A stretch of 64,000 bases of DNA from an uncultured Candidatus Rokubacteria bacterium (GTDB lineage Bacteria > Methylomirabilota > Methylomirabilia > Rokubacteriales > DASRDR01): positions 544,001 through 608,000 of the forward strand of contig CAVPSB010000018.1 of assembly GCA_963708025.1 (NCBI GenBank). Reading direction: 5' to 3'. A program made the translations under genes and the position numbers. Shown in pieces: positions 1 to 64,000 of the stretch (positions are counted from its first letter, which is position 1; every line of letters starts with the position of its first letter). The notes beneath the pieces are model-generated. The model was not told the origin of the DNA. It worked only from the letters and a program-made list of their open reading frames with translations, and did not search any database.

Positions 1-719
1 CGACACGATGGGGTAGGACCCGTCGCCGTCCGGGTCGGGCAGAAAGAGCCGGAGATTGCTGGGCATCTGCGTGATGTTGTTCGCCAGAGCCGCCTGCCCG
101 CTCTGATCGCTCGGGGCGACGTACTGCCCAGCCTTGTTCTGGAGCCTCGCCATCCGCAGGCCGAGTCGCCGGGCGAACCCATATTCCACGTACCCGATGG
201 TGCCCTCACCGATCTTGATGAGCGCCGCGACCCCTTCGTTCCCGCGAGTCAGCATCGCCCGGCCGGACCAGTCGACCACGTACCCGACCCCAGGCCCCTG
301 CCGCCAGATCGGACTGATCGCGCTCAGGTGGTTGGCCAGCCGAGCGTTGTCCCGCTTCCGTCCTGGCGCGCCGCGATTACGATGCTCCGGTTGGGCAATG
401 GGAGGCCAGGATTGAGCGCCTGGATTCGGGGGTCGTTCCACGTCACGATCTTCCGGAGGAAGATGTTCGCGTAGACGTCGCGACTGAATCGCAGCTCGCC
501 CCCGAGCCACGGAAGGTTGTACGCCAGCACGACGAGGCCGGCGGTGGCGGGCACCAGTTGCGCGCCAGGTGCCACCCGGGCCATCTCCTCGTCGGTCAAC
601 GCCCCGTCGCTGGCCCCAAAGTCGACAGTCTGGGCGAGGAAGCGTCGGACGCCCTCGCCGCTTCCGACGTCCTTGTACTCGATCGACACGTCCGGATTCT
701 GCGCCGTGAACACGCTGTC
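1..719 (-). pseudogene. pstS: Phosphate ABC transporter substrate-binding protein, 5'-truncated and frameshifted near 340; runs off window start
   Basis: Motifs VGSGEG, VDFGASD, WNDPRIQALNP, RQDGSGTT in ORF 324-764. A second frame continues to PDPDGDGSYPIVS at base 1. The usual N-terminal signal and GAGATFP segment is absent. Confidence 0.8.
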
Positions 720-772
720 CGATGGGGTCGCTGGAGGCCGGCGACGGCTGCGGACCCAAGCCAAGCGCTAGG

Positions 773-1594
773 CTAGCCCCGCAACGCCAGAAGATCCCCC
801 TGCTCTCCCCCGCCCGACTGACTCCGCTCCCGGTAGGCCCCCGGCCAGGATCCGCGCCAGGCCGATCGCATCGGCGATAGAATATTACCCGTGCTCGAAG
901 CGGTAGCCCTGGACGCGGAGCAACTGCGCCGGCGTACTGGCAGCCGGCCGACCTGCGCCCGGGTGCAGAGAGCGGGGCCTAGGTGTGTTGGTCTGCTGTG
1001 CCCGCGACTGTGCCCACGGCCGCAGAGCATGGCCCGCCGGGACCCAGGAAGAGCAAACGAAAGGCCAGCGTTGAGGGGACGCCGAGTTACGGACGGCCGT
1101 GGGGTTACAGGGCCGAGCGAGATACCTTCAGGGTCTAGTGCCCGCAAGGGTGTGGGGGTTCGAGTCCCCCCTTCGGCACCACTCATTCTCGCATAGCCCG
1201 GACGCCCTGACCAACCCCGCCCGGCGAGCTCGCCCCTGGGTCGCTCCGGGCACTCGGGCCGATGGCAGTCCGGCTGTCTCTCTGCCACGGCCCGCCCGTC
1301 ATGGCGGAGAGCGAGTGCCACCATGCCGGTCTCGTACAGCTCCTCAGCGAGAAAGACCATGCCGAAGACGAGGAGCCAGGCCTGGGTGAAGAGGATCCCG
1401 CCGGCCAATGCGCCGAAGGCGACCGCCAGGACGCCGCCCCGAATGCCACGCACGAGCTCAAGGGACGCCGAGGGATCGTCGCCGTGTCTCAGCGCCCGGA
1501 GGATGAGGCTGGCCCCTCGCCGCGCCGTGTACCCGGCACAGGACGCAAGAGCGGCAGCGACGATGATCTCGGCGGACACGACCAGCGCCTCCAC
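773..1594 (-). CDS. Hypothetical membrane protein; only the first ~100 codons look real
   Basis: Three hydrophobic segments ending LAEELYETG. The ORF then reads through the antisense of the tRNA scar. Confidence 0.45.
   Translation of the reverse strand: MEALVVSAEIIVAAALASCAGYTARRGASLILRALRHGDDPSASLELVRGIRGGVLAVAFGALAGGILFTQAWLLVFGMVFLAEELYETGMVALALRHDGRAVAERQPDCHRPECPERPRGELAGRGWSGRPGYARMSGAEGGTRTPTPLRALDPEGISLGPVTPRPSVTRRPLNAGLSFALPGSRRAMLCGRGHSRGHSRPTHLGPALCTRAQVGRLPVRRRSCSASRATASSTGNILSPMRSAWRGSWPGAYRERSQSGGGEQGDLLALRG
996..1015. repeat. Direct repeat CTGTGCCC x2, 12-bp period (integrase arm-type site candidate)
   Basis: CTGTGCCC at 996-1003 and 1008-1015, about 110 bp upstream of a half tRNA. 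Confidence 0.55.
1127..1181 (+). mobile_element. 3' half of tRNA-Leu(CAG), att-site scar
   Basis: TT-CAG-GG loop, TCTAG 3' stem, variable arm GCCC-GCAA-GGGT, T arm GGGGG-TTCGAGT-CCCCC, CTTCGGC-A-CCA. No D arm or matching 5' acceptor strand upstream. Confidence 0.8.
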
Positions 1595-1777
1595 CTACGA
1601 TTGGGACGGTCTTCCCTTGGCTGGGGTTTCCGCAGAGACCCGCGAGCAGACAGCCCAGACCGCGCTGATCTGCCGCGGCGCCTGCGTCTGGTTGGGCCGG
1701 CCGATGCGGATGCCCTTCGAGGGGGTCTCGGCCGGAGGGCCCGAACCGAGGGGAGCGGACGGTGGCCCGCGCCGCGG

Positions 1778-2194
1778 TCAGTCGCCGATCTCGTTCAGCT
1801 CTCGGCGGAGCTTGTCCAGCATCCGCTGCTGCGCGGAGAGGCCCTGCTCGGCCAGCGCGATCGCCTGCCGGAGGGAGGCCGCGCGCCGTCGAAGATCCGC
1901 GATGAGGGCCTCCACCGCCTGGGTCTGCGCCTGGCGGGCCACGAGGAGCGCGGCGTGGACCGGCGTCAGCCCGTCGGCGCCGGCCCGCGCGGCCCGCTGT
2001 CGCTCGTCCCACTCGGCCCGCTGAGCGTCCCGAAGCCCGGCCCGGGCCGCCGCCAGTCGTGACGCGGCCGCCGGACCTCTCGGGGCGGGACCATTGCCCG
2101 GCTCCTCCTCGACCGTGTCGTCGAGGAAAAAGCGGACCTCCGCCTGTTCGTGCTCGATCGTCGCGAGGCCGTCGCCGTCCCTGCCCTCCGCCAT
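1778..2194 (-). CDS. Hypothetical coiled-coil protein
   Basis: 138-aa ORF, GC3-biased codons, heptad-like C-terminus. Confidence 0.55.
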   Translation of the reverse strand: MAEGRDGDGLATIEHEQAEVRFFLDDTVEEEPGNGPAPRGPAAASRLAAARAGLRDAQRAEWDERQRAARAGADGLTPVHAALLVARQAQTQAVEALIADLRRRAASLRQAIALAEQGLSAQQRMLDKLRRELNEIGD

Positions 2195-2290
2195 GCGCCG
2201 AACTTACATCACCCACCCCGTCCATTCAATAGGTAGTGGACCGGATGCTGGCAAACCCCTACATCCGGGGCTCGGTGGTGGTCGCCCCGA

Positions 2291-3055
2291 TCACCGGAAC
2301 TCGGCGCCGACCGGACCGACCGGCTCGAAGCGCGCCTCGACGCGATCGCCCGGCGAGAGGCCGTACTGCCGCGTGAAGGAGCCTGACATGACGCGCATTC
2401 CGGGCTCCAGGCGCCGGCCGAAGCCGGCCAGCCGGTTCGCGAGCCAGGCCACGGACGCGAGCGGCGTGCCCATCACCTCCGCGCCCAGCGCCCGTTCCAG
2501 GCACCGATCGTTCACGCGCACTTCGACACTCACCGCCCCGAGATCCATCCCGCGTGGCAGGGGTTGGGGCGACCCCGCGACGAAGGCGCGCTGCTGGCAG
2601 TTGTCGGCGAGCGAGAGCGGCACGTCGGCGGCGGCGTCCCCCCGCCGTTCGACGATCTCCAGGGCGGGCGCGACGGCGGAGAGGGCCTCGGCCACCATCG
2701 CGACCGTGACTCCCGGGCCCTCCAGCGCTCGGCCGACGGTCAGGCACAGCTCGTTCTCGAAGCCCGGCTGGATCAGCTCGGCGAAGCGGAACACCGCACC
2801 GCTCGGTCTCGCCCCGCTTTCGAGCAGAAAGCCGAACACCGGCTCGTGGATGCCAGCCTGCGCCTGCATCGCTCGGGCCGTCAGGCCGATCTTCCAGCCC
2901 GCCTGCGCGTCACCGGCGGCCAGGTACCGCGTCAGTAGGTCTAGCTGTACGCGGTAGGCCTCGTCGGTGGAGAGCCGGCCCTTCCACTCCGCCGGGTAGT
3001 ACACGCCCCGCTGCCGGTACGCCCAGATCGACTCGGCGGCTGCCTCGAGATCCAC
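2291..3055 (-). CDS. 2-keto-4-pentenoate hydratase-like protein (FAH superfamily)
   Basis: AYRVQ, GWKIGLT, EPVFG, ENEL, PALEIV, WLANRL, SGSFT motifs. Confidence 0.9.
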   Translation of the reverse strand: MDLEAAAESIWAYRQRGVYYPAEWKGRLSTDEAYRVQLDLLTRYLAAGDAQAGWKIGLTARAMQAQAGIHEPVFGFLLESGARPSGAVFRFAELIQPGFENELCLTVGRALEGPGVTVAMVAEALSAVAPALEIVERRGDAAADVPLSLADNCQQRAFVAGSPQPLPRGMDLGAVSVEVRVNDRCLERALGAEVMGTPLASVAWLANRLAGFGRRLEPGMRVMSGSFTRQYGLSPGDRVEARFEPVGPVGAEFR

Positions 3056-3124
3056 GTCGGGCCCTCCCTCCCAACCCCTTCCCCACTTCCGGAGCCGGTG
3101 AGGCCGCTTACTTCACCCACTGCC

Positions 3125-3538
3125 CTAGAAATCGAGGTGCTTCCGGAAGAACTCGACCGCGCGACGAAGCACGTCGTCTCGGGTCGTCGCGGCGAACGGG
3201 AGCCCGTGGGTGGCCTCCCCGTAGTAGTGCGCTTCCACCGGGTGCCCGTGCTCGCTGAGCGCACGCTCGTACTCGCGTGCCCAGTGGACATGGGCCTGCT
3301 CGTCCCCCGTGGCGCGTAGGATCAGCACGGGCGTGCGGAGCGTCGAGATCATCGTGATCGGCGCCACGTCGATCGGCGTGCGGCGCCGGGTGGCCCTGTA
3401 GCCGGGCGCTCGCCGCCGCTTGGGTCACCTCTGGGCCAGGCCTCGGGTTCCGTGGCTGGACGGTGGCCGTGGTCCGGCCGCCACCGGACCGGCGAGCGCG
3501 ACCAGCGCCGCGATCGCCAGCATGCCCGCGGCGGTCAC
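3125..3538 (-). pseudogene. Alpha/beta hydrolase remnant (signal peptide plus C-terminus, middle missing)
   Basis: PVLIL...GDE...YYGEATHG...AVEFFRKHL C-terminus. A signal-like N-terminus lies in another frame. No nucleophile region. Confidence 0.6.
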
Positions 3539-3557
3539 GCACGCTCGCCCCGGCGCT

Positions 3558-4479
3558 TCAGGCCGGAAGCCGTCGGACGCGGTTGCGCAGCGTCCCGATG
3601 GGATCGATCGTGATGCTGACGACGTCGCCCGGCTGGAGGGCGTGCTCGTCGGGCACCAGGATCCCGGTTCCGGTCGAACAGCACGGTGCCGGCCGGGATC
3701 GGATTGTAGCGCCCCAGCCAGTCCACCAGCTCCCCGCAGCGCCGCTTCATGTCCCCCGTGCTGGCCTGACCCTCGTAGAGCCGCTGGCCCCGCCGCTCGA
3801 TCACGCACCGGATCGTGAGGGCGTGAGGGTCGGGCACCGTCAACGGGGTGGCGATCACCGGGCCGAAGGCGAAGCCGCCCTGGAAGATCTTTGACTGGGG
3901 GAGAAAGAGCGGGTTGTCGCGCTCGATGTCCCAGGCCGAGAGGTCGTTGCCGACCGTGTAGCCGACGATGGCGCCGCCCTCCCCGATGATCACCGCCAGC
4001 TCGGCCTCCACCGCGGTCAGCTTCGAGTCGCCCCGGAGCCCGATCGGCGCGTGCGGGCCGGCCGCGCGCCCGGCCGTCGCCTTGAAGAACAGCTCCGGGC
4101 GGGGTGACTCGTAGACGTGGTCGTAGATGCCCTTCTCCCGATGCCCGTGCCCCGTGTCGTGCTCGGTGTAGTACTCGGCACTTCGGCGGTACGTGATGCC
4201 GGCGCCCCAGATCTCCGGGGGATCGAGAGGCGGCCGGAGGCCGGCCCGGCGCGGCCCGGGCGCCCGATCGAGCACGCTCCACGGGTAGCGCGGCCGACGC
4301 GGCGCCCGGGCCAGCCGGCGAGCGAGCCGCTCGAGGCCGGCCGGCGTGCGCCCCTGCCGGACGAGATCGAGGACCGAGCCGACGCCCGCCGCCCGGGCCG
4401 TGATGTCGAGGACCGCGTCTCCCTCGACCACGCCGACCCGGAGTCCGGTACCGGGAACCTCGAATTGACAGAGCTTCAT
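3558..4479 (-). CDS. Fumarylacetoacetate hydrolase family protein, frameshift near 3677
   Basis: EIWGAGITY, RPELFFK, EAELAV, GYTVGNDLSAWDIE. The shifted frame resumes TGTGILVPDEHALQPGDVVSITIDPIGTLRN. Confidence 0.85.
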
Positions 4480-4587
4480 GAGCTTGCCTCCCTCACGGCA
4501 CTCCGGGCGCCGCGACCGGCCGGCGCGCCAGCGCGCGCTCGCCGATGTCGCACGCCTCGGTGACGCCGGGCCGGCGGGGCGCGGGCG

Positions 4588-5211
4588 TCAGGGCGGAGCG
4601 GACCCCGAGTCGGGTCGCATGACGGCGAGGTCGTGCGGCAGCCCGAGCCGGTCCAGGACGCGCGCGATCGTGTGGTTCACGAGATCATCGATCCCCTTCG
4701 GCCGGTGGTAGAAGGCGGGCATGGGCGGCAGCACGGTCGCACCGATCTCGGCGAGGGCCACCAGCGTGCGGAGGTGGCCGACGTGGAGCGGCGTCTCCCG
4801 CACGAGCAGGATCAGCGGGCGACCTTCCTTCAGCGTGACGTCCGCCGCTCGCGTCACCAGGTTGCCGGTCACGCCGGTCGCGATCGCGGCCGCCGTGCGC
4901 ATGGAGCACGGCGCCACCACCATCCCGACGGTGCGGAACGAGCCGGAGGCGATGGAGGCCCCGATGTCCTTCACGTCGTGGACGACGTGGGCCAGTCGCT
5001 CGACGTCCCGGACCGTGTGATCCGTCTCCTCGATCAGCGTCCGCTTGCCCGGACCGGAGAGGACGAGATGGGTCTCGACGCCGGGAGCGCCGCCGAGCGC
5101 TTCCAGGAGCCGGACGCCGTAGATGACGCCGGTGGCGCCGGTGATGGCGACGACCAGTCGGCTCGGCGGTTGGGTCGGGCGTCGGATGGGCGCGGACGGG
5201 GCGACGGCCAT
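4588..5211 (-). CDS. ubiX: Flavin prenyltransferase
   Basis: AITGATG, IASGSF, VAPCSM, RAADVTLKE, RETPL, PPMPAFY. Confidence 0.95.
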   Translation of the reverse strand: MAVAPSAPIRRPTQPPSRLVVAITGATGVIYGVRLLEALGGAPGVETHLVLSGPGKRTLIEETDHTVRDVERLAHVVHDVKDIGASIASGSFRTVGMVVAPCSMRTAAAIATGVTGNLVTRAADVTLKEGRPLILLVRETPLHVGHLRTLVALAEIGATVLPPMPAFYHRPKGIDDLVNHTIARVLDRLGLPHDLAVMRPDSGSAPP

Positions 5212-5223
5212 GGGCGGATCGGT

Positions 5224-5505
5224 CTAGGCGAGGCGGAAGCGGCGCCGGAACACTTCCTGGCGGGTCTTCTGGTAGAGGATCTCCCACTCCGGGCTGCCTT
5301 CCGGCGCGGGCCTCGCGTAGCTCGAGAGGATCTTGCGCACCTCGGCGTCGATCGACTCCTCGACCCGGGTCTCGTCCGCCAGCACGCGGATGATCTCGGC
5401 CCGGATGTCGTCGGCCCCCTTCAGCGCGACGCACCCCTCGGCGCCCAGCAGCTCGTCGGTCATCCGCGCGGCCAGGTGGAAGACGCGCTCCCGACTGAAC
5501 TTCAC
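5224..5505 (-). CDS. DUF507-like protein
   Basis: 93-aa helical protein (EESIDAEVRKILSSY...WEILYQK), paralog of the adjacent gene. Confidence 0.75.
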   Translation of the reverse strand: MKFSRERVFHLAARMTDELLGAEGCVALKGADDIRAEIIRVLADETRVEESIDAEVRKILSSYARPAPEGSPEWEILYQKTRQEVFRRRFRLA

Positions 5506-5780
5506 AGGACGAAGCCCCGGTCCCGGGCGAGCTTCTCCTTGGTCTTGCTGAAGAGCTGGCGGTAATCGAGACCCTTCTCGCGGATGTCCCGCGCGTAGCC
5601 CTGCAGGAGCTCCCGGGCCTCGGTGTCGAGCTGGTCTTCGGCCTGGAGGTTCTCGACGATCAGCTTCTGGAGTGCCACCCGGATCCGCGCCTCGTCCTTG
5701 ATCTCGACCAGCCGACGGGTGACCAGCCGCTTGATGATCGCGTCGCTGAACCGGCCGGCGATCTCCTCACGCCCTCGCAT
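5502..5780 (-). CDS. DUF507-like protein
   Basis: EDQLDTEARELL...DYRQLFSKTKEKLARDRGFVL; overlapping stop/start with the next gene. Confidence 0.75.
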   Translation of the reverse strand: MRGREEIAGRFSDAIIKRLVTRRLVEIKDEARIRVALQKLIVENLQAEDQLDTEARELLQGYARDIREKGLDYRQLFSKTKEKLARDRGFVL

Positions 5781-5781
5781 G

Positions 5782-6276
5782 TCAGGCGTCGGGCGGGACC
5801 AGGAAGCTGAAGGGCTCGGGGCCGCCCTCGTTCCATTCGACGCACGGCGCTTCGTCCTCACCCGCGCCGTCCACCAGCCACGACTCCGGCAACCGGAACG
5901 GCACCCGCCGCCCGGTGAAGTCTTCGCCGTCGTGGTAGTAGAGCCAGCCGGAACGCCGCCACCCCACCCCGCGCACCGCGTACCGCACCCGCCGGGCCTC
6001 GAGGTCGAAGACCGCCAGGCCATGGCTCCCCGGCGCCTCGGTGTACCGGCGGTCGAGCCCCAGGCGGCGCACCGCGCCGAGGATCCCCTGGTAGGCGTAG
6101 CTCGCGAAGGGGTGGCCGCAGAAGAAGCGCTGGGCGGCCAGGAGGAGGTCGGGAATCGTCTCCGGCTCGGCTTCGAGCGCGGCCATGAGCGCCGGGGCGC
6201 GCCACGGCCGGGCGAGCCCGCTCACGCGAGAGCGCTTGTCCTTGAGGCAGATCCGCGCCAGCCCCGGAGTTCCCAT
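5782..6276 (-). CDS. Hypothetical protein
   Basis: 164-aa ORF directly below a clear sigma70 promoter and co-oriented with the operon. Confidence 0.65.
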   Translation of the reverse strand: MGTPGLARICLKDKRSRVSGLARPWRAPALMAALEAEPETIPDLLLAAQRFFCGHPFASYAYQGILGAVRRLGLDRRYTEAPGSHGLAVFDLEARRVRYAVRGVGWRRSGWLYYHDGEDFTGRRVPFRLPESWLVDGAGEDEAPCVEWNEGGPEPFSFLVPPDA

Positions 6277-6300
6277 GATTTCAGCCGAAAACTCGGTTCG

Positions 6301-6329
6301 AGCCTACAACCCGGGGTGAGGGGTGTCAA
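6301..6329 (-). promoter_or_regulatory. Sigma70 promoter
   Basis: TTGACA-N17-TAGGCT on the minus strand. Confidence 0.7.
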
Positions 6330-6364
6330 GCCGCGGGCCCCGCCGCGCCGCGGCCTTTGGCGCG

Positions 6365-6781
6365 TCAGGTGCCCGAGGGTCGGGCCGCGATCTGGAGCCT
6401 CGCCAGCGCCCGCGCGAGTGCCCGCAGGGCCCGGGGGTAGTCAACCTCATCCCCGCCCCGGGCGGCGAGCCGCCCCTCCGCCCGTCCGCGGGCGGCGCGC
6501 GCGCGAGCCGTGTCGATCTCCTCGGGGCGCTCGGCCGTGTCGGCGAGGATCGTGACGTGGTCGGGCCCGACCTCGGCGAAGCCGCCGCTGACCGCCAGGT
6601 AGCGCTCGGTGCGGCCGACGCGATAGGTCACCTCGCCGGCGCCGAGCAGGGCCAGGAGCGGGGCGTGCCCCGGTAGCACGCCGAAGGAGCCATCGGCGCC
6701 GGGGACGACGACCTCGTCCGCCTCCTCGGAGACGACGAGGCGGGTCGGGGTCGCCAGCTCGAGCTTGAGCCGGTCGGGCAT
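6365..6781 (-). CDS. atpC: ATP synthase epsilon subunit
   Basis: GSFGVLPGHAPL, VSGGFAEV; follows atpD. Confidence 0.97.
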   Translation of the reverse strand: MPDRLKLELATPTRLVVSEEADEVVVPGADGSFGVLPGHAPLLALLGAGEVTYRVGRTERYLAVSGGFAEVGPDHVTILADTAERPEEIDTARARAARGRAEGRLAARGGDEVDYPRALRALARALARLQIAARPSGT

Positions 6782-6802
6782 GGCCGGGGCCGGTCCTCTT
6801 CC

Positions 6803-9116
<2,314 letters not shown>

Positions 9117-9140
9117 GGGAGCGAGACGCCGACCTGCGCT

Positions 9141-10663
<1,523 letters not shown>

Positions 10664-10667
<4 letters not shown>

Positions 10668-11224
10668 GCTATCCCCCCGGCATCCCTCGTGATCCGCTCG
10701 CGCAAGGCCGCGAGCTGGCCTCTGACACTCATGTCCAGGATCCGGCTGCCGACCTCGGCCACGAAGCCTCCGATCAGTGTCGCGTCAACCGCCGTGTCGA
10801 GGAGCACCGTCTTGCCGAGCCGGCGCCCGAGGCGCTCCCGGATGGCGCCCCGCTGGCCCTCGCTGAGCGGCGCGGCGCTCCGGACACGTGCGCGGACGCG
10901 GCCGGCCGCCTCGTCCACGAGCGTCTCGTAGGCTGCCCGGATGTCGGCAAGCAGGGCTAGTCGCCGGCGCTGGGCGACGAGCGCGAGGAAGTTCCGCGTC
11001 AGCGGCGAGAGCTGCAGCCGCTCGGCCACGGTCTGCACGATCGCGCGCTTGGTCGCCGCCTTGGCCCACGGCAGCAGGAGCACGTCCCGCAGGGCCGGCT
11101 CGTCGGCCAGCACGCGCTCGAAGGTCGCCAGCTCCTGGGCTACCGCCTCGGGCCGGGAGGCCTCGCTGGCCAGCGCCCAGAGCGCCTTCGCGTAGCGCCG
11201 GGCGACCGCCGCCCCGCGCCGCAT
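10664..11224 (-). CDS. atpH: ATP synthase delta subunit
   Basis: [25 protein letters not shown]. Confidence 0.95.
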
Positions 11225-11231
11225 CTACGGA

Positions 11232-11287
11232 CAGGAGGGGGAGTCCCAACCACTCCCCCTCCTGGACCTCCCCGACCTGGGGGGTCC
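11232..11287. repeat. Intergenic double hairpin (REP-like)
   Basis: Perfect 13-bp stem CAGGAGGGGGAGT/ACTCCCCCTCCTG, followed by GGACCTCCC...GGGGGGTCC. Confidence 0.6.
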
Positions 11288-11299
11288 TCCGCTCGAGGA

Positions 11300-11923
11300 T
11301 CACCGCGCGTCCAGTCGCGCGAGGGCGTCCTGCACCAGGCGCTCGTGATCCTCGCCCCGGAGGCTCTTCTGGATCAGGCGCTCGGCGATCTCGACGGCCA
11401 GCGCGCCCACTTCCGCCCGCAGCTCGGCCTTCGCACGGCGCACGTCCTGCTGGATCTCCGCCCGCGCCGACTCGAGCAGCCGCGCCGCCTCCTGGCGCGC
11501 CTCGGCAGTCAGCCGCTCTCGGGTCTCCGCCGCCTCGCGCAGGGCCTGCTCGCGCACCGTTTGCGCCTCGGCCTGCGCCGCCTGGAGCTTCGCCTCGAAC
11601 TCGGCGAGCTGCCGCTGCGCCGCCTCTCGCGCCGCCTGTGCCTCGGCGAGCTGCTGCCGGATCGCGCCGGTGCGCGCCTCGAGCGTAGAGATCAGGGGCC
11701 GGTAGACGAACCGGAAGAGCACGGCCAGCAGGAGCAGGAAGCTGATGAGCTGGACCAGCAGCGAGCCGTTGAGCTCGATCAGGCTGTGGCCGCCTTCCTC
11801 CGCGGCGTACGCGAGACCGGGTCCGGCCAGGACGGCCAGGACCGTCGCCAGCACGGCTCCCGCGTGACGTCCAAGCGCCGCGCCGGTGATTGGACAACCG
11901 AGGACGTGCCGGCTCCGTGTCAT
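11300..11923 (-). CDS. atpF: ATP synthase F0 subunit b with N-terminal signal-like extension (start uncertain)
   Basis: Transmembrane LLVQLISFLLLLAVLFRFVYRPL then a long Ala/Glu coiled coil; upstream of atpH. Confidence 0.9.
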   Translation of the reverse strand: MTRSRHVLGCPITGAALGRHAGAVLATVLAVLAGPGLAYAAEEGGHSLIELNGSLLVQLISFLLLLAVLFRFVYRPLISTLEARTGAIRQQLAEAQAAREAAQRQLAEFEAKLQAAQAEAQTVREQALREAAETRERLTAEARQEAARLLESARAEIQQDVRRAKAELRAEVGALAVEIAERLIQKSLRGEDHERLVQDALARLDAR

Positions 11924-11982
11924 GCTGACCCTCGTGCGGGATGGGCGTGCGTTGTGAAAAAAGGAGCAAGAAGCCATTTAGC

Positions 11983-12010
11983 ACTATCACGCGCGCCGGA
12001 GGACTGTCAA
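11983..12010 (-). promoter_or_regulatory. Sigma70 promoter candidate for atpF
   Basis: TTGACA-N16-GATAGT on the minus strand. Confidence 0.45.
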
Positions 12011-13096
12011 GCCGCGCGCGCGATGACGCCGCCTCCGAGGACCACGTCGTCTTGATAGAAGACGACCGACTGCCCGGGAGTCACCGCGCGCTGCGGCCGG
12101 GAGAAGCGGACCTCGACCTCGCCGGCGCCGCCCGGCCGCAGCGTCGCCGGGACCAGCGGGGCATTGTGTCGGATCCGCGCCTCGACGGCGATCTCCTCGT
12201 CCAGCCGCTCGATGGCGATCCAGTTCACTTCGCTCGCGACGAGGCCCGCGGCCTCGAGCGCTTCACGCGGCCCGACGACCACCGCGTTCCGCTCCGGATC
12301 GAGGCGGACGACGTAGCGGGGCAGTCCCCCTGCCGGCGGCGTCCCGAGGCCGCGCCGCTGCCCGATCGTGTAGGCCGCGAGCCCGGCGTGGGCGCCGATC
12401 TCGCGCCCGGCCTCGTCCAGGATGGGACCCGGGCGGAACGCCTCGGGCGCGCGGGCGCGGAGAAACGCGCGGTAGTCCCCGCTGACGAAGCAGAGCTCCT
12501 GGCTCTCCGGCGTGTCGGCCGTGGCCAGGCCGAGCGCGTGCGCCTTCGCGCGGACCTCGGCCTTGGTCAGGTCGCCGATCGGGAAACCGCGCGCGCGCGA
12601 GCTGCGCCTGGGTGAGGGGCCAGAGGAAGTAGCTCTGGTCCTTCTGGACGTCGCGCCCGCGGCAGAGCAGGAGCCGCCCGCGCGCCCCGTCCTGTCGGAT
12701 GCGCGCGTAGTGGCCGGTGGCGACGGCGTCGGCCTCCCACGCCAGCGCGCGCCGGAGGAGCGTGCCGAACTTCACCTCGCGGTTACAGACGACGCAGGGG
12801 CTCGGCGTGCGGCCGGCGCCGTACTCCCGGGTGAAGTCCGCGATGACCAGCTCGGCGAACTCGCGCTCGTGGTTCAGCAGGTAGTAGGGGATCCCGAGAT
12901 GCCGGGCCACCGCCCTCGCGCCGCGCGCCGTCGCCGGGGAGCAGCAGGAGCCGAAGTGGGCCGCGTCGTCCTCGGGCTCCGCCCACGGGGCGGTCCGCAG
13001 GGTGATCCCGATGAGCCGATGACCGGCCTCGGCCAGGAGGGCCGCCGCCACCGAGCTGTCCACCCCGCCGCTCATCCCGACAACGATCGTGGCCAT
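12007..13096 (-). CDS. mnmA: tRNA 2-thiouridylase, frameshift near 12585
   Basis: MSGGVDS, TPSPCVVCN, ATGHYA, KDQSYFL. The shifted frame gives PESQELCF, YTIGQRRGLG, QRAVTPGQ. Confidence 0.93.
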
Positions 13097-13114
13097 TTTA
13101 GCCTTTATTCTTAG

Positions 13115-13996
13115 CTAGTTGACGATACTTTGCGGACCCGCTCGTCGGCCACCCGTGAGCGCGGCATGGATCTGCTCCAGCTCGGCCGCTGAGCCGAAGG
13201 GGAGCTCGACGCGCCCGCGGGTGAGACCGCCGACGAGCCGCACCCGCATGCCCAGCGCCAGACGCAGCTCTTCCTCCAGGGCATCGATCTCGACGGGTCG
13301 CCGGCGCCCGGGCGGTCGGCCGCGGCGAGTCCGGCGCACGTCGGCCTCCGTCGCGCGCACCGACCACTCCTGGGCCAGGATGCGGTCCCGGAGTCGAAGC
13401 TGTGCCGCCGGGGTGGGGAGACCCAGCAATGCGCGGGCATGCCCCATCGTCAAGCGCCCCGCCCGCAGATCGTCCTGAATGACGTCGGGCAGCCGTCGCA
13501 AGCGAAGGGCATTGGCGATCGATGACCGATCCTTCCCGATCCGTCCGGCCAGATCGTCCTGGGTCCACCCGAACTCCGCCAGGAGACGCTGATACGCGTC
13601 GGCCTGCTCCAGCGGGTTGAGGTCCTCCCGGAGGAGGTTCTCGACGAGCGCCAGCTCCAGCGCCTCGGCGTCAGTGGCCTCCCGCACCACGGCGGGCACA
13701 TGGCTCAACCCTGCCTGCCGAGCCGCTCGCCACCGCCGCTCGCCCACCAGGATCTCGTGGCGGTCACCCCGCTGACGAACGACGAGGGGCTGGAGGACCC
13801 CTGAGGTTCGGATCGAGGCGGCCAGCTCCTCCAGCGCTTCCGGCGTGAACGTCTTCCTCGGCTGGAAGGGATTGGGCGTGAGGCTCTCGATCGGCAGGTC
13901 GCGCAGCCGGCCGGGGCCCTCGCCGTGCGCCGGGGGGGGGTCAGGAGCCGGCGGGAGCAGAGCCCCGAGGCCGCGACCGAGCGCGCGCTTCATCAT
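13115..13996 (-). CDS. parB: Chromosome partitioning protein ParB
   Basis: ALGRGLGALL, NPFQPRK, GERRWRA, ENLLREDLNPLE, GHARALL. Confidence 0.97.
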   Translation of the reverse strand: MMKRALGRGLGALLPPAPDPPPAHGEGPGRLRDLPIESLTPNPFQPRKTFTPEALEELAASIRTSGVLQPLVVRQRGDRHEILVGERRWRAARQAGLSHVPAVVREATDAEALELALVENLLREDLNPLEQADAYQRLLAEFGWTQDDLAGRIGKDRSSIANALRLRRLPDVIQDDLRAGRLTMGHARALLGLPTPAAQLRLRDRILAQEWSVRATEADVRRTRRGRPPGRRRPVEIDALEEELRLALGMRVRLVGGLTRGRVELPFGSAAELEQIHAALTGGRRAGPQSIVN

Positions 13997-14753
13997 GGGC
14001 AAGCACCTCCTTGGCCAGCTCGAGGTAGGCCACCGCCCCGGGCGACCGCAGGTCGTACTGGAGGATCGAGAGGCCGTGGCTGGGCGCCTCGGTGAGCCGG
14101 ATGTTCCGGGGAATGACCGTCTGGAACAGCTGGTCTCTGAAATATCGCTCGACCTCCGAGCGGACCTGGAGCGCCAGGCTCGTCCGCCCGTCGAACATCG
14201 TGAAGACGATCCCTTCCACGGCCAGGCCCGGGTTGGCTCGCGCCCGGACCAGATCGAGCGTCTTCATGAGCTGGGCCAGCCCCTCCAACGCATAGTACTC
14301 GCATTGGAGCGGGATGACGGCGGCGTCGGCGGCCACGAGCGCGTTCAGCGTCAGGAGCCCCAGCGACGGCGGGGAATCGACGATGACAAAGGCGAACCGC
14401 TCGCGGATGGGCGCCAGCGCCTCCCGCAGCCGGCCCTCCCGCCCGGCCCTCTCCACGAGCTCCACCTCGGCGCCGACGAGGTCGGGACTGGCCGGGAGCA
14501 GGGTGAGGGAGGGGAGCGCGGTGGGCCGGCACGCCTCCTCCGCCGGCACACCCTCGAGCAACACCTCGTAGATCGTGGGCGCCGCCACGGCTCCCCGCTC
14601 GGAGAGCACCCCCGCGGTGGCGTTCCCCTGCGGGTCGAGGTCGAGGAGAAGAGTAGGGCGCTCAGCCGCGGCCAGCGCCGCGGCCAGATTGACCGCCGTC
14701 GTCGTCTTGCCCACCCCGCCTTTCTGGTTCGCCACGCCCAGAACCCGGGCCAC
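13941..14753 (-). CDS. parA: Chromosome partitioning ATPase ParA/Soj
   Basis: NQKGGVGKTT, DLDPQGNAT, DSPPSLG, QCEYYALEG, EAPSHG. Confidence 0.97.
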   Translation of the reverse strand: MARVLGVANQKGGVGKTTTAVNLAAALAAAERPTLLLDLDPQGNATAGVLSERGAVAAPTIYEVLLEGVPAEEACRPTALPSLTLLPASPDLVGAEVELVERAGREGRLREALAPIRERFAFVIVDSPPSLGLLTLNALVAADAAVIPLQCEYYALEGLAQLMKTLDLVRARANPGLAVEGIVFTMFDGRTSLALQVRSEVERYFRDQLFQTVIPRNIRLTEAPSHGLSILQYDLRSPGAVAYLELAKEVLAHDEARARSRPRGSAPAGS

Positions 14754-15432
14754 GCACTCCCCCTGTTTCACGTGGAACGTCGGCCGTCCTACCCACTCGC
14801 TCGGTCGCGGGAATTATAAGGAACCGTCGGTGGATCCGCAACCCGAACCGCGGGGCTGTCACTGTTACCTGGCGCGTAGCCCCAAGTTCGGCGCGAGCGG
14901 CCGGCCCGACGGGGAGGACCAGCCGACCCGTGGATCCGAGGAAGGGCCGGGCCAGCTCGAGGCCCGCTGCCGGCGCCGTCACGGCTCGCATCGTCACCGT
15001 CCGGAAGGCGCTCCCGAGCCCTGCGGCCGTCCCTAGGGCCTCGGCTCGCTCCTCCCGTACCTCCACATCCGCCAGCTCCAGCCTCCTCACGACGTGGCGC
15101 AGGAAGTTGGCGCGCCGCCGGTTGGCCTCCACGAGCGTGACCGGCCAGTGCGGCCGGGCCAGCTTCAGGATCAGCCCGGGTACGCCGGCGCCGCTCCCGA
15201 TGTCGAGCAACGGTGCTGCAGGCTCCGGGAGCACCGCGAGGAACAGGAGCGAGTCCAGGACAAGGTGCTCGATCTGCTCGGCCTCGGATCGATACCCCGT
15301 GAGACGGCTCACCCGGTTCCACCGGCCGAGCTCCTCGATGTAGACCCGCGCGCTCGCCTCGAATCGGGGATCGATCGGGACCCCGAGTGCCGACACACCG
15401 GCTGCCAGGCGGCCCCACGGATCCGTGGGCAC
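14662..15432 (-). CDS. rsmG: 16S rRNA m7G527 methyltransferase (start uncertain; C-terminus overlaps parA)
   Basis: WNRVSRLT, HLVLDSL, LDIGSGAGVPG, RAEA, TMRAV; canonical position before parA. Confidence 0.9.
   Translation of the reverse strand: MPTDPWGRLAAGVSALGVPIDPRFEASARVYIEELGRWNRVSRLTGYRSEAEQIEHLVLDSLLFLAVLPEPAAPLLDIGSGAGVPGLILKLARPHWPVTLVEANRRRANFLRHVVRRLELADVEVREERAEALGTAAGLGSAFRTVTMRAVTAPAAGLELARPFLGSTGRLVLPVGPAARAELGATRQVTVTAPRFGLRIHRRFLIIPATERVGRTADVPRETGGVRGPGSGRGEPERRGGQDDDGGQSGRGAGRG
14764..14779. promoter_or_regulatory. parS centromere-like site
   Basis: TGTTTCACGTGGAACG vs consensus TGTTTCACGTGAAACA, immediately upstream of parA. Confidence 0.9.
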
Positions 15433-15549
15433 GGGCAGGCTCAGGCCCTCGGGGGCTGCCGCCGACGGATGGAGGGGGGCGAGGCTTCCCAAATATCCAC
15501 GCAACTACCACGAGACAAACGCTTTTTCGATCACGGCGACTTGCTGGTG

Positions 15550-17304
15550 CTAGGCCTTCCTCGCTTCCTTCTCGGCCTTTCCCTCGACGCCGGCGCTCGG
15601 CTTGCCCGACCGCTGCACGGAGCGGTCGATCAGGTACTGCTGAGCGATCGACAGGACGTTGTTGACCAGCCAGTAGAGGACCAGCCCGGTCGGGAACTCG
15701 AGGAACATGAACGTAAAGATCACCGGCATGATCAGCATGATCCGCGCCTGCCGGGGATCGCCCACGGTCGGCGTCATCTTCTGCTGAACCAGCATCGAGA
15801 TACCCATCAGGATCGGCAGGACGTAGTACGGATCCTTCTTCGAGAGATCGGTGATCCACAGCAGGAACGAGGCACCCTGGAGCTCGACCGAGTACTGGAG
15901 CGTGAGATAGAGGGCATAGAAGATGGGGACCTGCACGATCATCGGGAGGCAGCCGCCGACCGGGTTCACCTTGTGCTTCCGGAACAGCTCCATCTGCTCG
16001 CGCTGGAAGCGCTGCGGATCGGACTTGTACTTCGACCTGAGCGCGTTGAGCTGCGGCTGAAGCGCCTGCATCTGCTTCATCGAGCTCATGCTCTTGTGGG
16101 TCAGGGGGTAGAACACGATCTTCACGAGGACGGTCAGCAGGATGATGGCGACGCCGTAGTTCTGGCCCGGCAGGCGCGTGGCGAAGAAGTTCATGAGCCA
16201 GAGCAGGGGGACGCAGAACCACTCCATCGGCAGCGTCCACAAGAACTCGCCGTAGTTGCGCGCCTGGGCCTGCTCCAGACCGACGTTGAACGCGGCCAGC
16301 CGATCCCATTCCTTCGGCCCCACGTACAGGTCGGCCTTCCCATCCCAGGCCCGGCCCGGCCCGAGCCCCACTTCCGGGAAGACGACGCCCACCTGGGCCA
16401 GATCGCGGTCTCGACCGCGTAGCACGCGGGCACCCGGTCCCGGGATGAAGGCGGCGATGAAGTAGTCGTTCTCCAGCGCGACCCAGCGGTGGACGCCTGG
16501 CTCGACGCGCACCGGCTCGAGGTGCGGATCCTTCAACTCTGGCCCGGCCGGGGACTCCTTCGGGTCCTTCAGGGCGGGCGCCGGGTGCTCCAGGACCTCC
16601 GGCTTTCCGTTCCGGGCGACGAGGATGCGCCCGAGGAGCTGGCTGTGCTCCTCGCCTTCCCCGAACGTGAGCCAGGGCGCCTCTCGGGTCTTCCCCGGAA
16701 TCGCCACCGGCCCAGTCCAGTACAGCGCGACCGACCCAGCCTCGGCTCCCCCGCCGCCGCCCTCCGCGTGGAGCTCCACCTCGACCCGGTAGCTCGCCGC
16801 GTCGAAGCGCACGCGCTTCTCGACCCGGATCCCGGCCCCCGTCACCCCGCTGAACACCACCGTGCCCTTCGGCCGCTCGGCCGTCAGCTCCAGCCGATCG
16901 GTGTCCGCCCGGAGCGGCACCACCTCCGGCGGCCGGCCCGGCGCGCTGACCGCCACCGCGAGCGGGGCGAGGCCCTGGCCGACCAGGAGCGGCTTCTTCC
17001 CCCGGTACCGGAGGGTCCAGCCGCTCACCGACCCGTCGGACGCGAACGTCACCTCGTATAGCGGGGACGTGACCTCGACGGCCCGCCCGATGATCGCGGT
17101 CGCTCCCGGAATCACGGGCCGCGCAGGGCCGACCGTGGCGCTTCCGCCCGCGGCGGGCGATGCGCCGCCCGCGGGAGCCGGGTTAGCGGGAGTGTCCCCC
17201 GCCGACGGCGCACCGGGCGGGGGAGGCGGGGGAGCGAAGAACGCCTGCCAGGCGAGCAGGAGCGCCACAGACAGGACGATGGCGATCAGGGCCCGCTTTT
17301 CCAT
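15550..17304 (-). CDS. yidC: Membrane protein insertase
   Basis: NYGVAIILLT, GGCLPMIVQVPIF, WITDLSKKDPYYVLP, GLVLYW. Confidence 0.97.
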   Translation of the reverse strand: MEKRALIAIVLSVALLLAWQAFFAPPPPPPGAPSAGDTPANPAPAGGASPAAGGSATVGPARPVIPGATAIIGRAVEVTSPLYEVTFASDGSVSGWTLRYRGKKPLLVGQGLAPLAVAVSAPGRPPEVVPLRADTDRLELTAERPKGTVVFSGVTGAGIRVEKRVRFDAASYRVEVELHAEGGGGGAEAGSVALYWTGPVAIPGKTREAPWLTFGEGEEHSQLLGRILVARNGKPEVLEHPAPALKDPKESPAGPELKDPHLEPVRVEPGVHRWVALENDYFIAAFIPGPGARVLRGRDRDLAQVGVVFPEVGLGPGRAWDGKADLYVGPKEWDRLAAFNVGLEQAQARNYGEFLWTLPMEWFCVPLLWLMNFFATRLPGQNYGVAIILLTVLVKIVFYPLTHKSMSSMKQMQALQPQLNALRSKYKSDPQRFQREQMELFRKHKVNPVGGCLPMIVQVPIFYALYLTLQYSVELQGASFLLWITDLSKKDPYYVLPILMGISMLVQQKMTPTVGDPRQARIMLIMPVIFTFMFLEFPTGLVLYWLVNNVLSIAQQYLIDRSVQRSGKPSAGVEGKAEKEARKA

Positions 17305-17325
17305 GGCAGCCTTGGGCGCCGCTGT

Positions 17326-17556
17326 TCAGCGCGGCGGGTCAATCCCGCCCGGAAAGGCCGGCTGGCACCGGAGGAGCCGCCCGACGGCCAGCATCCCCCC
17401 ACGGAGCAGCCCACGCTCGGTGATGGCCTGCCGCGCGTACTCCGAGCACGTCGGCCAGTATCGGCAGGCCGGGGGGAGCAGGGGTGACAACCACCGCTGG
17501 TACCCTTCGATCAGGACCGCCGCCCCGCGGGCGGCGGCGCGCGGGGCGCGCGTCAC
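17326..17556 (-). CDS. yidD: Membrane protein insertion efficiency factor
   Basis: YQRWLSP, CRYWPTCSEY, RLLRCQP, GGIDP. Confidence 0.92.
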   Translation of the reverse strand: MTRAPRAAARGAAVLIEGYQRWLSPLLPPACRYWPTCSEYARQAITERGLLRGGMLAVGRLLRCQPAFPGGIDPPR

Positions 17557-17924
17557 GAAGCCAGACGCCGCGCGGCGTGGCGCAGCGCCTCGGCCACCTC
17601 GCTGCTGAGTTCGGCGAAGGGGGCTGCCACCGCCCGGGGGCGCGCGACGAAGCAGAGCCGCAGCCCAGTCCCTGGCAGGAGGGTCGCCTGACGGCGGTAG
17701 GCCTCCCGGAGCCTCCGGCGCGCCCGGTTCCGCCACACGCTTCCCCCCAGCTTCCGGCCGGCCGTGAACGCTGCCGCCCGCCGACCCGGGGTGGGGGACC
17801 ACAGGAGCACGAAGCTCGGGCGCTCGACGCGGCTCCCCCGGCGGAAGAGCCATTGAAACTCCCGCCGATCGCGCAGCCGCTCCGCGCGGGGCAGGGTCGC
17901 CCGGGTCGCGCCGGTCGCGGTCAC
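17553..17924 (-). CDS. rnpA: Ribonuclease P protein component
   Basis: ERLRDRREF and the RNR motif GGSVWRNRARRRLREAYR. Confidence 0.92.
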   Translation of the reverse strand: MTATGATRATLPRAERLRDRREFQWLFRRGSRVERPSFVLLWSPTPGRRAAAFTAGRKLGGSVWRNRARRRLREAYRRQATLLPGTGLRLCFVARPRAVAAPFAELSSEVAEALRHAARRLAS

Positions 17925-17926
17925 AC

Positions 17927-18061
17927 TCAGACGGAGAGACGCCGACGCCCCTTGGCGCGCCGGCGCTTGAGGACCTTTCGGCCCCCCTTGGTGGACATCC
18001 GCTCGCGGAAGCCGTGCGTCTTCTTCCGCCGGCGCCGATTCGGTTGATAGGTCCGCTTCAC
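17927..18061 (-). CDS. rpmH: 50S ribosomal protein L34 (not in the ORF track)
   Basis: Hand translation from [47 protein letters not shown]. Confidence 0.98.
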
Positions 18062-18097
18062 ACGATCCTCCTAGCCGGGAATGAACAAAGTTCAACC

Positions 18098-18127
18098 ATC
18101 CTACCGGCCACCGCTAAGGCTAGTCAA
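18098..18127 (-). promoter_or_regulatory. Sigma70 promoter of rpmH
   Basis: TTGACT-N18-TAGGAT. Confidence 0.65.
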
Positions 18128-18341
18128 GGGGCGCCGGTGACTCACGCCGGCGGTGATGGGGTTGCTCGCCTGTAGACAGCGTGCTATCGTTCGCCTTTCG
18201 GAAGTCGGGCTCGTTCCTCCTGAGCGCGTCATGCGTCCCGCGAACGCTCCGCCGTCCGGGTCGGCGGGCGTCGGCCAGCGGCGCGGGTCGTTCAGCGCGT
18301 GGGCAGTGATGGGTAGGGCACAGCGACATCCCACCCCAGGG

Positions 18342-18373
18342 TTATCCACACCTGTGGATAAGTGTGTGTGTAA
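18342..18373. promoter_or_regulatory. DnaA box cluster upstream of dnaA
   Basis: TTATCCACA at 18342-50, TGTGGATAA at 18353-61, degenerate TGTGTGTAA at 18365-73. Confidence 0.9.
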
Positions 18374-18413
18374 CTCATGGGGGGCCAACTCCTCGCCACG
18401 GGAGCCTAGGTAA

Positions 18414-19730
18414 ATGTCCGATCGCCTCTGGGAGCGCTTTCTCTCCGCCTTGGAGGGTCGGCTCCCCCCACAGGCCCTCGATACCTGGATCCGGCCGGGT
18501 CGGCTCCTGGCTCATCGGGACACCCATCTGGAGATCGGGGTTCCCAGCAAGTTCCTCCGCAGCTACATCGTCGATCACTACCTCCCGGACCTCCAGGCCG
18601 CCGCCGAGACCTGCCTCGGGCCCCGTGCCCACGTGACCGTCAGCCTCGACCGAGCCGCGGTGGGGTCCCCGGGCACTCCGCCCGCGCCCCCGGCGCCAGC
18701 GCCGGTGCCGGCCGAGCTGGACGGTCGGTACACCTTCGACACCTTCGTGGTCGGCTCCTCCAACCAGTTCGCCCAGGCCGCCTGCCTCGCCGTCGCCGAG
18801 CTGCCCTCCCGGGCCTACAACCCCCTCTTCATCTACGGCGGCGTCGGCCTCGGCAAGACCCATCTCCTCCACGCGATCGGCCACCAGATCCGCCAGACCC
18901 ATTCCCAGCTCCGCGTCGAGTACCTGTCCACGGAGAAGTTCACCAACGAGCTGATCGGGGCCATCCGCTACGACAAGACGCCCGACTTCCGCCATCGCTA
19001 CCGGACGATCGATCTCCTCCTGATCGACGACATCCAGTTCATCTCCGGCAAGGAGCGGACCCAGGAGGAGCTGTTCCACACCTTCAACGACCTCTACGAG
19101 TCGCATCGCCAGATCGTCATCTCGAGCGACCGCTCCCCGAAGGAGATCCCCGAGATCGAGGAGCGTCTCCGTTCCCGATTCGAGTGGGGCCTCATCGCCG
19201 ACATCCAGCCGCCCGATTTCGAGACGCGGGTCGCCATCCTCAAGAAGAAAGCCGAGCTGGACCGGGTGGCGCTCCCCGACGACCTCGCCTACTTCATCGC
19301 CAACAAGGTCAAGTCCAACATCCGCGAGCTGGAAGGATCCCTCGTCCGCATCCGCGCCTTCTGCAGCCTCACCGGCCGCGAGCTCGGCCTTGATCTCGCC
19401 CAGGAAGTGCTCGCCAACATCTGGGGAACCGAGGAACGCCTCATCACGATCGACGACATCCAGCGCCGCGTGAGCGAAGTCTTCGGCGTGAAGCCCCACG
19501 ATCTCCGCTCCAAGACGCGGACCAAAGCGGTGGCCTTCCCCCGGCAGGTCGCCATGTACCTCGCCCGCCAGCTCACCAGCGACTCCTTCGCCGACATCGG
19601 TCGGAGCTTCGGCGGCAAGGACCACACCACCGTCCTGCACGGCGTCCACAAGATCGAGGCCCTCATCCAGGAGGACCCCAAGTTCCGGAAGACCCTGGAC
19701 CACATCATCAACACAATCCGGATCGAGTGA
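18414..19730 (+). CDS. dnaA: Chromosomal replication initiator
   Basis: YNPLFIYGGVGLGKTHL, DDIQF, RLRSRFEWGL, RQVAMYL, GGKDHTTV. Confidence 0.99.
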   Translation: MSDRLWERFLSALEGRLPPQALDTWIRPGRLLAHRDTHLEIGVPSKFLRSYIVDHYLPDLQAAAETCLGPRAHVTVSLDRAAVGSPGTPPAPPAPAPVPAELDGRYTFDTFVVGSSNQFAQAACLAVAELPSRAYNPLFIYGGVGLGKTHLLHAIGHQIRQTHSQLRVEYLSTEKFTNELIGAIRYDKTPDFRHRYRTIDLLLIDDIQFISGKERTQEELFHTFNDLYESHRQIVISSDRSPKEIPEIEERLRSRFEWGLIADIQPPDFETRVAILKKKAELDRVALPDDLAYFIANKVKSNIRELEGSLVRIRAFCSLTGRELGLDLAQEVLANIWGTEERLITIDDIQRRVSEVFGVKPHDLRSKTRTKAVAFPRQVAMYLARQLTSDSFADIGRSFGGKDHTTVLHGVHKIEALIQEDPKFRKTLDHIINTIRIE

Positions 19731-19853
19731 GGACTCGCGTGCATATCGTCCCCAGCGCATCGGATATCCCCCGTCTCTCCACCACCGTCGCGCTCAGTCC
19801 TCCCCGACCACCGAGCACCACCCTCGACGCCATCACCGGACGGATCCGCCCCG

Positions 19854-19904
19854 CCCTCCACATATCCACTGCCCCTACTACGACGACTACTGAGTTTTCT
19901 TTTC
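19854..19904. other. oriC unwinding module (DnaA boxes, GC spacer, DnaA-trios, T-rich tract)
   Basis: CCCTCCACA/ATATCCACT, GCCCC, TAC-TAC-GAC-GAC-TAC, TTTTCTTTT between dnaA and dnaN. Confidence 0.75.
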
Positions 19905-19926
19905 CTACGGAGGAAGACTAACTCCT

Positions 19927-21018
19927 ATGGAGCTTCAAGTCGCCCGCGACCCGTTCCTGCGCGCGCTTCAGCTCGTCCAGAACATCGTCGAAACGCGCCA
20001 GACCTTGCCCATCCTCGCCAACGTCCTGATGGACGCCCAGGATGGCGGGCTCCACGTGGCCGCCACCGACCTCGAGGTCGGGGTACGGGTCGCGGTTCCG
20101 GCGACCATCGTGAGACCGGGAGCCGTCACGTTGGCCGCCCGGAAGCTCCACGAGCTGGTCCGGGAGCTGCCTGCCCAGCCCATCACCCTCAAGCTTCAGG
20201 AGAACGGCTGGGTGCAGCTCCTGTGCGGGGCGGCCTCGTTCCGGCTCGTGGGGCTCCCGGCCGAGGAGTATCCCCCGCTCGAGACCGGGGACGCCGAGGG
20301 CTGGGTAAGTGTCAACGGCGGGCGACTGCGGGCCTTGCTGGCGCGGACCGCCTACGCGATGTCCCAGGATGAGAGTCGGCCCTTTCTCAACGGCGTCTAC
20401 ATGCTGGTCCGGAAAGGGGAGCTGCGTCTGGTGGCGACCGACGGGCACCGTCTGGCGCTGGCCCGCCTGACGGTCGAGGCCGACGGCGAGATGGCGGGCA
20501 TCGTGCCACGAAAGGCCGTTGCGGAGATGGGCCGGGTGCTCGGCGGCAGCGAGGCGGCGTCGCTCGCGCTGCGGGAGAACCAGTTCCTGATCCGGACCCC
20601 CGGCTTCGTGCTCGTATCCAAGCTCGTAGAAGGGACGTTTCCCAGCTACGAGCAGGTCGTGCCGAAGGCGCACCCCCGCCGGCTGACCATCGAACGTGAG
20701 CTGCTGATCTCGGCGCTCCGGCGAGTGTCGGTCGTGGCCGACGACCGGACGCGGCCGATCCGCCTGACCGCCGCGCCCGGAGCCTTGCGACTCGCGGCGT
20801 CCAGTCAGGAACTGGGGGAGGCCGAGGAGGTGCTGCCGGCCGAGTTCGCGGGAGAGGAGCTGCCCATCGGGTTCAACACGCGCTACATCCTCGATGCGCT
20901 CGTTCCCATGGACGGCGAGCGGGTCGTGATCGAGTTGAAGGACTCACTGAGCCCGGGTGTGTTCAAGAGCGCCGCCGACGAGGATCACCTCTGTGTTATA
21001 ATGCCGATGCGTATTTGA
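19927..21018 (+). CDS. dnaN: DNA polymerase III beta clamp
   Basis: ATDLE, VATDGHRLA, GFNTRY, IMPMR. Confidence 0.98.
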   Translation: MELQVARDPFLRALQLVQNIVETRQTLPILANVLMDAQDGGLHVAATDLEVGVRVAVPATIVRPGAVTLAARKLHELVRELPAQPITLKLQENGWVQLLCGAASFRLVGLPAEEYPPLETGDAEGWVSVNGGRLRALLARTAYAMSQDESRPFLNGVYMLVRKGELRLVATDGHRLALARLTVEADGEMAGIVPRKAVAEMGRVLGGSEAASLALRENQFLIRTPGFVLVSKLVEGTFPSYEQVVPKAHPRRLTIERELLISALRRVSVVADDRTRPIRLTAAPGALRLAASSQELGEAEEVLPAEFAGEELPIGFNTRYILDALVPMDGERVVIELKDSLSPGVFKSAADEDHLCVIMPMRI

Positions 21019-21035
21019 GAGGAGGCCCATAGGGG

Positions 21036-24541
<3,506 letters not shown>

Positions 24542-24553
24542 CGGACGGTCCCG

Positions 24554-28268
<3,715 letters not shown>

Positions 28269-28296
28269 GCGTGGCGCGTGCGATAGTCGAAGCCCC

Positions 28297-28333
28297 GGAG
28301 GGGTGGCCGAGCGGTTGAAGGCGCCGGGCTTGA
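28297..28333 (+). mobile_element. 5' half of tRNA-Ser(TGA), att scar 1
   Basis: GGAGGGGTGGCCGAGCGGTTGAAGGCGCCGGGCTTGA, then divergence; no T arm or CCA follows. Confidence 0.85.
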
Positions 28334-28466
28334 GATGCGCTGCCCCGGTCCCGTCTTTTCAAGCACTTCCTGGGTCACGTCTGACGTGGTGCCGACTTCT
28401 CTACTGTCACACTCGAGGGCCGGTCCACCCCCGCGAAGCTGAGGGGAAGGACACATAGAAGGGCAC

Positions 28467-29657
28467 ATGGCCAGCCAGCAGCAGACAGCGGCGCTGGTGC
28501 TGAGTGGCCCGGTACACACGGCGCTCGGGGTCATCCGGGCCCTCGCCCGAAACGGCATACCGCAGTTCACCGTTGGGACGGGCACGAGCTATGTCTCGTA
28601 CTCTCGCTGGCACCGTCGACTGCCCAATCACGGTGGAGATGGTCCTACCCCCGAAACGCTAGCTCCGTTCCTGGAGCGCCTTCCCGTCGAACGGATGGTG
28701 CTCATACCATGCTCGGACGCGTGGGTCGCCGCCGTGGCCCGTCTCGAGCCGACTCTTGCCGCGCGGTTTCCGGCCAGCATCGCTCCGGCAGAGAGTCTCG
28801 ACATCTGCTTGGACAAGGGCCGCTTCGCCGACACGCTGGCACGCCTGGGGCTGCCGCACCCGCGGACGATCTCCATCTCAGCGCCCGGTGATGTTCGGAC
28901 GCTCTGGGACGGCACCCTCCGTGATCCGTTTCTCAAACCGCGGGATTCGCACGCCTTCCAGGCCTGCTATGGGGTCAAGGCCTTCCGGATCAGGACGCCG
29001 GCCGAGGCGATCTCGCGGGTTCGTGAGGCGCAGCAGGCCGGCGTCGAGATCCTGCTCCAGGAATACGTCCCCGGACCCGCGGACTCCCATTACTTCATCG
29101 ATGGCTTCGTGGATCGTGGAGGGTCGCTCTGCGCGCGGTTCGCTCGGCGTCGCGTCCGGACCTACCCCGAGCCTTTCGGTGACAGCTGCTGTATGGTGAC
29201 CATCTCGCTCGAGGAGGCGAGGGCGCCGCTGGGCATCCTGGATCGGTTGCTCCCGGCCCTCCGATATCGTGGCGTGTTCAACGCGCAGTTCAAGTACGAC
29301 GACCGGGACGGACTATTCAAGCTCCTCGAGATCAATCCGCGCCCGTGGGGTGGGGTCAGCCTCGCGGTCAGTTGCGGGGTCAACGTTATCAAGATGGCAT
29401 ACCAGGATGCCCTCGACCTCCCGGTGCAGCCGAACAGAAAATACCCCATCGGTCGCTACTGGGTCTACCCGTCGCGGGACCGCATCGTCTGCTGGCGACT
29501 CCTCCGGGAAGGCCGCTTGACTCCAGGGGCCTGGATCCGCACCTGGGCCGGAGCCGTGCAGCCGATCTTTTGCTGGGACGATCCTGCGCCCGCGATCGTC
29601 GCCTTTCTCCAGCGGGTGGGACGAGCAGTCCGGCGAAGGCTCAGGGTGTCGCGCTAA
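28467..29657 (+). CDS. ATP-grasp carboxylate-amine ligase (D-aspartate ligase-like)
   Basis: LIPCSD, DKGRF, PHPRT, FLKP, LLQEYVPG, FKYDDRDG, LLEINPR. Confidence 0.88.
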   Translation: MASQQQTAALVLSGPVHTALGVIRALARNGIPQFTVGTGTSYVSYSRWHRRLPNHGGDGPTPETLAPFLERLPVERMVLIPCSDAWVAAVARLEPTLAARFPASIAPAESLDICLDKGRFADTLARLGLPHPRTISISAPGDVRTLWDGTLRDPFLKPRDSHAFQACYGVKAFRIRTPAEAISRVREAQQAGVEILLQEYVPGPADSHYFIDGFVDRGGSLCARFARRRVRTYPEPFGDSCCMVTISLEEARAPLGILDRLLPALRYRGVFNAQFKYDDRDGLFKLLEINPRPWGGVSLAVSCGVNVIKMAYQDALDLPVQPNRKYPIGRYWVYPSRDRIVCWRLLREGRLTPGAWIRTWAGAVQPIFCWDDPAPAIVAFLQRVGRAVRRRLRVSR

Positions 29658-29727
29658 CCAGGTCAGGGCGCGACGGGTATCAGGGTACCGGCACGCAGGG
29701 GATGAACGCCGGCATGTGCTGGCCTCC

Positions 29728-31227
29728 TCACGCGTGCTGAGCCGCCCGCCGCCGGCTCCAGAACCACCGGCCCACGGGTGTCATGATCACGACTCCAGTG
29801 ATACACACCAAGGCGGCGGAGATCGGCTTCTCCACGAAGATTGTGAGATCCGCCGCCGAAACCTGCAAGGACTGTAGGAACGACCGCTCGAGAATCCGCC
29901 CTAGAATCATGGCGAGCACCAGCGGCGCCGCGGGAAAGCCTCCCTTCCGGAGGAAGTAGCCGAAGACCCCGAAGACAATCATGACCGCGACATCGAAGGC
30001 CGCGTTGTTGATGCTGTACGCCCCTATGATGCAGATGACGACGATGACGGTCGCTAGGTAGTGGTAGGGGACGCGCAGGAGACGCACCCAGAAACCGATG
30101 AGTGGCAGGTTGAGCGCGAGAAGCATGAGGTTCCCGACATACATGGACGTGATGACGCCCCAGAACAGGCTCGGGTGCTGCTGGAAGAGGAGGGGCCCGG
30201 GCTGGATGCCATGCATCGTCAGGGCCACGAAGATCATGGCGATCGACGCATTGCCCGGAATCCCCAAGGTCAAGAGCGGGATGAACGACGAGGTGGACGC
30301 CGCGTTGTTGGCCGCCTCGGGGGCGGCGACCCCCTCGATGGCCCCCTGACCGAAGCGCGCCGGGTTCGCCGACACCCGCTTCTCGACGGCATAGGCGACC
30401 AACGAGCTGATGATGGCGCCTCCGCCGGGAAGCACTCCGATGAAGAAGCCGAGCCCCGTGCCGCGCAGGATCGCCCCCCAGCACCGCCGCCAGTCCTCCG
30501 GTGACGGCAGAAGCCCGCGGAGGGACGCCTTGTAGACCTCCCGGACGTCCGGAGCCTCCAGATTGATCAGCACCTCCGCGATGCCGAAGAGGCCCATACT
30601 CGCCACGACGAAGTCCAGGCCATCCATCAGGCGGGGGACGCCGAAGGTGAACCGTGCGGCTCCGAAGACCGGATCGATACCCACGGTCCCCAGCACGATC
30701 CCCAGTGCGACCATCAGGAGCCCTTTCACGATGGACCGCTCGGACAGGTACACCGCCATCATCAGGCCCAGCAGGACGAGCGACGCATACTCGGCGGGGC
30801 CGAACTGCAGGGCGAAGTTGGCGAGGCTCGGGGCGATCAAAGACATCGCGAGAACGCTGAGCGAGCCGCCGATGAACGAGCCTATGGCCGCCATGCCCAG
30901 CGCCGGGCCCGCCCGCCCCTGCCGGGCCAGCGCGTAGCCGTCCAGGCACGTCACGATCGACGCGGCCTCGCCCGGGATCTTCAGGAGAATCGACGTCGTC
31001 GAGCCCCCGTACATGGCTCCGTAGAAGATGCCGGCCAGCATGATGACCGCCGAGGTCGGATCCATCCGGTAGGTCGCCGGGAGGAGCAACGCGATCGTCG
31101 CCGGGGCGCCCAGCCCGGGCAACACCCCGATCGACGTCCCAATCGCCGCGCCGAGCAGCGCGTGGACGAGGTTCCAGGGGCTCAGGGCGACCCCGAACCC
31201 ATGGCTCAGGCCGGCCAGGGGGTCCAT
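29728..31227 (-). CDS. tctA: Tripartite tricarboxylate transporter permease
   Basis: GVLPGLG, YGAMYGGS, APEAANNA, PLLTLGIPG, GIQPGP. Confidence 0.95.
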   Translation of the reverse strand: MDPLAGLSHGFGVALSPWNLVHALLGAAIGTSIGVLPGLGAPATIALLLPATYRMDPTSAVIMLAGIFYGAMYGGSTTSILLKIPGEAASIVTCLDGYALARQGRAGPALGMAAIGSFIGGSLSVLAMSLIAPSLANFALQFGPAEYASLVLLGLMMAVYLSERSIVKGLLMVALGIVLGTVGIDPVFGAARFTFGVPRLMDGLDFVVASMGLFGIAEVLINLEAPDVREVYKASLRGLLPSPEDWRRCWGAILRGTGLGFFIGVLPGGGAIISSLVAYAVEKRVSANPARFGQGAIEGVAAPEAANNAASTSSFIPLLTLGIPGNASIAMIFVALTMHGIQPGPLLFQQHPSLFWGVITSMYVGNLMLLALNLPLIGFWVRLLRVPYHYLATVIVVICIIGAYSINNAAFDVAVMIVFGVFGYFLRKGGFPAAPLVLAMILGRILERSFLQSLQVSAADLTIFVEKPISAALVCITGVVIMTPVGRWFWSRRRAAQHA

Positions 31228-31236
31228 CCAGCGCCG

Positions 31237-31683
31237 TCAGCCCAGGAACTCCAGCACACCGACGGGGAGCTCTATGCCCAGAACGCGAGCGAACAGGACA
31301 TAGGTGCCCACGGACAGCCCCACACTGCTCACGCCCAGCACGCGCCACGACGTCACGCCCAATACCCTCAGGACGACGACTGCGATCGGAATGGTGGCGA
31401 GGACGTATCCTAGTGGGTCGAGGATCGCCACGTACACGCCCATCGCGACCACCAGGATCGCCGGCCGCCGCAGTTCGCCGAAGGCCTCGCACCCCGTGCT
31501 CCGCCCCAGCCATGCCTGGACCAGGAGGATCGACGACAACGCGAGGAGGGTGACACCGCCGAGCAACGGGAAGAAGCCCGGCTGAGGGCTCGTGAGCGTG
31601 CCGATGCGCAGCTTGAGCGACCCCCCCACGACGCCGATCCCTGCCAAGGCTCCGACGAGGCTTGCGATGATGTCGCCCTTCAT
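31237..31683 (-). CDS. tctB: Tripartite tricarboxylate transporter small subunit
   Basis: PGFFP, four transmembrane segments, LPVG end; lies between tctC and tctA. Confidence 0.9.
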   Translation of the reverse strand: MKGDIIASLVGALAGIGVVGGSLKLRIGTLTSPQPGFFPLLGGVTLLALSSILLVQAWLGRSTGCEAFGELRRPAILVVAMGVYVAILDPLGYVLATIPIAVVVLRVLGVTSWRVLGVSSVGLSVGTYVLFARVLGIELPVGVLEFLG

Positions 31684-31693
31684 CGGACCCTTT

Positions 31694-32647
31694 CTATCGC
31701 TTGAACATCTGTCCGAGCACCTTGAAGGTCTCGAACTCGACCCGCCAGTACTTCTCGAATTCGTCGGGTCCCAAATACTCGATCTGGTCCCCGAGCTGCC
31801 GGATCCCCTCGACCGCCCGGTCCGTCTCGAGCATCTTCTCGAACGCGAGGGCGATCTTCTCGATCACCGGCCGTGGCGTCGCTTTGGGAGCCATGACTCC
31901 CTTGAAGACGCTGAGCGTCTTGTCGTAGCCTTCCTCCGCTGCCGTGGGTACATCGGGCAAGTCCGGGTGCCGCCGGGGGCCCGACCACGCCAGTGCTCGC
32001 AGCTTTCCCGCACGGATGTGCGGAAGACTCTGCGGGAGCGCCAGCAGGCTCGCCTGAACATGCCCGCCCAGCAGCGCCACCAAGGCTTCCGCGCCTCCGT
32101 CATAGGAAACGATCCTGAGCTTGACGCCAAGTACCTGTTCCATTCGCTTCCAGGTGAAGCCGACCGCGGACCACGTGCCCGCGGTGGAAACGGTGAGCTT
32201 GCCGGGGTTGGTCTTGGCCCACGCGATCATCTCGTTCAGGCTCCGAAAGGGTGCACTGGGCTGGGCGAGGAATACCGTGCCCGAGGTGTTCACCCGGCAG
32301 ACAGCCGCGAGATCGTCCGGCCCCTTCGATCGACCTTCGATCGCCGGTAGGATGCTGTTCGAGTTCGTGTGGCCAAACAGCAGGGTGTAGCCGTCCGGCT
32401 TGGACTGGGCCACGATTTCGGACGCGATGGCCCCCCCGCCCCCGGGCTTCATCTGGAGGACGATCGGCTGCCCCAGGAACTCCGGCGCCCGGTCGATGAA
32501 CGTCCTGACGGTCAGGTCGCTGGCCCCGCCGGCGCCGAACGGGATGATGAGGTTGATGGGCTTGGTCGGAAACTCCTGCGCGGAGGCGGGCGAGGCACCG
32601 AGGGCCACGAGCAAGGCGGCGGTGGCGAGGAGTTGACAGTCCGTCAT
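31694..32647 (-). CDS. tctC: Tripartite tricarboxylate transporter substrate-binding protein (Bug/TctC)
   Basis: Signal peptide, FPTKPINLIIPFGAGGASD, KPGGGG, PDGYTL, PDVPT. Confidence 0.95.
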   Translation of the reverse strand: MTDCQLLATAALLVALGASPASAQEFPTKPINLIIPFGAGGASDLTVRTFIDRAPEFLGQPIVLQMKPGGGGAIASEIVAQSKPDGYTLLFGHTNSNSILPAIEGRSKGPDDLAAVCRVNTSGTVFLAQPSAPFRSLNEMIAWAKTNPGKLTVSTAGTWSAVGFTWKRMEQVLGVKLRIVSYDGGAEALVALLGGHVQASLLALPQSLPHIRAGKLRALAWSGPRRHPDLPDVPTAAEEGYDKTLSVFKGVMAPKATPRPVIEKIALAFEKMLETDRAVEGIRQLGDQIEYLGPDEFEKYWRVEFETFKVLGQMFKR

Positions 32648-32753
32648 GGGCTGGCCTCCAATCTGGCCGCGAACGCAGGCGGCGCACAGCGTGTTTCCTG
32701 GACACCACGCCGGGCCCGCGTCACCCCAGCCGGCGCATCGCCAGCGTGGCCGG

Positions 32754-32783
32754 AGTGTAGCGCGCCCCGGCGCGGACCGGCAA
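32754..32783 (-). promoter_or_regulatory. Sigma70 promoter candidate for tctC
   Basis: TTGCCG-N18-TACACT. Confidence 0.5.
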
Positions 32784-32878
32784 GGACCGTTGACGGCCGG
32801 GGGTGCTCAGTTCCGCGCCCTCCCCCCACCCCCGGCGGGGGGCAGGGACAACGACGACGACAATAAGGACACGCCTTG

Positions 32879-34063
32879 TTATCGAGTACTCGATCGCCGC
32901 CGGACCCTTCGCTGCGCGAAGCGCCGAGCCTCCTCGAGAAAGCCGACGACTGCGGGAAGTGGATCGTCCCAGGCGAACGTAAGCTGGTACGCGCCCAACC
33001 AAGAGCGGGCCCAAGCCCAAGGAGTGAGCTTCCCTTCCTGGATCAGCCGCCACCCACCGAAGAGATCGGTGTAGGGGTTCAAATAGTGGCGGCCGACCTC
33101 GTACTCGGTCACGGGCTCTATCGGCAGGCCGAGCGCATCCCGGTAGGCCATTGCGACGAGATCCACTCCGGACTCGGCGGCAAACCCGATGTTACCGTAG
33201 GGGCGGGTGTTGATCTCCAAGACCTTGAACAGCCCGTCTCGCTCGTCATACTTGAACTCGGCGTCGAACACCCCGCGATAGCGGAGCGCGCCAAGGAACC
33301 GCCTCACGACATCCATGGCCGGGGCCACCTCTTCGGGCCGGACGCTGACGCCGTAGGACCCATCGCCGAAGTCCGGGGGAAACATCCGCAGCCGCCACGA
33401 CACGATGCACGCACAGACGGTCCCCGTGCGGTCCACAAAACCGTCGACGAAGTAGTGGCGTGTGGGCGGCCCCGGGATGTACTCCTGCAGGACGAGCTGG
33501 AGACCGGCCCGGCGTGCCTCACGGACGAGGACAACGGCCTGGGCGCGGGTCTCGAAGCGGAAAGCCTTGACGCGGTAGCGCCGTTGGAACGCCAGCGTGT
33601 CGCGGGGCTTCAGGAACGAGTCCCGAAACGCCGAGTCCGGGAGGGTGGCCAGGTCGTCTTCCGATGCGAGGCAGATCGTCCGAGGGTGCGGCACTCCATG
33701 GTGCTGCGCGGCCTCGGCGAGACGGCCCTTGTCGAGGAGGATTTCGAGGCTCTCGCGCGGCGCGAGGCTCGCCGGGAACCGTGCCGCAAGGGCAGGTTCG
33801 AGCTTTGCCACAGCGCGGACCCAATCATCCGTGCACGGGATGAGTACCATCCGCTCGAAGGCAAGTCGCGCCAGGAGCCCGGCGAGGGATGAGGGGCCAA
33901 CGTCCACCGGCGGCTGACCCGGCAGGGGTCGATGCCACCGAGAGCGAGAGACAAAGCTCCGGCCGGTCCCGACGGCGAATTGCGGAATACCCCGGCGGCC
34001 GAGGATACGGATGACCTCGAGTGTAGTGCTGTGCGCGGACCCCAGCACCAAAGTGGGAGTCAT
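32879..34063 (-). CDS. ATP-grasp carboxylate-amine ligase, paralog of 28467-29657
   Basis: ERMVLIPCTD, LAARFPAS, LDKGR, FLKPRD, QEYIPGP, FKYDERDG, LEINTR. Confidence 0.88.
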   Translation of the reverse strand: MTPTLVLGSAHSTTLEVIRILGRRGIPQFAVGTGRSFVSRSRWHRPLPGQPPVDVGPSSLAGLLARLAFERMVLIPCTDDWVRAVAKLEPALAARFPASLAPRESLEILLDKGRLAEAAQHHGVPHPRTICLASEDDLATLPDSAFRDSFLKPRDTLAFQRRYRVKAFRFETRAQAVVLVREARRAGLQLVLQEYIPGPPTRHYFVDGFVDRTGTVCACIVSWRLRMFPPDFGDGSYGVSVRPEEVAPAMDVVRRFLGALRYRGVFDAEFKYDERDGLFKVLEINTRPYGNIGFAAESGVDLVAMAYRDALGLPIEPVTEYEVGRHYLNPYTDLFGGWRLIQEGKLTPWAWARSWLGAYQLTFAWDDPLPAVVGFLEEARRFAQRRVRRRSSTR

Positions 34064-34099
34064 TGGTACCGCTGCGACGAGATGGGGCCCGATGGCGGG

Positions 34100-34128
34100 A
34101 TGCTACCCGGGTGGTGGCGGAGAGTCAA
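34100..34128 (-). promoter_or_regulatory. Sigma70 promoter of the ATP-grasp gene
   Basis: TTGACT-N17-TAGCAT. Confidence 0.65.
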
Positions 34129-34221
34129 CGGCCAGGCACTCGCAGGTCCTTCTGCCAGGCTCTTCCAGGAGCGTCTCGCAGACTGGAGGCCGGCCGGGCG
34201 GCGGCCCAACCCGTTAGATCC

Positions 34222-34270
34222 TCGGAGGGCGCCCACCGATGGTCAGTGGGGCCCCTCCGAAACCTCGCCC
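34222..34270. repeat. REP-like hairpin
   Basis: TCGGAGGGCGCCCAC...GTGGGGCCCCTCCGA followed by AACCTCGCCC. Confidence 0.5.
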
Positions 34271-34394
34271 CTAGGGTGGACGGGGGGCTGGAGTCGCAGC
34301 GCGGCGTCAGGGAGCGCGAACACGGCACATGAATTGGCACATAGTGATATCCTGACCCGGTTGGGACCGCCAAAGTGCGCGAAATATTGGCACC

Positions 34395-34433
34395 GGAGGG
34401 GTGGCCGAGCGGTTGAAGGCGCCGGTCTTGAAA
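34395..34433 (+). mobile_element. 5' half of tRNA-Ser(TGA), att scar 2
   Basis: GGAGGGGTGGCCGAGCGGTTGAAGGCGCCGGTCTTGAAA ends exactly after the anticodon loop; TGGGCCCATAG x2 (12-bp period) at 34562-34584. Confidence 0.85.
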
Positions 34434-34961
34434 TCCTGGGCGGCGCCTTCATCTTTTCGAGCACTTACGGTGCCAGTCCTTCTCCACGGCGCACTTACGG
34501 TCGGGACAAGAAGCTCGGTAGTCTCGGGGAAGGCGTCTTCGCCCGAGAAATGCGGTGGCGCTGGGCCCATAGATGGGCCCATAGCGCGAGCTGCGGCGAG
34601 GCCGGTCAACGGGAGCCCGCCGGACGGGGCAGTTCATCCCCTGGCTGTTCCCGCGTCTCCGCGGGGCGCCGGGCGGGGCAGCCGCGGCGGAGCTTCCGGA
34701 AGGCCTGAGCGACGGCCCTGTGAGCGTGATCACGCTTATCGATGGCGTCGGGTGACGGCCCGGTGGGCGGGCAGCGCCGCCCACCGGGGCTTGGACATCG
34801 CCGAGCGATGCCGACACCTCCCGCAGGCCCGGCGGCGACGGTGATGTGCTGAGGAGTTCGATCGCCGACCTCGCGAGCGGCGGCGCTCGTGCGCACGTTT
34901 CCCGTTTCCGTTTCCCGCGTGCGGTAGGGCGCACCACGAGGGGAAACGCGACACCCCGACG

Positions 34962-35378
34962 TCAGCGGGCCAGCTGGTAGCCCGCGGGCGTCTTGCGGAT
35001 CCGGCCCGTGTGGTGAGGGCGGCGAGGACCTCGCAGAGGCGGGCCGTGCGCATGTGGCACGCGCGCCGGGCACGGTGAGCGAGACCGGCACGGTTGCCTC
35101 GGCGAGGGCCTGCTCGACCCGGTCGGCGGGCGACGAGGGCGGGAGGGCCGAGGCGGCGGGGGCCGGAGGGTCGAGCACCTCGAGGGCGAGGGCGCCGGCG
35201 TCGGCCCGCAGGCCGAGCGGGATGCCGGTGCGCGACGGTGCCGCGCGGTGCTCGACCGAGAGGGTGAGCTGCTCGTGGTGCCGCCGCAGGTAGAGGTTCG
35301 AGTCGCCCCACGCGTGAAACTCGGAGCTGCCCCGCAGCGCCTGTCCCTCGTGGACCCGGGCGGCGCTGTCCTTCGCCA
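34962..35378 (-). pseudogene. C-terminal fragment of a mobile-element AAA/RepA-like ATPase
   Basis: GQALRGSSEFHAWGDSNLYLRR...LSVEHRAAP; no Walker A region, frameshifted. Confidence 0.55.
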
Positions 35379-35439
35379 AAACCCTTCCGGCGGACAAGCG
35401 GTTGATCTTTCAGCTCTGATCCGGAGACAATAACCGTCC

Positions 35440-35547
35440 CATGATCGGCACGCTGCTCCACCGGCTTCGAGAAGGATGCGCCCGACGTGCGACCCATCGA
35501 GCGGTCGGAGGCTGGCACGGCCGTGCAAATTCCCGAAGCCGAGGGCG
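35440..35547 (+). pseudogene. Possible C-terminal scrap of an integrase-core (rve) transposase
   Basis: EKDAPDVRPIERSEAGTAVQIPEAEG resembles the tail of that family; very short. Confidence 0.35.
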
Positions 35548-35749
35548 CGGTTTTAGCGAAGGACAGACGTGATGCCCACCACCCCCGCGCGCAGCGGTTT
35601 CACCGCCCTCAGGAACCGAGACTGCGTCGATGGGCCCACCGGATGATGCAGGCCCTGAGCGTGGTCGAGGAGATCCGGCGAGGGCGGAGCTGACGACGGG
35701 AGAGGCCGCAGCCCGGCCGACCACCCGACGCCGAGGAGGGTCTCAGATC

Positions 35750-36736
35750 ATGGCCGAAGCTCCCGATCGCAACCTCGCTCTCGAGCTCGTGCGCGTGACC
35801 GAGGCGGCCGCACTCGCCGCCGCCCGCTGGGTCGGGCTTGGGGACAAGAACGCCGCCGACCAGGCCGCAGTGGACGCCATGCGCTACATGCTGGAGTCGG
35901 TCGAGATGGACGGCATCGTCGTCATCGGCGAGGGGCAGAAGGACGAGGCGCCGATGCTCTACAACGGCGAGCGCATCGGATCGGGCCGTGGCGGCGCGGT
36001 GGATGTCGCCGTCGACCCCCTGGAGGGGACCGAGCTCTGCGCCAGAGGGCAGCCCAACGCGCTGGCCGTGATTGCCGCGTCCGACCGCGGCACGATGTTC
36101 GACCCGGGGCCGTGTGTCTACATGGAGAAGCTCGCCGTCGGCCCGGACGTCGGGGAGGCGATCGACATCAACGCCCCGATCGAGCACACGCTCGAGCTCG
36201 TGGCGCGGGCCAAGCGCGTGCGGCCCCGGGACCTGATGGTGGTGATCCTCGACCGGCCGCGCCATGAGGAGATGGTCACGCGGATCCGCGCGGTCGGCAC
36301 GCGCATCCGCTTCATTTCCCACGGTGACGTCTCCGGCGCCCTGATGGCGGCGAGCCCCGACACGGGCGTCGACCTGCTCTGGGGCATCGGCGGGACACCC
36401 GAAGGGGTCCTCTCGGCGGCGGCGTTCAAATGCCTCGGCGGCCAGTTCCAGGGCAAGCTGTGGCCGCGCAACGAGAAGGAACGGCAGGCCGCGATCGCGG
36501 CCGGCTACGACGTCGGCCGAGTTCTCACCGGTGACGATCTCGTCAAGGGTGGCAACACGTTCTTTGCCGCGACCGGCGTCACCGATGGGGATCTGCTGCA
36601 CGGCGTACGGTACGAGCGCGGTGGCGCCCTCACCGATTCGCTGGTCATGCGCTCCAGGTCCGGCACCGTGCGGAGGCTACAGGCGACCCACAGCCTGAAG
36701 AAGCTGGAGGGGCTGGCCGGTGGCCGCTACGCGTGA
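35750..36736 (+). CDS. glpX: Fructose-1,6-bisphosphatase class II
   Basis: RNLALELVRVTEAAA, VVIGEG, DPLEGT, YMEK, GIGGTPEGV, ATGVTDG; GGAGG RBS. Confidence 0.97.
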   Translation: MAEAPDRNLALELVRVTEAAALAAARWVGLGDKNAADQAAVDAMRYMLESVEMDGIVVIGEGQKDEAPMLYNGERIGSGRGGAVDVAVDPLEGTELCARGQPNALAVIAASDRGTMFDPGPCVYMEKLAVGPDVGEAIDINAPIEHTLELVARAKRVRPRDLMVVILDRPRHEEMVTRIRAVGTRIRFISHGDVSGALMAASPDTGVDLLWGIGGTPEGVLSAAAFKCLGGQFQGKLWPRNEKERQAAIAAGYDVGRVLTGDDLVKGGNTFFAATGVTDGDLLHGVRYERGGALTDSLVMRSRSGTVRRLQATHSLKKLEGLAGGRYA

Positions 36737-36844
36737 TCGCGCGGCGACGATGGACCCTCGATTTCTGGCGCTCAGACGCCCGTCCCGCAGCGCGGCCTTG
36801 GCCGAGCGACGTGATGCGCTCGCCCGGATGGCGGGGGACGTGAG

Positions 36845-37219
36845 ATGAAGCGGGTTCTGTTGGTCGGCTTGGATCCGGCGACGGTGGACTTTTCGGATCC
36901 GGCGCTGCCGCCGGGCATGAGCGTGGAGAAGATCCACGCAGGCGTAAAGGTCGCGCTCGCCGACATGGCCGAACACGGCTGGCAGGCAGAGGCCTGCTTC
37001 ATCAATCCCGACGAGACAGCCGCGCCCGTCGTGGAGCGCCGCGTCGCTGAGGGCCGCTACGACTGCGTGGTGATCGGCGCTGGCGTCCGCCTGCCGCCGA
37101 GCCGGCTGGTCCTGTTCGAGGCCTTGGTCAACGCCATCCACCGCGCCGCTCCGGACGCGGCCATCGCCTTCAACACCCGCCCGGAGGACACCGGCGCGGC
37201 CGCGGCGCGCTGGATCTGA
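36845..37219 (+). CDS. Conserved hypothetical protein
   Basis: 124-aa alpha/beta-like ORF with [10 protein letters not shown] and IAFNT; good codon bias. Confidence 0.75.
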
Positions 37220-37230
37220 GCACCGAGGCC

Positions 37231-37404
37231 CGCATGAGCATGCGGCGGTTCACCCGGCTCACCAATGCCTTCTCCAAGAAGGTCGAGAACCACGCGGCCG
37301 CCGTGGCGCTCCACTTCATGTGGTACAACTTCGGCCGCATCCACAAGACGCTCCGGGTCACCCCGGCGATGGAGGCAGGGGTTAGCGATCGGTGCCCGAC
37401 ATAG
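37231..37404 (+). mobile_element. IS1-family transposase C-terminal remnant
   Basis: Hand translation [50 protein letters not shown]. Confidence 0.85.
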
Positions 37405-37603
37405 TCCTGGCGGTGGGGAAACGATCTGCTGGTCCCGACGCCGGCGCGTGGCGACACGTGCGTGGATCTGGTGGCGATCGCCGCGACGGTGGACCTGGGC
37501 AAGGCCGCCAAGTCGATGGAGCGCGCTCGGTGACTCCGCGCGGTGGTATTCTCACGGATACGGAGCCTTGCACGATTCTCAGCTACCGAAGGAGGAATGG
37601 TCC

Positions 37604-38518
37604 ATGACCGGCGTGAATCAGCTCGGCTATCTCGTCCTGGGGGTCAGCGACCTCACCGCCTGGCGCGGGCTCGCTTCCAGCGTGCTGGGCATGGAGCTCG
37701 TGCCCGGCGACACCCCCTCGACGACCTACCTGCGAATGGACGAGCATAGCCACCGAATCGAGCTCCGCAAGGACGGAGTCGACGATCTCGAGGTCATCGG
37801 CTGGGAGGTGCCCGACGCTGCGACGCTCCACGCGATTGCGCAGCGCCTGGAAAGCGCAGGCGTGCGGGTGAAGAGTGGCACGCGCGACCAGGCGGACCAG
37901 CGCCGCGTGGTGGAGCTGATCCAGTTCAAGGACCCCGCCGGCATCCAAACCGAGGTGTACTACGGGCCGCCTCTCAACCAGCGGCCGTTCCACGCCTCGC
38001 GGGCGATCACCGGATTCAAGACAGGCAACATGGGCCTGGGCCACCTCGTCGTCTACCAACCCGACCTCGACGCGAGCGCGAAGTTCTACACGGACCTGCT
38101 CAGCTTTCGCGTTTCTGACATCGCCGGTCCCTTGGGCCGTCCCATGGCAGTGTTCCTGCACTGCAACCCGCGTCACCACTCGATCGCCCTGTTCGGCGGC
38201 AGCAGACCGAAACGGATCAATCACTTCATGCTCGAGTGCAACTCGCTCGACGACGTCGGCTCGGCCCGCGACGTCGCCCGGCAGGCGGGGACGCCGATCG
38301 TCATCGACCTCGGCCGGCACATGAACGATCACATGGTGTCGTTCTACGTGGCGAACCCCTCGCAGTTCGCGATCGAGTACGGGTGGGGTGGCAGGATGAT
38401 CGACGACTCGTGTTGGCAGGTGGGCCGGTACGAATCCGTCGAGTCGATCTGGGGTCACCCGGAGCTGTCACAACTGGTTGCTCAGATGGATCGGACGGTC
38501 GCCGCCGCCGGCGGGTAA
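37604..38518 (+). CDS. Type I extradiol ring-cleavage dioxygenase (BphC/HsaC-like)
   Basis: LGYLVLGVSD, LRMDE, GLGHLV, FLHCNPRHHS, NHFMLE, GRHMNDHMVSFY, IEYGW. Confidence 0.93.
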   Translation: MTGVNQLGYLVLGVSDLTAWRGLASSVLGMELVPGDTPSTTYLRMDEHSHRIELRKDGVDDLEVIGWEVPDAATLHAIAQRLESAGVRVKSGTRDQADQRRVVELIQFKDPAGIQTEVYYGPPLNQRPFHASRAITGFKTGNMGLGHLVVYQPDLDASAKFYTDLLSFRVSDIAGPLGRPMAVFLHCNPRHHSIALFGGSRPKRINHFMLECNSLDDVGSARDVARQAGTPIVIDLGRHMNDHMVSFYVANPSQFAIEYGWGGRMIDDSCWQVGRYESVESIWGHPELSQLVAQMDRTVAAAGG

Positions 38519-38705
38519 CGACACCGCATCGACGGCCGCTTCCAGTACGCCTGCGAACACGATTGAGGGGAGCGAATCGAGACAGTTCTCGGACCAATAC
38601 GTGACGACGACAACGGCCATCCTCGAGAACGGAGGCGTGATCCCATGAATCCGAACAAGGCCCTTTGGGAAAGGGCGGTGCGTCCGCCTGTTCCTGGAGC
38701 GGGTC

Positions 38706-39038
38706 TTGCGGCGAACCGAGGCCGTCGTCGTCGGGGCCGAGGACGCCGAGACGGCCCTCGCCATCCTGACCCACGTTCGGCCCGACCTGATCCTGGTGAA
38801 CCTGGCCCTGCCGGGCCTGAGCGGGCTGGACCTGGCCCGCCGGCTGCGCCACGATCCGCGATGGCCCGGGACCAAGCTCGTCGCGCTCTCATACTTGTGC
38901 GGCCCCCTCTTGGCAGAGATGATGGGGGTGGCCGGGTTTGACGCCCACGTGGACCTGCCCACGACGGTGGCGGAGCTGGGCGCGGTGCTGCGGCGGCTCC
39001 TGACCGAGGAGGGGCGAGCTGAGCCATCTCGATTCTAG
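38706..39038 (+). pseudogene. Degenerate CheY-like receiver, 5'-truncated
   Basis: RPDLILVNLALPGLSGLDLARRLR: Asn in place of the phospho-Asp and DLP in place of KP. Preceded by an unrelated stub MNPNKALWE at 38645. Confidence 0.6.
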
Positions 39039-39183
39039 CGGGGCCTGGCATGACCGCTCCGCCGCTCGTTGTGAGAGTCTGCTCCAACGTCGCCCTGCTC
39101 GTAGGGCCGAAACCGGCCCGCCGTTTGTGCCATGTGGACGCGCGGAGTTGACGAGCGTGGCACGACGCCGATGATGAAGGTGT

Positions 39184-39420
39184 ATGGCCAAGACCAAGGT
39201 CACAACCGAAGAACTCGCCGCGATGATCCAGCATGGCTTCGCGGAAATGGCGCGGAAGGATGACGTCGATAAGCGATTCGACGGCGTCGACAAGCGCCTG
39301 GATGCGATCGAGGACAAGCTTGAGAGCATCGAAAAGCTTATTCTCGCCGATCACAAGCGGCGCATTGAGCGTTTGGAGGAACAAGTCAGGGAGCTGCGGG
39401 ATTTGCTTGCGGTCAAGTAG
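39184..39420 (+). CDS. Small coiled-coil hypothetical protein
   Basis: 78 aa with heptads VDKRFDG/VDKRLDA/IEDKLES; AAGG RBS; followed by a terminator. Confidence 0.8.
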   Translation: MAKTKVTTEELAAMIQHGFAEMARKDDVDKRFDGVDKRLDAIEDKLESIEKLILADHKRRIERLEEQVRELRDLLAVK

Positions 39421-39447
39421 AGGCGTGTCACTTGGGTATGAAGCGGG

Positions 39448-39472
39448 AAAGGCACCCATCGAGGTGCCTTTT
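39448..39472 (+). terminator. Intrinsic terminator
   Basis: AAAGGCACC-catcga-GGTGCCTTTT. Confidence 0.75.
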
Positions 39473-39518
39473 GTGTGAGGGACGTTCCTAGAACGCAAGG
39501 ACGCGAGGGACAACCCCA

Positions 39519-39683
39519 ATGCCGAGATATGAGTTCCTGTGCGAGAAGTGCAAGAAGCCGTTCGAGCTCACCATGACCATCTCCGAACGCGAGAAGACCC
39601 AGCCGAAATGTCCAACGTGCAAGGGCAACGAAGTCGTGCCGCAGTTCAGTGGCTTCATGGCGCAGACGTCGAAGAAGAGCTGA
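39519..39683 (+). CDS. FmdB-family zinc-ribbon protein (not in the ORF track)
   Basis: MPRYEFLCEKCKKPFELTMTISEREKTQPKCPTCKGNEVVPQFSGFMAQTSKKS. Confidence 0.9.
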   Translation: MPRYEFLCEKCKKPFELTMTISEREKTQPKCPTCKGNEVVPQFSGFMAQTSKKS

Positions 39684-39692
39684 GCGTTCGAG

Positions 39693-40106
39693 GTGGACCG
39701 CCAGGTGTCCCCCCGTCTTCCCGTGCGAGGGGACTGGCAGCTGCCCTCGGGAGCCCGCAGACAGTGGGGACGGCGGTGGGATTCCCGCCGCAACGCAAAG
39801 TTATGGCTCGAGAGACTTCTCTTGATACTCTGGCTCCAGCAAGACGCGAGGAGTGTGTTGGGATCGGTGAGGGACTCTGTGGCCGGAAGGCTGCCTGATG
39901 GTCGCTCGTATTGCCCGGGCTGCGAGCCCCGCGCCGACCCGATGCGCGAGACCCTTGAGTTCCGATGGTGCGAGGCCCATGCCCCATCCCGAGACGGTCT
40001 TGATGATGGACGGGTTCAGTTCGACGCGCAGGCGACGTCGAGTGACGAGGCCGGGGGTGAGGACAATCGCCGGTGGCGTGACCTGCTCCACCGCCAGGTG
40101 AGGTGA
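39693..40106 (+). CDS. Hypothetical Cys/His-motif protein (start uncertain)
   Basis: YCPGCEP...RWCEAHAP in the C-terminal half. Confidence 0.4.
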   Translation: MDRQVSPRLPVRGDWQLPSGARRQWGRRWDSRRNAKLWLERLLLILWLQQDARSVLGSVRDSVAGRLPDGRSYCPGCEPRADPMRETLEFRWCEAHAPSRDGLDDGRVQFDAQATSSDEAGGEDNRRWRDLLHRQVR

Positions 40107-40631
40107 GCGGGTGCACGTCTCTTCCAGCACAGTTCTGGCCTCGGATCGACCAGCCACGATCGTTGTCATCGATCGGAAACTCCGCTCCTTTTGTGAGTTC
40201 CTGAAGCGGAAACGGGGGTCGGCGTGCGGCACTCCGGCCATCCTCCTCGATCGGCGATGCGACGACCGTCGTCAGACGAGCCAACCCGTACGGCTCGACC
40301 GTCGGCGGGGATGTCGCCGAGCGCCGCCCTCCGAAGCGACGCGCGCCCTCCTTGCCGTGCTCGGGTTCGCCGTGCTCCATCGCGACGGCGCCCGGTACGT
40401 CCCCTAGTTCGATCCCGGTTTGGCTCGGAAGGTCTCCGCGGCGCAAAGGTGCGGGTGCTTGACTGCCTCCCTGATCACGCCTAGAGTCGCCACAACTTCG
40501 ACCGCCTAACCGTCCAGGTCTCAGGGGAGGCAGCCATGCCCCTGGCGTGGATTTCCGGACAACTCTTCGGTGCCCTCGTCGGTCCTCGAGCCCGGCGGGG
40601 GCGTTCGCGTGTTCGTGCTCCACCCCCCGTC

Positions 40632-40772
40632 ACGGAACCGGGCGCAACATCAAGGAGTCGCGGAGGCGTCTGGACGCGGCCAAGAAGCTCCTCAAGGAGC
40701 TGGGGTGGGGAACTGAAGGAGTTTTGCCTCACGCTGGGTGCCTACGATCTCGTGATCGTCGCCGAAGCCCCC
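40632..40772 (+). pseudogene. GYD-domain protein fragment
   Basis: RNIKESRRRLDAAKKLLKELG, frameshift, GELKEFCLTLGAYDLVIVAEAP. Confidence 0.7.
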
Positions 40773-40802
40773 AAATGGGACTGGACTGCGGAGGATGTTC
40801 CA

Positions 40803-41427
40803 ATGCTGCATTCCATCGAGAACCTGGCTGAACGCCTCGACGGGTCGGAGCGCGCCAACCGTCGGCTCAAGCGACTCGCCGGGCTTGCCTGGTCGGCGGC
40901 GCGGGACTCATTCTCATGGGGCAGGCCGGCGGCGGTCAGCCGGCTCGGCTGCTCGCCGCCGAGCGCTTGATCCTCCAGGATGCCGGGGGACGATCCGCGC
41001 GGAACTCGGCATGGCCGAGAATGGGTCAGCCGGCTTGACACTCTACGACAGAGATCACAAGCGGCGGGCGGAAGTCAGTGTCCGCCCGAATGGCACGCCC
41101 AGCGTGGCGCTCTTCGACGAGCAGGCGAGGACGCGAGCGGCCTTTGGCATTCTCGTGGACGGCGCGCCCGCCCTGAATCTCATGGATGCTGACGGTGGTC
41201 TCCGTCTGGGGTTTGGAGTCCTGTCGGACAGTCGCCCCATCCTCGGGTTGGCCGACAAGAGCGGGGCATTCCGGGCGGAACTGAGTCTTCAGCTGAATGG
41301 CGCCCCCGGCCTTACGCTCTCGGATCAGGAGGGGAAACTGCGGCTCCTCGTCGGCATGCGGCCGGACGGCTCGCCTCGGCTCGCGTTTCTTGACAAGGAT
41401 GAGAAGCCGGTCGGGGTTCTGCCGTGA
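40803..41427 (+). pseudogene. 23-aa beta-repeat protein, frameshifted
   Basis: Repeats such as GLTLYDRDHKRRAEVSVRPNGTP; coiled-coil N-terminus in another frame. Confidence 0.7.
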
Positions 41428-41564
41428 CGCGTCCATCATCGGCGGGACACGCGGTATCGTCGGGGGTGGACACGTCGAGTTGACGCCGCAGTGACCGTGC
41501 CGTGACTGACTCAACGTTCATCACGCCGAGCAGCGACTGCACAAGAATCGGGGGGCGGCTGGCC

Positions 41565-41655
41565 GAAACGGTCGGCGAGCCAGCCGGCTGGGAACTGGGC
41601 GAGTAGCGCCGCCACGACGCCGAGGTTGAGCAGCAGGCTCCAGATCGAGGCATTG
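41565..41655 (-). pseudogene. MFS transporter scrap
   Basis: AQFPAGWLADRFG (MFS motif A). Confidence 0.45.
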
Positions 41656-41970
41656 ATCGGCCGATCAGCTCCGATACGAAGCAGGGGAGCATGCCGAGCG
41701 GCGATAACCGGTAGCGGCGGATGCCGAAATGCGCGGACGCAGCCGGGTAGCGCACCTGCCTTGGGATCCCGGGGGCCTCCCATCCCGGGCTGTCCTAAGT
41801 TCTCTAAATTCGTCGGTTCCAGCCCCGGCAGTCTCCCGGCGTGTCCCGTTAGATCGCCCAATCTCCCTCCAAAACCGTCAGCACGACGTCAGCAAGGGGT
41901 TTACGCTTTTCCCGAGCCTTCGCTTGGGAAAAGTAGCGCCTATCGGTCAGTCGAAGTTCGCGGGGAGCCG

Positions 41971-42020
41971 ACGGACTTCTAAGCCGTGGGTCGGGGGTTC
42001 GACTCCCCCCAGGCGCGCCA
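41971..42020 (+). mobile_element. 3' part of tRNA-Arg(TCT), att scar
   Basis: ACGGA-CTTCTAA-GCCGT, T arm GGGGG-TTCGACT-CCCCC, CAGGCGC-G-CCA; no GCGCCTG acceptor strand or D arm upstream. Confidence 0.82.
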
Positions 42021-42085
42021 TCCCTACTGCGAGAAATCCCGCGCTGGCCGCTGGGTTTCTGCTCGCGGCCGCTCCGGTCTCCTGG

Positions 42086-42146
42086 GATGGGGTGTGATGG
42101 TGTGAGATGGGTTGTGATGGGGCATCGTAGCGAAATTCGTAGCGAA
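42086..42146. repeat. Four GATGG at exact 10-bp spacing plus TCGTAGCGAA x2 at 12-bp period
   Basis: GATGG at 42086, 42096, 42106, 42116; TCGTAGCGAA at 42125 and 42137. Confidence 0.75.
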
Positions 42147-42482
42147 GTCTTGGGGCCTCTCGGGTCAACCTGCCTGGGTGACCTTGTAAGGGTGCTCGGC
42201 GGCGCCGTGGCACGTTGTGCCGAGGGCGTCCCCCGCGGCGAGGCCCAAGGGGCCCCCCGAGGCTCCCCGCGGTGGCCCTCGACGACCAGTGTGCGGATTC
42301 CTAGGGCCTGCTCTCGTCGGACACGGCCATTTGGACGCCCAGGTTCCGATGCGCGCGCCCTCGGCTGTCGTAATGAACGCCTTCCTAATGGTTACCGGGT
42401 CGGGCGGCGCCCGCGGGTCCGGCGCGGCTCCGGCGTCGAGCGTGTTCGGGGCCAGAGCCGCGCTCGTGTCTGGTCGTGGGAG

Positions 42483-42659
42483 CTACTCTTCCTTGATCGC
42501 GGCCTTTACCTTGTTGGCGACGTCTGGGGAAATCGTCAGGAGCTTGTGATCGTTCTTGGCATGTGCCGTGGCCTTGGCCATCACATCGGCCTCGTCCTTC
42601 CCTTCGATGACGGCCTTGCACCCCGGCATGACGTCGTTGCATCGTAGGATCTTCGGCAT
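42483..42659 (-). CDS. DUF1059-like small metal-binding protein (not in the ORF track)
   Basis: MPKILRCNDVMPGCKAVIEGKDEADVMAKATAHAKNDHKLLTISPDVANKVKAAIKEE; GGAGG RBS. Confidence 0.88.
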   Translation of the reverse strand: MPKILRCNDVMPGCKAVIEGKDEADVMAKATAHAKNDHKLLTISPDVANKVKAAIKEE

Positions 42660-43034
42660 AGTCCCGTACCTCCCTCAGCGCACACGTGGCGAGCCGATCC
42701 AAGTCGGCACCTCAGCTTCGACAGCTCACGAGACGGCACTTCTTGGCGGGTCCGCAGAGCGGGCGGCGGCCCGCGCGAATGGGTTGCGATGCGCGACCCG
42801 CTGCCGTGACGCCGGTGATGGAGGCTCTCGATGGTGCGGCTCACGGCTCAACCCTGCATCCGGCTGGTCACGGGGCGCTGATCTTCACCAGGGAATGTGC
42901 CCGTCGATTGTGGGTCCAGCACGTCTCCGCACGGTCCTTGCAGAGTGGGCGGTGATCCGTGCGGCCTCGATGGCCGAGAGCGACGCGAGTTGGTCGCACG
43001 TCGCCTTTGCCGGGCGCGGGCCCAGCGCGAGGGT

Positions 43035-43463
43035 GTGAGCCCGTTCTCACAGCAATGCCTTGGCGGCATCGAGCCGTCCAACCTTGATCCGCAGGCGGAA
43101 GGAGCAGGAGCCGCATCAGCGCCGCCTCACACTGGGGGCGAAGCGCCTCTCCGAGGGCACTGATTGATCTCACTTTCGCTGCGCCACGCCGAACGCGACC
43201 TCGAGATGCCGGACCGCGGACCCGCCATGGCCGCGGACGAGATGCGCGAGGCCGAGCAGGCAGCGCGCATGCTCGAACGCGCGGTAGATCGCCCAGCCCA
43301 CGACGGTCGATCGGTGACGATCGGCCCTGAACTCGGGGTCGTCCGTCAGGGAGGAAAAGATCGCGCCCCCTTGTGTCCGCAGCATGGTGCAGGCCGCCTC
43401 CTCCAGCCACGTGAGGAGCTTTTGACGGCTCTTGGATCGAAGCAGCCGATAGACGAGGCTCAT
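43035..43463 (-). pseudogene. Decayed paralog of the TPR-like gene at 62193-62672
   Basis: EHARCLLGLAHLVRGHGGSAVRHLEVAFG and LRPQCEAALMRLLL match EHAYRLLGLAHLTWGNDRLAVKHLEIALG and LRLHCEAALLRLVL. Confidence 0.7.
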
Positions 43464-43534
43464 CGTCTCGACTTGTGGGCAGAGCAATTTCAGTGCCGCC
43501 GCCAGACGTGAAGGGAACATCCCAGTCGCCGAGC

Positions 43535-43609
43535 GCAGTTCGCGTGCCCCCCGCGGGAGATCGCGATGGGGTCAAGCCCTAGGGGTGGCGGCGACCGCAA
43601 AGTTTGCAG
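43535..43609 (-). promoter_or_regulatory. Sigma54 promoter plus upstream palindrome
   Basis: GGGCACGCGAACTGC (43549-43535, minus); CCGCAAAGTTTGCAG at 43595-43609. Confidence 0.6.
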
Positions 43610-43679
43610 CCCGGTCGATTCGGTGGCGTCTCCGGAAAAGCCGCCAGAGTAAGCGCCGGAGTCATCGCCGAGTTTCAGC

Positions 43680-44262
43680 ATTGGTAGTGACGGCGCCCAG
43701 CGCCTAGCGGATGATCTGCTCCTCCACGGCGGGTGCCGAGGGTAATGGCAAGGCTCCCCTCGGGGCGCTCACCCGTGAGGATGGTTCGACGGCAGATGGA
43801 CGGGGCGGATGGCGCGCTCGCGCATCGGCCGACCACCCGCTCCGCCAGATTTCGGAGCTCGCGGACGTTGCCCGACCAGGCGTATTCCCCTAGGGCCTGG
43901 AAGCGCCACGAGCGACGAATAACTGCCGCCGCGTGCAGACCGAGCGCAGAACTCCCGAAGGAAGGCGCGGCGAGGAGCGCGATCGGCCCAACGGCGAGCC
44001 GGTAGCAGAGGTCCTCGCGGAAGGCGTCCGCCCGAACGGCGGCCTCCAGATTCTCGTTGGTCGCGGCGACCAAGCGGACGCCCACGGTGATTGGGCGGCT
44101 CCCGCGGCGGATCTCGCGCTCCTGCAACACGCGGAGAGAGTTGACCTGGATCATGGAACTCTTCCCCGACCTCGTCGAGGAAGAACGTTCCGCCGTTGAC
44201 CTGCTCGATCCGCCCGGCCTTCGTCGCCGGCGCTCCGCTGACACCGGCTCGCTGACGGCGGC
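43680..44262 (-). pseudogene. Decayed sigma54 activator fragment, paralog of 59616-61019
   Basis: [60 protein letters not shown]; several frameshifts. Confidence 0.85.
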
Positions 44263-44268
44263 TGACGC

Positions 44269-45423
44269 TCACCGGCGGGCCGGGGTCTGGGACCGGCGGA
44301 CCAGGCGGAGCGAGAGCGTCTGAGGGGCGACGCTCTCCAGCAGCACGCCCGGCGGGAGGTTCACCGCGGCGTCACGGATGTTGAGCGTGAGGAATCCCTC
44401 AGCCGCCCCGGCCAGATCGAACCGTGCGACCAGCGTCGTGAGGTTCGCGGACTCGAGGATCCACGCTCGCCCCCGGAGCTGGGTCTGAAGCGTCTGCGTG
44501 GAGAGGTACGAGACCTCCAGGTCTGCCGGGACGTTGCTGAGCTCGACCGGCACCGTGACCGACCGCACGGAGCCCCCCGTGAGGAGGACGGAACTCCCCC
44601 ACACCAGGGCTGCCAGTCCCACCGCCGTGGCCTTGAGGGTGAAGTCTCCGAGGAACACTTGCCGGAGCCGTCGCGTGCGGCCGATCGGACGGGGTTCGCG
44701 CTGCTGTCGGATCGCCTGCACCAGGGCGTCGGGAGTCTGGACGGCGACCATGTCCCCGCCGGATGCTAGGCTGACCTCGCCGCGCTCTTCCGACACGGCG
44801 ACGACCAGCGCGTCGGAGCGCTCGGCGAGCCCCATGGCCGCCCGATGGCGGGTCCCGTAGTGGCGAGGTACGTCGCGCCGCTGGGTGAGTGGCAGAAGCG
44901 CGCTCACCCGGGCGATGTGGTCGCCCTCGATGATGGTGGCGCCATCATGCACCGGCGACACCTTGCGGAAGATGGCTTCCAGGATCTCCGTCAAGATGGT
45001 CCCGCCGAGCGGGACGCCACCTTCCATGAGCTCGTCCAGGGGCTCGTCGCCCGCGATGACGATCAGAGCGCCGCGGCGCGCGTGCGCCAGGGAGAACGCG
45101 GCGGTCGCGATCGCGTGGAGCGACCGCTCGACGGTTGACGCACGGGGCGGGAGCAGCCAGGCCATCACGTCCAGCCGGACCAGGGCGCGCCGGAGCTCGG
45201 CCTGGAACACGATCAGGATCACGATCAGGGCCGCCAGCGTGGCGGCGTCGAGGACCCACACCGTCAGCGACAGCCCGAGCTGCCGCGCGACGACGGCGCC
45301 GACCCGGAGGCCCACGATCACGAGCGAGACCCGGAACGCGCGCGCCTCGCGGCCCCAGCGCAGCACGAGGTAGATGACGAGCGCGAGGACGAGCGAGTTG
45401 ACGAGGCCCCGCCAATGCATCAC
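44269..45423 (-). CDS. Membrane diadenylate cyclase (CdaA-type) fused to a YbbR/CdaR-like domain
   Basis: Three transmembrane segments, FQAELRRAL, GALIV, HDGA, GTRHRAA, VSEERG, then a fourth transmembrane segment and VPVELSNVP...LRG...LPPGV. Confidence 0.92.
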   Translation of the reverse strand: MMHWRGLVNSLVLALVIYLVLRWGREARAFRVSLVIVGLRVGAVVARQLGLSLTVWVLDAATLAALIVILIVFQAELRRALVRLDVMAWLLPPRASTVERSLHAIATAAFSLAHARRGALIVIAGDEPLDELMEGGVPLGGTILTEILEAIFRKVSPVHDGATIIEGDHIARVSALLPLTQRRDVPRHYGTRHRAAMGLAERSDALVVAVSEERGEVSLASGGDMVAVQTPDALVQAIRQQREPRPIGRTRRLRQVFLGDFTLKATAVGLAALVWGSSVLLTGGSVRSVTVPVELSNVPADLEVSYLSTQTLQTQLRGRAWILESANLTTLVARFDLAGAAEGFLTLNIRDAAVNLPPGVLLESVAPQTLSLRLVRRSQTPARR

Positions 45424-45669
45424 GACTCCGACCGGGTGCGGGTGAAGGCGGTGCGTGACCCCGAGACTCCGGTCTGGACCGAGCGTTGGTCAACGCGCCA
45501 CGTCGGGTGCCATCCGCGCTGGCCGGCGGCAAGCGACACGAACCGGAGCGCGAGGGGCGACACGCCCCAGCCTGCGCCCGCCCGTCCACCCTGCGCGTTC
45601 AGCAGGATACACGAGGGCCCGTATCCCCAGCCAGGCTCCCGATCGCGCGCCGCCAACCCGAGGTACTGG

Positions 45670-45765
45670 CTGCAAGACTTGCAGACCCTTCTGGGGTGCC
45701 ATGCGGCAGTCCGACCGCAAACCACTGAAACAGTATGGGATTCTGCGTATGGCAGCCGGCTTGCT
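45670..45765 (+). promoter_or_regulatory. Palindrome plus sigma54 promoter of the L,D-transpeptidase operon
   Basis: CTGCAAGACTTGCAG at 45670-84; TGGCAGCCGGCTTGCT at 45750-65. Confidence 0.75.
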
Positions 45766-45902
45766 GTCCTCCCAGCCACGAGCCTCTATCTGGGCGGGGC
45801 ACATGACGGTGATCGACTCACCGCTGGACCAGGGCGTCGAGGTCGGGGTCTCGGCGCACGCTTCCTGACCGCCGCGGTGGAACGAAGTGAGGAGGGAGAC
45901 AT

Positions 45903-46514
45903 ATGAGGGCGAGACGAGAACTGGCCGGTGCGGTGGTGCTCGGCGTTCTGGTGCTGGGCACGGGCTGCGCGAAGCCACCCGATGCGGAGGTGGCCGCGGC
46001 CAAGGCCGCGGTCGAGCAAGCGCGGAGTGCGGGAGCGCCCGAGTACGTGGCCGAAGCCTTCAAGGGCGCGGAGACCGGGCTCCAGAAGGCTCAGGAGGAG
46101 ATCAAGGCGCAGGACGACCGATTCGCTCTGACGCGGAACTACGACAAGGCCAAGGAGTCATTGGCGAGGGTCAAGGCGGACGCGGAGAAGGTCAGGACCG
46201 ACGCGGTGGCGGCCAAGGAGAAGGCCAAGGCGGCGGCCGAGGCGGCCCGGACGGACGCGCAGGCGGCGCTGGATGGGGCCAAGGCGCTCCTGGTGACAGC
46301 CCCCAAGGGCAAGGGCACCAAGGCGGACATCGAGGTCATGGGCGCCGATCTAAAGATCGCCGAAGCGGCCCTCGCGGACGCCCGGACCGCGCTCGACCGC
46401 GAGGACTACCTGGGCGCCAAGGCCAAGGCCGAGTCCGCCAAGGACAAGGCTGCCGCGGTGAGCGCGCAGGTGCAGCAGGCGAAGGCGAAGACGGCGACGG
46501 TGAAGAAGCGGTAG
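45903..46514 (+). CDS. Ala/Lys-rich helical lipoprotein (DUF4398-like)
   Basis: Lipobox GTGC, AKAAVEQARSAGAPEY, coiled coil; GAGGAGG RBS. Confidence 0.85.
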   Translation: MRARRELAGAVVLGVLVLGTGCAKPPDAEVAAAKAAVEQARSAGAPEYVAEAFKGAETGLQKAQEEIKAQDDRFALTRNYDKAKESLARVKADAEKVRTDAVAAKEKAKAAAEAARTDAQAALDGAKALLVTAPKGKGTKADIEVMGADLKIAEAALADARTALDREDYLGAKAKAESAKDKAAAVSAQVQQAKAKTATVKKR

Positions 46515-46517
46515 GGG

Positions 46518-47662
46518 ATGGCGGCCCGTCGGGGGTGGCCGGCCCTCTCGGGCCGGACGTCCGGCATGGTCGGTGCCGGGGTCGCGGTCGCCGCGGGCGC
46601 CACGCTCCTCGCATGCTGGACCTCGGCCCCGCTTCCATCCGATCTGCCGGCGGCGGCGGAGCGGATCGAGGAGGACGCCTCGCGGGCGGGCGCGGCCGAA
46701 CTGCTGCCCGAGCAGTATGCCGCGTATGGCCGCCGGCTGGTCGAGGCACGCCGCGTGTTTCGCCGGGAAGCCGACCGCTGGTGCGTGCTGCAGGGCCGGG
46801 CGCGCGTGGAGCAGGCATTCGCGGATCTGGAGCTAGACGGCCGGGCGCTTCTCCTGGCGGCCCGTGAGCGGAGCGCTGCGATTCGGCAGGAAGCGGTCAG
46901 GCACCTGGAGGCGACCGAGCGGCAGTTGGCCCGGTTTCGCGCCTGGCAGAGCGAGCTGGGGATGTACCTTCACCCGTCCCCCTTATCCACGGCCGATCTC
47001 GCGCTGCGCGAGGCGCGGCACTACCTGGACGCCGGGGTGTACGAGCGGGCGCGCGGACGCGTGGACGTCGCCGCCACATCCCTCCGGACGGTGGAGGGCC
47101 AGGCCCGAAGCCAGGTCCTCCGATACAGCGAAGGACCGGCGATGACGAGGTGGCGGCGATGGATTCGGGACGCGGTCGCGTTGTCGCGGGCGGGCCCGGT
47201 CCTCGTGATCGCGAAGGCCGAACGGCGCCTGTTCCTGTACCGGCACGGTCACGCCGTGGCGGACTCCCCGGTCGGGCTGGGCTTCAACGCCTTGGCCGAC
47301 AAGCTCTCCGAGGGTGACGGGGCGACCCCGGAAGGCCGGTTTCGGATCGTCGCCAAGAAGAGCGGGACGGAGACGCGCTACGATCGGGCCCTGGTCTTGG
47401 ATTATCCGACGGCGGACGATCGCCGGCGCCATGCGCAAGCCGTCCGCCGGGGGCTGCTGCCGCGGCAGGCCAGGATCGGCGGGCTGATCGAGATTCACGG
47501 CCGGGGGCCCGGGCCGGCCGACCGGACCAGCGGGTGTGTGTCGCTGGATCACGAGGCCCTGGTCACACCCTGTTCGACCTGGTCGACCGGGGCACCCCGG
47601 TGACGATTGTGGGGGCCACGTCGCCGCGAAATCCGGTTGCCCAGCAGACCCGGGCCGGGTGA
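46518..47662 (+). CDS. L,D-transpeptidase (YkuD) with helical N-terminus, frameshift near 47565
   Basis: VIAKAERRL, EGDGATPEGRF, LDYP, IEIHG...TSGCVSL; the shifted frame gives LFDLVDRGTPVTIVG. Confidence 0.88.
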
Positions 47663-47682
47663 CAGGAGGAGATGGCCGTCCG

Positions 47683-48334
47683 GTGAGGAGACGCGACGGA
47701 GGCCGGCACGAACGAAGGACCCTGACTCCACGACGCGCGGTCGCGTGGGCCGCGCTCGCTGCCGTCGCGGCCTGGGGCCTGACGGGATGGCTGGCCACGA
47801 CGCTGACCGCCTGGGAGCCACCCCCGGAAACCTCGCCGCAGGGGGCGCCCCCGGGGCCGGACGCGACGGCGCTGTCGCGCCTCGCGCCGCGAGGCCTCTA
47901 CGTGGTCGTGGATACGGCCCGTAAACCGCCTGAGCCTCAGGCGCCGTGACGAGACGCTGTACACGGCGGTCGCGTCCACCGGGAGCGGGGCGCGCCTGAT
48001 CGCCCCGCGCGATCCCAGCCGTGGCTGGCGATTCGACACCCCACGCGGGGTTTTTTCGATCACGAGCAAGCACGTCAATCCCGTCTGGATCAGGCCGGAT
48101 TGGGCGTTCCTCGAAGAAGGCCTCTCGGTCCCCTCCACGCCGGAGGAGCGTGCGGAGCCCGGCGTGCTGGGCCGGTATGCCCTGGGGTTCGGGAACGGCT
48201 ACTTCATCCACGGCACCCTCTACACCCGGCTGCTGGGCACCAACGTGACCCACGGGTGCATCCGACTCGGTGACGCGGATCTGGAGCATATCTTCAAGAC
48301 GGTTCCGCTGGGTGCGACCGTCTTCATCTACTAG
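47683..48334 (+). CDS. L,D-transpeptidase (YkuD), frameshift near 47924
   Basis: YVVVDTAR then, in the shifted frame, ASTGSG, FDTPRG, PVWIRPDW, YFIHGT...THGCIRL, GATVFIY-stop. Confidence 0.88.
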
Positions 48335-48389
48335 GCTGGCCGTCGGGTGCGTCCGATGGGTCCGCTCGCGCGAGGATTTCCGCACCGGG

Positions 48390-49067
48390 ATGTGCGCCAC
48401 CGCGTCGGCCATCCTCGTCGCGACGGCCCTGAGCGGGGCCTTCGCTGGGACCCAACCCCCTCCGGCGCCGGGCGCATCCCCCTGCGATGCGCTGGCTGGG
48501 CTGGAACTCAGCCTGGCCGGCCGCCCGAGCCTGTACGCAGTGGTGGACGGCCCCTCGCGGCGGATCGAGCTGAGGGCGAGAGGCGTCGTGCTTCGCCGGT
48601 TTCCGCTCAGGGAGCTGTCCTCGATCGGCCACGCGCGGGCGCCGACGGGCCCATGGGTCCTGGTCGCCAAGCTCCCGCTTATGGAGCCCGCCCCGACGAT
48701 GCCTCGGCCTCCGGGAGATACCACATCCGCTCAGAACGGAGCCGAGGACAGCCCGATGACCGTGGCGACCATGCCGGCGCGCTATCGGCTCGTGTTCCAG
48801 GGCGATCTCTGGATCCTGGTTCATCCAGGAGGGGCTGAGACTCGCTGGCAGCGGTTCTGGGACGGGCTGGGCGCCGTGACGGATCGAATCACCGCGTGGG
48901 CGAGGGTGCTCACGGGGCGGGTCGTCGGAGCCCGGCGACTGGTGCTCTTCGTCGAGCTGACTGGCGAGGAGGGGAGGGCCTTGTACTGGGCTGTCAGACC
49001 CCCGCTGCCTGTCCTGCTGCGGGTCGCGTGCCCGTCCGGCGAGCCGATCCCCGGCCCGGACCGCTGA
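48390..49067 (+). CDS. Exported hypothetical protein, YkuD-like without the catalytic His/Cys
   Basis: Signal-like start, LYAVVDGPSRRIELRARGVVLRRFP, ending ALYWAVRPPLPVLL. Confidence 0.6.
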   Translation: MCATASAILVATALSGAFAGTQPPPAPGASPCDALAGLELSLAGRPSLYAVVDGPSRRIELRARGVVLRRFPLRELSSIGHARAPTGPWVLVAKLPLMEPAPTMPRPPGDTTSAQNGAEDSPMTVATMPARYRLVFQGDLWILVHPGGAETRWQRFWDGLGAVTDRITAWARVLTGRVVGARRLVLFVELTGEEGRALYWAVRPPLPVLLRVACPSGEPIPGPDR

Positions 49068-49295
49068 CGCTTCAGGCGGCAGGCGCACAGAGCCTGCGAC
49101 AAGCGGGTGGACGAAGCGCGGCACGAGCAGAGCGACCTCAGCGGATGATCGTGTACGCAAAGCCAAGCGGCCTGGTGCGCAGCCGCGGAAAGGCCCTCGT
49201 CAAGGCCGAAAGCGTCGGCAGCGCCTTGGGCGAGAATGGGTCGCGGCCGGCCCAGAAGCGTCTTCCTCCTTCCACGGCACTCTCACGTCACCATC

Positions 49296-50618
49296 CTATC
49301 CGGCATTCGAAACGCTCTTGCTGCGCCTCGCCTTGACCGTCACGATCCGAGGGCCGTCCATGTCCACGACGGTCCAGACGACGCCGTGCGCCGAGACGGA
49401 CACCCCGGGCAGGGGCACAGTGTTGAGGGTGTGAAGAAGGAACCCGGCAATCGTCTGGTACTCGGACGACTCCTCCAGCGGCAGCCCTGCCTGAACGCGG
49501 AGGTCGTGGATCGAGGCAGTGCCCTCGATCCGATAGGAGCCGTCCGAGAGACGGGACAGGTACGGGAGTCCTCGCGGCTCCCGCTCTTCGTGGATCTCTC
49601 CTACGATCTCCTCGATCAGATCCTCGACGGTCACCAGCCCGACAGTCCGCCCGTACTCGTTGACGACCATGGCCATGTTCTGGTGCTGCCGCTGGAACTC
49701 GCGGAGCACCTCACTGATCTGCGCGGTCTCAGGGACGAAGAGGGCAGGATGGAGCAGCTGGACCAGCACCGGGGGCTTGCCGTCGGCCGCGCAGCGGAGC
49801 AGGTCCTTGATCACGACGACCCCGATGGTGTCGTCCACTGAGCCCCGGACGACGGGGAATCGGGTGTGGCCGTAGGCGACCGCCTGGGTCAGGACCTCGC
49901 CGGGCGCCGTGTGAAGCCCCAAGGCCAGGATCTTCGGGCGGGGGACCATGACGGCGCGGACCGGCGTGTCCGTGAACTGGAAGACCCTGTGCAGCAGCTC
50001 GCTTTCCTGGTGCTCGAAGATGCCGTGGGACACTCCCTCGCGAACGAGGTACTTGACCTCGTCTCCCTCCGACACGAGCGGCGCCGGCGGCGTCCCGCGC
50101 TGCCTCAGGAGCGTCAGCACGGCGCGGGTGGACGGCGTGAGGATTCGGCCGGGCCACGCAGCAGCCCGGCCGAGGGCCCGGATCGGCCGGGCAACCAAGC
50201 AGGCAACGCGCTCGGGATCCCGCAGGGCCAGCGCCTTGGGCACGAGCTCGCCCGCCACGAGGGACACGTAGGTGATCGCCAGGATCACCAGGCCCAGGGC
50301 GACTGGCGCGGCCCACTGGCGCGCCCCGGGGACGGGCCACGCCGCGAGCCAGGGCGTCAGGGCCTCGATGGCCGTCGCCCCGCCCACAGCCGAGCCGAGG
50401 GTGCCGACGAGCGTCCTGGCGATCTGGATGGGGGCGCGGAAGGTCTCCGCTTCGCCCTTGAGCGACAGTGCGGTGGCCGCTCCGCGGGCCGCCTCGTCCC
50501 GGAGTTGCGTCAGGCGGGCCGTGCGAGCGGAGACCAGGGCGATCTCGGAGCCCGCGAAGAAGCCGTTGGTGAGGATAGCGATGAGGATGAGCACCGTCTC
50601 GAGCCAGATCGTGTCCAT
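49296..50618 (-). CDS. HlyC/CorC (CNNM-CBS-CorC) transporter-like protein
   Basis: NGFFAGSEIALVS, GELVPK, VMVPR, HTRFPV, VNEYG, TVEDLIEEIVGEI, YQTIAG. Confidence 0.93.
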   Translation of the reverse strand: MDTIWLETVLILIAILTNGFFAGSEIALVSARTARLTQLRDEAARGAATALSLKGEAETFRAPIQIARTLVGTLGSAVGGATAIEALTPWLAAWPVPGARQWAAPVALGLVILAITYVSLVAGELVPKALALRDPERVACLVARPIRALGRAAAWPGRILTPSTRAVLTLLRQRGTPPAPLVSEGDEVKYLVREGVSHGIFEHQESELLHRVFQFTDTPVRAVMVPRPKILALGLHTAPGEVLTQAVAYGHTRFPVVRGSVDDTIGVVVIKDLLRCAADGKPPVLVQLLHPALFVPETAQISEVLREFQRQHQNMAMVVNEYGRTVGLVTVEDLIEEIVGEIHEEREPRGLPYLSRLSDGSYRIEGTASIHDLRVQAGLPLEESSEYQTIAGFLLHTLNTVPLPGVSVSAHGVVWTVVDMDGPRIVTVKARRSKSVSNAG

Positions 50619-51085
50619 GATGGTCGTTGCCCTCTGCCGGTTTGCGTGCCAGGTCGCACGACGGAGGCGCGCGACGGTGTGGTGCCCATGATCGCTGATA
50701 CGACGTCGGCCCACGGAGGGGGCCGGCACCCAGACCGGTTCAGTGGCATCTGGATCGCCGCGGGGGCCCTGATCGATGACTCGCGATCTGCCCGTCATGG
50801 CTCGGCCACCCCGGAGCGTGCGCGCTCCCGGCGGGGTGGCGGAGGGCTGACGGACCGCGTGACGAACCGGGCTCGAGAGCAATCATCGTCTACCGGCCAA
50901 GTGCCGGCGTGGGCAGGAGAACCGGCGGCCATCCGTCGGGCTGAAGCTGTTGGTCGATCTCGGCAACCAGCCGCGTCCTGAGCGCCCCGACGTCCGGCAC
51001 GACCGCCGGCGCCCGCTGAGTGAGGAGGCCGGTCTGGCATGCCTTCCGAAACGGTGCCCGCATCCATCCTCCCGGCCGCGGCGCG

Positions 51086-51448
51086 TCAGCGCGGGCCTGC
51101 CCTGCGCGACTCGGCGCGTCGCTGTTCGGCACGGATCTCTTCGAGCAGGGCTCGCGCACTCGCGAGGCGCCCGCTGAAAATCTGACGCGCAACGTCCAGG
51201 AGCTGAAACAGCCGCGCGTCTCGGACGCGATAGCGCACGATGCTCCCATGTTTCATGGTTTCGACGATCCCCTGGCTCCGCAGCACCGCCAGTTGCTGTG
51301 ACACGACGGACTGATCGAGACTCAGATCATGCTGGAGCTTGCTGACGCTCGCGTCCTCGGTGCGGAGCCTCTCGAGGATGGCAATTCGTGTCGGATGAGC
51401 AAGGGCCTTGAAGAAGTCCGCCATGAACGGCCGAAGGGCCTGAGCCAT
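51086..51448 (-). CDS. ArsR/SmtB family regulator
   Basis: FFKALAHPTRIAIL, VSQQLAVLR, GSIVRY. Confidence 0.9.
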   Translation of the reverse strand: MAQALRPFMADFFKALAHPTRIAILERLRTEDASVSKLQHDLSLDQSVVSQQLAVLRSQGIVETMKHGSIVRYRVRDARLFQLLDVARQIFSGRLASARALLEEIRAEQRRAESRRAGPR

Positions 51449-51984
51449 ATGTAGATCTCCGCGGTTTACGCTCAGCGGTCCACCGCGGGGGGGCCGTCGC
51501 TGCAAGGAAGCATCCCTCTCGTATGGGGAGGCCCCGTGAAGGAAGGCCGAGCCATGAGGGCGGGGTCCTTTACCGTGGCACCACGAAAAGCGTCGCGGTC
51601 ATGGTCGGCGCGTGCGTCGAAGACCGGGCTCGAGGGCTGATGATCCGGTGACCGAGGAGCTTTGATTTCGTGGTCCTCGTCGGCGCGATGTAACTCCTGC
51701 TCCGGTGGGGGTCGTGACGATCGAGCCTTCCGCGTCGCATTCGCGATCCTCGGGCTTGTCGCCGGGGCGGTCTTCGCGCGGCCGCGTGAGCGGCTGATCA
51801 CGAGCCAGGGTCTTCGCGCTGGCGAGCCTCCCGGCTCTCGTCGCGGTGCTGGTCCGTGTTCCAGGGCGAACTCCGTCACGCCCTGGCGCGGCTCGATGTC
51901 GTCCGCCGCCGCCCGGGCGCGACCGAATGGCTTGTGCAAGTGATCCGCACGGCGGCGTTCTTCTGAGACGATGAGCCCGGACCG

Positions 51985-52725
51985 CTACGGGGCGCTCCAC
52001 ACGACCCGCCCCGATTCGTCCAGAAAGGCCAGCCCCGGCCCGGCGTCGGCGACCACACCGAGCTCGACCCTGGTGCGGCCCTGCGGGTCGTAGAAGCCCA
52101 GCGTCGCGACGCCATCCGCCGAGACGCCCAGACCGAGGCGGGGTGTCTCGTCCTTCTGGGCGAACGCCAGGTAGGCCGAGCCATCGGGCCGCACGGCGAG
52201 CTCGACCCGCGTTTTGCCGCTGGGGTCCGTGAGCGCCAGGCTGAGCGCGCCGTTGGCACCGACGAGGAGGACAACGCGGGGTTTGCCACGCTGGTCGGCG
52301 AACGCGAGGGTCGGCGAGCCATCGGCGCGCAGGCTCAGCTCCACGTGGGTCCGACCGTCGGTGTCCGCCAATCCGAGCGTCGGCGTCCCATCGCGTCGCA
52401 GCGCCAATTCCGCCCGCGTCTTCCCGTCCTTGTCGACGAGGCCGAGGCTCGGGGTCCCGTCCTCGCGCATGCCGAGCGCGGCACGCACCTTGCCGGCTTC
52501 ATCGAGAATCCCGAGGGCGGGCGTGCCATCCGCCCGTACGGCCAGAGCGGCGCGCCGCCTGCCCGACGCGTCCACGAGCACGAAGCTTTCGGCCGAGATG
52601 ACTCTGGCCGTGGGATTCGGCGCCGTTGGGCCCGCGAGCAACATGGCACCGAGCACGATGGCTGCGCCAACGGCGAGGCGTCCTCGTCTCCTCCACCCCG
52701 CTGTGAGCATCCCGTTCTCAGCCAT
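51985..52725 (-). CDS. Membrane-anchored or exported 23-aa beta-repeat protein
   Basis: Hydrophobic N-terminus, then about 8 repeats like SLGLVDKDGKTRAELALRRDGTP. Confidence 0.8.
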   Translation of the reverse strand: MAENGMLTAGWRRRGRLAVGAAIVLGAMLLAGPTAPNPTARVISAESFVLVDASGRRRAALAVRADGTPALGILDEAGKVRAALGMREDGTPSLGLVDKDGKTRAELALRRDGTPTLGLADTDGRTHVELSLRADGSPTLAFADQRGKPRVVLLVGANGALSLALTDPSGKTRVELAVRPDGSAYLAFAQKDETPRLGLGVSADGVATLGFYDPQGRTRVELGVVADAGPGLAFLDESGRVVWSAP

Positions 52726-52800
52726 CCGCCGACCATCCCTTGTTCCGCGCGCACGACACTCGACAGCAGCCCGCGCAATCACCTCGCCCGCCATGCGGGA

Positions 52801-54598
52801 TCATGGCTCGTCAAGGAGCGGGCGCAAGTCCGCCGGGATCTCCGGCAGTGGCGCTTGTGTCGCTGTCAGCCGCTGCTCGGCTCGCCGCGCAAGGATGTTG
52901 ACCTTGGAGAAGTGACCGTCAGGCCTTGGATAATCGGCCCGCGTATGGCCGCCGCGACTCTCGCGTCGTTCCAGGGCCGCGAGGGTCACGGCCTCCGACA
53001 CCGTCAGGAGCGCGTGGAGGTCCAACGCGAGATGCCACCCGGGGTTGTAGCAGGCGCTTCCGACCACCGCCACCTGCTTGGCACGGTCCTTCAATCGGTC
53101 CAGTCGTTGCAAGGCCTCCTTCAGCTCGGCTTCTGTGCGGACGATGCCGACCAGTTCCTGCATCAGCGCCTGAAGGTCCTGCTGGATCGCGTACGGATTC
53201 TCCCCGGTCTTGCGCTCAAAGGGGGTTCGGAGCTCATGGACGACGGCGTCGATGAGCCCATCGTCCAGGCTGGCGTGACCACGCCACGCTGCGGCATACT
53301 GCGCCGCCGCGACTCCGGCGCGGCGGCCGAAGACCAGGAGATCCGACAGGGAGTTGCCGCCGAGGCGGTTGGCCCCATGTAACCCACCGGCGATCTCACC
53401 CGCGGCGAACAGGCCGGGCACCCCAGTGGCCGTGGTGTCGGCGTCCACCCGCACCCCGCCGTTCATGTAGTGGGCCGTGGGCCCGACCTCCATGGGGTCC
53501 CGGGTGATGTTGACGCCGGCGAGCTCCATGAACTGGTGATACATGGAGGGCAGCCGTCGCCGAATGTACTCGGCGGGACGCCGCGACGCGATGTCGAGGT
53601 ACACGCCGCCGTGCGGGCTCCCGCGTCCGCCCTTGACCTCGGCGTTGATCGCGCGCCACCTCGTCGCGGGGGAGCAGGTCCGGCGTGCGCCGGGCGCTCT
53701 TCTTGTCCGTATACCAGCGGTCGGCCTCCGCCTCCGTCTCAGCCGTTTCGGTGCGGAAGTACTCGGGAATGTACCCGAACATGAACCGCTCGCCCTTGCT
53801 GTTCTTCAGCGTGCCGCCGTCGCCGCGCACACCCTCGGTCACCAGGATGCCGCGGACGCTGGGTGGCCACACCATGCCGGTTGGGTGGAACCGATAGCAC
53901 TCCATGTTGATGAGGTCAGCCCCGGCCTCGAGCGCCAGCGTCACGCCGTCCCCCGTGCACTCCCAGGAGTTGGAGCTGAATTGCCAGGCTTTGCCGATTC
54001 CACCGGTGGCCAGGATCACGGCCTTGGCGTGGAAGATCACGAACCGGCCGGTCGGCCGATGGTATCCGAAGGCGCCGGCGATGCGGCCGTCATCCGTGAG
54101 CAGCCGCGCGATGGTGTACTCTATGAAGACATCGATGCCACGGTGCACCACGTGCTGCTGCAGCGTGCGGATCATCTCGAGCCCGGTCCGATCCCCGACA
54201 TGCACCAAGCGCGCGTAGCGGTGGCCGCCGAAGTCGCGCTGCAGGATCCGTCCGTCTTTGGTGCGGTCGAAGAGCGCCCCCCAGCGCTCGAGTTCCAGCA
54301 CGCGGTCCGGCGACTCTTGGGCGTGCAGCTGCGCCATTCGCCAGTTGTTGAGCAGCTTGCCGCCGCGCATCGTATCCCGGAAGTGAACCTGCCAGTTGTC
54401 CTCGGGATACACGTTTCCCAGCGCGGCCGCAATCCCGCCCTCGGCCATCACCGTATGGGCCTTCCCGAGGAGCGACTTGCAGACGAGAGCAGTCCGGGCG
54501 CCCGCGGCGGCCGCTTCGATCGCGGCCCGGAGCCCGGCGCCGCCCGCGCCCAAGACGAGGACGTCATAGGCGTGGTGCTCGCACTCGGCTCGACTCAT
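52801..54598 (-). CDS. sdhA: Succinate dehydrogenase/fumarate reductase flavoprotein, frameshift near 53652
   Basis: GAGGAG, AHTVMAEGG, FHPT, TEGVRGDGG, LLPRDEVAR, HYMNGG, HGANRLGGNSL, RESRGGH. Confidence 0.88.
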
Positions 54599-54937
54599 GC
54601 GATGAGCGCGCCTCTGCCCGATCGACGCATGCGCGGCGTCTTCCTCACACGGGGAGCATGGCCCTCCGCCAGTCCCACGTGACAGCCGGGACTGTCGCTC
54701 GAAGACGACGGCGTCGAGCGCGACGGCCCACCCGGTGACGCACGTGGCGAGCCAGGAATGGATACTGTCCGCCGCGGCCGTCCAGGCCGCCCAAGGCCAG
54801 GAGCGTCCGGCCGGTGTCGAATGTGACGTCATCGGTCTGATACCTGCGCATCGCGGCCTGCCTCTCAAGAAAGGGTACATTCCCGTTGCTGGCCCGCGAG
54901 TCCTCTGGACCCGACCCCCCGGGCGTCGGCGTGTCTA

Positions 54938-55171
54938 TCACGCGGCCTTGGAGGCCAGGCGCACGCTGACGCCTGCGGCTCGCATGGCGGCCGCAATCGC
55001 GTCCACGGCGCTCGGCGTCTCGATTCGCAGGAGTGCGAACTCGCTCCGGGCGCCGCGGTCGGTCCGCGGCAGGCTCGCCGTCTGAACCACGTGGGGCGGT
55101 AGTACGGAGAGGATCTCGACGAGTCGCCCCGCAACCGGGTCGATCCACTGCATCTCGAGCATGTAGTCCAT
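54938..55171 (-). CDS. Small hypothetical protein
   Basis: 77 aa MDYMLEMQWID...AGVSVRL with AAGGGA RBS; alternating beta/alpha pattern. Confidence 0.5.
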   Translation of the reverse strand: MDYMLEMQWIDPVAGRLVEILSVLPPHVVQTASLPRTDRGARSEFALLRIETPSAVDAIAAAMRAAGVSVRLASKAA

Positions 55172-55256
55172 GCGGCTTCTTCCCTTCTGACTTGCCCGAG
55201 GCCCGAGAAGGACGAGCTCCCGCCCTTCCCGGGCGCACGGGCTCCCAAGGCGACCG

Positions 55257-55385
55257 CTACCGCTCCGCGGCTTGCGCCGGCTGTGGCGGCGCGGGGGCCG
55301 GGGCGGGAGGCGGGGGTACGGGCTGCGCGCCGCCACCCGGCTGAGGTTCCCGCGGCGGCTTGGACCGGATCTTCTTTCCTCCCAT
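55257..55385 (-). CDS. 42-aa basic, Pro-rich peptide (not in the ORF track)
   Basis: MGGKKIRSKPPREPQPGGGAQPVPPPPAPAPAPPQPAQAAER; GGAGGTG RBS; first ORF below a sigma54 promoter. Confidence 0.6.
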   Translation of the reverse strand: MGGKKIRSKPPREPQPGGGAQPVPPPPAPAPAPPQPAQAAER

Positions 55386-55435
55386 GCTCTTGGTCACCTC
55401 CCTTCGTCAGCGACACTCCTCGGGATGTTCAGAGG

Positions 55436-55531
55436 AGCAAGGGCTCTGCCACGCCCGAAAACGCCAGGGAGCGTTGATGCTTGCACTCCCACCTGGTGGG
55501 CGGCCGCGACGGCCGACCGCAACTCTTGCAG
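55436..55531 (-). promoter_or_regulatory. Sigma54 promoter plus palindrome
   Basis: TGGCAGAGCCCTTGCT (55451-55436, minus); CCGCAACTCTTGCAG at 55517-31. Confidence 0.78.
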
Positions 55532-55682
55532 TCCCGGCCTCAGCACGGCTTGGCCGGTACCGGGGGTCATCACGGGGGCCGAGAGGCGCCGATGGATGGC
55601 CGTTCTCAGACGCCATCACGGCCGGGCCTTGGGACCGCGGAGAACGCGATGGAGAGCGCCCGCAGCCCGCCAGCCTCGCCGA

Positions 55683-55779
55683 CTGCAGGATTTGCGGTCG
55701 CGGGTGGGGGCTTGGACGCCGCGCGTGTCAAATCGGCGACGCAGCATGCGCACATAGCGGGTTTGGTACGCCCGGTGCT
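55683..55779 (+). promoter_or_regulatory. Palindrome plus sigma54 promoter
   Basis: CTGCAGGATTTGCGG at 55683-97; TGGTACGCCCGGTGCT at 55764-79. Confidence 0.65.
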
Positions 55780-55845
55780 TCTGTCATCGCGTGCCGTGGT
55801 GTGGGACGTGGACGATTCCCTGCGGACAGAGAGGAGAGTGGCAGC

Positions 55846-56241
55846 ATGAAGACCGTTGGCGTGTTGGTAGTGGCGTTGGCGGTGGGCTTGACCAGCGCAG
55901 CGTGGTCGCAGTCGGCTCAGGGACCCGCCAAGACGGACCCGGCCAAGGCGGCGCCCTCGGCATCGCCCCCCAGCGAGGTCAAGAAGGCGCCCGAGAAGCT
56001 GACGATGGTGAGCGGCAAGGTGAAATCGGTCGGGCCGAACGCGCTGGTCGTCCAGGTGGCGGGCAAGACGCCGAAGGAACTGACGTTTGACCTGACGGGC
56101 ACGGCCATCAAGGCTGGCGGCAAGGACGCCGCGTCCACCGACCTGAAGGACGGCGACGAGGTCCGGGTCGGGTACATGGAAGCGGACGGAAAGCTGGTCG
56201 CCAAGACCGTGAGCGCGAAGGCCGCGAAGGTGAAGAAGTAG
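55846..56241 (+). CDS. Secreted small beta-barrel (OB-fold/DUF5666-like) protein
   Basis: Signal peptide, SGKVKSV, DLKDGDEVRVGY, VAKTV; GAGGAG RBS. Confidence 0.8.
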   Translation: MKTVGVLVVALAVGLTSAAWSQSAQGPAKTDPAKAAPSASPPSEVKKAPEKLTMVSGKVKSVGPNALVVQVAGKTPKELTFDLTGTAIKAGGKDAASTDLKDGDEVRVGYMEADGKLVAKTVSAKAAKVKK

Positions 56242-56580
56242 CCCGCAGCACTCGCCGCAGCCCGACTCCTGGCCCCGGGGGCCTCGCCGGGCGTCAGGGT
56301 TCGGGCCGCGGCGTCGCGGCGACATGAAGTATCCGCCTCGCCAGGAGTTGACTGGCGGGGCCAAGGCCGGCGCCGACATGGATGTGAGCGTCATCGGCCG
56401 GGCGCACGCGCTGGTCGGGTTCGGGCCCCGTCAGCGGGCAGCGGCTCGCCGGCGCTTGTCGGGCCCAAGATGCCCTCGTCGTGTGGTGGGTCGCGCCGAA
56501 CACGGGACGGCGTCCGTGCCGGGAGGTCGGCCGGCGTCGCCGTTCAGTACGCGCTAATCCGGCGCAGGGAGGACGCGTGG

Positions 56581-57819
56581 GTGGCTCCTAAGGAACGGCG
56601 TCCCCGGGTTGTCGGCGTCACGGGCTGCGCGCCGCTGGCCGCGGTGACGACGGAGCACGGGTCCGAGGCCGAGCAGCTGGCTCAGCATTTGCGATTCCTG
56701 GCCGACCATCTCGGGGCCCGGCCGGTCGGCAGTGCGGAAGCGTCGCGGGCCGCCCGCTACCTTCGTGACGCGATCGTGAGTCTCGGCTTCACCCCGGAGG
56801 TCCAGGCATTCTCCGTGACCCTTCGCCTCGGTCGCCAGGCTCGGTTGCGGAGGGCGGACGGCCGCTCCCTCCCCTGTCAGGCGGCGCTCGGTTCGTTCGG
56901 CACGCGAGCGGTTCTGCGAGGCGTGCCGCGGCTCGTGACCGAGAGCGAGCGGCGGGCGTGGCCGGCCGCCGTGGCCCCCGCGAACACCTTCGCCGTCTGC
57001 CCGATCGATCGCGACGGGGAGGCCGCGGCCGTGACCGGCGCGGTGCAGGGAGGGGCGAGCGCGGTCCTCCTCTACCGGGAGCGGACACCGGAGCTCTACT
57101 CGGCCGCCATTCCGGACGGTGGGCTCCCGGTTCCGTGCGTCACGATTCGGCCGGCCGATGGGCTGCACCTGGTCGCCGAAGGGCGAGACGTCGAGCTGAG
57201 CGTCGAGACAGAGCGACGGACCGCCCTCGGTGAAAACCTGATCGTCCAATTCGGACAGGGGGGACGCCCGCTGTTGTTCCTCGCCAACTACGACTCGCGG
57301 CCCGGTACGCCCGGCGCGTATCAGAACGGCTCGGGCGTGGTGGCCTTGGTGGGCCTGCTCACGCGACTCCGGGGCTGGCAGGGCCACGAAGTGCTGGTGG
57401 GATTCCTTGGTGGAGACGACCCCACCGCCGCAGGCTCGCGACACTGTCGCGACGTGGTGCAGGCGACGCACGTGCCGCCGAGCCTGCGAGGCATCGTCTA
57501 CGTGTCGGCCGTCGGGACGAACAGCCTGGCAGCGGTGCCCGGTGACTCGGCGAAGTCTCCCCGGTTGGCGGAGGTCGCGCGACGAGCAGTCACGGCGGAC
57601 GGTTTGACTGTGGGAGATCCTGGAGTGCTCGCGGCCAACGCGGCGGCGGCCGCTCGGCTCTGGGGGTGTCCCGTGGTGACGCTGACCGGTCCCCGCTTGC
57701 CCCTCGAACACACCGGGCTCGACCGACCGGATCTCGTGAGTCCTCGCGGCTTGGCGCGGGTAGTGTCCGTGCTCGAACGCCTCGCTCGGATCCCGGACGG
57801 TGCCGGTTCGGCGACCTAG
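56581..57819 (+). CDS. M28 peptidase-like protein with PA domain and degenerate metal site
   Basis: GARPVGS, ENLIV, ANYDS, PGAYQNGSG, EHTGLD. Confidence 0.75.
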   Translation: MAPKERRPRVVGVTGCAPLAAVTTEHGSEAEQLAQHLRFLADHLGARPVGSAEASRAARYLRDAIVSLGFTPEVQAFSVTLRLGRQARLRRADGRSLPCQAALGSFGTRAVLRGVPRLVTESERRAWPAAVAPANTFAVCPIDRDGEAAAVTGAVQGGASAVLLYRERTPELYSAAIPDGGLPVPCVTIRPADGLHLVAEGRDVELSVETERRTALGENLIVQFGQGGRPLLFLANYDSRPGTPGAYQNGSGVVALVGLLTRLRGWQGHEVLVGFLGGDDPTAAGSRHCRDVVQATHVPPSLRGIVYVSAVGTNSLAAVPGDSAKSPRLAEVARRAVTADGLTVGDPGVLAANAAAAARLWGCPVVTLTGPRLPLEHTGLDRPDLVSPRGLARVVSVLERLARIPDGAGSAT

Positions 57820-58242
57820 CGCGAGCGGCAGGGGGGAGGCGGGCTGACGCGAAGCCCGTTGTCGCGCGACGTTGGACAGCTCCCGATGTCCGGGGGGGAG
57901 CAGTAGGGCGGGTCCCCCGGATCGACGGCTGGACGCCGGCGCCGTGTGGCGATCTCCTCTCTCTGTGGCTGCTCGTGGTCGGCTCCTGGCCGCTCGGCTG
58001 ACCTGGGAGGCCGCGGTGTCGCACGCGCATCGACCGTCTTGGGCCGTATTAGACCAGGCGTGGCGTCCGGAGCCGCGTGGCCACGTGGCGCGGAGCCGCC
58101 AGCGGGGACGCGTCGCCGTGGCCCAGCCACGTTTCCGCGTGACTGCCAGAGTGCTAGAGTGCGGAGGATGACGAAGTGCCGTTCCCGAACGCCGTCTCGG
58201 ATCGATGGGCCGCGGGGCGGTGGCCGGAGGCTGGTCTAGCCC

Positions 58243-59616
58243 ATGCTCCGTCCGGCGCCGGCCCGCTCACTTCTGGGATACGTCCCGCTCCGCTTGGCCG
58301 CGTCGGTCTTTCTCCTCTTCGCCTTGCTTCTCGCGGCCGCCGTCGGGGTCGGCATCCAGTTCGAACGGCACTCCCTCGTGAGTTCCGGCGCCATTGCGTC
58401 GCCCGGGGATCTCCGCGCTGGCCTCACGTGGAACGATGCGCTGAAGATCGTGACGATTCTCCTGACGCTCGCCGCTGCCGCCATCGTGCTGTTCACCACG
58501 TTTCAGAACTACCGATCGGCCACCCAGACGTTTGAGCGCGTCAAGGCCCTCATGCGGAACGTGTTGGAAAGCATCCCGACCGGCGTGTTGACGCTGGACT
58601 CCGACGGGGTGGTCACCTCGCTCAACACCGCCGCCGAACGCCTGCTCGGGGTTCGGGCCTCGATGGTCGTCGGCCGCCCGTTGGAAGACGCGCTCCAGCG
58701 AGCGGCCGAACTCGCCGCCTGGGTGCGCGCGGCACTGTGCGGCCAGGGACTCGTCCAGGAGAGCGACCTGTCCGTGTCGGGCGCCGAGAGTCGCCGGCTG
58801 ATTGTGCGCGTGTCGGCTGCTGAACTCCGTGACGAATCGAGTCGGTCCGACGGACTGGTCGTCCTCCTCCGCGACGTTACCGAGGTCAGCCGGCTCGAGC
58901 TTCAGCTCCGGCGAGCGGACAAGCTCGCCGCGCTCGGCACGCTAGCCGCCGGGGTGGCCCATGAGGTGAAGAACCCACTGCACGCCCTGAGCCTGAATCT
59001 GCACCTGCTGGTCCAAGAGCTCGGGGCGCCCCAGCCGGCCAAGGGGGAGCTCGAGGATTATCTCGGGATTCTTCGGTCGGAGATCGAGCGCATTCACCAG
59101 ATCGTGGAGAACTTCCTCCGCTTTTCGAAGCCCTCGATTCCGGAAGTGAAGCCGCTCGATCTCAACGCGCTTGCCGAGCGGGTGCTCAGTCTCGTCGCGT
59201 TCGAAGCGGCGGGGCACCGGGTCGGGATCCAGACCGAGTTTGACCCCGAGCTCGACCCGATCGCTGGCGACGAAGGCCAGCTCGCCCAGGTCGTCCTCAA
59301 TCTCGTGATCAACGCCCTGCAGGCCATGCCGGCCGGCGGGAATCTGGCGCTCGCGACGCGGCGCGACAATGGCTGGGCGGCGCTCACGGTGAGGGATACT
59401 GGCGAGGGCATCCCGCACGAGGTCATTCCGCAGATTTTCGACCCGTACTTCACCACCCGGCCGGGCGGGTCCGGGCTCGGGTTGGCGATTGCCCACCGGA
59501 TCATCGAAGGCCACCACGGCACCATTGACGTCGACAGCAAGGCGGGCCTGGGGACGACCATGGTCGTCCGCCTCCCGCTGGCCGGTGGGCCCATGCCGGC
59601 CGCGAGGAGCGCCTGA
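58243..59616 (+). CDS. PAS sensor histidine kinase
   Basis: Two transmembrane segments, PAS (LNTAAERLLG), AHEVKNPL, NLVINA, DTGEGI, FDPYFTT, GSGLGL. Confidence 0.96.
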   Translation: MLRPAPARSLLGYVPLRLAASVFLLFALLLAAAVGVGIQFERHSLVSSGAIASPGDLRAGLTWNDALKIVTILLTLAAAAIVLFTTFQNYRSATQTFERVKALMRNVLESIPTGVLTLDSDGVVTSLNTAAERLLGVRASMVVGRPLEDALQRAAELAAWVRAALCGQGLVQESDLSVSGAESRRLIVRVSAAELRDESSRSDGLVVLLRDVTEVSRLELQLRRADKLAALGTLAAGVAHEVKNPLHALSLNLHLLVQELGAPQPAKGELEDYLGILRSEIERIHQIVENFLRFSKPSIPEVKPLDLNALAERVLSLVAFEAAGHRVGIQTEFDPELDPIAGDEGQLAQVVLNLVINALQAMPAGGNLALATRRDNGWAALTVRDTGEGIPHEVIPQIFDPYFTTRPGGSGLGLAIAHRIIEGHHGTIDVDSKAGLGTTMVVRLPLAGGPMPAARSA

Positions 59617-61019
59617 TGCGAGGCAACGTCCTGGTCGTCGACGATGAGCTGAACATTCGGACCGCGCTGGGGAAGATACTCGAGAAAGCCGGTCACGCGG
59701 TCGTGGTGGCGGAGAGCGGAGACCAGGCACTGAGCCGGCTCCACGAGACGTCGTGTGACGTCGTTCTCACGGATCTCAAGATGGTGGGCGCTGGCGGCCT
59801 GGACGTCCTGCGTGCTGTCAAGCAGCGACAGCCGGAGGCCGAAGTGATTCTGTTGACGGCGTTCGGCACGATCGACAGCGCCGTCGAAGCGATGAAGATC
59901 GGGGCGTACGACTACCTGACCAAGCCGACCGACCCCGAACGGCTCGTCCACGTGGTGGCGAAGGCGCTCGAGCACAAGGCGCTGCGTGAGGAAGTCCGTC
60001 AGTTGCGCGAGCGCATCGCGGAGCGCGAGGCGTTCGAACACATCGTGGGACGAAGTCTCCGGATGCGCGAGGTCTACGAGCGGGTCCGCCAGGTCGCCTC
60101 GACGACCGCGACCGTGCTCATCAGCGGCGAGTCCGGGACCGGCAAGGAGCTGGTGGCCCGGGCCATTCACAACCGCAGTGCCCGGAAAAGCGGACCGTTC
60201 GTGACGTTGAACTGCGGGGCGCTGCCGGAGACCCTCCTCGAGTCCGAGCTCTTCGGCCATGAGCGCGGCGCGTTCACCGGCGCGCTGGCGACGAAGGCCG
60301 GGCGGATCGAGCAGGCCGACGGCGGCACGCTGTTCCTGGACGAAGTGGGCGAGATGAGCGCCAAGACCCAGGTGGACTTTCTTCGGGTCCTCCAGGAACG
60401 GGAGTTCCGTCGAGTCGGGGGGACGCATCCGCTCACGGTGGATGTTCGGTTCATCGCGGCGACCAACAAAGAGCTGGAGGCGGCCGTCAAGGGGGGGGCA
60501 TTCCGCGAGGACCTGTATTATCGGCTCGCCGTGGTGCCGATCACCCTGCCGCCGCTCCGCGAACGAACGGAAGACCTCCCCGTGCTGGCGACCGCGTTTC
60601 TCCGGGAGTTCTGCACCCGGTACGATCGCGCGGAGAAGTCCTTCTCGGCGCCGACGTTCCAGGCGCTCCGCGAGTATGCGTGGCCCGGCAACGTCCGCGA
60701 GCTCCGGAATCTCGTCGAGCGGCTCGTCGTCACGGTCCCCGATCGGGTGGTCCGTCCCCTCCACCTCCCCTCCACGATCCTGACGGGCGAACGCCCGGAG
60801 CACAGTGTCACGATCCCGTTGGGCATGCCCCTCCACGTCGTCGAGGAACAGGTGATCCGCCGAACCCTCGGCGCGATCACCGCGAACCGGGAGCGGGCCG
60901 CCAAGGTCCTCGGCATCAGCCCGCGCGCTCTGCACTACAAGCTGCGGCGGTATGGGATCGAGAAGTTGCCGCGCGAGCGATCCGAGGAGGAAGAGTCGCC
61001 CCAGCGGCCCCAGCCGTAG
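59616..61019 (+). CDS. Sigma54-dependent response regulator (NtrC/AtoC family)
   Basis: Receiver, [38 protein letters not shown], Fis-type HTH. Confidence 0.98.
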
Positions 61020-61092
61020 GGCCTGGGTTCCAGACTGAGGCGAACGTCCCCGTTTCTCCGCGTGCCTCGGCCCAGCGGGCCCCTCCGGCACA

Positions 61093-61220
61093 CTGCAACT
61101 CTTGCGGTTCGACCGCCACCTCCGCCGGGTGGGTCGCCCGTTCGGCGCGCCTCCCGACGGACTAAGCCGCTGTCTCGCTGAGGGTTTCTGGCCCCTCGTC
61201 CTCGCAGGCACGCGAATTGC
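61093..61220 (+). promoter_or_regulatory. Palindrome plus sigma54 promoter
   Basis: CTGCAACTCTTGCGG at 61093-107; AGGCACGCGAATTGC at 61206-220. Confidence 0.75.
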
Positions 61221-61239
61221 CGTGCAGACGAACGAGGCC

Positions 61240-61894
61240 ATGATGGCGTTGCGGTTGTCCATCCTCAGGGCACGCCCAGGACGGGAAGCGGCCGTGCTCG
61301 ATCGCCTGCGCCACGCGGTGTCACGCCCGGGACACGGCGAGGCGACGTCGCTCCTTCTCTGCGCGACGGACGATCCCGGAGAGTTCGTGTGGATGGGGGA
61401 CCTCGCAGCGGCGGCGCGGCTCGGCCCCGCATCGATCGACGTCATCGATGCAGTGGCGACCGATCTCCTTGGGCCGGTGTCGGTGTTCTCCCTGCGGTTC
61501 GTCGGTGGGTGGCACCGCTTTCCGGCGCCCCCCTACCAGATCTGGAACGTCGAGGTCTGGGCACCGGTCGACCTGCCTGGTCAACAGCGTGACCGAGCTG
61601 TTCGTGCCGGCGGGCGCCAGCCGAGCTGAGCCCGTGATCGGCCGCTCCGTGTTCCGCGCCATCGATGAGGCGACGCTCTTCATCGGATTCGTCGGCCTGA
61701 CATCGAACTGGCTTCGACAACACCCGATGCCTCGGCACGCCAGCGCACGCGGCGCCATCGCCGTTTGGCGACCGCTGTCCGTGATGTACCGGGCAGAGAC
61801 GCTCCGAGGCGGCGTGGAGAGGCGGCCCCTCGGTTCTCTCTGGTCTGGTGTCGTCCCAGCGCCGGTGGGTGCCGCCGTGGTCGTTTCGTCGTGA
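61240..61894 (+). CDS. Hypothetical protein, possibly tandem ABM-like domains, frameshift near 61575
   Basis: LRARPGREAAV...DDPGEFVW; a second frame has FRAIDEATLF. Confidence 0.45.
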
Positions 61895-61929
61895 CGGACC
61901 AGCCGTCGCCAGGTGCTCGATCACGCCAC

Positions 61930-62172
61930 ATGGGCGGCGAACGCAACGGGGTCAATGGTCACCACAGGGGGATAGGGGTGGACACACTCATTGTGGTCGT
62001 CACGTGTGAGCGCTGCGGGCAAAGCTGGCACCAACGGTCCGTCTCGCCCGAGCAGGTCCTGGAGTGCATTTTTTGCGGCTGTCGAGGACACCTCAGCCTC
62101 GGGCCCGCCCAGGCCGATCCGAACGGGACCCAGCATGCGGAAGGGTGGCTTCATGGTCCGCGCGCATCCTAG
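61930..62172 (+). CDS. Small zinc-ribbon protein
   Basis: CERC...CIFC. Confidence 0.55.
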   Translation: MGGERNGVNGHHRGIGVDTLIVVVTCERCGQSWHQRSVSPEQVLECIFCGCRGHLSLGPAQADPNGTQHAEGWLHGPRAS

Positions 62173-62192
62173 CGAATCACCCCGGAGGTCAT

Positions 62193-62672
62193 GTGGGATT
62201 CTTTTTCGGTGCTGACGCGGAGCGGGCCCTGGGCGAGGATCTGACCCCCACGGTCACGGCGGGCGAGTATCTCGAGGCGATGACCAACGTAATCCAGGAA
62301 CTGACCGAGGCCCCTCGAGGTCGACGTCACACGTGCCGCCTCGGATTTCGCGCCCTCGCGGCGGGCCTGGCCGGGCGGGCCACCCTCGTGTTCTCGGCTC
62401 ACGTGCGCCGGCACCCGAGCGACGAGCACGCCTACCGGCTGCTGGGCCTCGCGCATCTGACCTGGGGGAACGATCGGCTGGCAGTCAAGCATCTCGAGAT
62501 CGCGCTCGGTCTTCTGCGCCGGAGGGCCGTCCACGCCATGAGCCTGCGTGACAGGCTGCGTCTCCACTGCGAGGCGGCACTGCTGCGGCTCGTGCTCGTC
62601 TCGCTACACTCCCGGCTCGGCGAGGTCCAGGCCGCGCGCTGGCTCGTCCGCGAAGGAGAGGAGTTCCTGTGA
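62193..62672 (+). CDS. TPR-like helical hypothetical protein
   Basis: HPSDEHAYRLLGLAHLTWGNDRLAVKHLEIAL; supported by a decayed paralog at 43 kb. Confidence 0.65.
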   Translation: MGFFFGADAERALGEDLTPTVTAGEYLEAMTNVIQELTEAPRGRRHTCRLGFRALAAGLAGRATLVFSAHVRRHPSDEHAYRLLGLAHLTWGNDRLAVKHLEIALGLLRRRAVHAMSLRDRLRLHCEAALLRLVLVSLHSRLGEVQAARWLVREGEEFL

Positions 62673-62703
62673 ACCGTCACGCACGGAGAGGAGGGTCGCC
62701 GCC

Positions 62704-63360
62704 GTGGACCGAAGGAGACAGCTGATTTCCAGCGTTGCGCTGCTGGGGACGGCCCTCCTGCTTGCGGGGTGCCCCAAGACGCCGAGCCCGACGCCGGCTG
62801 GCAGTGCCGCCGTGGCCGGCTCGGCCCAGAGCGCAGGCGTGACCGCCATCGTGCCCAGCGGAGGCGCCCCGGCCGGGCCGCGGACTGCGACGGCGACGGC
62901 ACCGGGTGCGGTGACCGGCGGCGCCGGCGGCCCCGGAGCGCCCGGAGCCTCCGCATCCCAGGGAGGGCTCACCGCGGCGGGCACCTCGTTACCGGCTCTG
63001 CCCGCGCCCCGGGAGTACGTCGAGAACCCAGCTCTGTCCGCGATCCACTTCGACTTCGACCGGTACGACCTTCGTCCACAGGAGAAGGAGCGGCTGGCGA
63101 AGAACGCAGACTGGATCAAAGCGCACACCGGGGTGCTGCTCCTGATCGAATGGCACGCCGACGAGCGAGGCACGAACGAGTACAATCTCGCGCTCGGCGA
63201 ACGCCGGGCGAAGGCCGCCCGCGACTACCTCGCTAGTCTCGGAATCGACGGCAGCCGGGTCACCCTCATCAGCTACGGCGAGGAGCGGCCCCTGTGCACC
63301 GAGCGCGCCGAGAGCTGCTGGGCCAGGAACCGGCGCGCGTACTTCCTGGTGAAGCCGTAA
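62704..63360 (+). CDS. pal: Pal-like OmpA-family peptidoglycan-associated lipoprotein
   Basis: Lipobox LAGC, IHFDFD, HADERGTNEYNLALGERRA, SYGEERP, NRR. Confidence 0.88.
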   Translation: MDRRRQLISSVALLGTALLLAGCPKTPSPTPAGSAAVAGSAQSAGVTAIVPSGGAPAGPRTATATAPGAVTGGAGGPGAPGASASQGGLTAAGTSLPALPAPREYVENPALSAIHFDFDRYDLRPQEKERLAKNADWIKAHTGVLLLIEWHADERGTNEYNLALGERRAKAARDYLASLGIDGSRVTLISYGEERPLCTERAESCWARNRRAYFLVKP

Positions 63361-63495
63361 GCGTTGCCGTAAGCGTCGGATCCAATGGCAGAGGCGCGGA
63401 GGGGGTGCGGTGAATGCGAAGCCACCGACGCTGGGGCGGCCGCACATCAAGCTGACCTCAGCGGATCCGATGGCAGGACCAAGAGGCCAGACACC

Positions 63496-63936
63496 ATGGC
63501 GCCGCAATTCGGAGGAGGACATGCGCCGGGGACCCACGCCAGTCAGGCCGCGCTGGTTCTGGTTGTGGAAGATTACGAGGATACACGCGCGCTCCTTGCC
63601 TCGTTCTTGCGCGAAGCCGGGTTCCGAGTGCAGACCGCCAACGATGGCGTCGGCGACAGCCAAAAGGCCGTCGCCTTGAAGCCCGACCTCATCGCTATGG
63701 ACTTGGGGCTGCCCGCCCTCGACGGACTTGAGGCCAGCCGGCGCCTGAAGCGGGATGAACGGACGTACCGCATCCCGGTCTTGGCGATGACGGCCAACGG
63801 TGACGAGCGCCAGCCGGTGCGCGCCGCCGAGGCGGGATGTGACGGGTTCTTGGTGAAGGCCTGCCCTCCGGAAGACTTCATCAATGTGGTCCGGCGGCTG
63901 GTGAGCCGGCCGGCGGCGAGCCATGGCGGCAAATAA
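63496..63936 (+). CDS. Single-domain response regulator (start uncertain)
   Basis: VLVVED, PDLIAMDLGLPALDG, MTA, FLVK. Confidence 0.85.
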   Translation: MAPQFGGGHAPGTHASQAALVLVVEDYEDTRALLASFLREAGFRVQTANDGVGDSQKAVALKPDLIAMDLGLPALDGLEASRRLKRDERTYRIPVLAMTANGDERQPVRAAEAGCDGFLVKACPPEDFINVVRRLVSRPAASHGGK

Positions 63937-64000
63937 CGGCGGTGGAGACCTGAAGAGCAGAATTGCCGCCGCGTGGGCAAGCTGGGAGCTTGAGCGAACC

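Follow-up and report, generated by a model that had tools for sequence, protein, structure and literature searches.

The block at positions 43535..63360 of the window (the whole 64,000-nt stretch of DNA that we analysed) most likely carries an undescribed yet conventional local sigma54 regulon serving an envelope or membrane-stress response, and its palindrome C-YGCAR-N3-YTGCR-G is very probably, as predicted, the upstream activating sequence of the activator encoded at 59616-61019. An earlier note had proposed a self-contained sigma54 regulon with the palindrome as enhancer and this protein as activator, a proposal supported by the genome ranking of the sites, their promoters, the spacing between the two and a link between the palindrome and the recognition helix of the activator. 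The regulatory features are listed below; d is the distance from the palindrome centre to the GG of the -24/-12 element, and all sigma54 bit scores, here and in the text, rest on approximate matrix weights.

43483..43499, minus strand: sigma54 -24/-12 element of site 1 (d=105, 12.2 bits)
43595..43609, unstranded: enhancer palindrome 1, in a decayed duplicate module; paralogue of site 5
45670..45684, unstranded: enhancer palindrome 2 (exact motif match, matrix ranking)
45749..45765, plus strand: sigma54 element of site 2 (d=74, 14.4 bits)
55436..55452, minus strand: sigma54 element of site 3 (d=74, 15.3 bits)
55517..55531, unstranded: enhancer palindrome 3 (exact motif match, matrix ranking)
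55683..55697, unstranded: enhancer palindrome 4 (exact motif match)
55763..55779, plus strand: sigma54 element of site 4 (d=75, 13.5 bits), heading the run that ends in the kinase and activator
58243..59616, plus strand: sensor kinase (PAS, HisKA with His240, HATPase)
59616..61019, plus strand: bEBP response regulator (receiver with Asp53, GAFTGA AAA+ domain, Fis-type HTH, helix SPRALHYK)
61093..61107, unstranded: enhancer palindrome 5, just 3' of the activator gene
61205..61221, plus strand: sigma54 element of site 5 (d=107, 12.8 bits)

The 15-mer palindrome CYGCAR-N3-TTGCRG has exactly five matches in the window, all intergenic and at the coordinates first reported for them (43595, 45670, 55517, 55683 and 61093). 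Its strict form, CYGCAA-N3-TTGCRG, occurs four times in the genome, every time inside the block, and the same half-sites set at any other spacer from 0 to 12 yield zero or one genome match each. When the 8.17-Mb genome was scanned with a matrix whose 30 training sites all came from other families, the window's five sites took ranks 1 to 5 and no high-scoring palindrome site was found elsewhere. A looser symmetric motif, with R and Y allowed at its inner positions, was not enriched genome-wide (24 matches versus 22 for spacer 12). The 13 genomes that encode a close activator have 38 strict-motif matches in total and the other 238 have 158, or 2.9 versus 0.66 per genome, related genomes being non-independent in these counts as in those of spacing. 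Palindrome 5 keeps its place just 3' of the activator gene in 13 of 13 close homologues, and a 19-mer identical to that of palindrome 4 recurs with its promoter in G138, where it leads directly into the kinase gene.

A GG-N10-GC element had been assigned to each palindrome, and four of the five are the best-scoring sigma54 sites on these approximate weights (13.5-15.3 bits for three and 12.8 for one; centre-to-GG distances of 74, 74, 75 and 107). The fifth assignment, at 43595, did not hold: the element at 43534-43550 (45-nt gap, d=54) scores 6.1 bits and was replaced by the one at 43483..43499. This site-1 promoter lies 34 nt before the start of an ABM-fold gene remnant, and the site-5 promoter 36 nt before the intact ABM gene. 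At loci around close kinase and activator homologues, picked by protein similarity and not by motif, 35 of 43 palindromes have a sigma54 score of at least 10 within 30-200 bp (30 of 38 once the window's sites are left out), against a background of 0.7% per direction at 1500 random positions; the eight without a promoter include sites 3' of the activator between convergent genes. The distances cluster at 63, 71-75, 82-85, 91-95 and 103-110 bp, that is, in steps of about 10.5-11 bp, which bears out the helical phasing suggested earlier (resultant 0.70 at period 10.5, 46 pairs), although with a p of about 0.004-0.01 on 21 distinct distances its significance is modest. Between a site and its promoter the sequence diverges, yet the palindromes and their phasing are kept. 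IHF-type bending sites between enhancer and promoter are common but not obligatory; a search with the E. coli consensus found no enrichment here (6 of 46 within two mismatches versus 5.3 in shuffles).

Domain matches confirmed the GAFTGA activator and PAS kinase inside the block. The kinase gene adjoins that of the activator, its product has an intact H box and ATPase, and a loop of about 25-35 aa is flanked by two hydrophobic segments. The domain set, the adjacent kinase, the single rpoN copy of the genome and the -24/-12 promoters with an upstream palindrome are those of an NtrC-family two-component system, and the bEBP architecture is of the textbook type. The recognition helix SPRALHYK is absent from the other bEBP C-termini listed for this genome, and a 16-residue helix segment is present in 13 of 13 aligned activator homologues. 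A palindrome lies within 600 bp past the stop codon of 21 of 25 bEBPs with an RxLxYK helix (14 of 18 once seven loci found via the motif are set aside). The same holds for 1 of the 57 other bEBPs and for none of 21 unparsed ones. A GTDB scan gave the same picture from the side of the motif, all eight distinct out-of-family bEBPs adjoining a match having the RxLxYK helix, and helix and palindrome co-occur in other phyla. Three homologues of a more distant tier keep the helix and have no site after the gene; the promoter is also absent on two of their contigs. We hold it highly probable that the palindrome is the enhancer that the activator reads, and predict that the protein binds it.

Established bEBP biology suggests that the adjacent membrane kinase would phosphorylate the receiver Asp of the activator, which, bound to the palindrome, would oligomerise and, with the intervening 6-11 helical turns looped out, contact the sigma54 holoenzyme; we propose that looping over whole turns is why the spacing changes in such steps. 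Four intact promoters would be opened, those of the lipoprotein-YkuD, leftward, kinase-activator and ABM-zinc ribbon-TPR-Pal operons, and the site-4 promoter, heading the activator's own operon, may create positive feedback. The genes behind sites 4 and 5 are as follows.

55846..56241, plus strand: small secreted protein, DUF5666-like (E 5e-4, under cut-off)
56611..57819, plus strand: M28/PA-domain peptidase-like protein with degenerate zinc-ligand motifs; start approximate
61243..61894, plus strand: two-domain ABM-fold (dimeric alpha/beta barrel) protein; one extra base near 61579
61930..62172, plus strand: small zinc-ribbon protein with two CxxC
62190..62672, plus strand: TPR-like protein (weak TPR matches in homologues)
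62704..63360, plus strand: Pal/OmpA-family lipoprotein paralogue with a long Ala/Gly/Pro linker; start approximate

The conserved core consists of the ABM-fold, zinc-ribbon, TPR-like, Pal paralogue and degenerate M28 proteins. At the 13 close loci the TPR-like gene recurs 12 times, ABM and zinc ribbon 11 each, Pal/OmpA 8 and M28-like 7, and Pal/OmpA is also found at three more distant loci. The Pal-like and M28-like identities given previously hold, the latter with non-canonical motifs (the first His is frequently Asn, another motif stands in for that with the Asp, and the Glu pair varies, measured against the canonical residues), whereas the "secreted beta-barrel protein" comes down to the weak DUF5666 match. 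The extra base near 61579 is absent from contigs of three other runs. Related loci add DegP, VTT/DedA, a Na+/H+ exchanger, a Hyf-type membrane complex, Pup ligase and a sigma70 factor.

Leftward from site 3 run the following genes.

55257..55385, minus strand: 42-aa Pro-rich ORF, predicted, the first to follow the site-3 promoter; its ribosome-binding site is good
54938..55171, minus strand: 77-aa ORF with weak homologues in 3 of 182 other genomes of the order
52801..54601, minus strand: sdhA-like flavoprotein gene, split near 53650; lone subunit
51985..52794, minus strand: repeat protein of an unnamed family; start approximate
51086..51505, minus strand: ArsR-family gene (domain match)

The earlier note had counted the Pro-rich peptide through sdhA and the repeat protein as targets. 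The sdhA-like identity stands, and a second copy lies on contig C12, but sdhA was not found at the other 12 close loci. In G237 a matching site-3-type promoter leads straight into two repeat-protein paralogues, without the Pro-rich peptide or sdhA between. Homologues of the ArsR gene head Hyf-type operons at two related loci.

Sites 1 and 2 are accompanied by these genes.

43170..43463, minus strand: fused remnant of the start and middle of the ABM-fold gene and the end of the TPR-like gene (sequence matches)
43759..44259, minus strand: activator pseudogene copy, 68% DNA identity with internal deletions
44269..45423, minus strand: diadenylate cyclase (DAC domain match), divergent from site 2
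45903..46514, plus strand: helical lipoprotein, DUF4398-like (under cut-off)
46518..47662, plus strand: YkuD L,D-transpeptidase-like protein 1 with catalytic His/Cys motif; frame shifts near 47550
47672..48334, plus strand: YkuD L,D-transpeptidase-like protein 2 with catalytic His/Cys motif; N-terminal part frameshifted, start approximate
48345..49067, plus strand: fourth, conserved gene of the lipoprotein-YkuD cluster

The remnant matches are weak for the ABM pieces (E 0.007-0.4) and reach E 1e-6 for the TPR piece, and the pseudogene, overlooked previously, encodes neither receiver nor HTH. Site 43595 is part of a decayed duplicate and not an independent fifth target. The block sits beyond a tRNA-Arg 3' fragment. 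The diadenylate cyclase, which also escaped earlier notice, adjoins in three genomes of the family and has a YbbR-like tail in G138; with no sigma54 promoter on its side of site 2, it is a neighbour and at most a candidate target. Of the lipoprotein and three YkuD-type proteins described, the lipoprotein and two YkuD proteins stand, the third being a cluster-mate without a YkuD Pfam match. The cluster adjoins the activator clade in three separate lineages (the window, G064 and G535), but three other genomes carry it without activator or site, two of them beside a different two-component pair. DUF4398 lipoproteins occur at 3 of 13 close loci and YkuD genes at 1 of 13, outside the conserved core; YkuD1 is found in 5 of 251 genomes of the phylum, many assemblies being fragmented.

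What the regulon does is the less secure part. We somewhat favour an envelope/membrane-stress response because Pal/OmpA and the DUF4398 lipoprotein recur, the lipoprotein-YkuD cluster is present in three lineages, and DegP and VTT/DedA genes lie behind a site plus promoter in G095; the explanation as a whole, cognate enhancer together with this response, has a slightly better than even chance of being right. The signal might be a membrane or envelope disturbance read through the short outer loop of the kinase, and the output a broad response with L,D-transpeptidases as an optional module, these being our most tentative suggestions. Most of the conserved targets (TPR-like, ABM, zinc ribbon and M28-like) are uncharacterised proteins that look cytoplasmic and have no known envelope role. 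This, with the scarcity of YkuD, weakens the peptidoglycan/outer-membrane remodelling programme of the earlier note. Such a dedicated programme, centred on L,D-transpeptidases and Pal, would account for the tie between cluster and activator clade, the catalytic His/Cys kept in both YkuD domains, the frequency of Pal and the adjacent cyclase, yet the single close locus with YkuD1, the frameshifts in the window's copies, the M28 protein without its usual metal ligands and the cyclase side without a promoter make it distinctly unlikely.

A less remote alternative, though still an unlikely one, keeps enhancer and activator and takes the output to be an energy, pH or ion-homeostasis response of stationary-phase type. 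At L297 a Hyf-type membrane complex follows a promoter that has a site, and in G091, G043 and G145 one lies farther along the leftward run (whose promoter scores well in the first two and only 5.7 in G145); related loci hold a Na+/H+ exchanger, TauE, an RpoD-like sigma factor, Pup ligase, a cold-shock domain and DUF1059, and the PAS domain of the kinase is cytoplasmic. Such genes, however, vary by genome whereas Pal and lipoproteins recur across tiers, and in the PAS alignment no His or Cys ligand is invariant. That another factor binds the palindrome, or that it is the relic of a mobile, partly decayed island, so that the neighbouring activator is not its reader, seems very improbable: the 30 or so bEBP-like genes of the genome, the tRNA-Arg fragment, the pseudogene duplicate and the sites without promoters would fit, but the palindromes and their phase outlast the DNA between site and promoter, the helix-motif association spans phyla, and the genome holds no high-scoring sites elsewhere. 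Within the preferred envelope-stress reading, a specific and rather doubtful possibility is an undescribed envelope-surveillance circuit of uncultured soil bacteria. A kinase almost devoid of an outer domain would sense membrane or peptidoglycan-tethering stress, possibly via the co-encoded long-linker Pal or a small secreted protein, and single phased enhancers would drive L,D-transpeptidases along with a conserved group of cytoplasmic proteins resembling enzymes (ABM fold, degenerate M28, zinc ribbon, TPR), this group constituting a new stress pathway.

The result is a well-supported set of activator, site and promoters in a lineage without a cultured model. It adds to the bEBP recognition code an entry usable for regulon prediction, which pairs the RxLxYK helix with TGCA-N5-TGCA sites across four or more phyla, and places several protein families still lacking a name (ABM-fold, zinc ribbon, TPR-like, degenerate M28) under one signal. 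With so conventional an architecture, it will be more useful than surprising to the specialist.

The palindrome cannot be called new, as had been claimed, since it is one spacer base off the E. coli AtoC site and one outer base off that of Desulfovibrio DVU1063. AtoS/AtoC, compared here together with the atoDAEB promoter (PMC3118216; NC_000913), is the best NCBIfam match for both kinase and activator, although the equivalog cut-offs are missed by far (475 vs 714; 319 vs 646). The order is shared (kinase, activator, enhancer just past the stop codon, sigma54 promoter, target operon), the helices are alike (SRRALMYK in AtoC, SPRALHYK here), the half-sites TGCAG/TTGCR are near-identical, and the AtoC sites, about 94 and 113 bp from the GG, are in nearly the same phase. 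AtoC has a spacer of 4 instead of 3 and two sites in tandem instead of one per promoter, and the kinase here is about 150 aa shorter than AtoS; we found no tandem 14-bp TGCAG-N4-TTGCR sites, no atoDAEB-type targets and no ato genes. In a quick tree, a 17-row SxRALHYK group received an SH-aLRT of 95, with E. coli AtoC outside it on weak branches and not as sister. The flagellar bEBP DVU1063, likened by its site alone, has a 13-bp site GGCAA-N3-TTGCC (PMC4641369) with the same inner bases and spacer and an outer G where ours is C/T; it controls flagellar genes, with many of its sites placed downstream of the promoter. The same half-site core recurs in TGCA-Nx-TGCA enhancers attributed to sigma54 activators by prediction or mapping, and some of these activators govern stress regulons. 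With x=3 there is DVU3305 (general stress), with x=4 DVU2827 and clostridial XanR/CdsR, and with x=6 DVU1419 (envelope stress). Among the enhancer matches listed, the form found here (x=5 with C/G flanks) is absent, and the target genes differ. QseE/QseF(GlrR)-QseG of enterobacteria, a sigma54 two-component system tied to envelope homeostasis (PMC6075780), differs in that no small RNA or RpoE target was seen here, and the activator scores 366 against a GlrR cut-off of 763; like our block, it has a lipoprotein encoded alongside the two-component system, and sigma54 control of envelope genes is a known theme (PMC3162934).

The palindrome CYGCAR-N3-TTGCRG claimed in the earlier note is present at 43595, 45670, 55517, 55683 and 61093, and the window contains no further exact match. 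The G000 assembly to which the window belongs (8.17 Mb, 49 contigs) has a single rpoN copy and roughly 30 genes of the bEBP type (40 matches counting fragments). Its four strict matches, CYGCAA-N3-TTGCRG, all fall within the same 20-kb block, and the strict half-sites with other spacers gave 0 or 1 match each. Of the genome-wide enrichment proposed as a check, only this confinement of the strict form was recovered; the loose form stayed at background, with 24 matches versus 22 for a spacer of 12. When scored with a matrix trained on 30 sites, all from other families, the window sites ranked 1 to 5 genome-wide (20.2-26.2 bits; next best, 19.7 bits), and no other match of at least 13 bits had a convincing promoter that would indicate regulon members elsewhere in G000. 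The sites and their gene runs are as follows.

43595 (site 1): palindrome within 43170-44259, a collapsed, inverted copy of activator-site-promoter-ABM-TPR (68% DNA identity)
45670 (site 2): lipoprotein, a pair of YkuD genes that keep the catalytic motifs, and a fourth gene that gave no YkuD match, where three YkuD-type proteins had been claimed
55517 (site 3): 42-aa Pro-rich ORF, 77-aa ORF, split lone sdhA-like gene and repeat protein
55683 (site 4): DUF5666-like protein, M28-like protein, PAS sensor kinase (58243-59616) and bEBP activator (59616-61019)
61093 (site 5): ABM-fold protein, zinc ribbon, TPR-like protein and Pal paralogue

The site 3 run perhaps also includes ArsR and a CNNM gene; intrinsic terminators were uninformative as operon-end markers (7 versus 5.5 expected). 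An identical site 4 and promoter directly precede the kinase in a compared genome, G138, which supports autoregulation. The AlphaFold model of the ABM-fold protein (pLDDT 72) gave double-ferredoxin monooxygenase-like proteins as best Foldseek matches, and a diadenylate cyclase gene divergent from site 2 lacks its own sigma54 promoter. Left of the block, at 40795-41427 and 42483-42647, come another paralogue of the repeat protein and a DUF1059 gene; DUF1059 also occurs near site-bearing promoters in genomes G013 and G033. The N-terminal helical part of YkuD1 from genome G064 distantly resembles the DUF4398 lipoprotein of the window (20% identity, E 7e-8; 46518-47000 versus 45903-46514), hinting at a duplicated helical spacer.

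Using a sigma54 matrix with approximate weights, we found one clear promoter per site, with distances (d) from palindrome centre to the GG of the -24/-12 element of 105, 74, 74, 75 and 107 bp for sites 1 to 5 (12.2-15.3 bits). Four of the five elements proposed earlier are the best-scoring ones by this matrix. The fifth, placed 45 nt from site 1 (d = 54), reached only 6.1 bits and was dropped in favour of the element at d = 105 (12.2 bits), which lies 34 nt 5' of the ABM remnant; the corresponding distance in the intact module at 61093 is 36 nt. Whole-turn spacing, also claimed, was borne out in 46 site-promoter pairs listed by hand, near-identical pairs of G145 and G043 being excluded. Distances cluster at 63, 71-75, 82-85, 91-95 and 103-110, with a single outlier at 131, and the resultant is 0.70 at a period of 10.5. 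For the 21 distinct distances, p was ~0.01 at period 10.5 and ~0.004 at period 11. IHF-like sites, searched with an E. coli consensus, were not enriched between enhancer and promoter. At promoters with d = 73-75, a conserved element like YGRCGCRGRGATAG often abuts the -24 box upstream (window 55745-55762, and loci L019, L020, L021, L026, L094 and L282); it may be plain homology or the site of a second factor.

Because 43170-44259 is a collapsed duplicate module, site 1 is not an independent target. The activator part of the copy is a pseudogene with genuine deletions. Split genes are not limited to the regulon block, since housekeeping genes of the window are split too. Within 6803-28268 (ATP synthase genes, mnmA, parA/parB, yidC, rpmH, dnaA, dnaN, recF, gyrB, gyrA and serS, named by eye from translations), mnmA and parB appear split, and the assembly therefore has indel errors. 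A comparison with other runs was possible for the 61579 frameshift alone, and the remaining ones may be decay or error. At 63151, the Pal paralogue has Trp versus Gly in G138 and in contigs of three other runs, with no such change in the closest run; it may be an error or a strain variant. G+C drops from about 28 kb onward. A Rfam search of 28000-64000 returned only a tRNA fragment; this 3' part of tRNA-Arg(TCT) with flank (41936-42017) is 90% like the intact gene on contig C48, and glpX (35701-36811) is likewise 98% like C48. Together, these likenesses suggest an old integration or duplication.

We then compared the last 102 residues of the activator with 251 genomes of the phylum. Thirteen genomes, G000 included, encode homologues with at least 74% identity (the close tier), four have 57-61% and the remainder at most 52%; a kinase search of 151 genomes yielded the same genome set. 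At loci selected by protein similarity we counted 43 palindromes, 35 of which have a sigma54 score of at least 10 within 30-200 bp, against a background of 0.7% per direction (1500 random positions). For two of these 35 the promoter probably belongs to a neighbouring site, and eight of the 43 have none. The strict motif occurs 38 times in the 13 close-tier genomes versus 158 times in the other 238; because related genomes are not independent, the p-value of this contrast carries no weight here. At L022:5664, L023:5356, L024:5329, L025:5348 and L371:10703, the palindrome persists immediately 3' of the activator gene although no good sigma54 promoter follows it, in several cases between convergent genes; these could be relics, downstream enhancers or autoregulatory sites. 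Elsewhere, close activator homologues were found in 1 of 351 genomes from the phylum of G251 and in 0 of 301 from that of G252, where the query had no positive control. A metagenome scan by kinase alignment gave mostly unrelated kinases, with four useful loci among the 80 matches listed.

All 13 aligned activator homologues share the recognition helix S(P/A)RALHYK, which occurs in none of the other bEBP C-termini compared for G000. Among all bEBPs in the loci examined, those with an RxLxYK helix have a palindrome within 600 bp past the stop codon in 21 of 25 cases, against 1 of 57 for those with a different helix and 0 of 21 for those left unparsed. Seven of the 25 had come via the motif; leaving these out gives 14 of 18, with all four misses in the distant tier. 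Scanning GTDB for the site together with a promoter gave at least 120 stretches, of which most are probably chance matches or belong to other systems. Among the matches listed, eight distinct bEBPs directly adjoin the site (Clostridia, Pelotomaculum, Desulfacinum), and all eight have the RxLxYK helix. In a quick tree (no clostridial rows, some redundant rows dropped), proteins with the SxRALHYK helix fall into one group of 17 rows (SH-aLRT 95), among them those of L297, a metagenomic locus, and of G535, a genome in the same phylum as an Acidobacteriaceae genome. E. coli AtoC lies outside this group, on weakly supported branches. TGCA-N5-TGCA directly follows the activator gene in L297 and G535 and lies 5' of the upstream promoter in G082 and G102; the contigs examined of G064 and G118 have none. 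Altogether, the palindrome is real and conserved, and it very probably serves as the enhancer for the neighbouring activator in a local sigma54 two-component regulon under autoregulation.

Targets beside the eight GTDB bEBPs encode TRAP transporters, a glutamate symporter or acetate-CoA ligase, so sites of this type are not bound to envelope genes. The site type also occurs with a sigma54 promoter in eight Methylophilaceae records (L169, L170, L175, L183, L185, L194, L202 and L239), upstream of an AMP-binding/oxidoreductase-like operon in L170 and L175. A clostridial two-component family with the helix SERNL(Q/R)YK (L209, L212, L213, L223, L225 and L173) has the same site, often doubled, 5' of TRAP or glutamate transporters; this group is not evident in the part of a Clostridiales regulon table consulted (PMC6615313).

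By analogy with established bEBP biology, the kinase would phosphorylate the activator receiver, and the palindrome-bound activator would loop to the sigma54 holoenzyme and open the promoter. As a rule each promoter has a single site, and the phased spacing would fit a same-face requirement for activator and holoenzyme. The kinase has two hydrophobic segments flanking a loop of ~25-35 residues, followed by PAS, HisKA and ATPase domains, and its short loop presumably recalls intramembrane-sensing kinases. We infer the signal only from the target genes and this loop.

An envelope or membrane-stress response is our best reading of the output. At the 13 close loci, of which 2.9-53 kb each were examined, the commonest genes are TPR-like (12), ABM (11), zinc ribbon (11), Pal/OmpA (8) and M28-like (7), the M28-like homologues lacking the usual metal-ligand motifs; rarer are GNAT (4), DUF5666, cyclase, ArsR and HyfB (3 each), YkuD and sdhA (1 each). 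A DUF4398-type lipoprotein occurs at three, two of which were hidden by the low-complexity filter of the tally. In G095 and G033, off-locus sites with promoters precede runs with DegP, VTT/DedA, an RpoD-like sigma factor, TauE and Pup ligase. A dedicated peptidoglycan programme, as the earlier note had it, is less likely: the self-contained sigma54 regulon is supported by sites, promoters and conservation, but YkuD stands at only one close locus. YkuD1 is present in 5 of 251 genomes. The lipoprotein-YkuD cluster lies beside an activator of this clade in G064, G535 and the window, and three other genomes have the cluster without such an activator. The main rival is an energy or ion response in place of an envelope response. 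A site-bearing promoter lies 5' of Hyf-type complex genes in L297. ArsR and Hyf-type membrane-complex genes adjoin the system in L023, L024 and L297, a layout that we take to resemble the mycobacterial Rv0081-Rv0087 operon.

No description of this sigma54 system was found in a literature search that covered openly accessible papers, without logos drawn in figures or supplements on bioRxiv; a term search of the main text of PMC12316311 gave no mention of the lineage or of transpeptidases. Desulfovibrio DVU1063 has the sites GGCAA-N3-TTGCC (PMC4641369), and for other bEBPs sites of the form TGCA-Nx-TGCA are listed with x values of 3, 4 and 6 (PMC4641369, PMC6615313). The C/G-flanked form with x = 5 is absent from the site rows compared in these two papers, figure logos lying outside the comparison. 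The palindrome, claimed as new, is a one-base variant of known sites, with largely uncharacterised targets. E. coli AtoC has two sites, TGCAG-N4-TTGCR (PMC3118216). AtoS and AtoC are the best matches for the kinase and the activator, with scores far under the cut-off. The E. coli order atoS-atoC-enhancer-sigma54 promoter-atoD is the same as here; the AtoC helix reads SRRALMYK, compared with S(P/A)RALHYK here.
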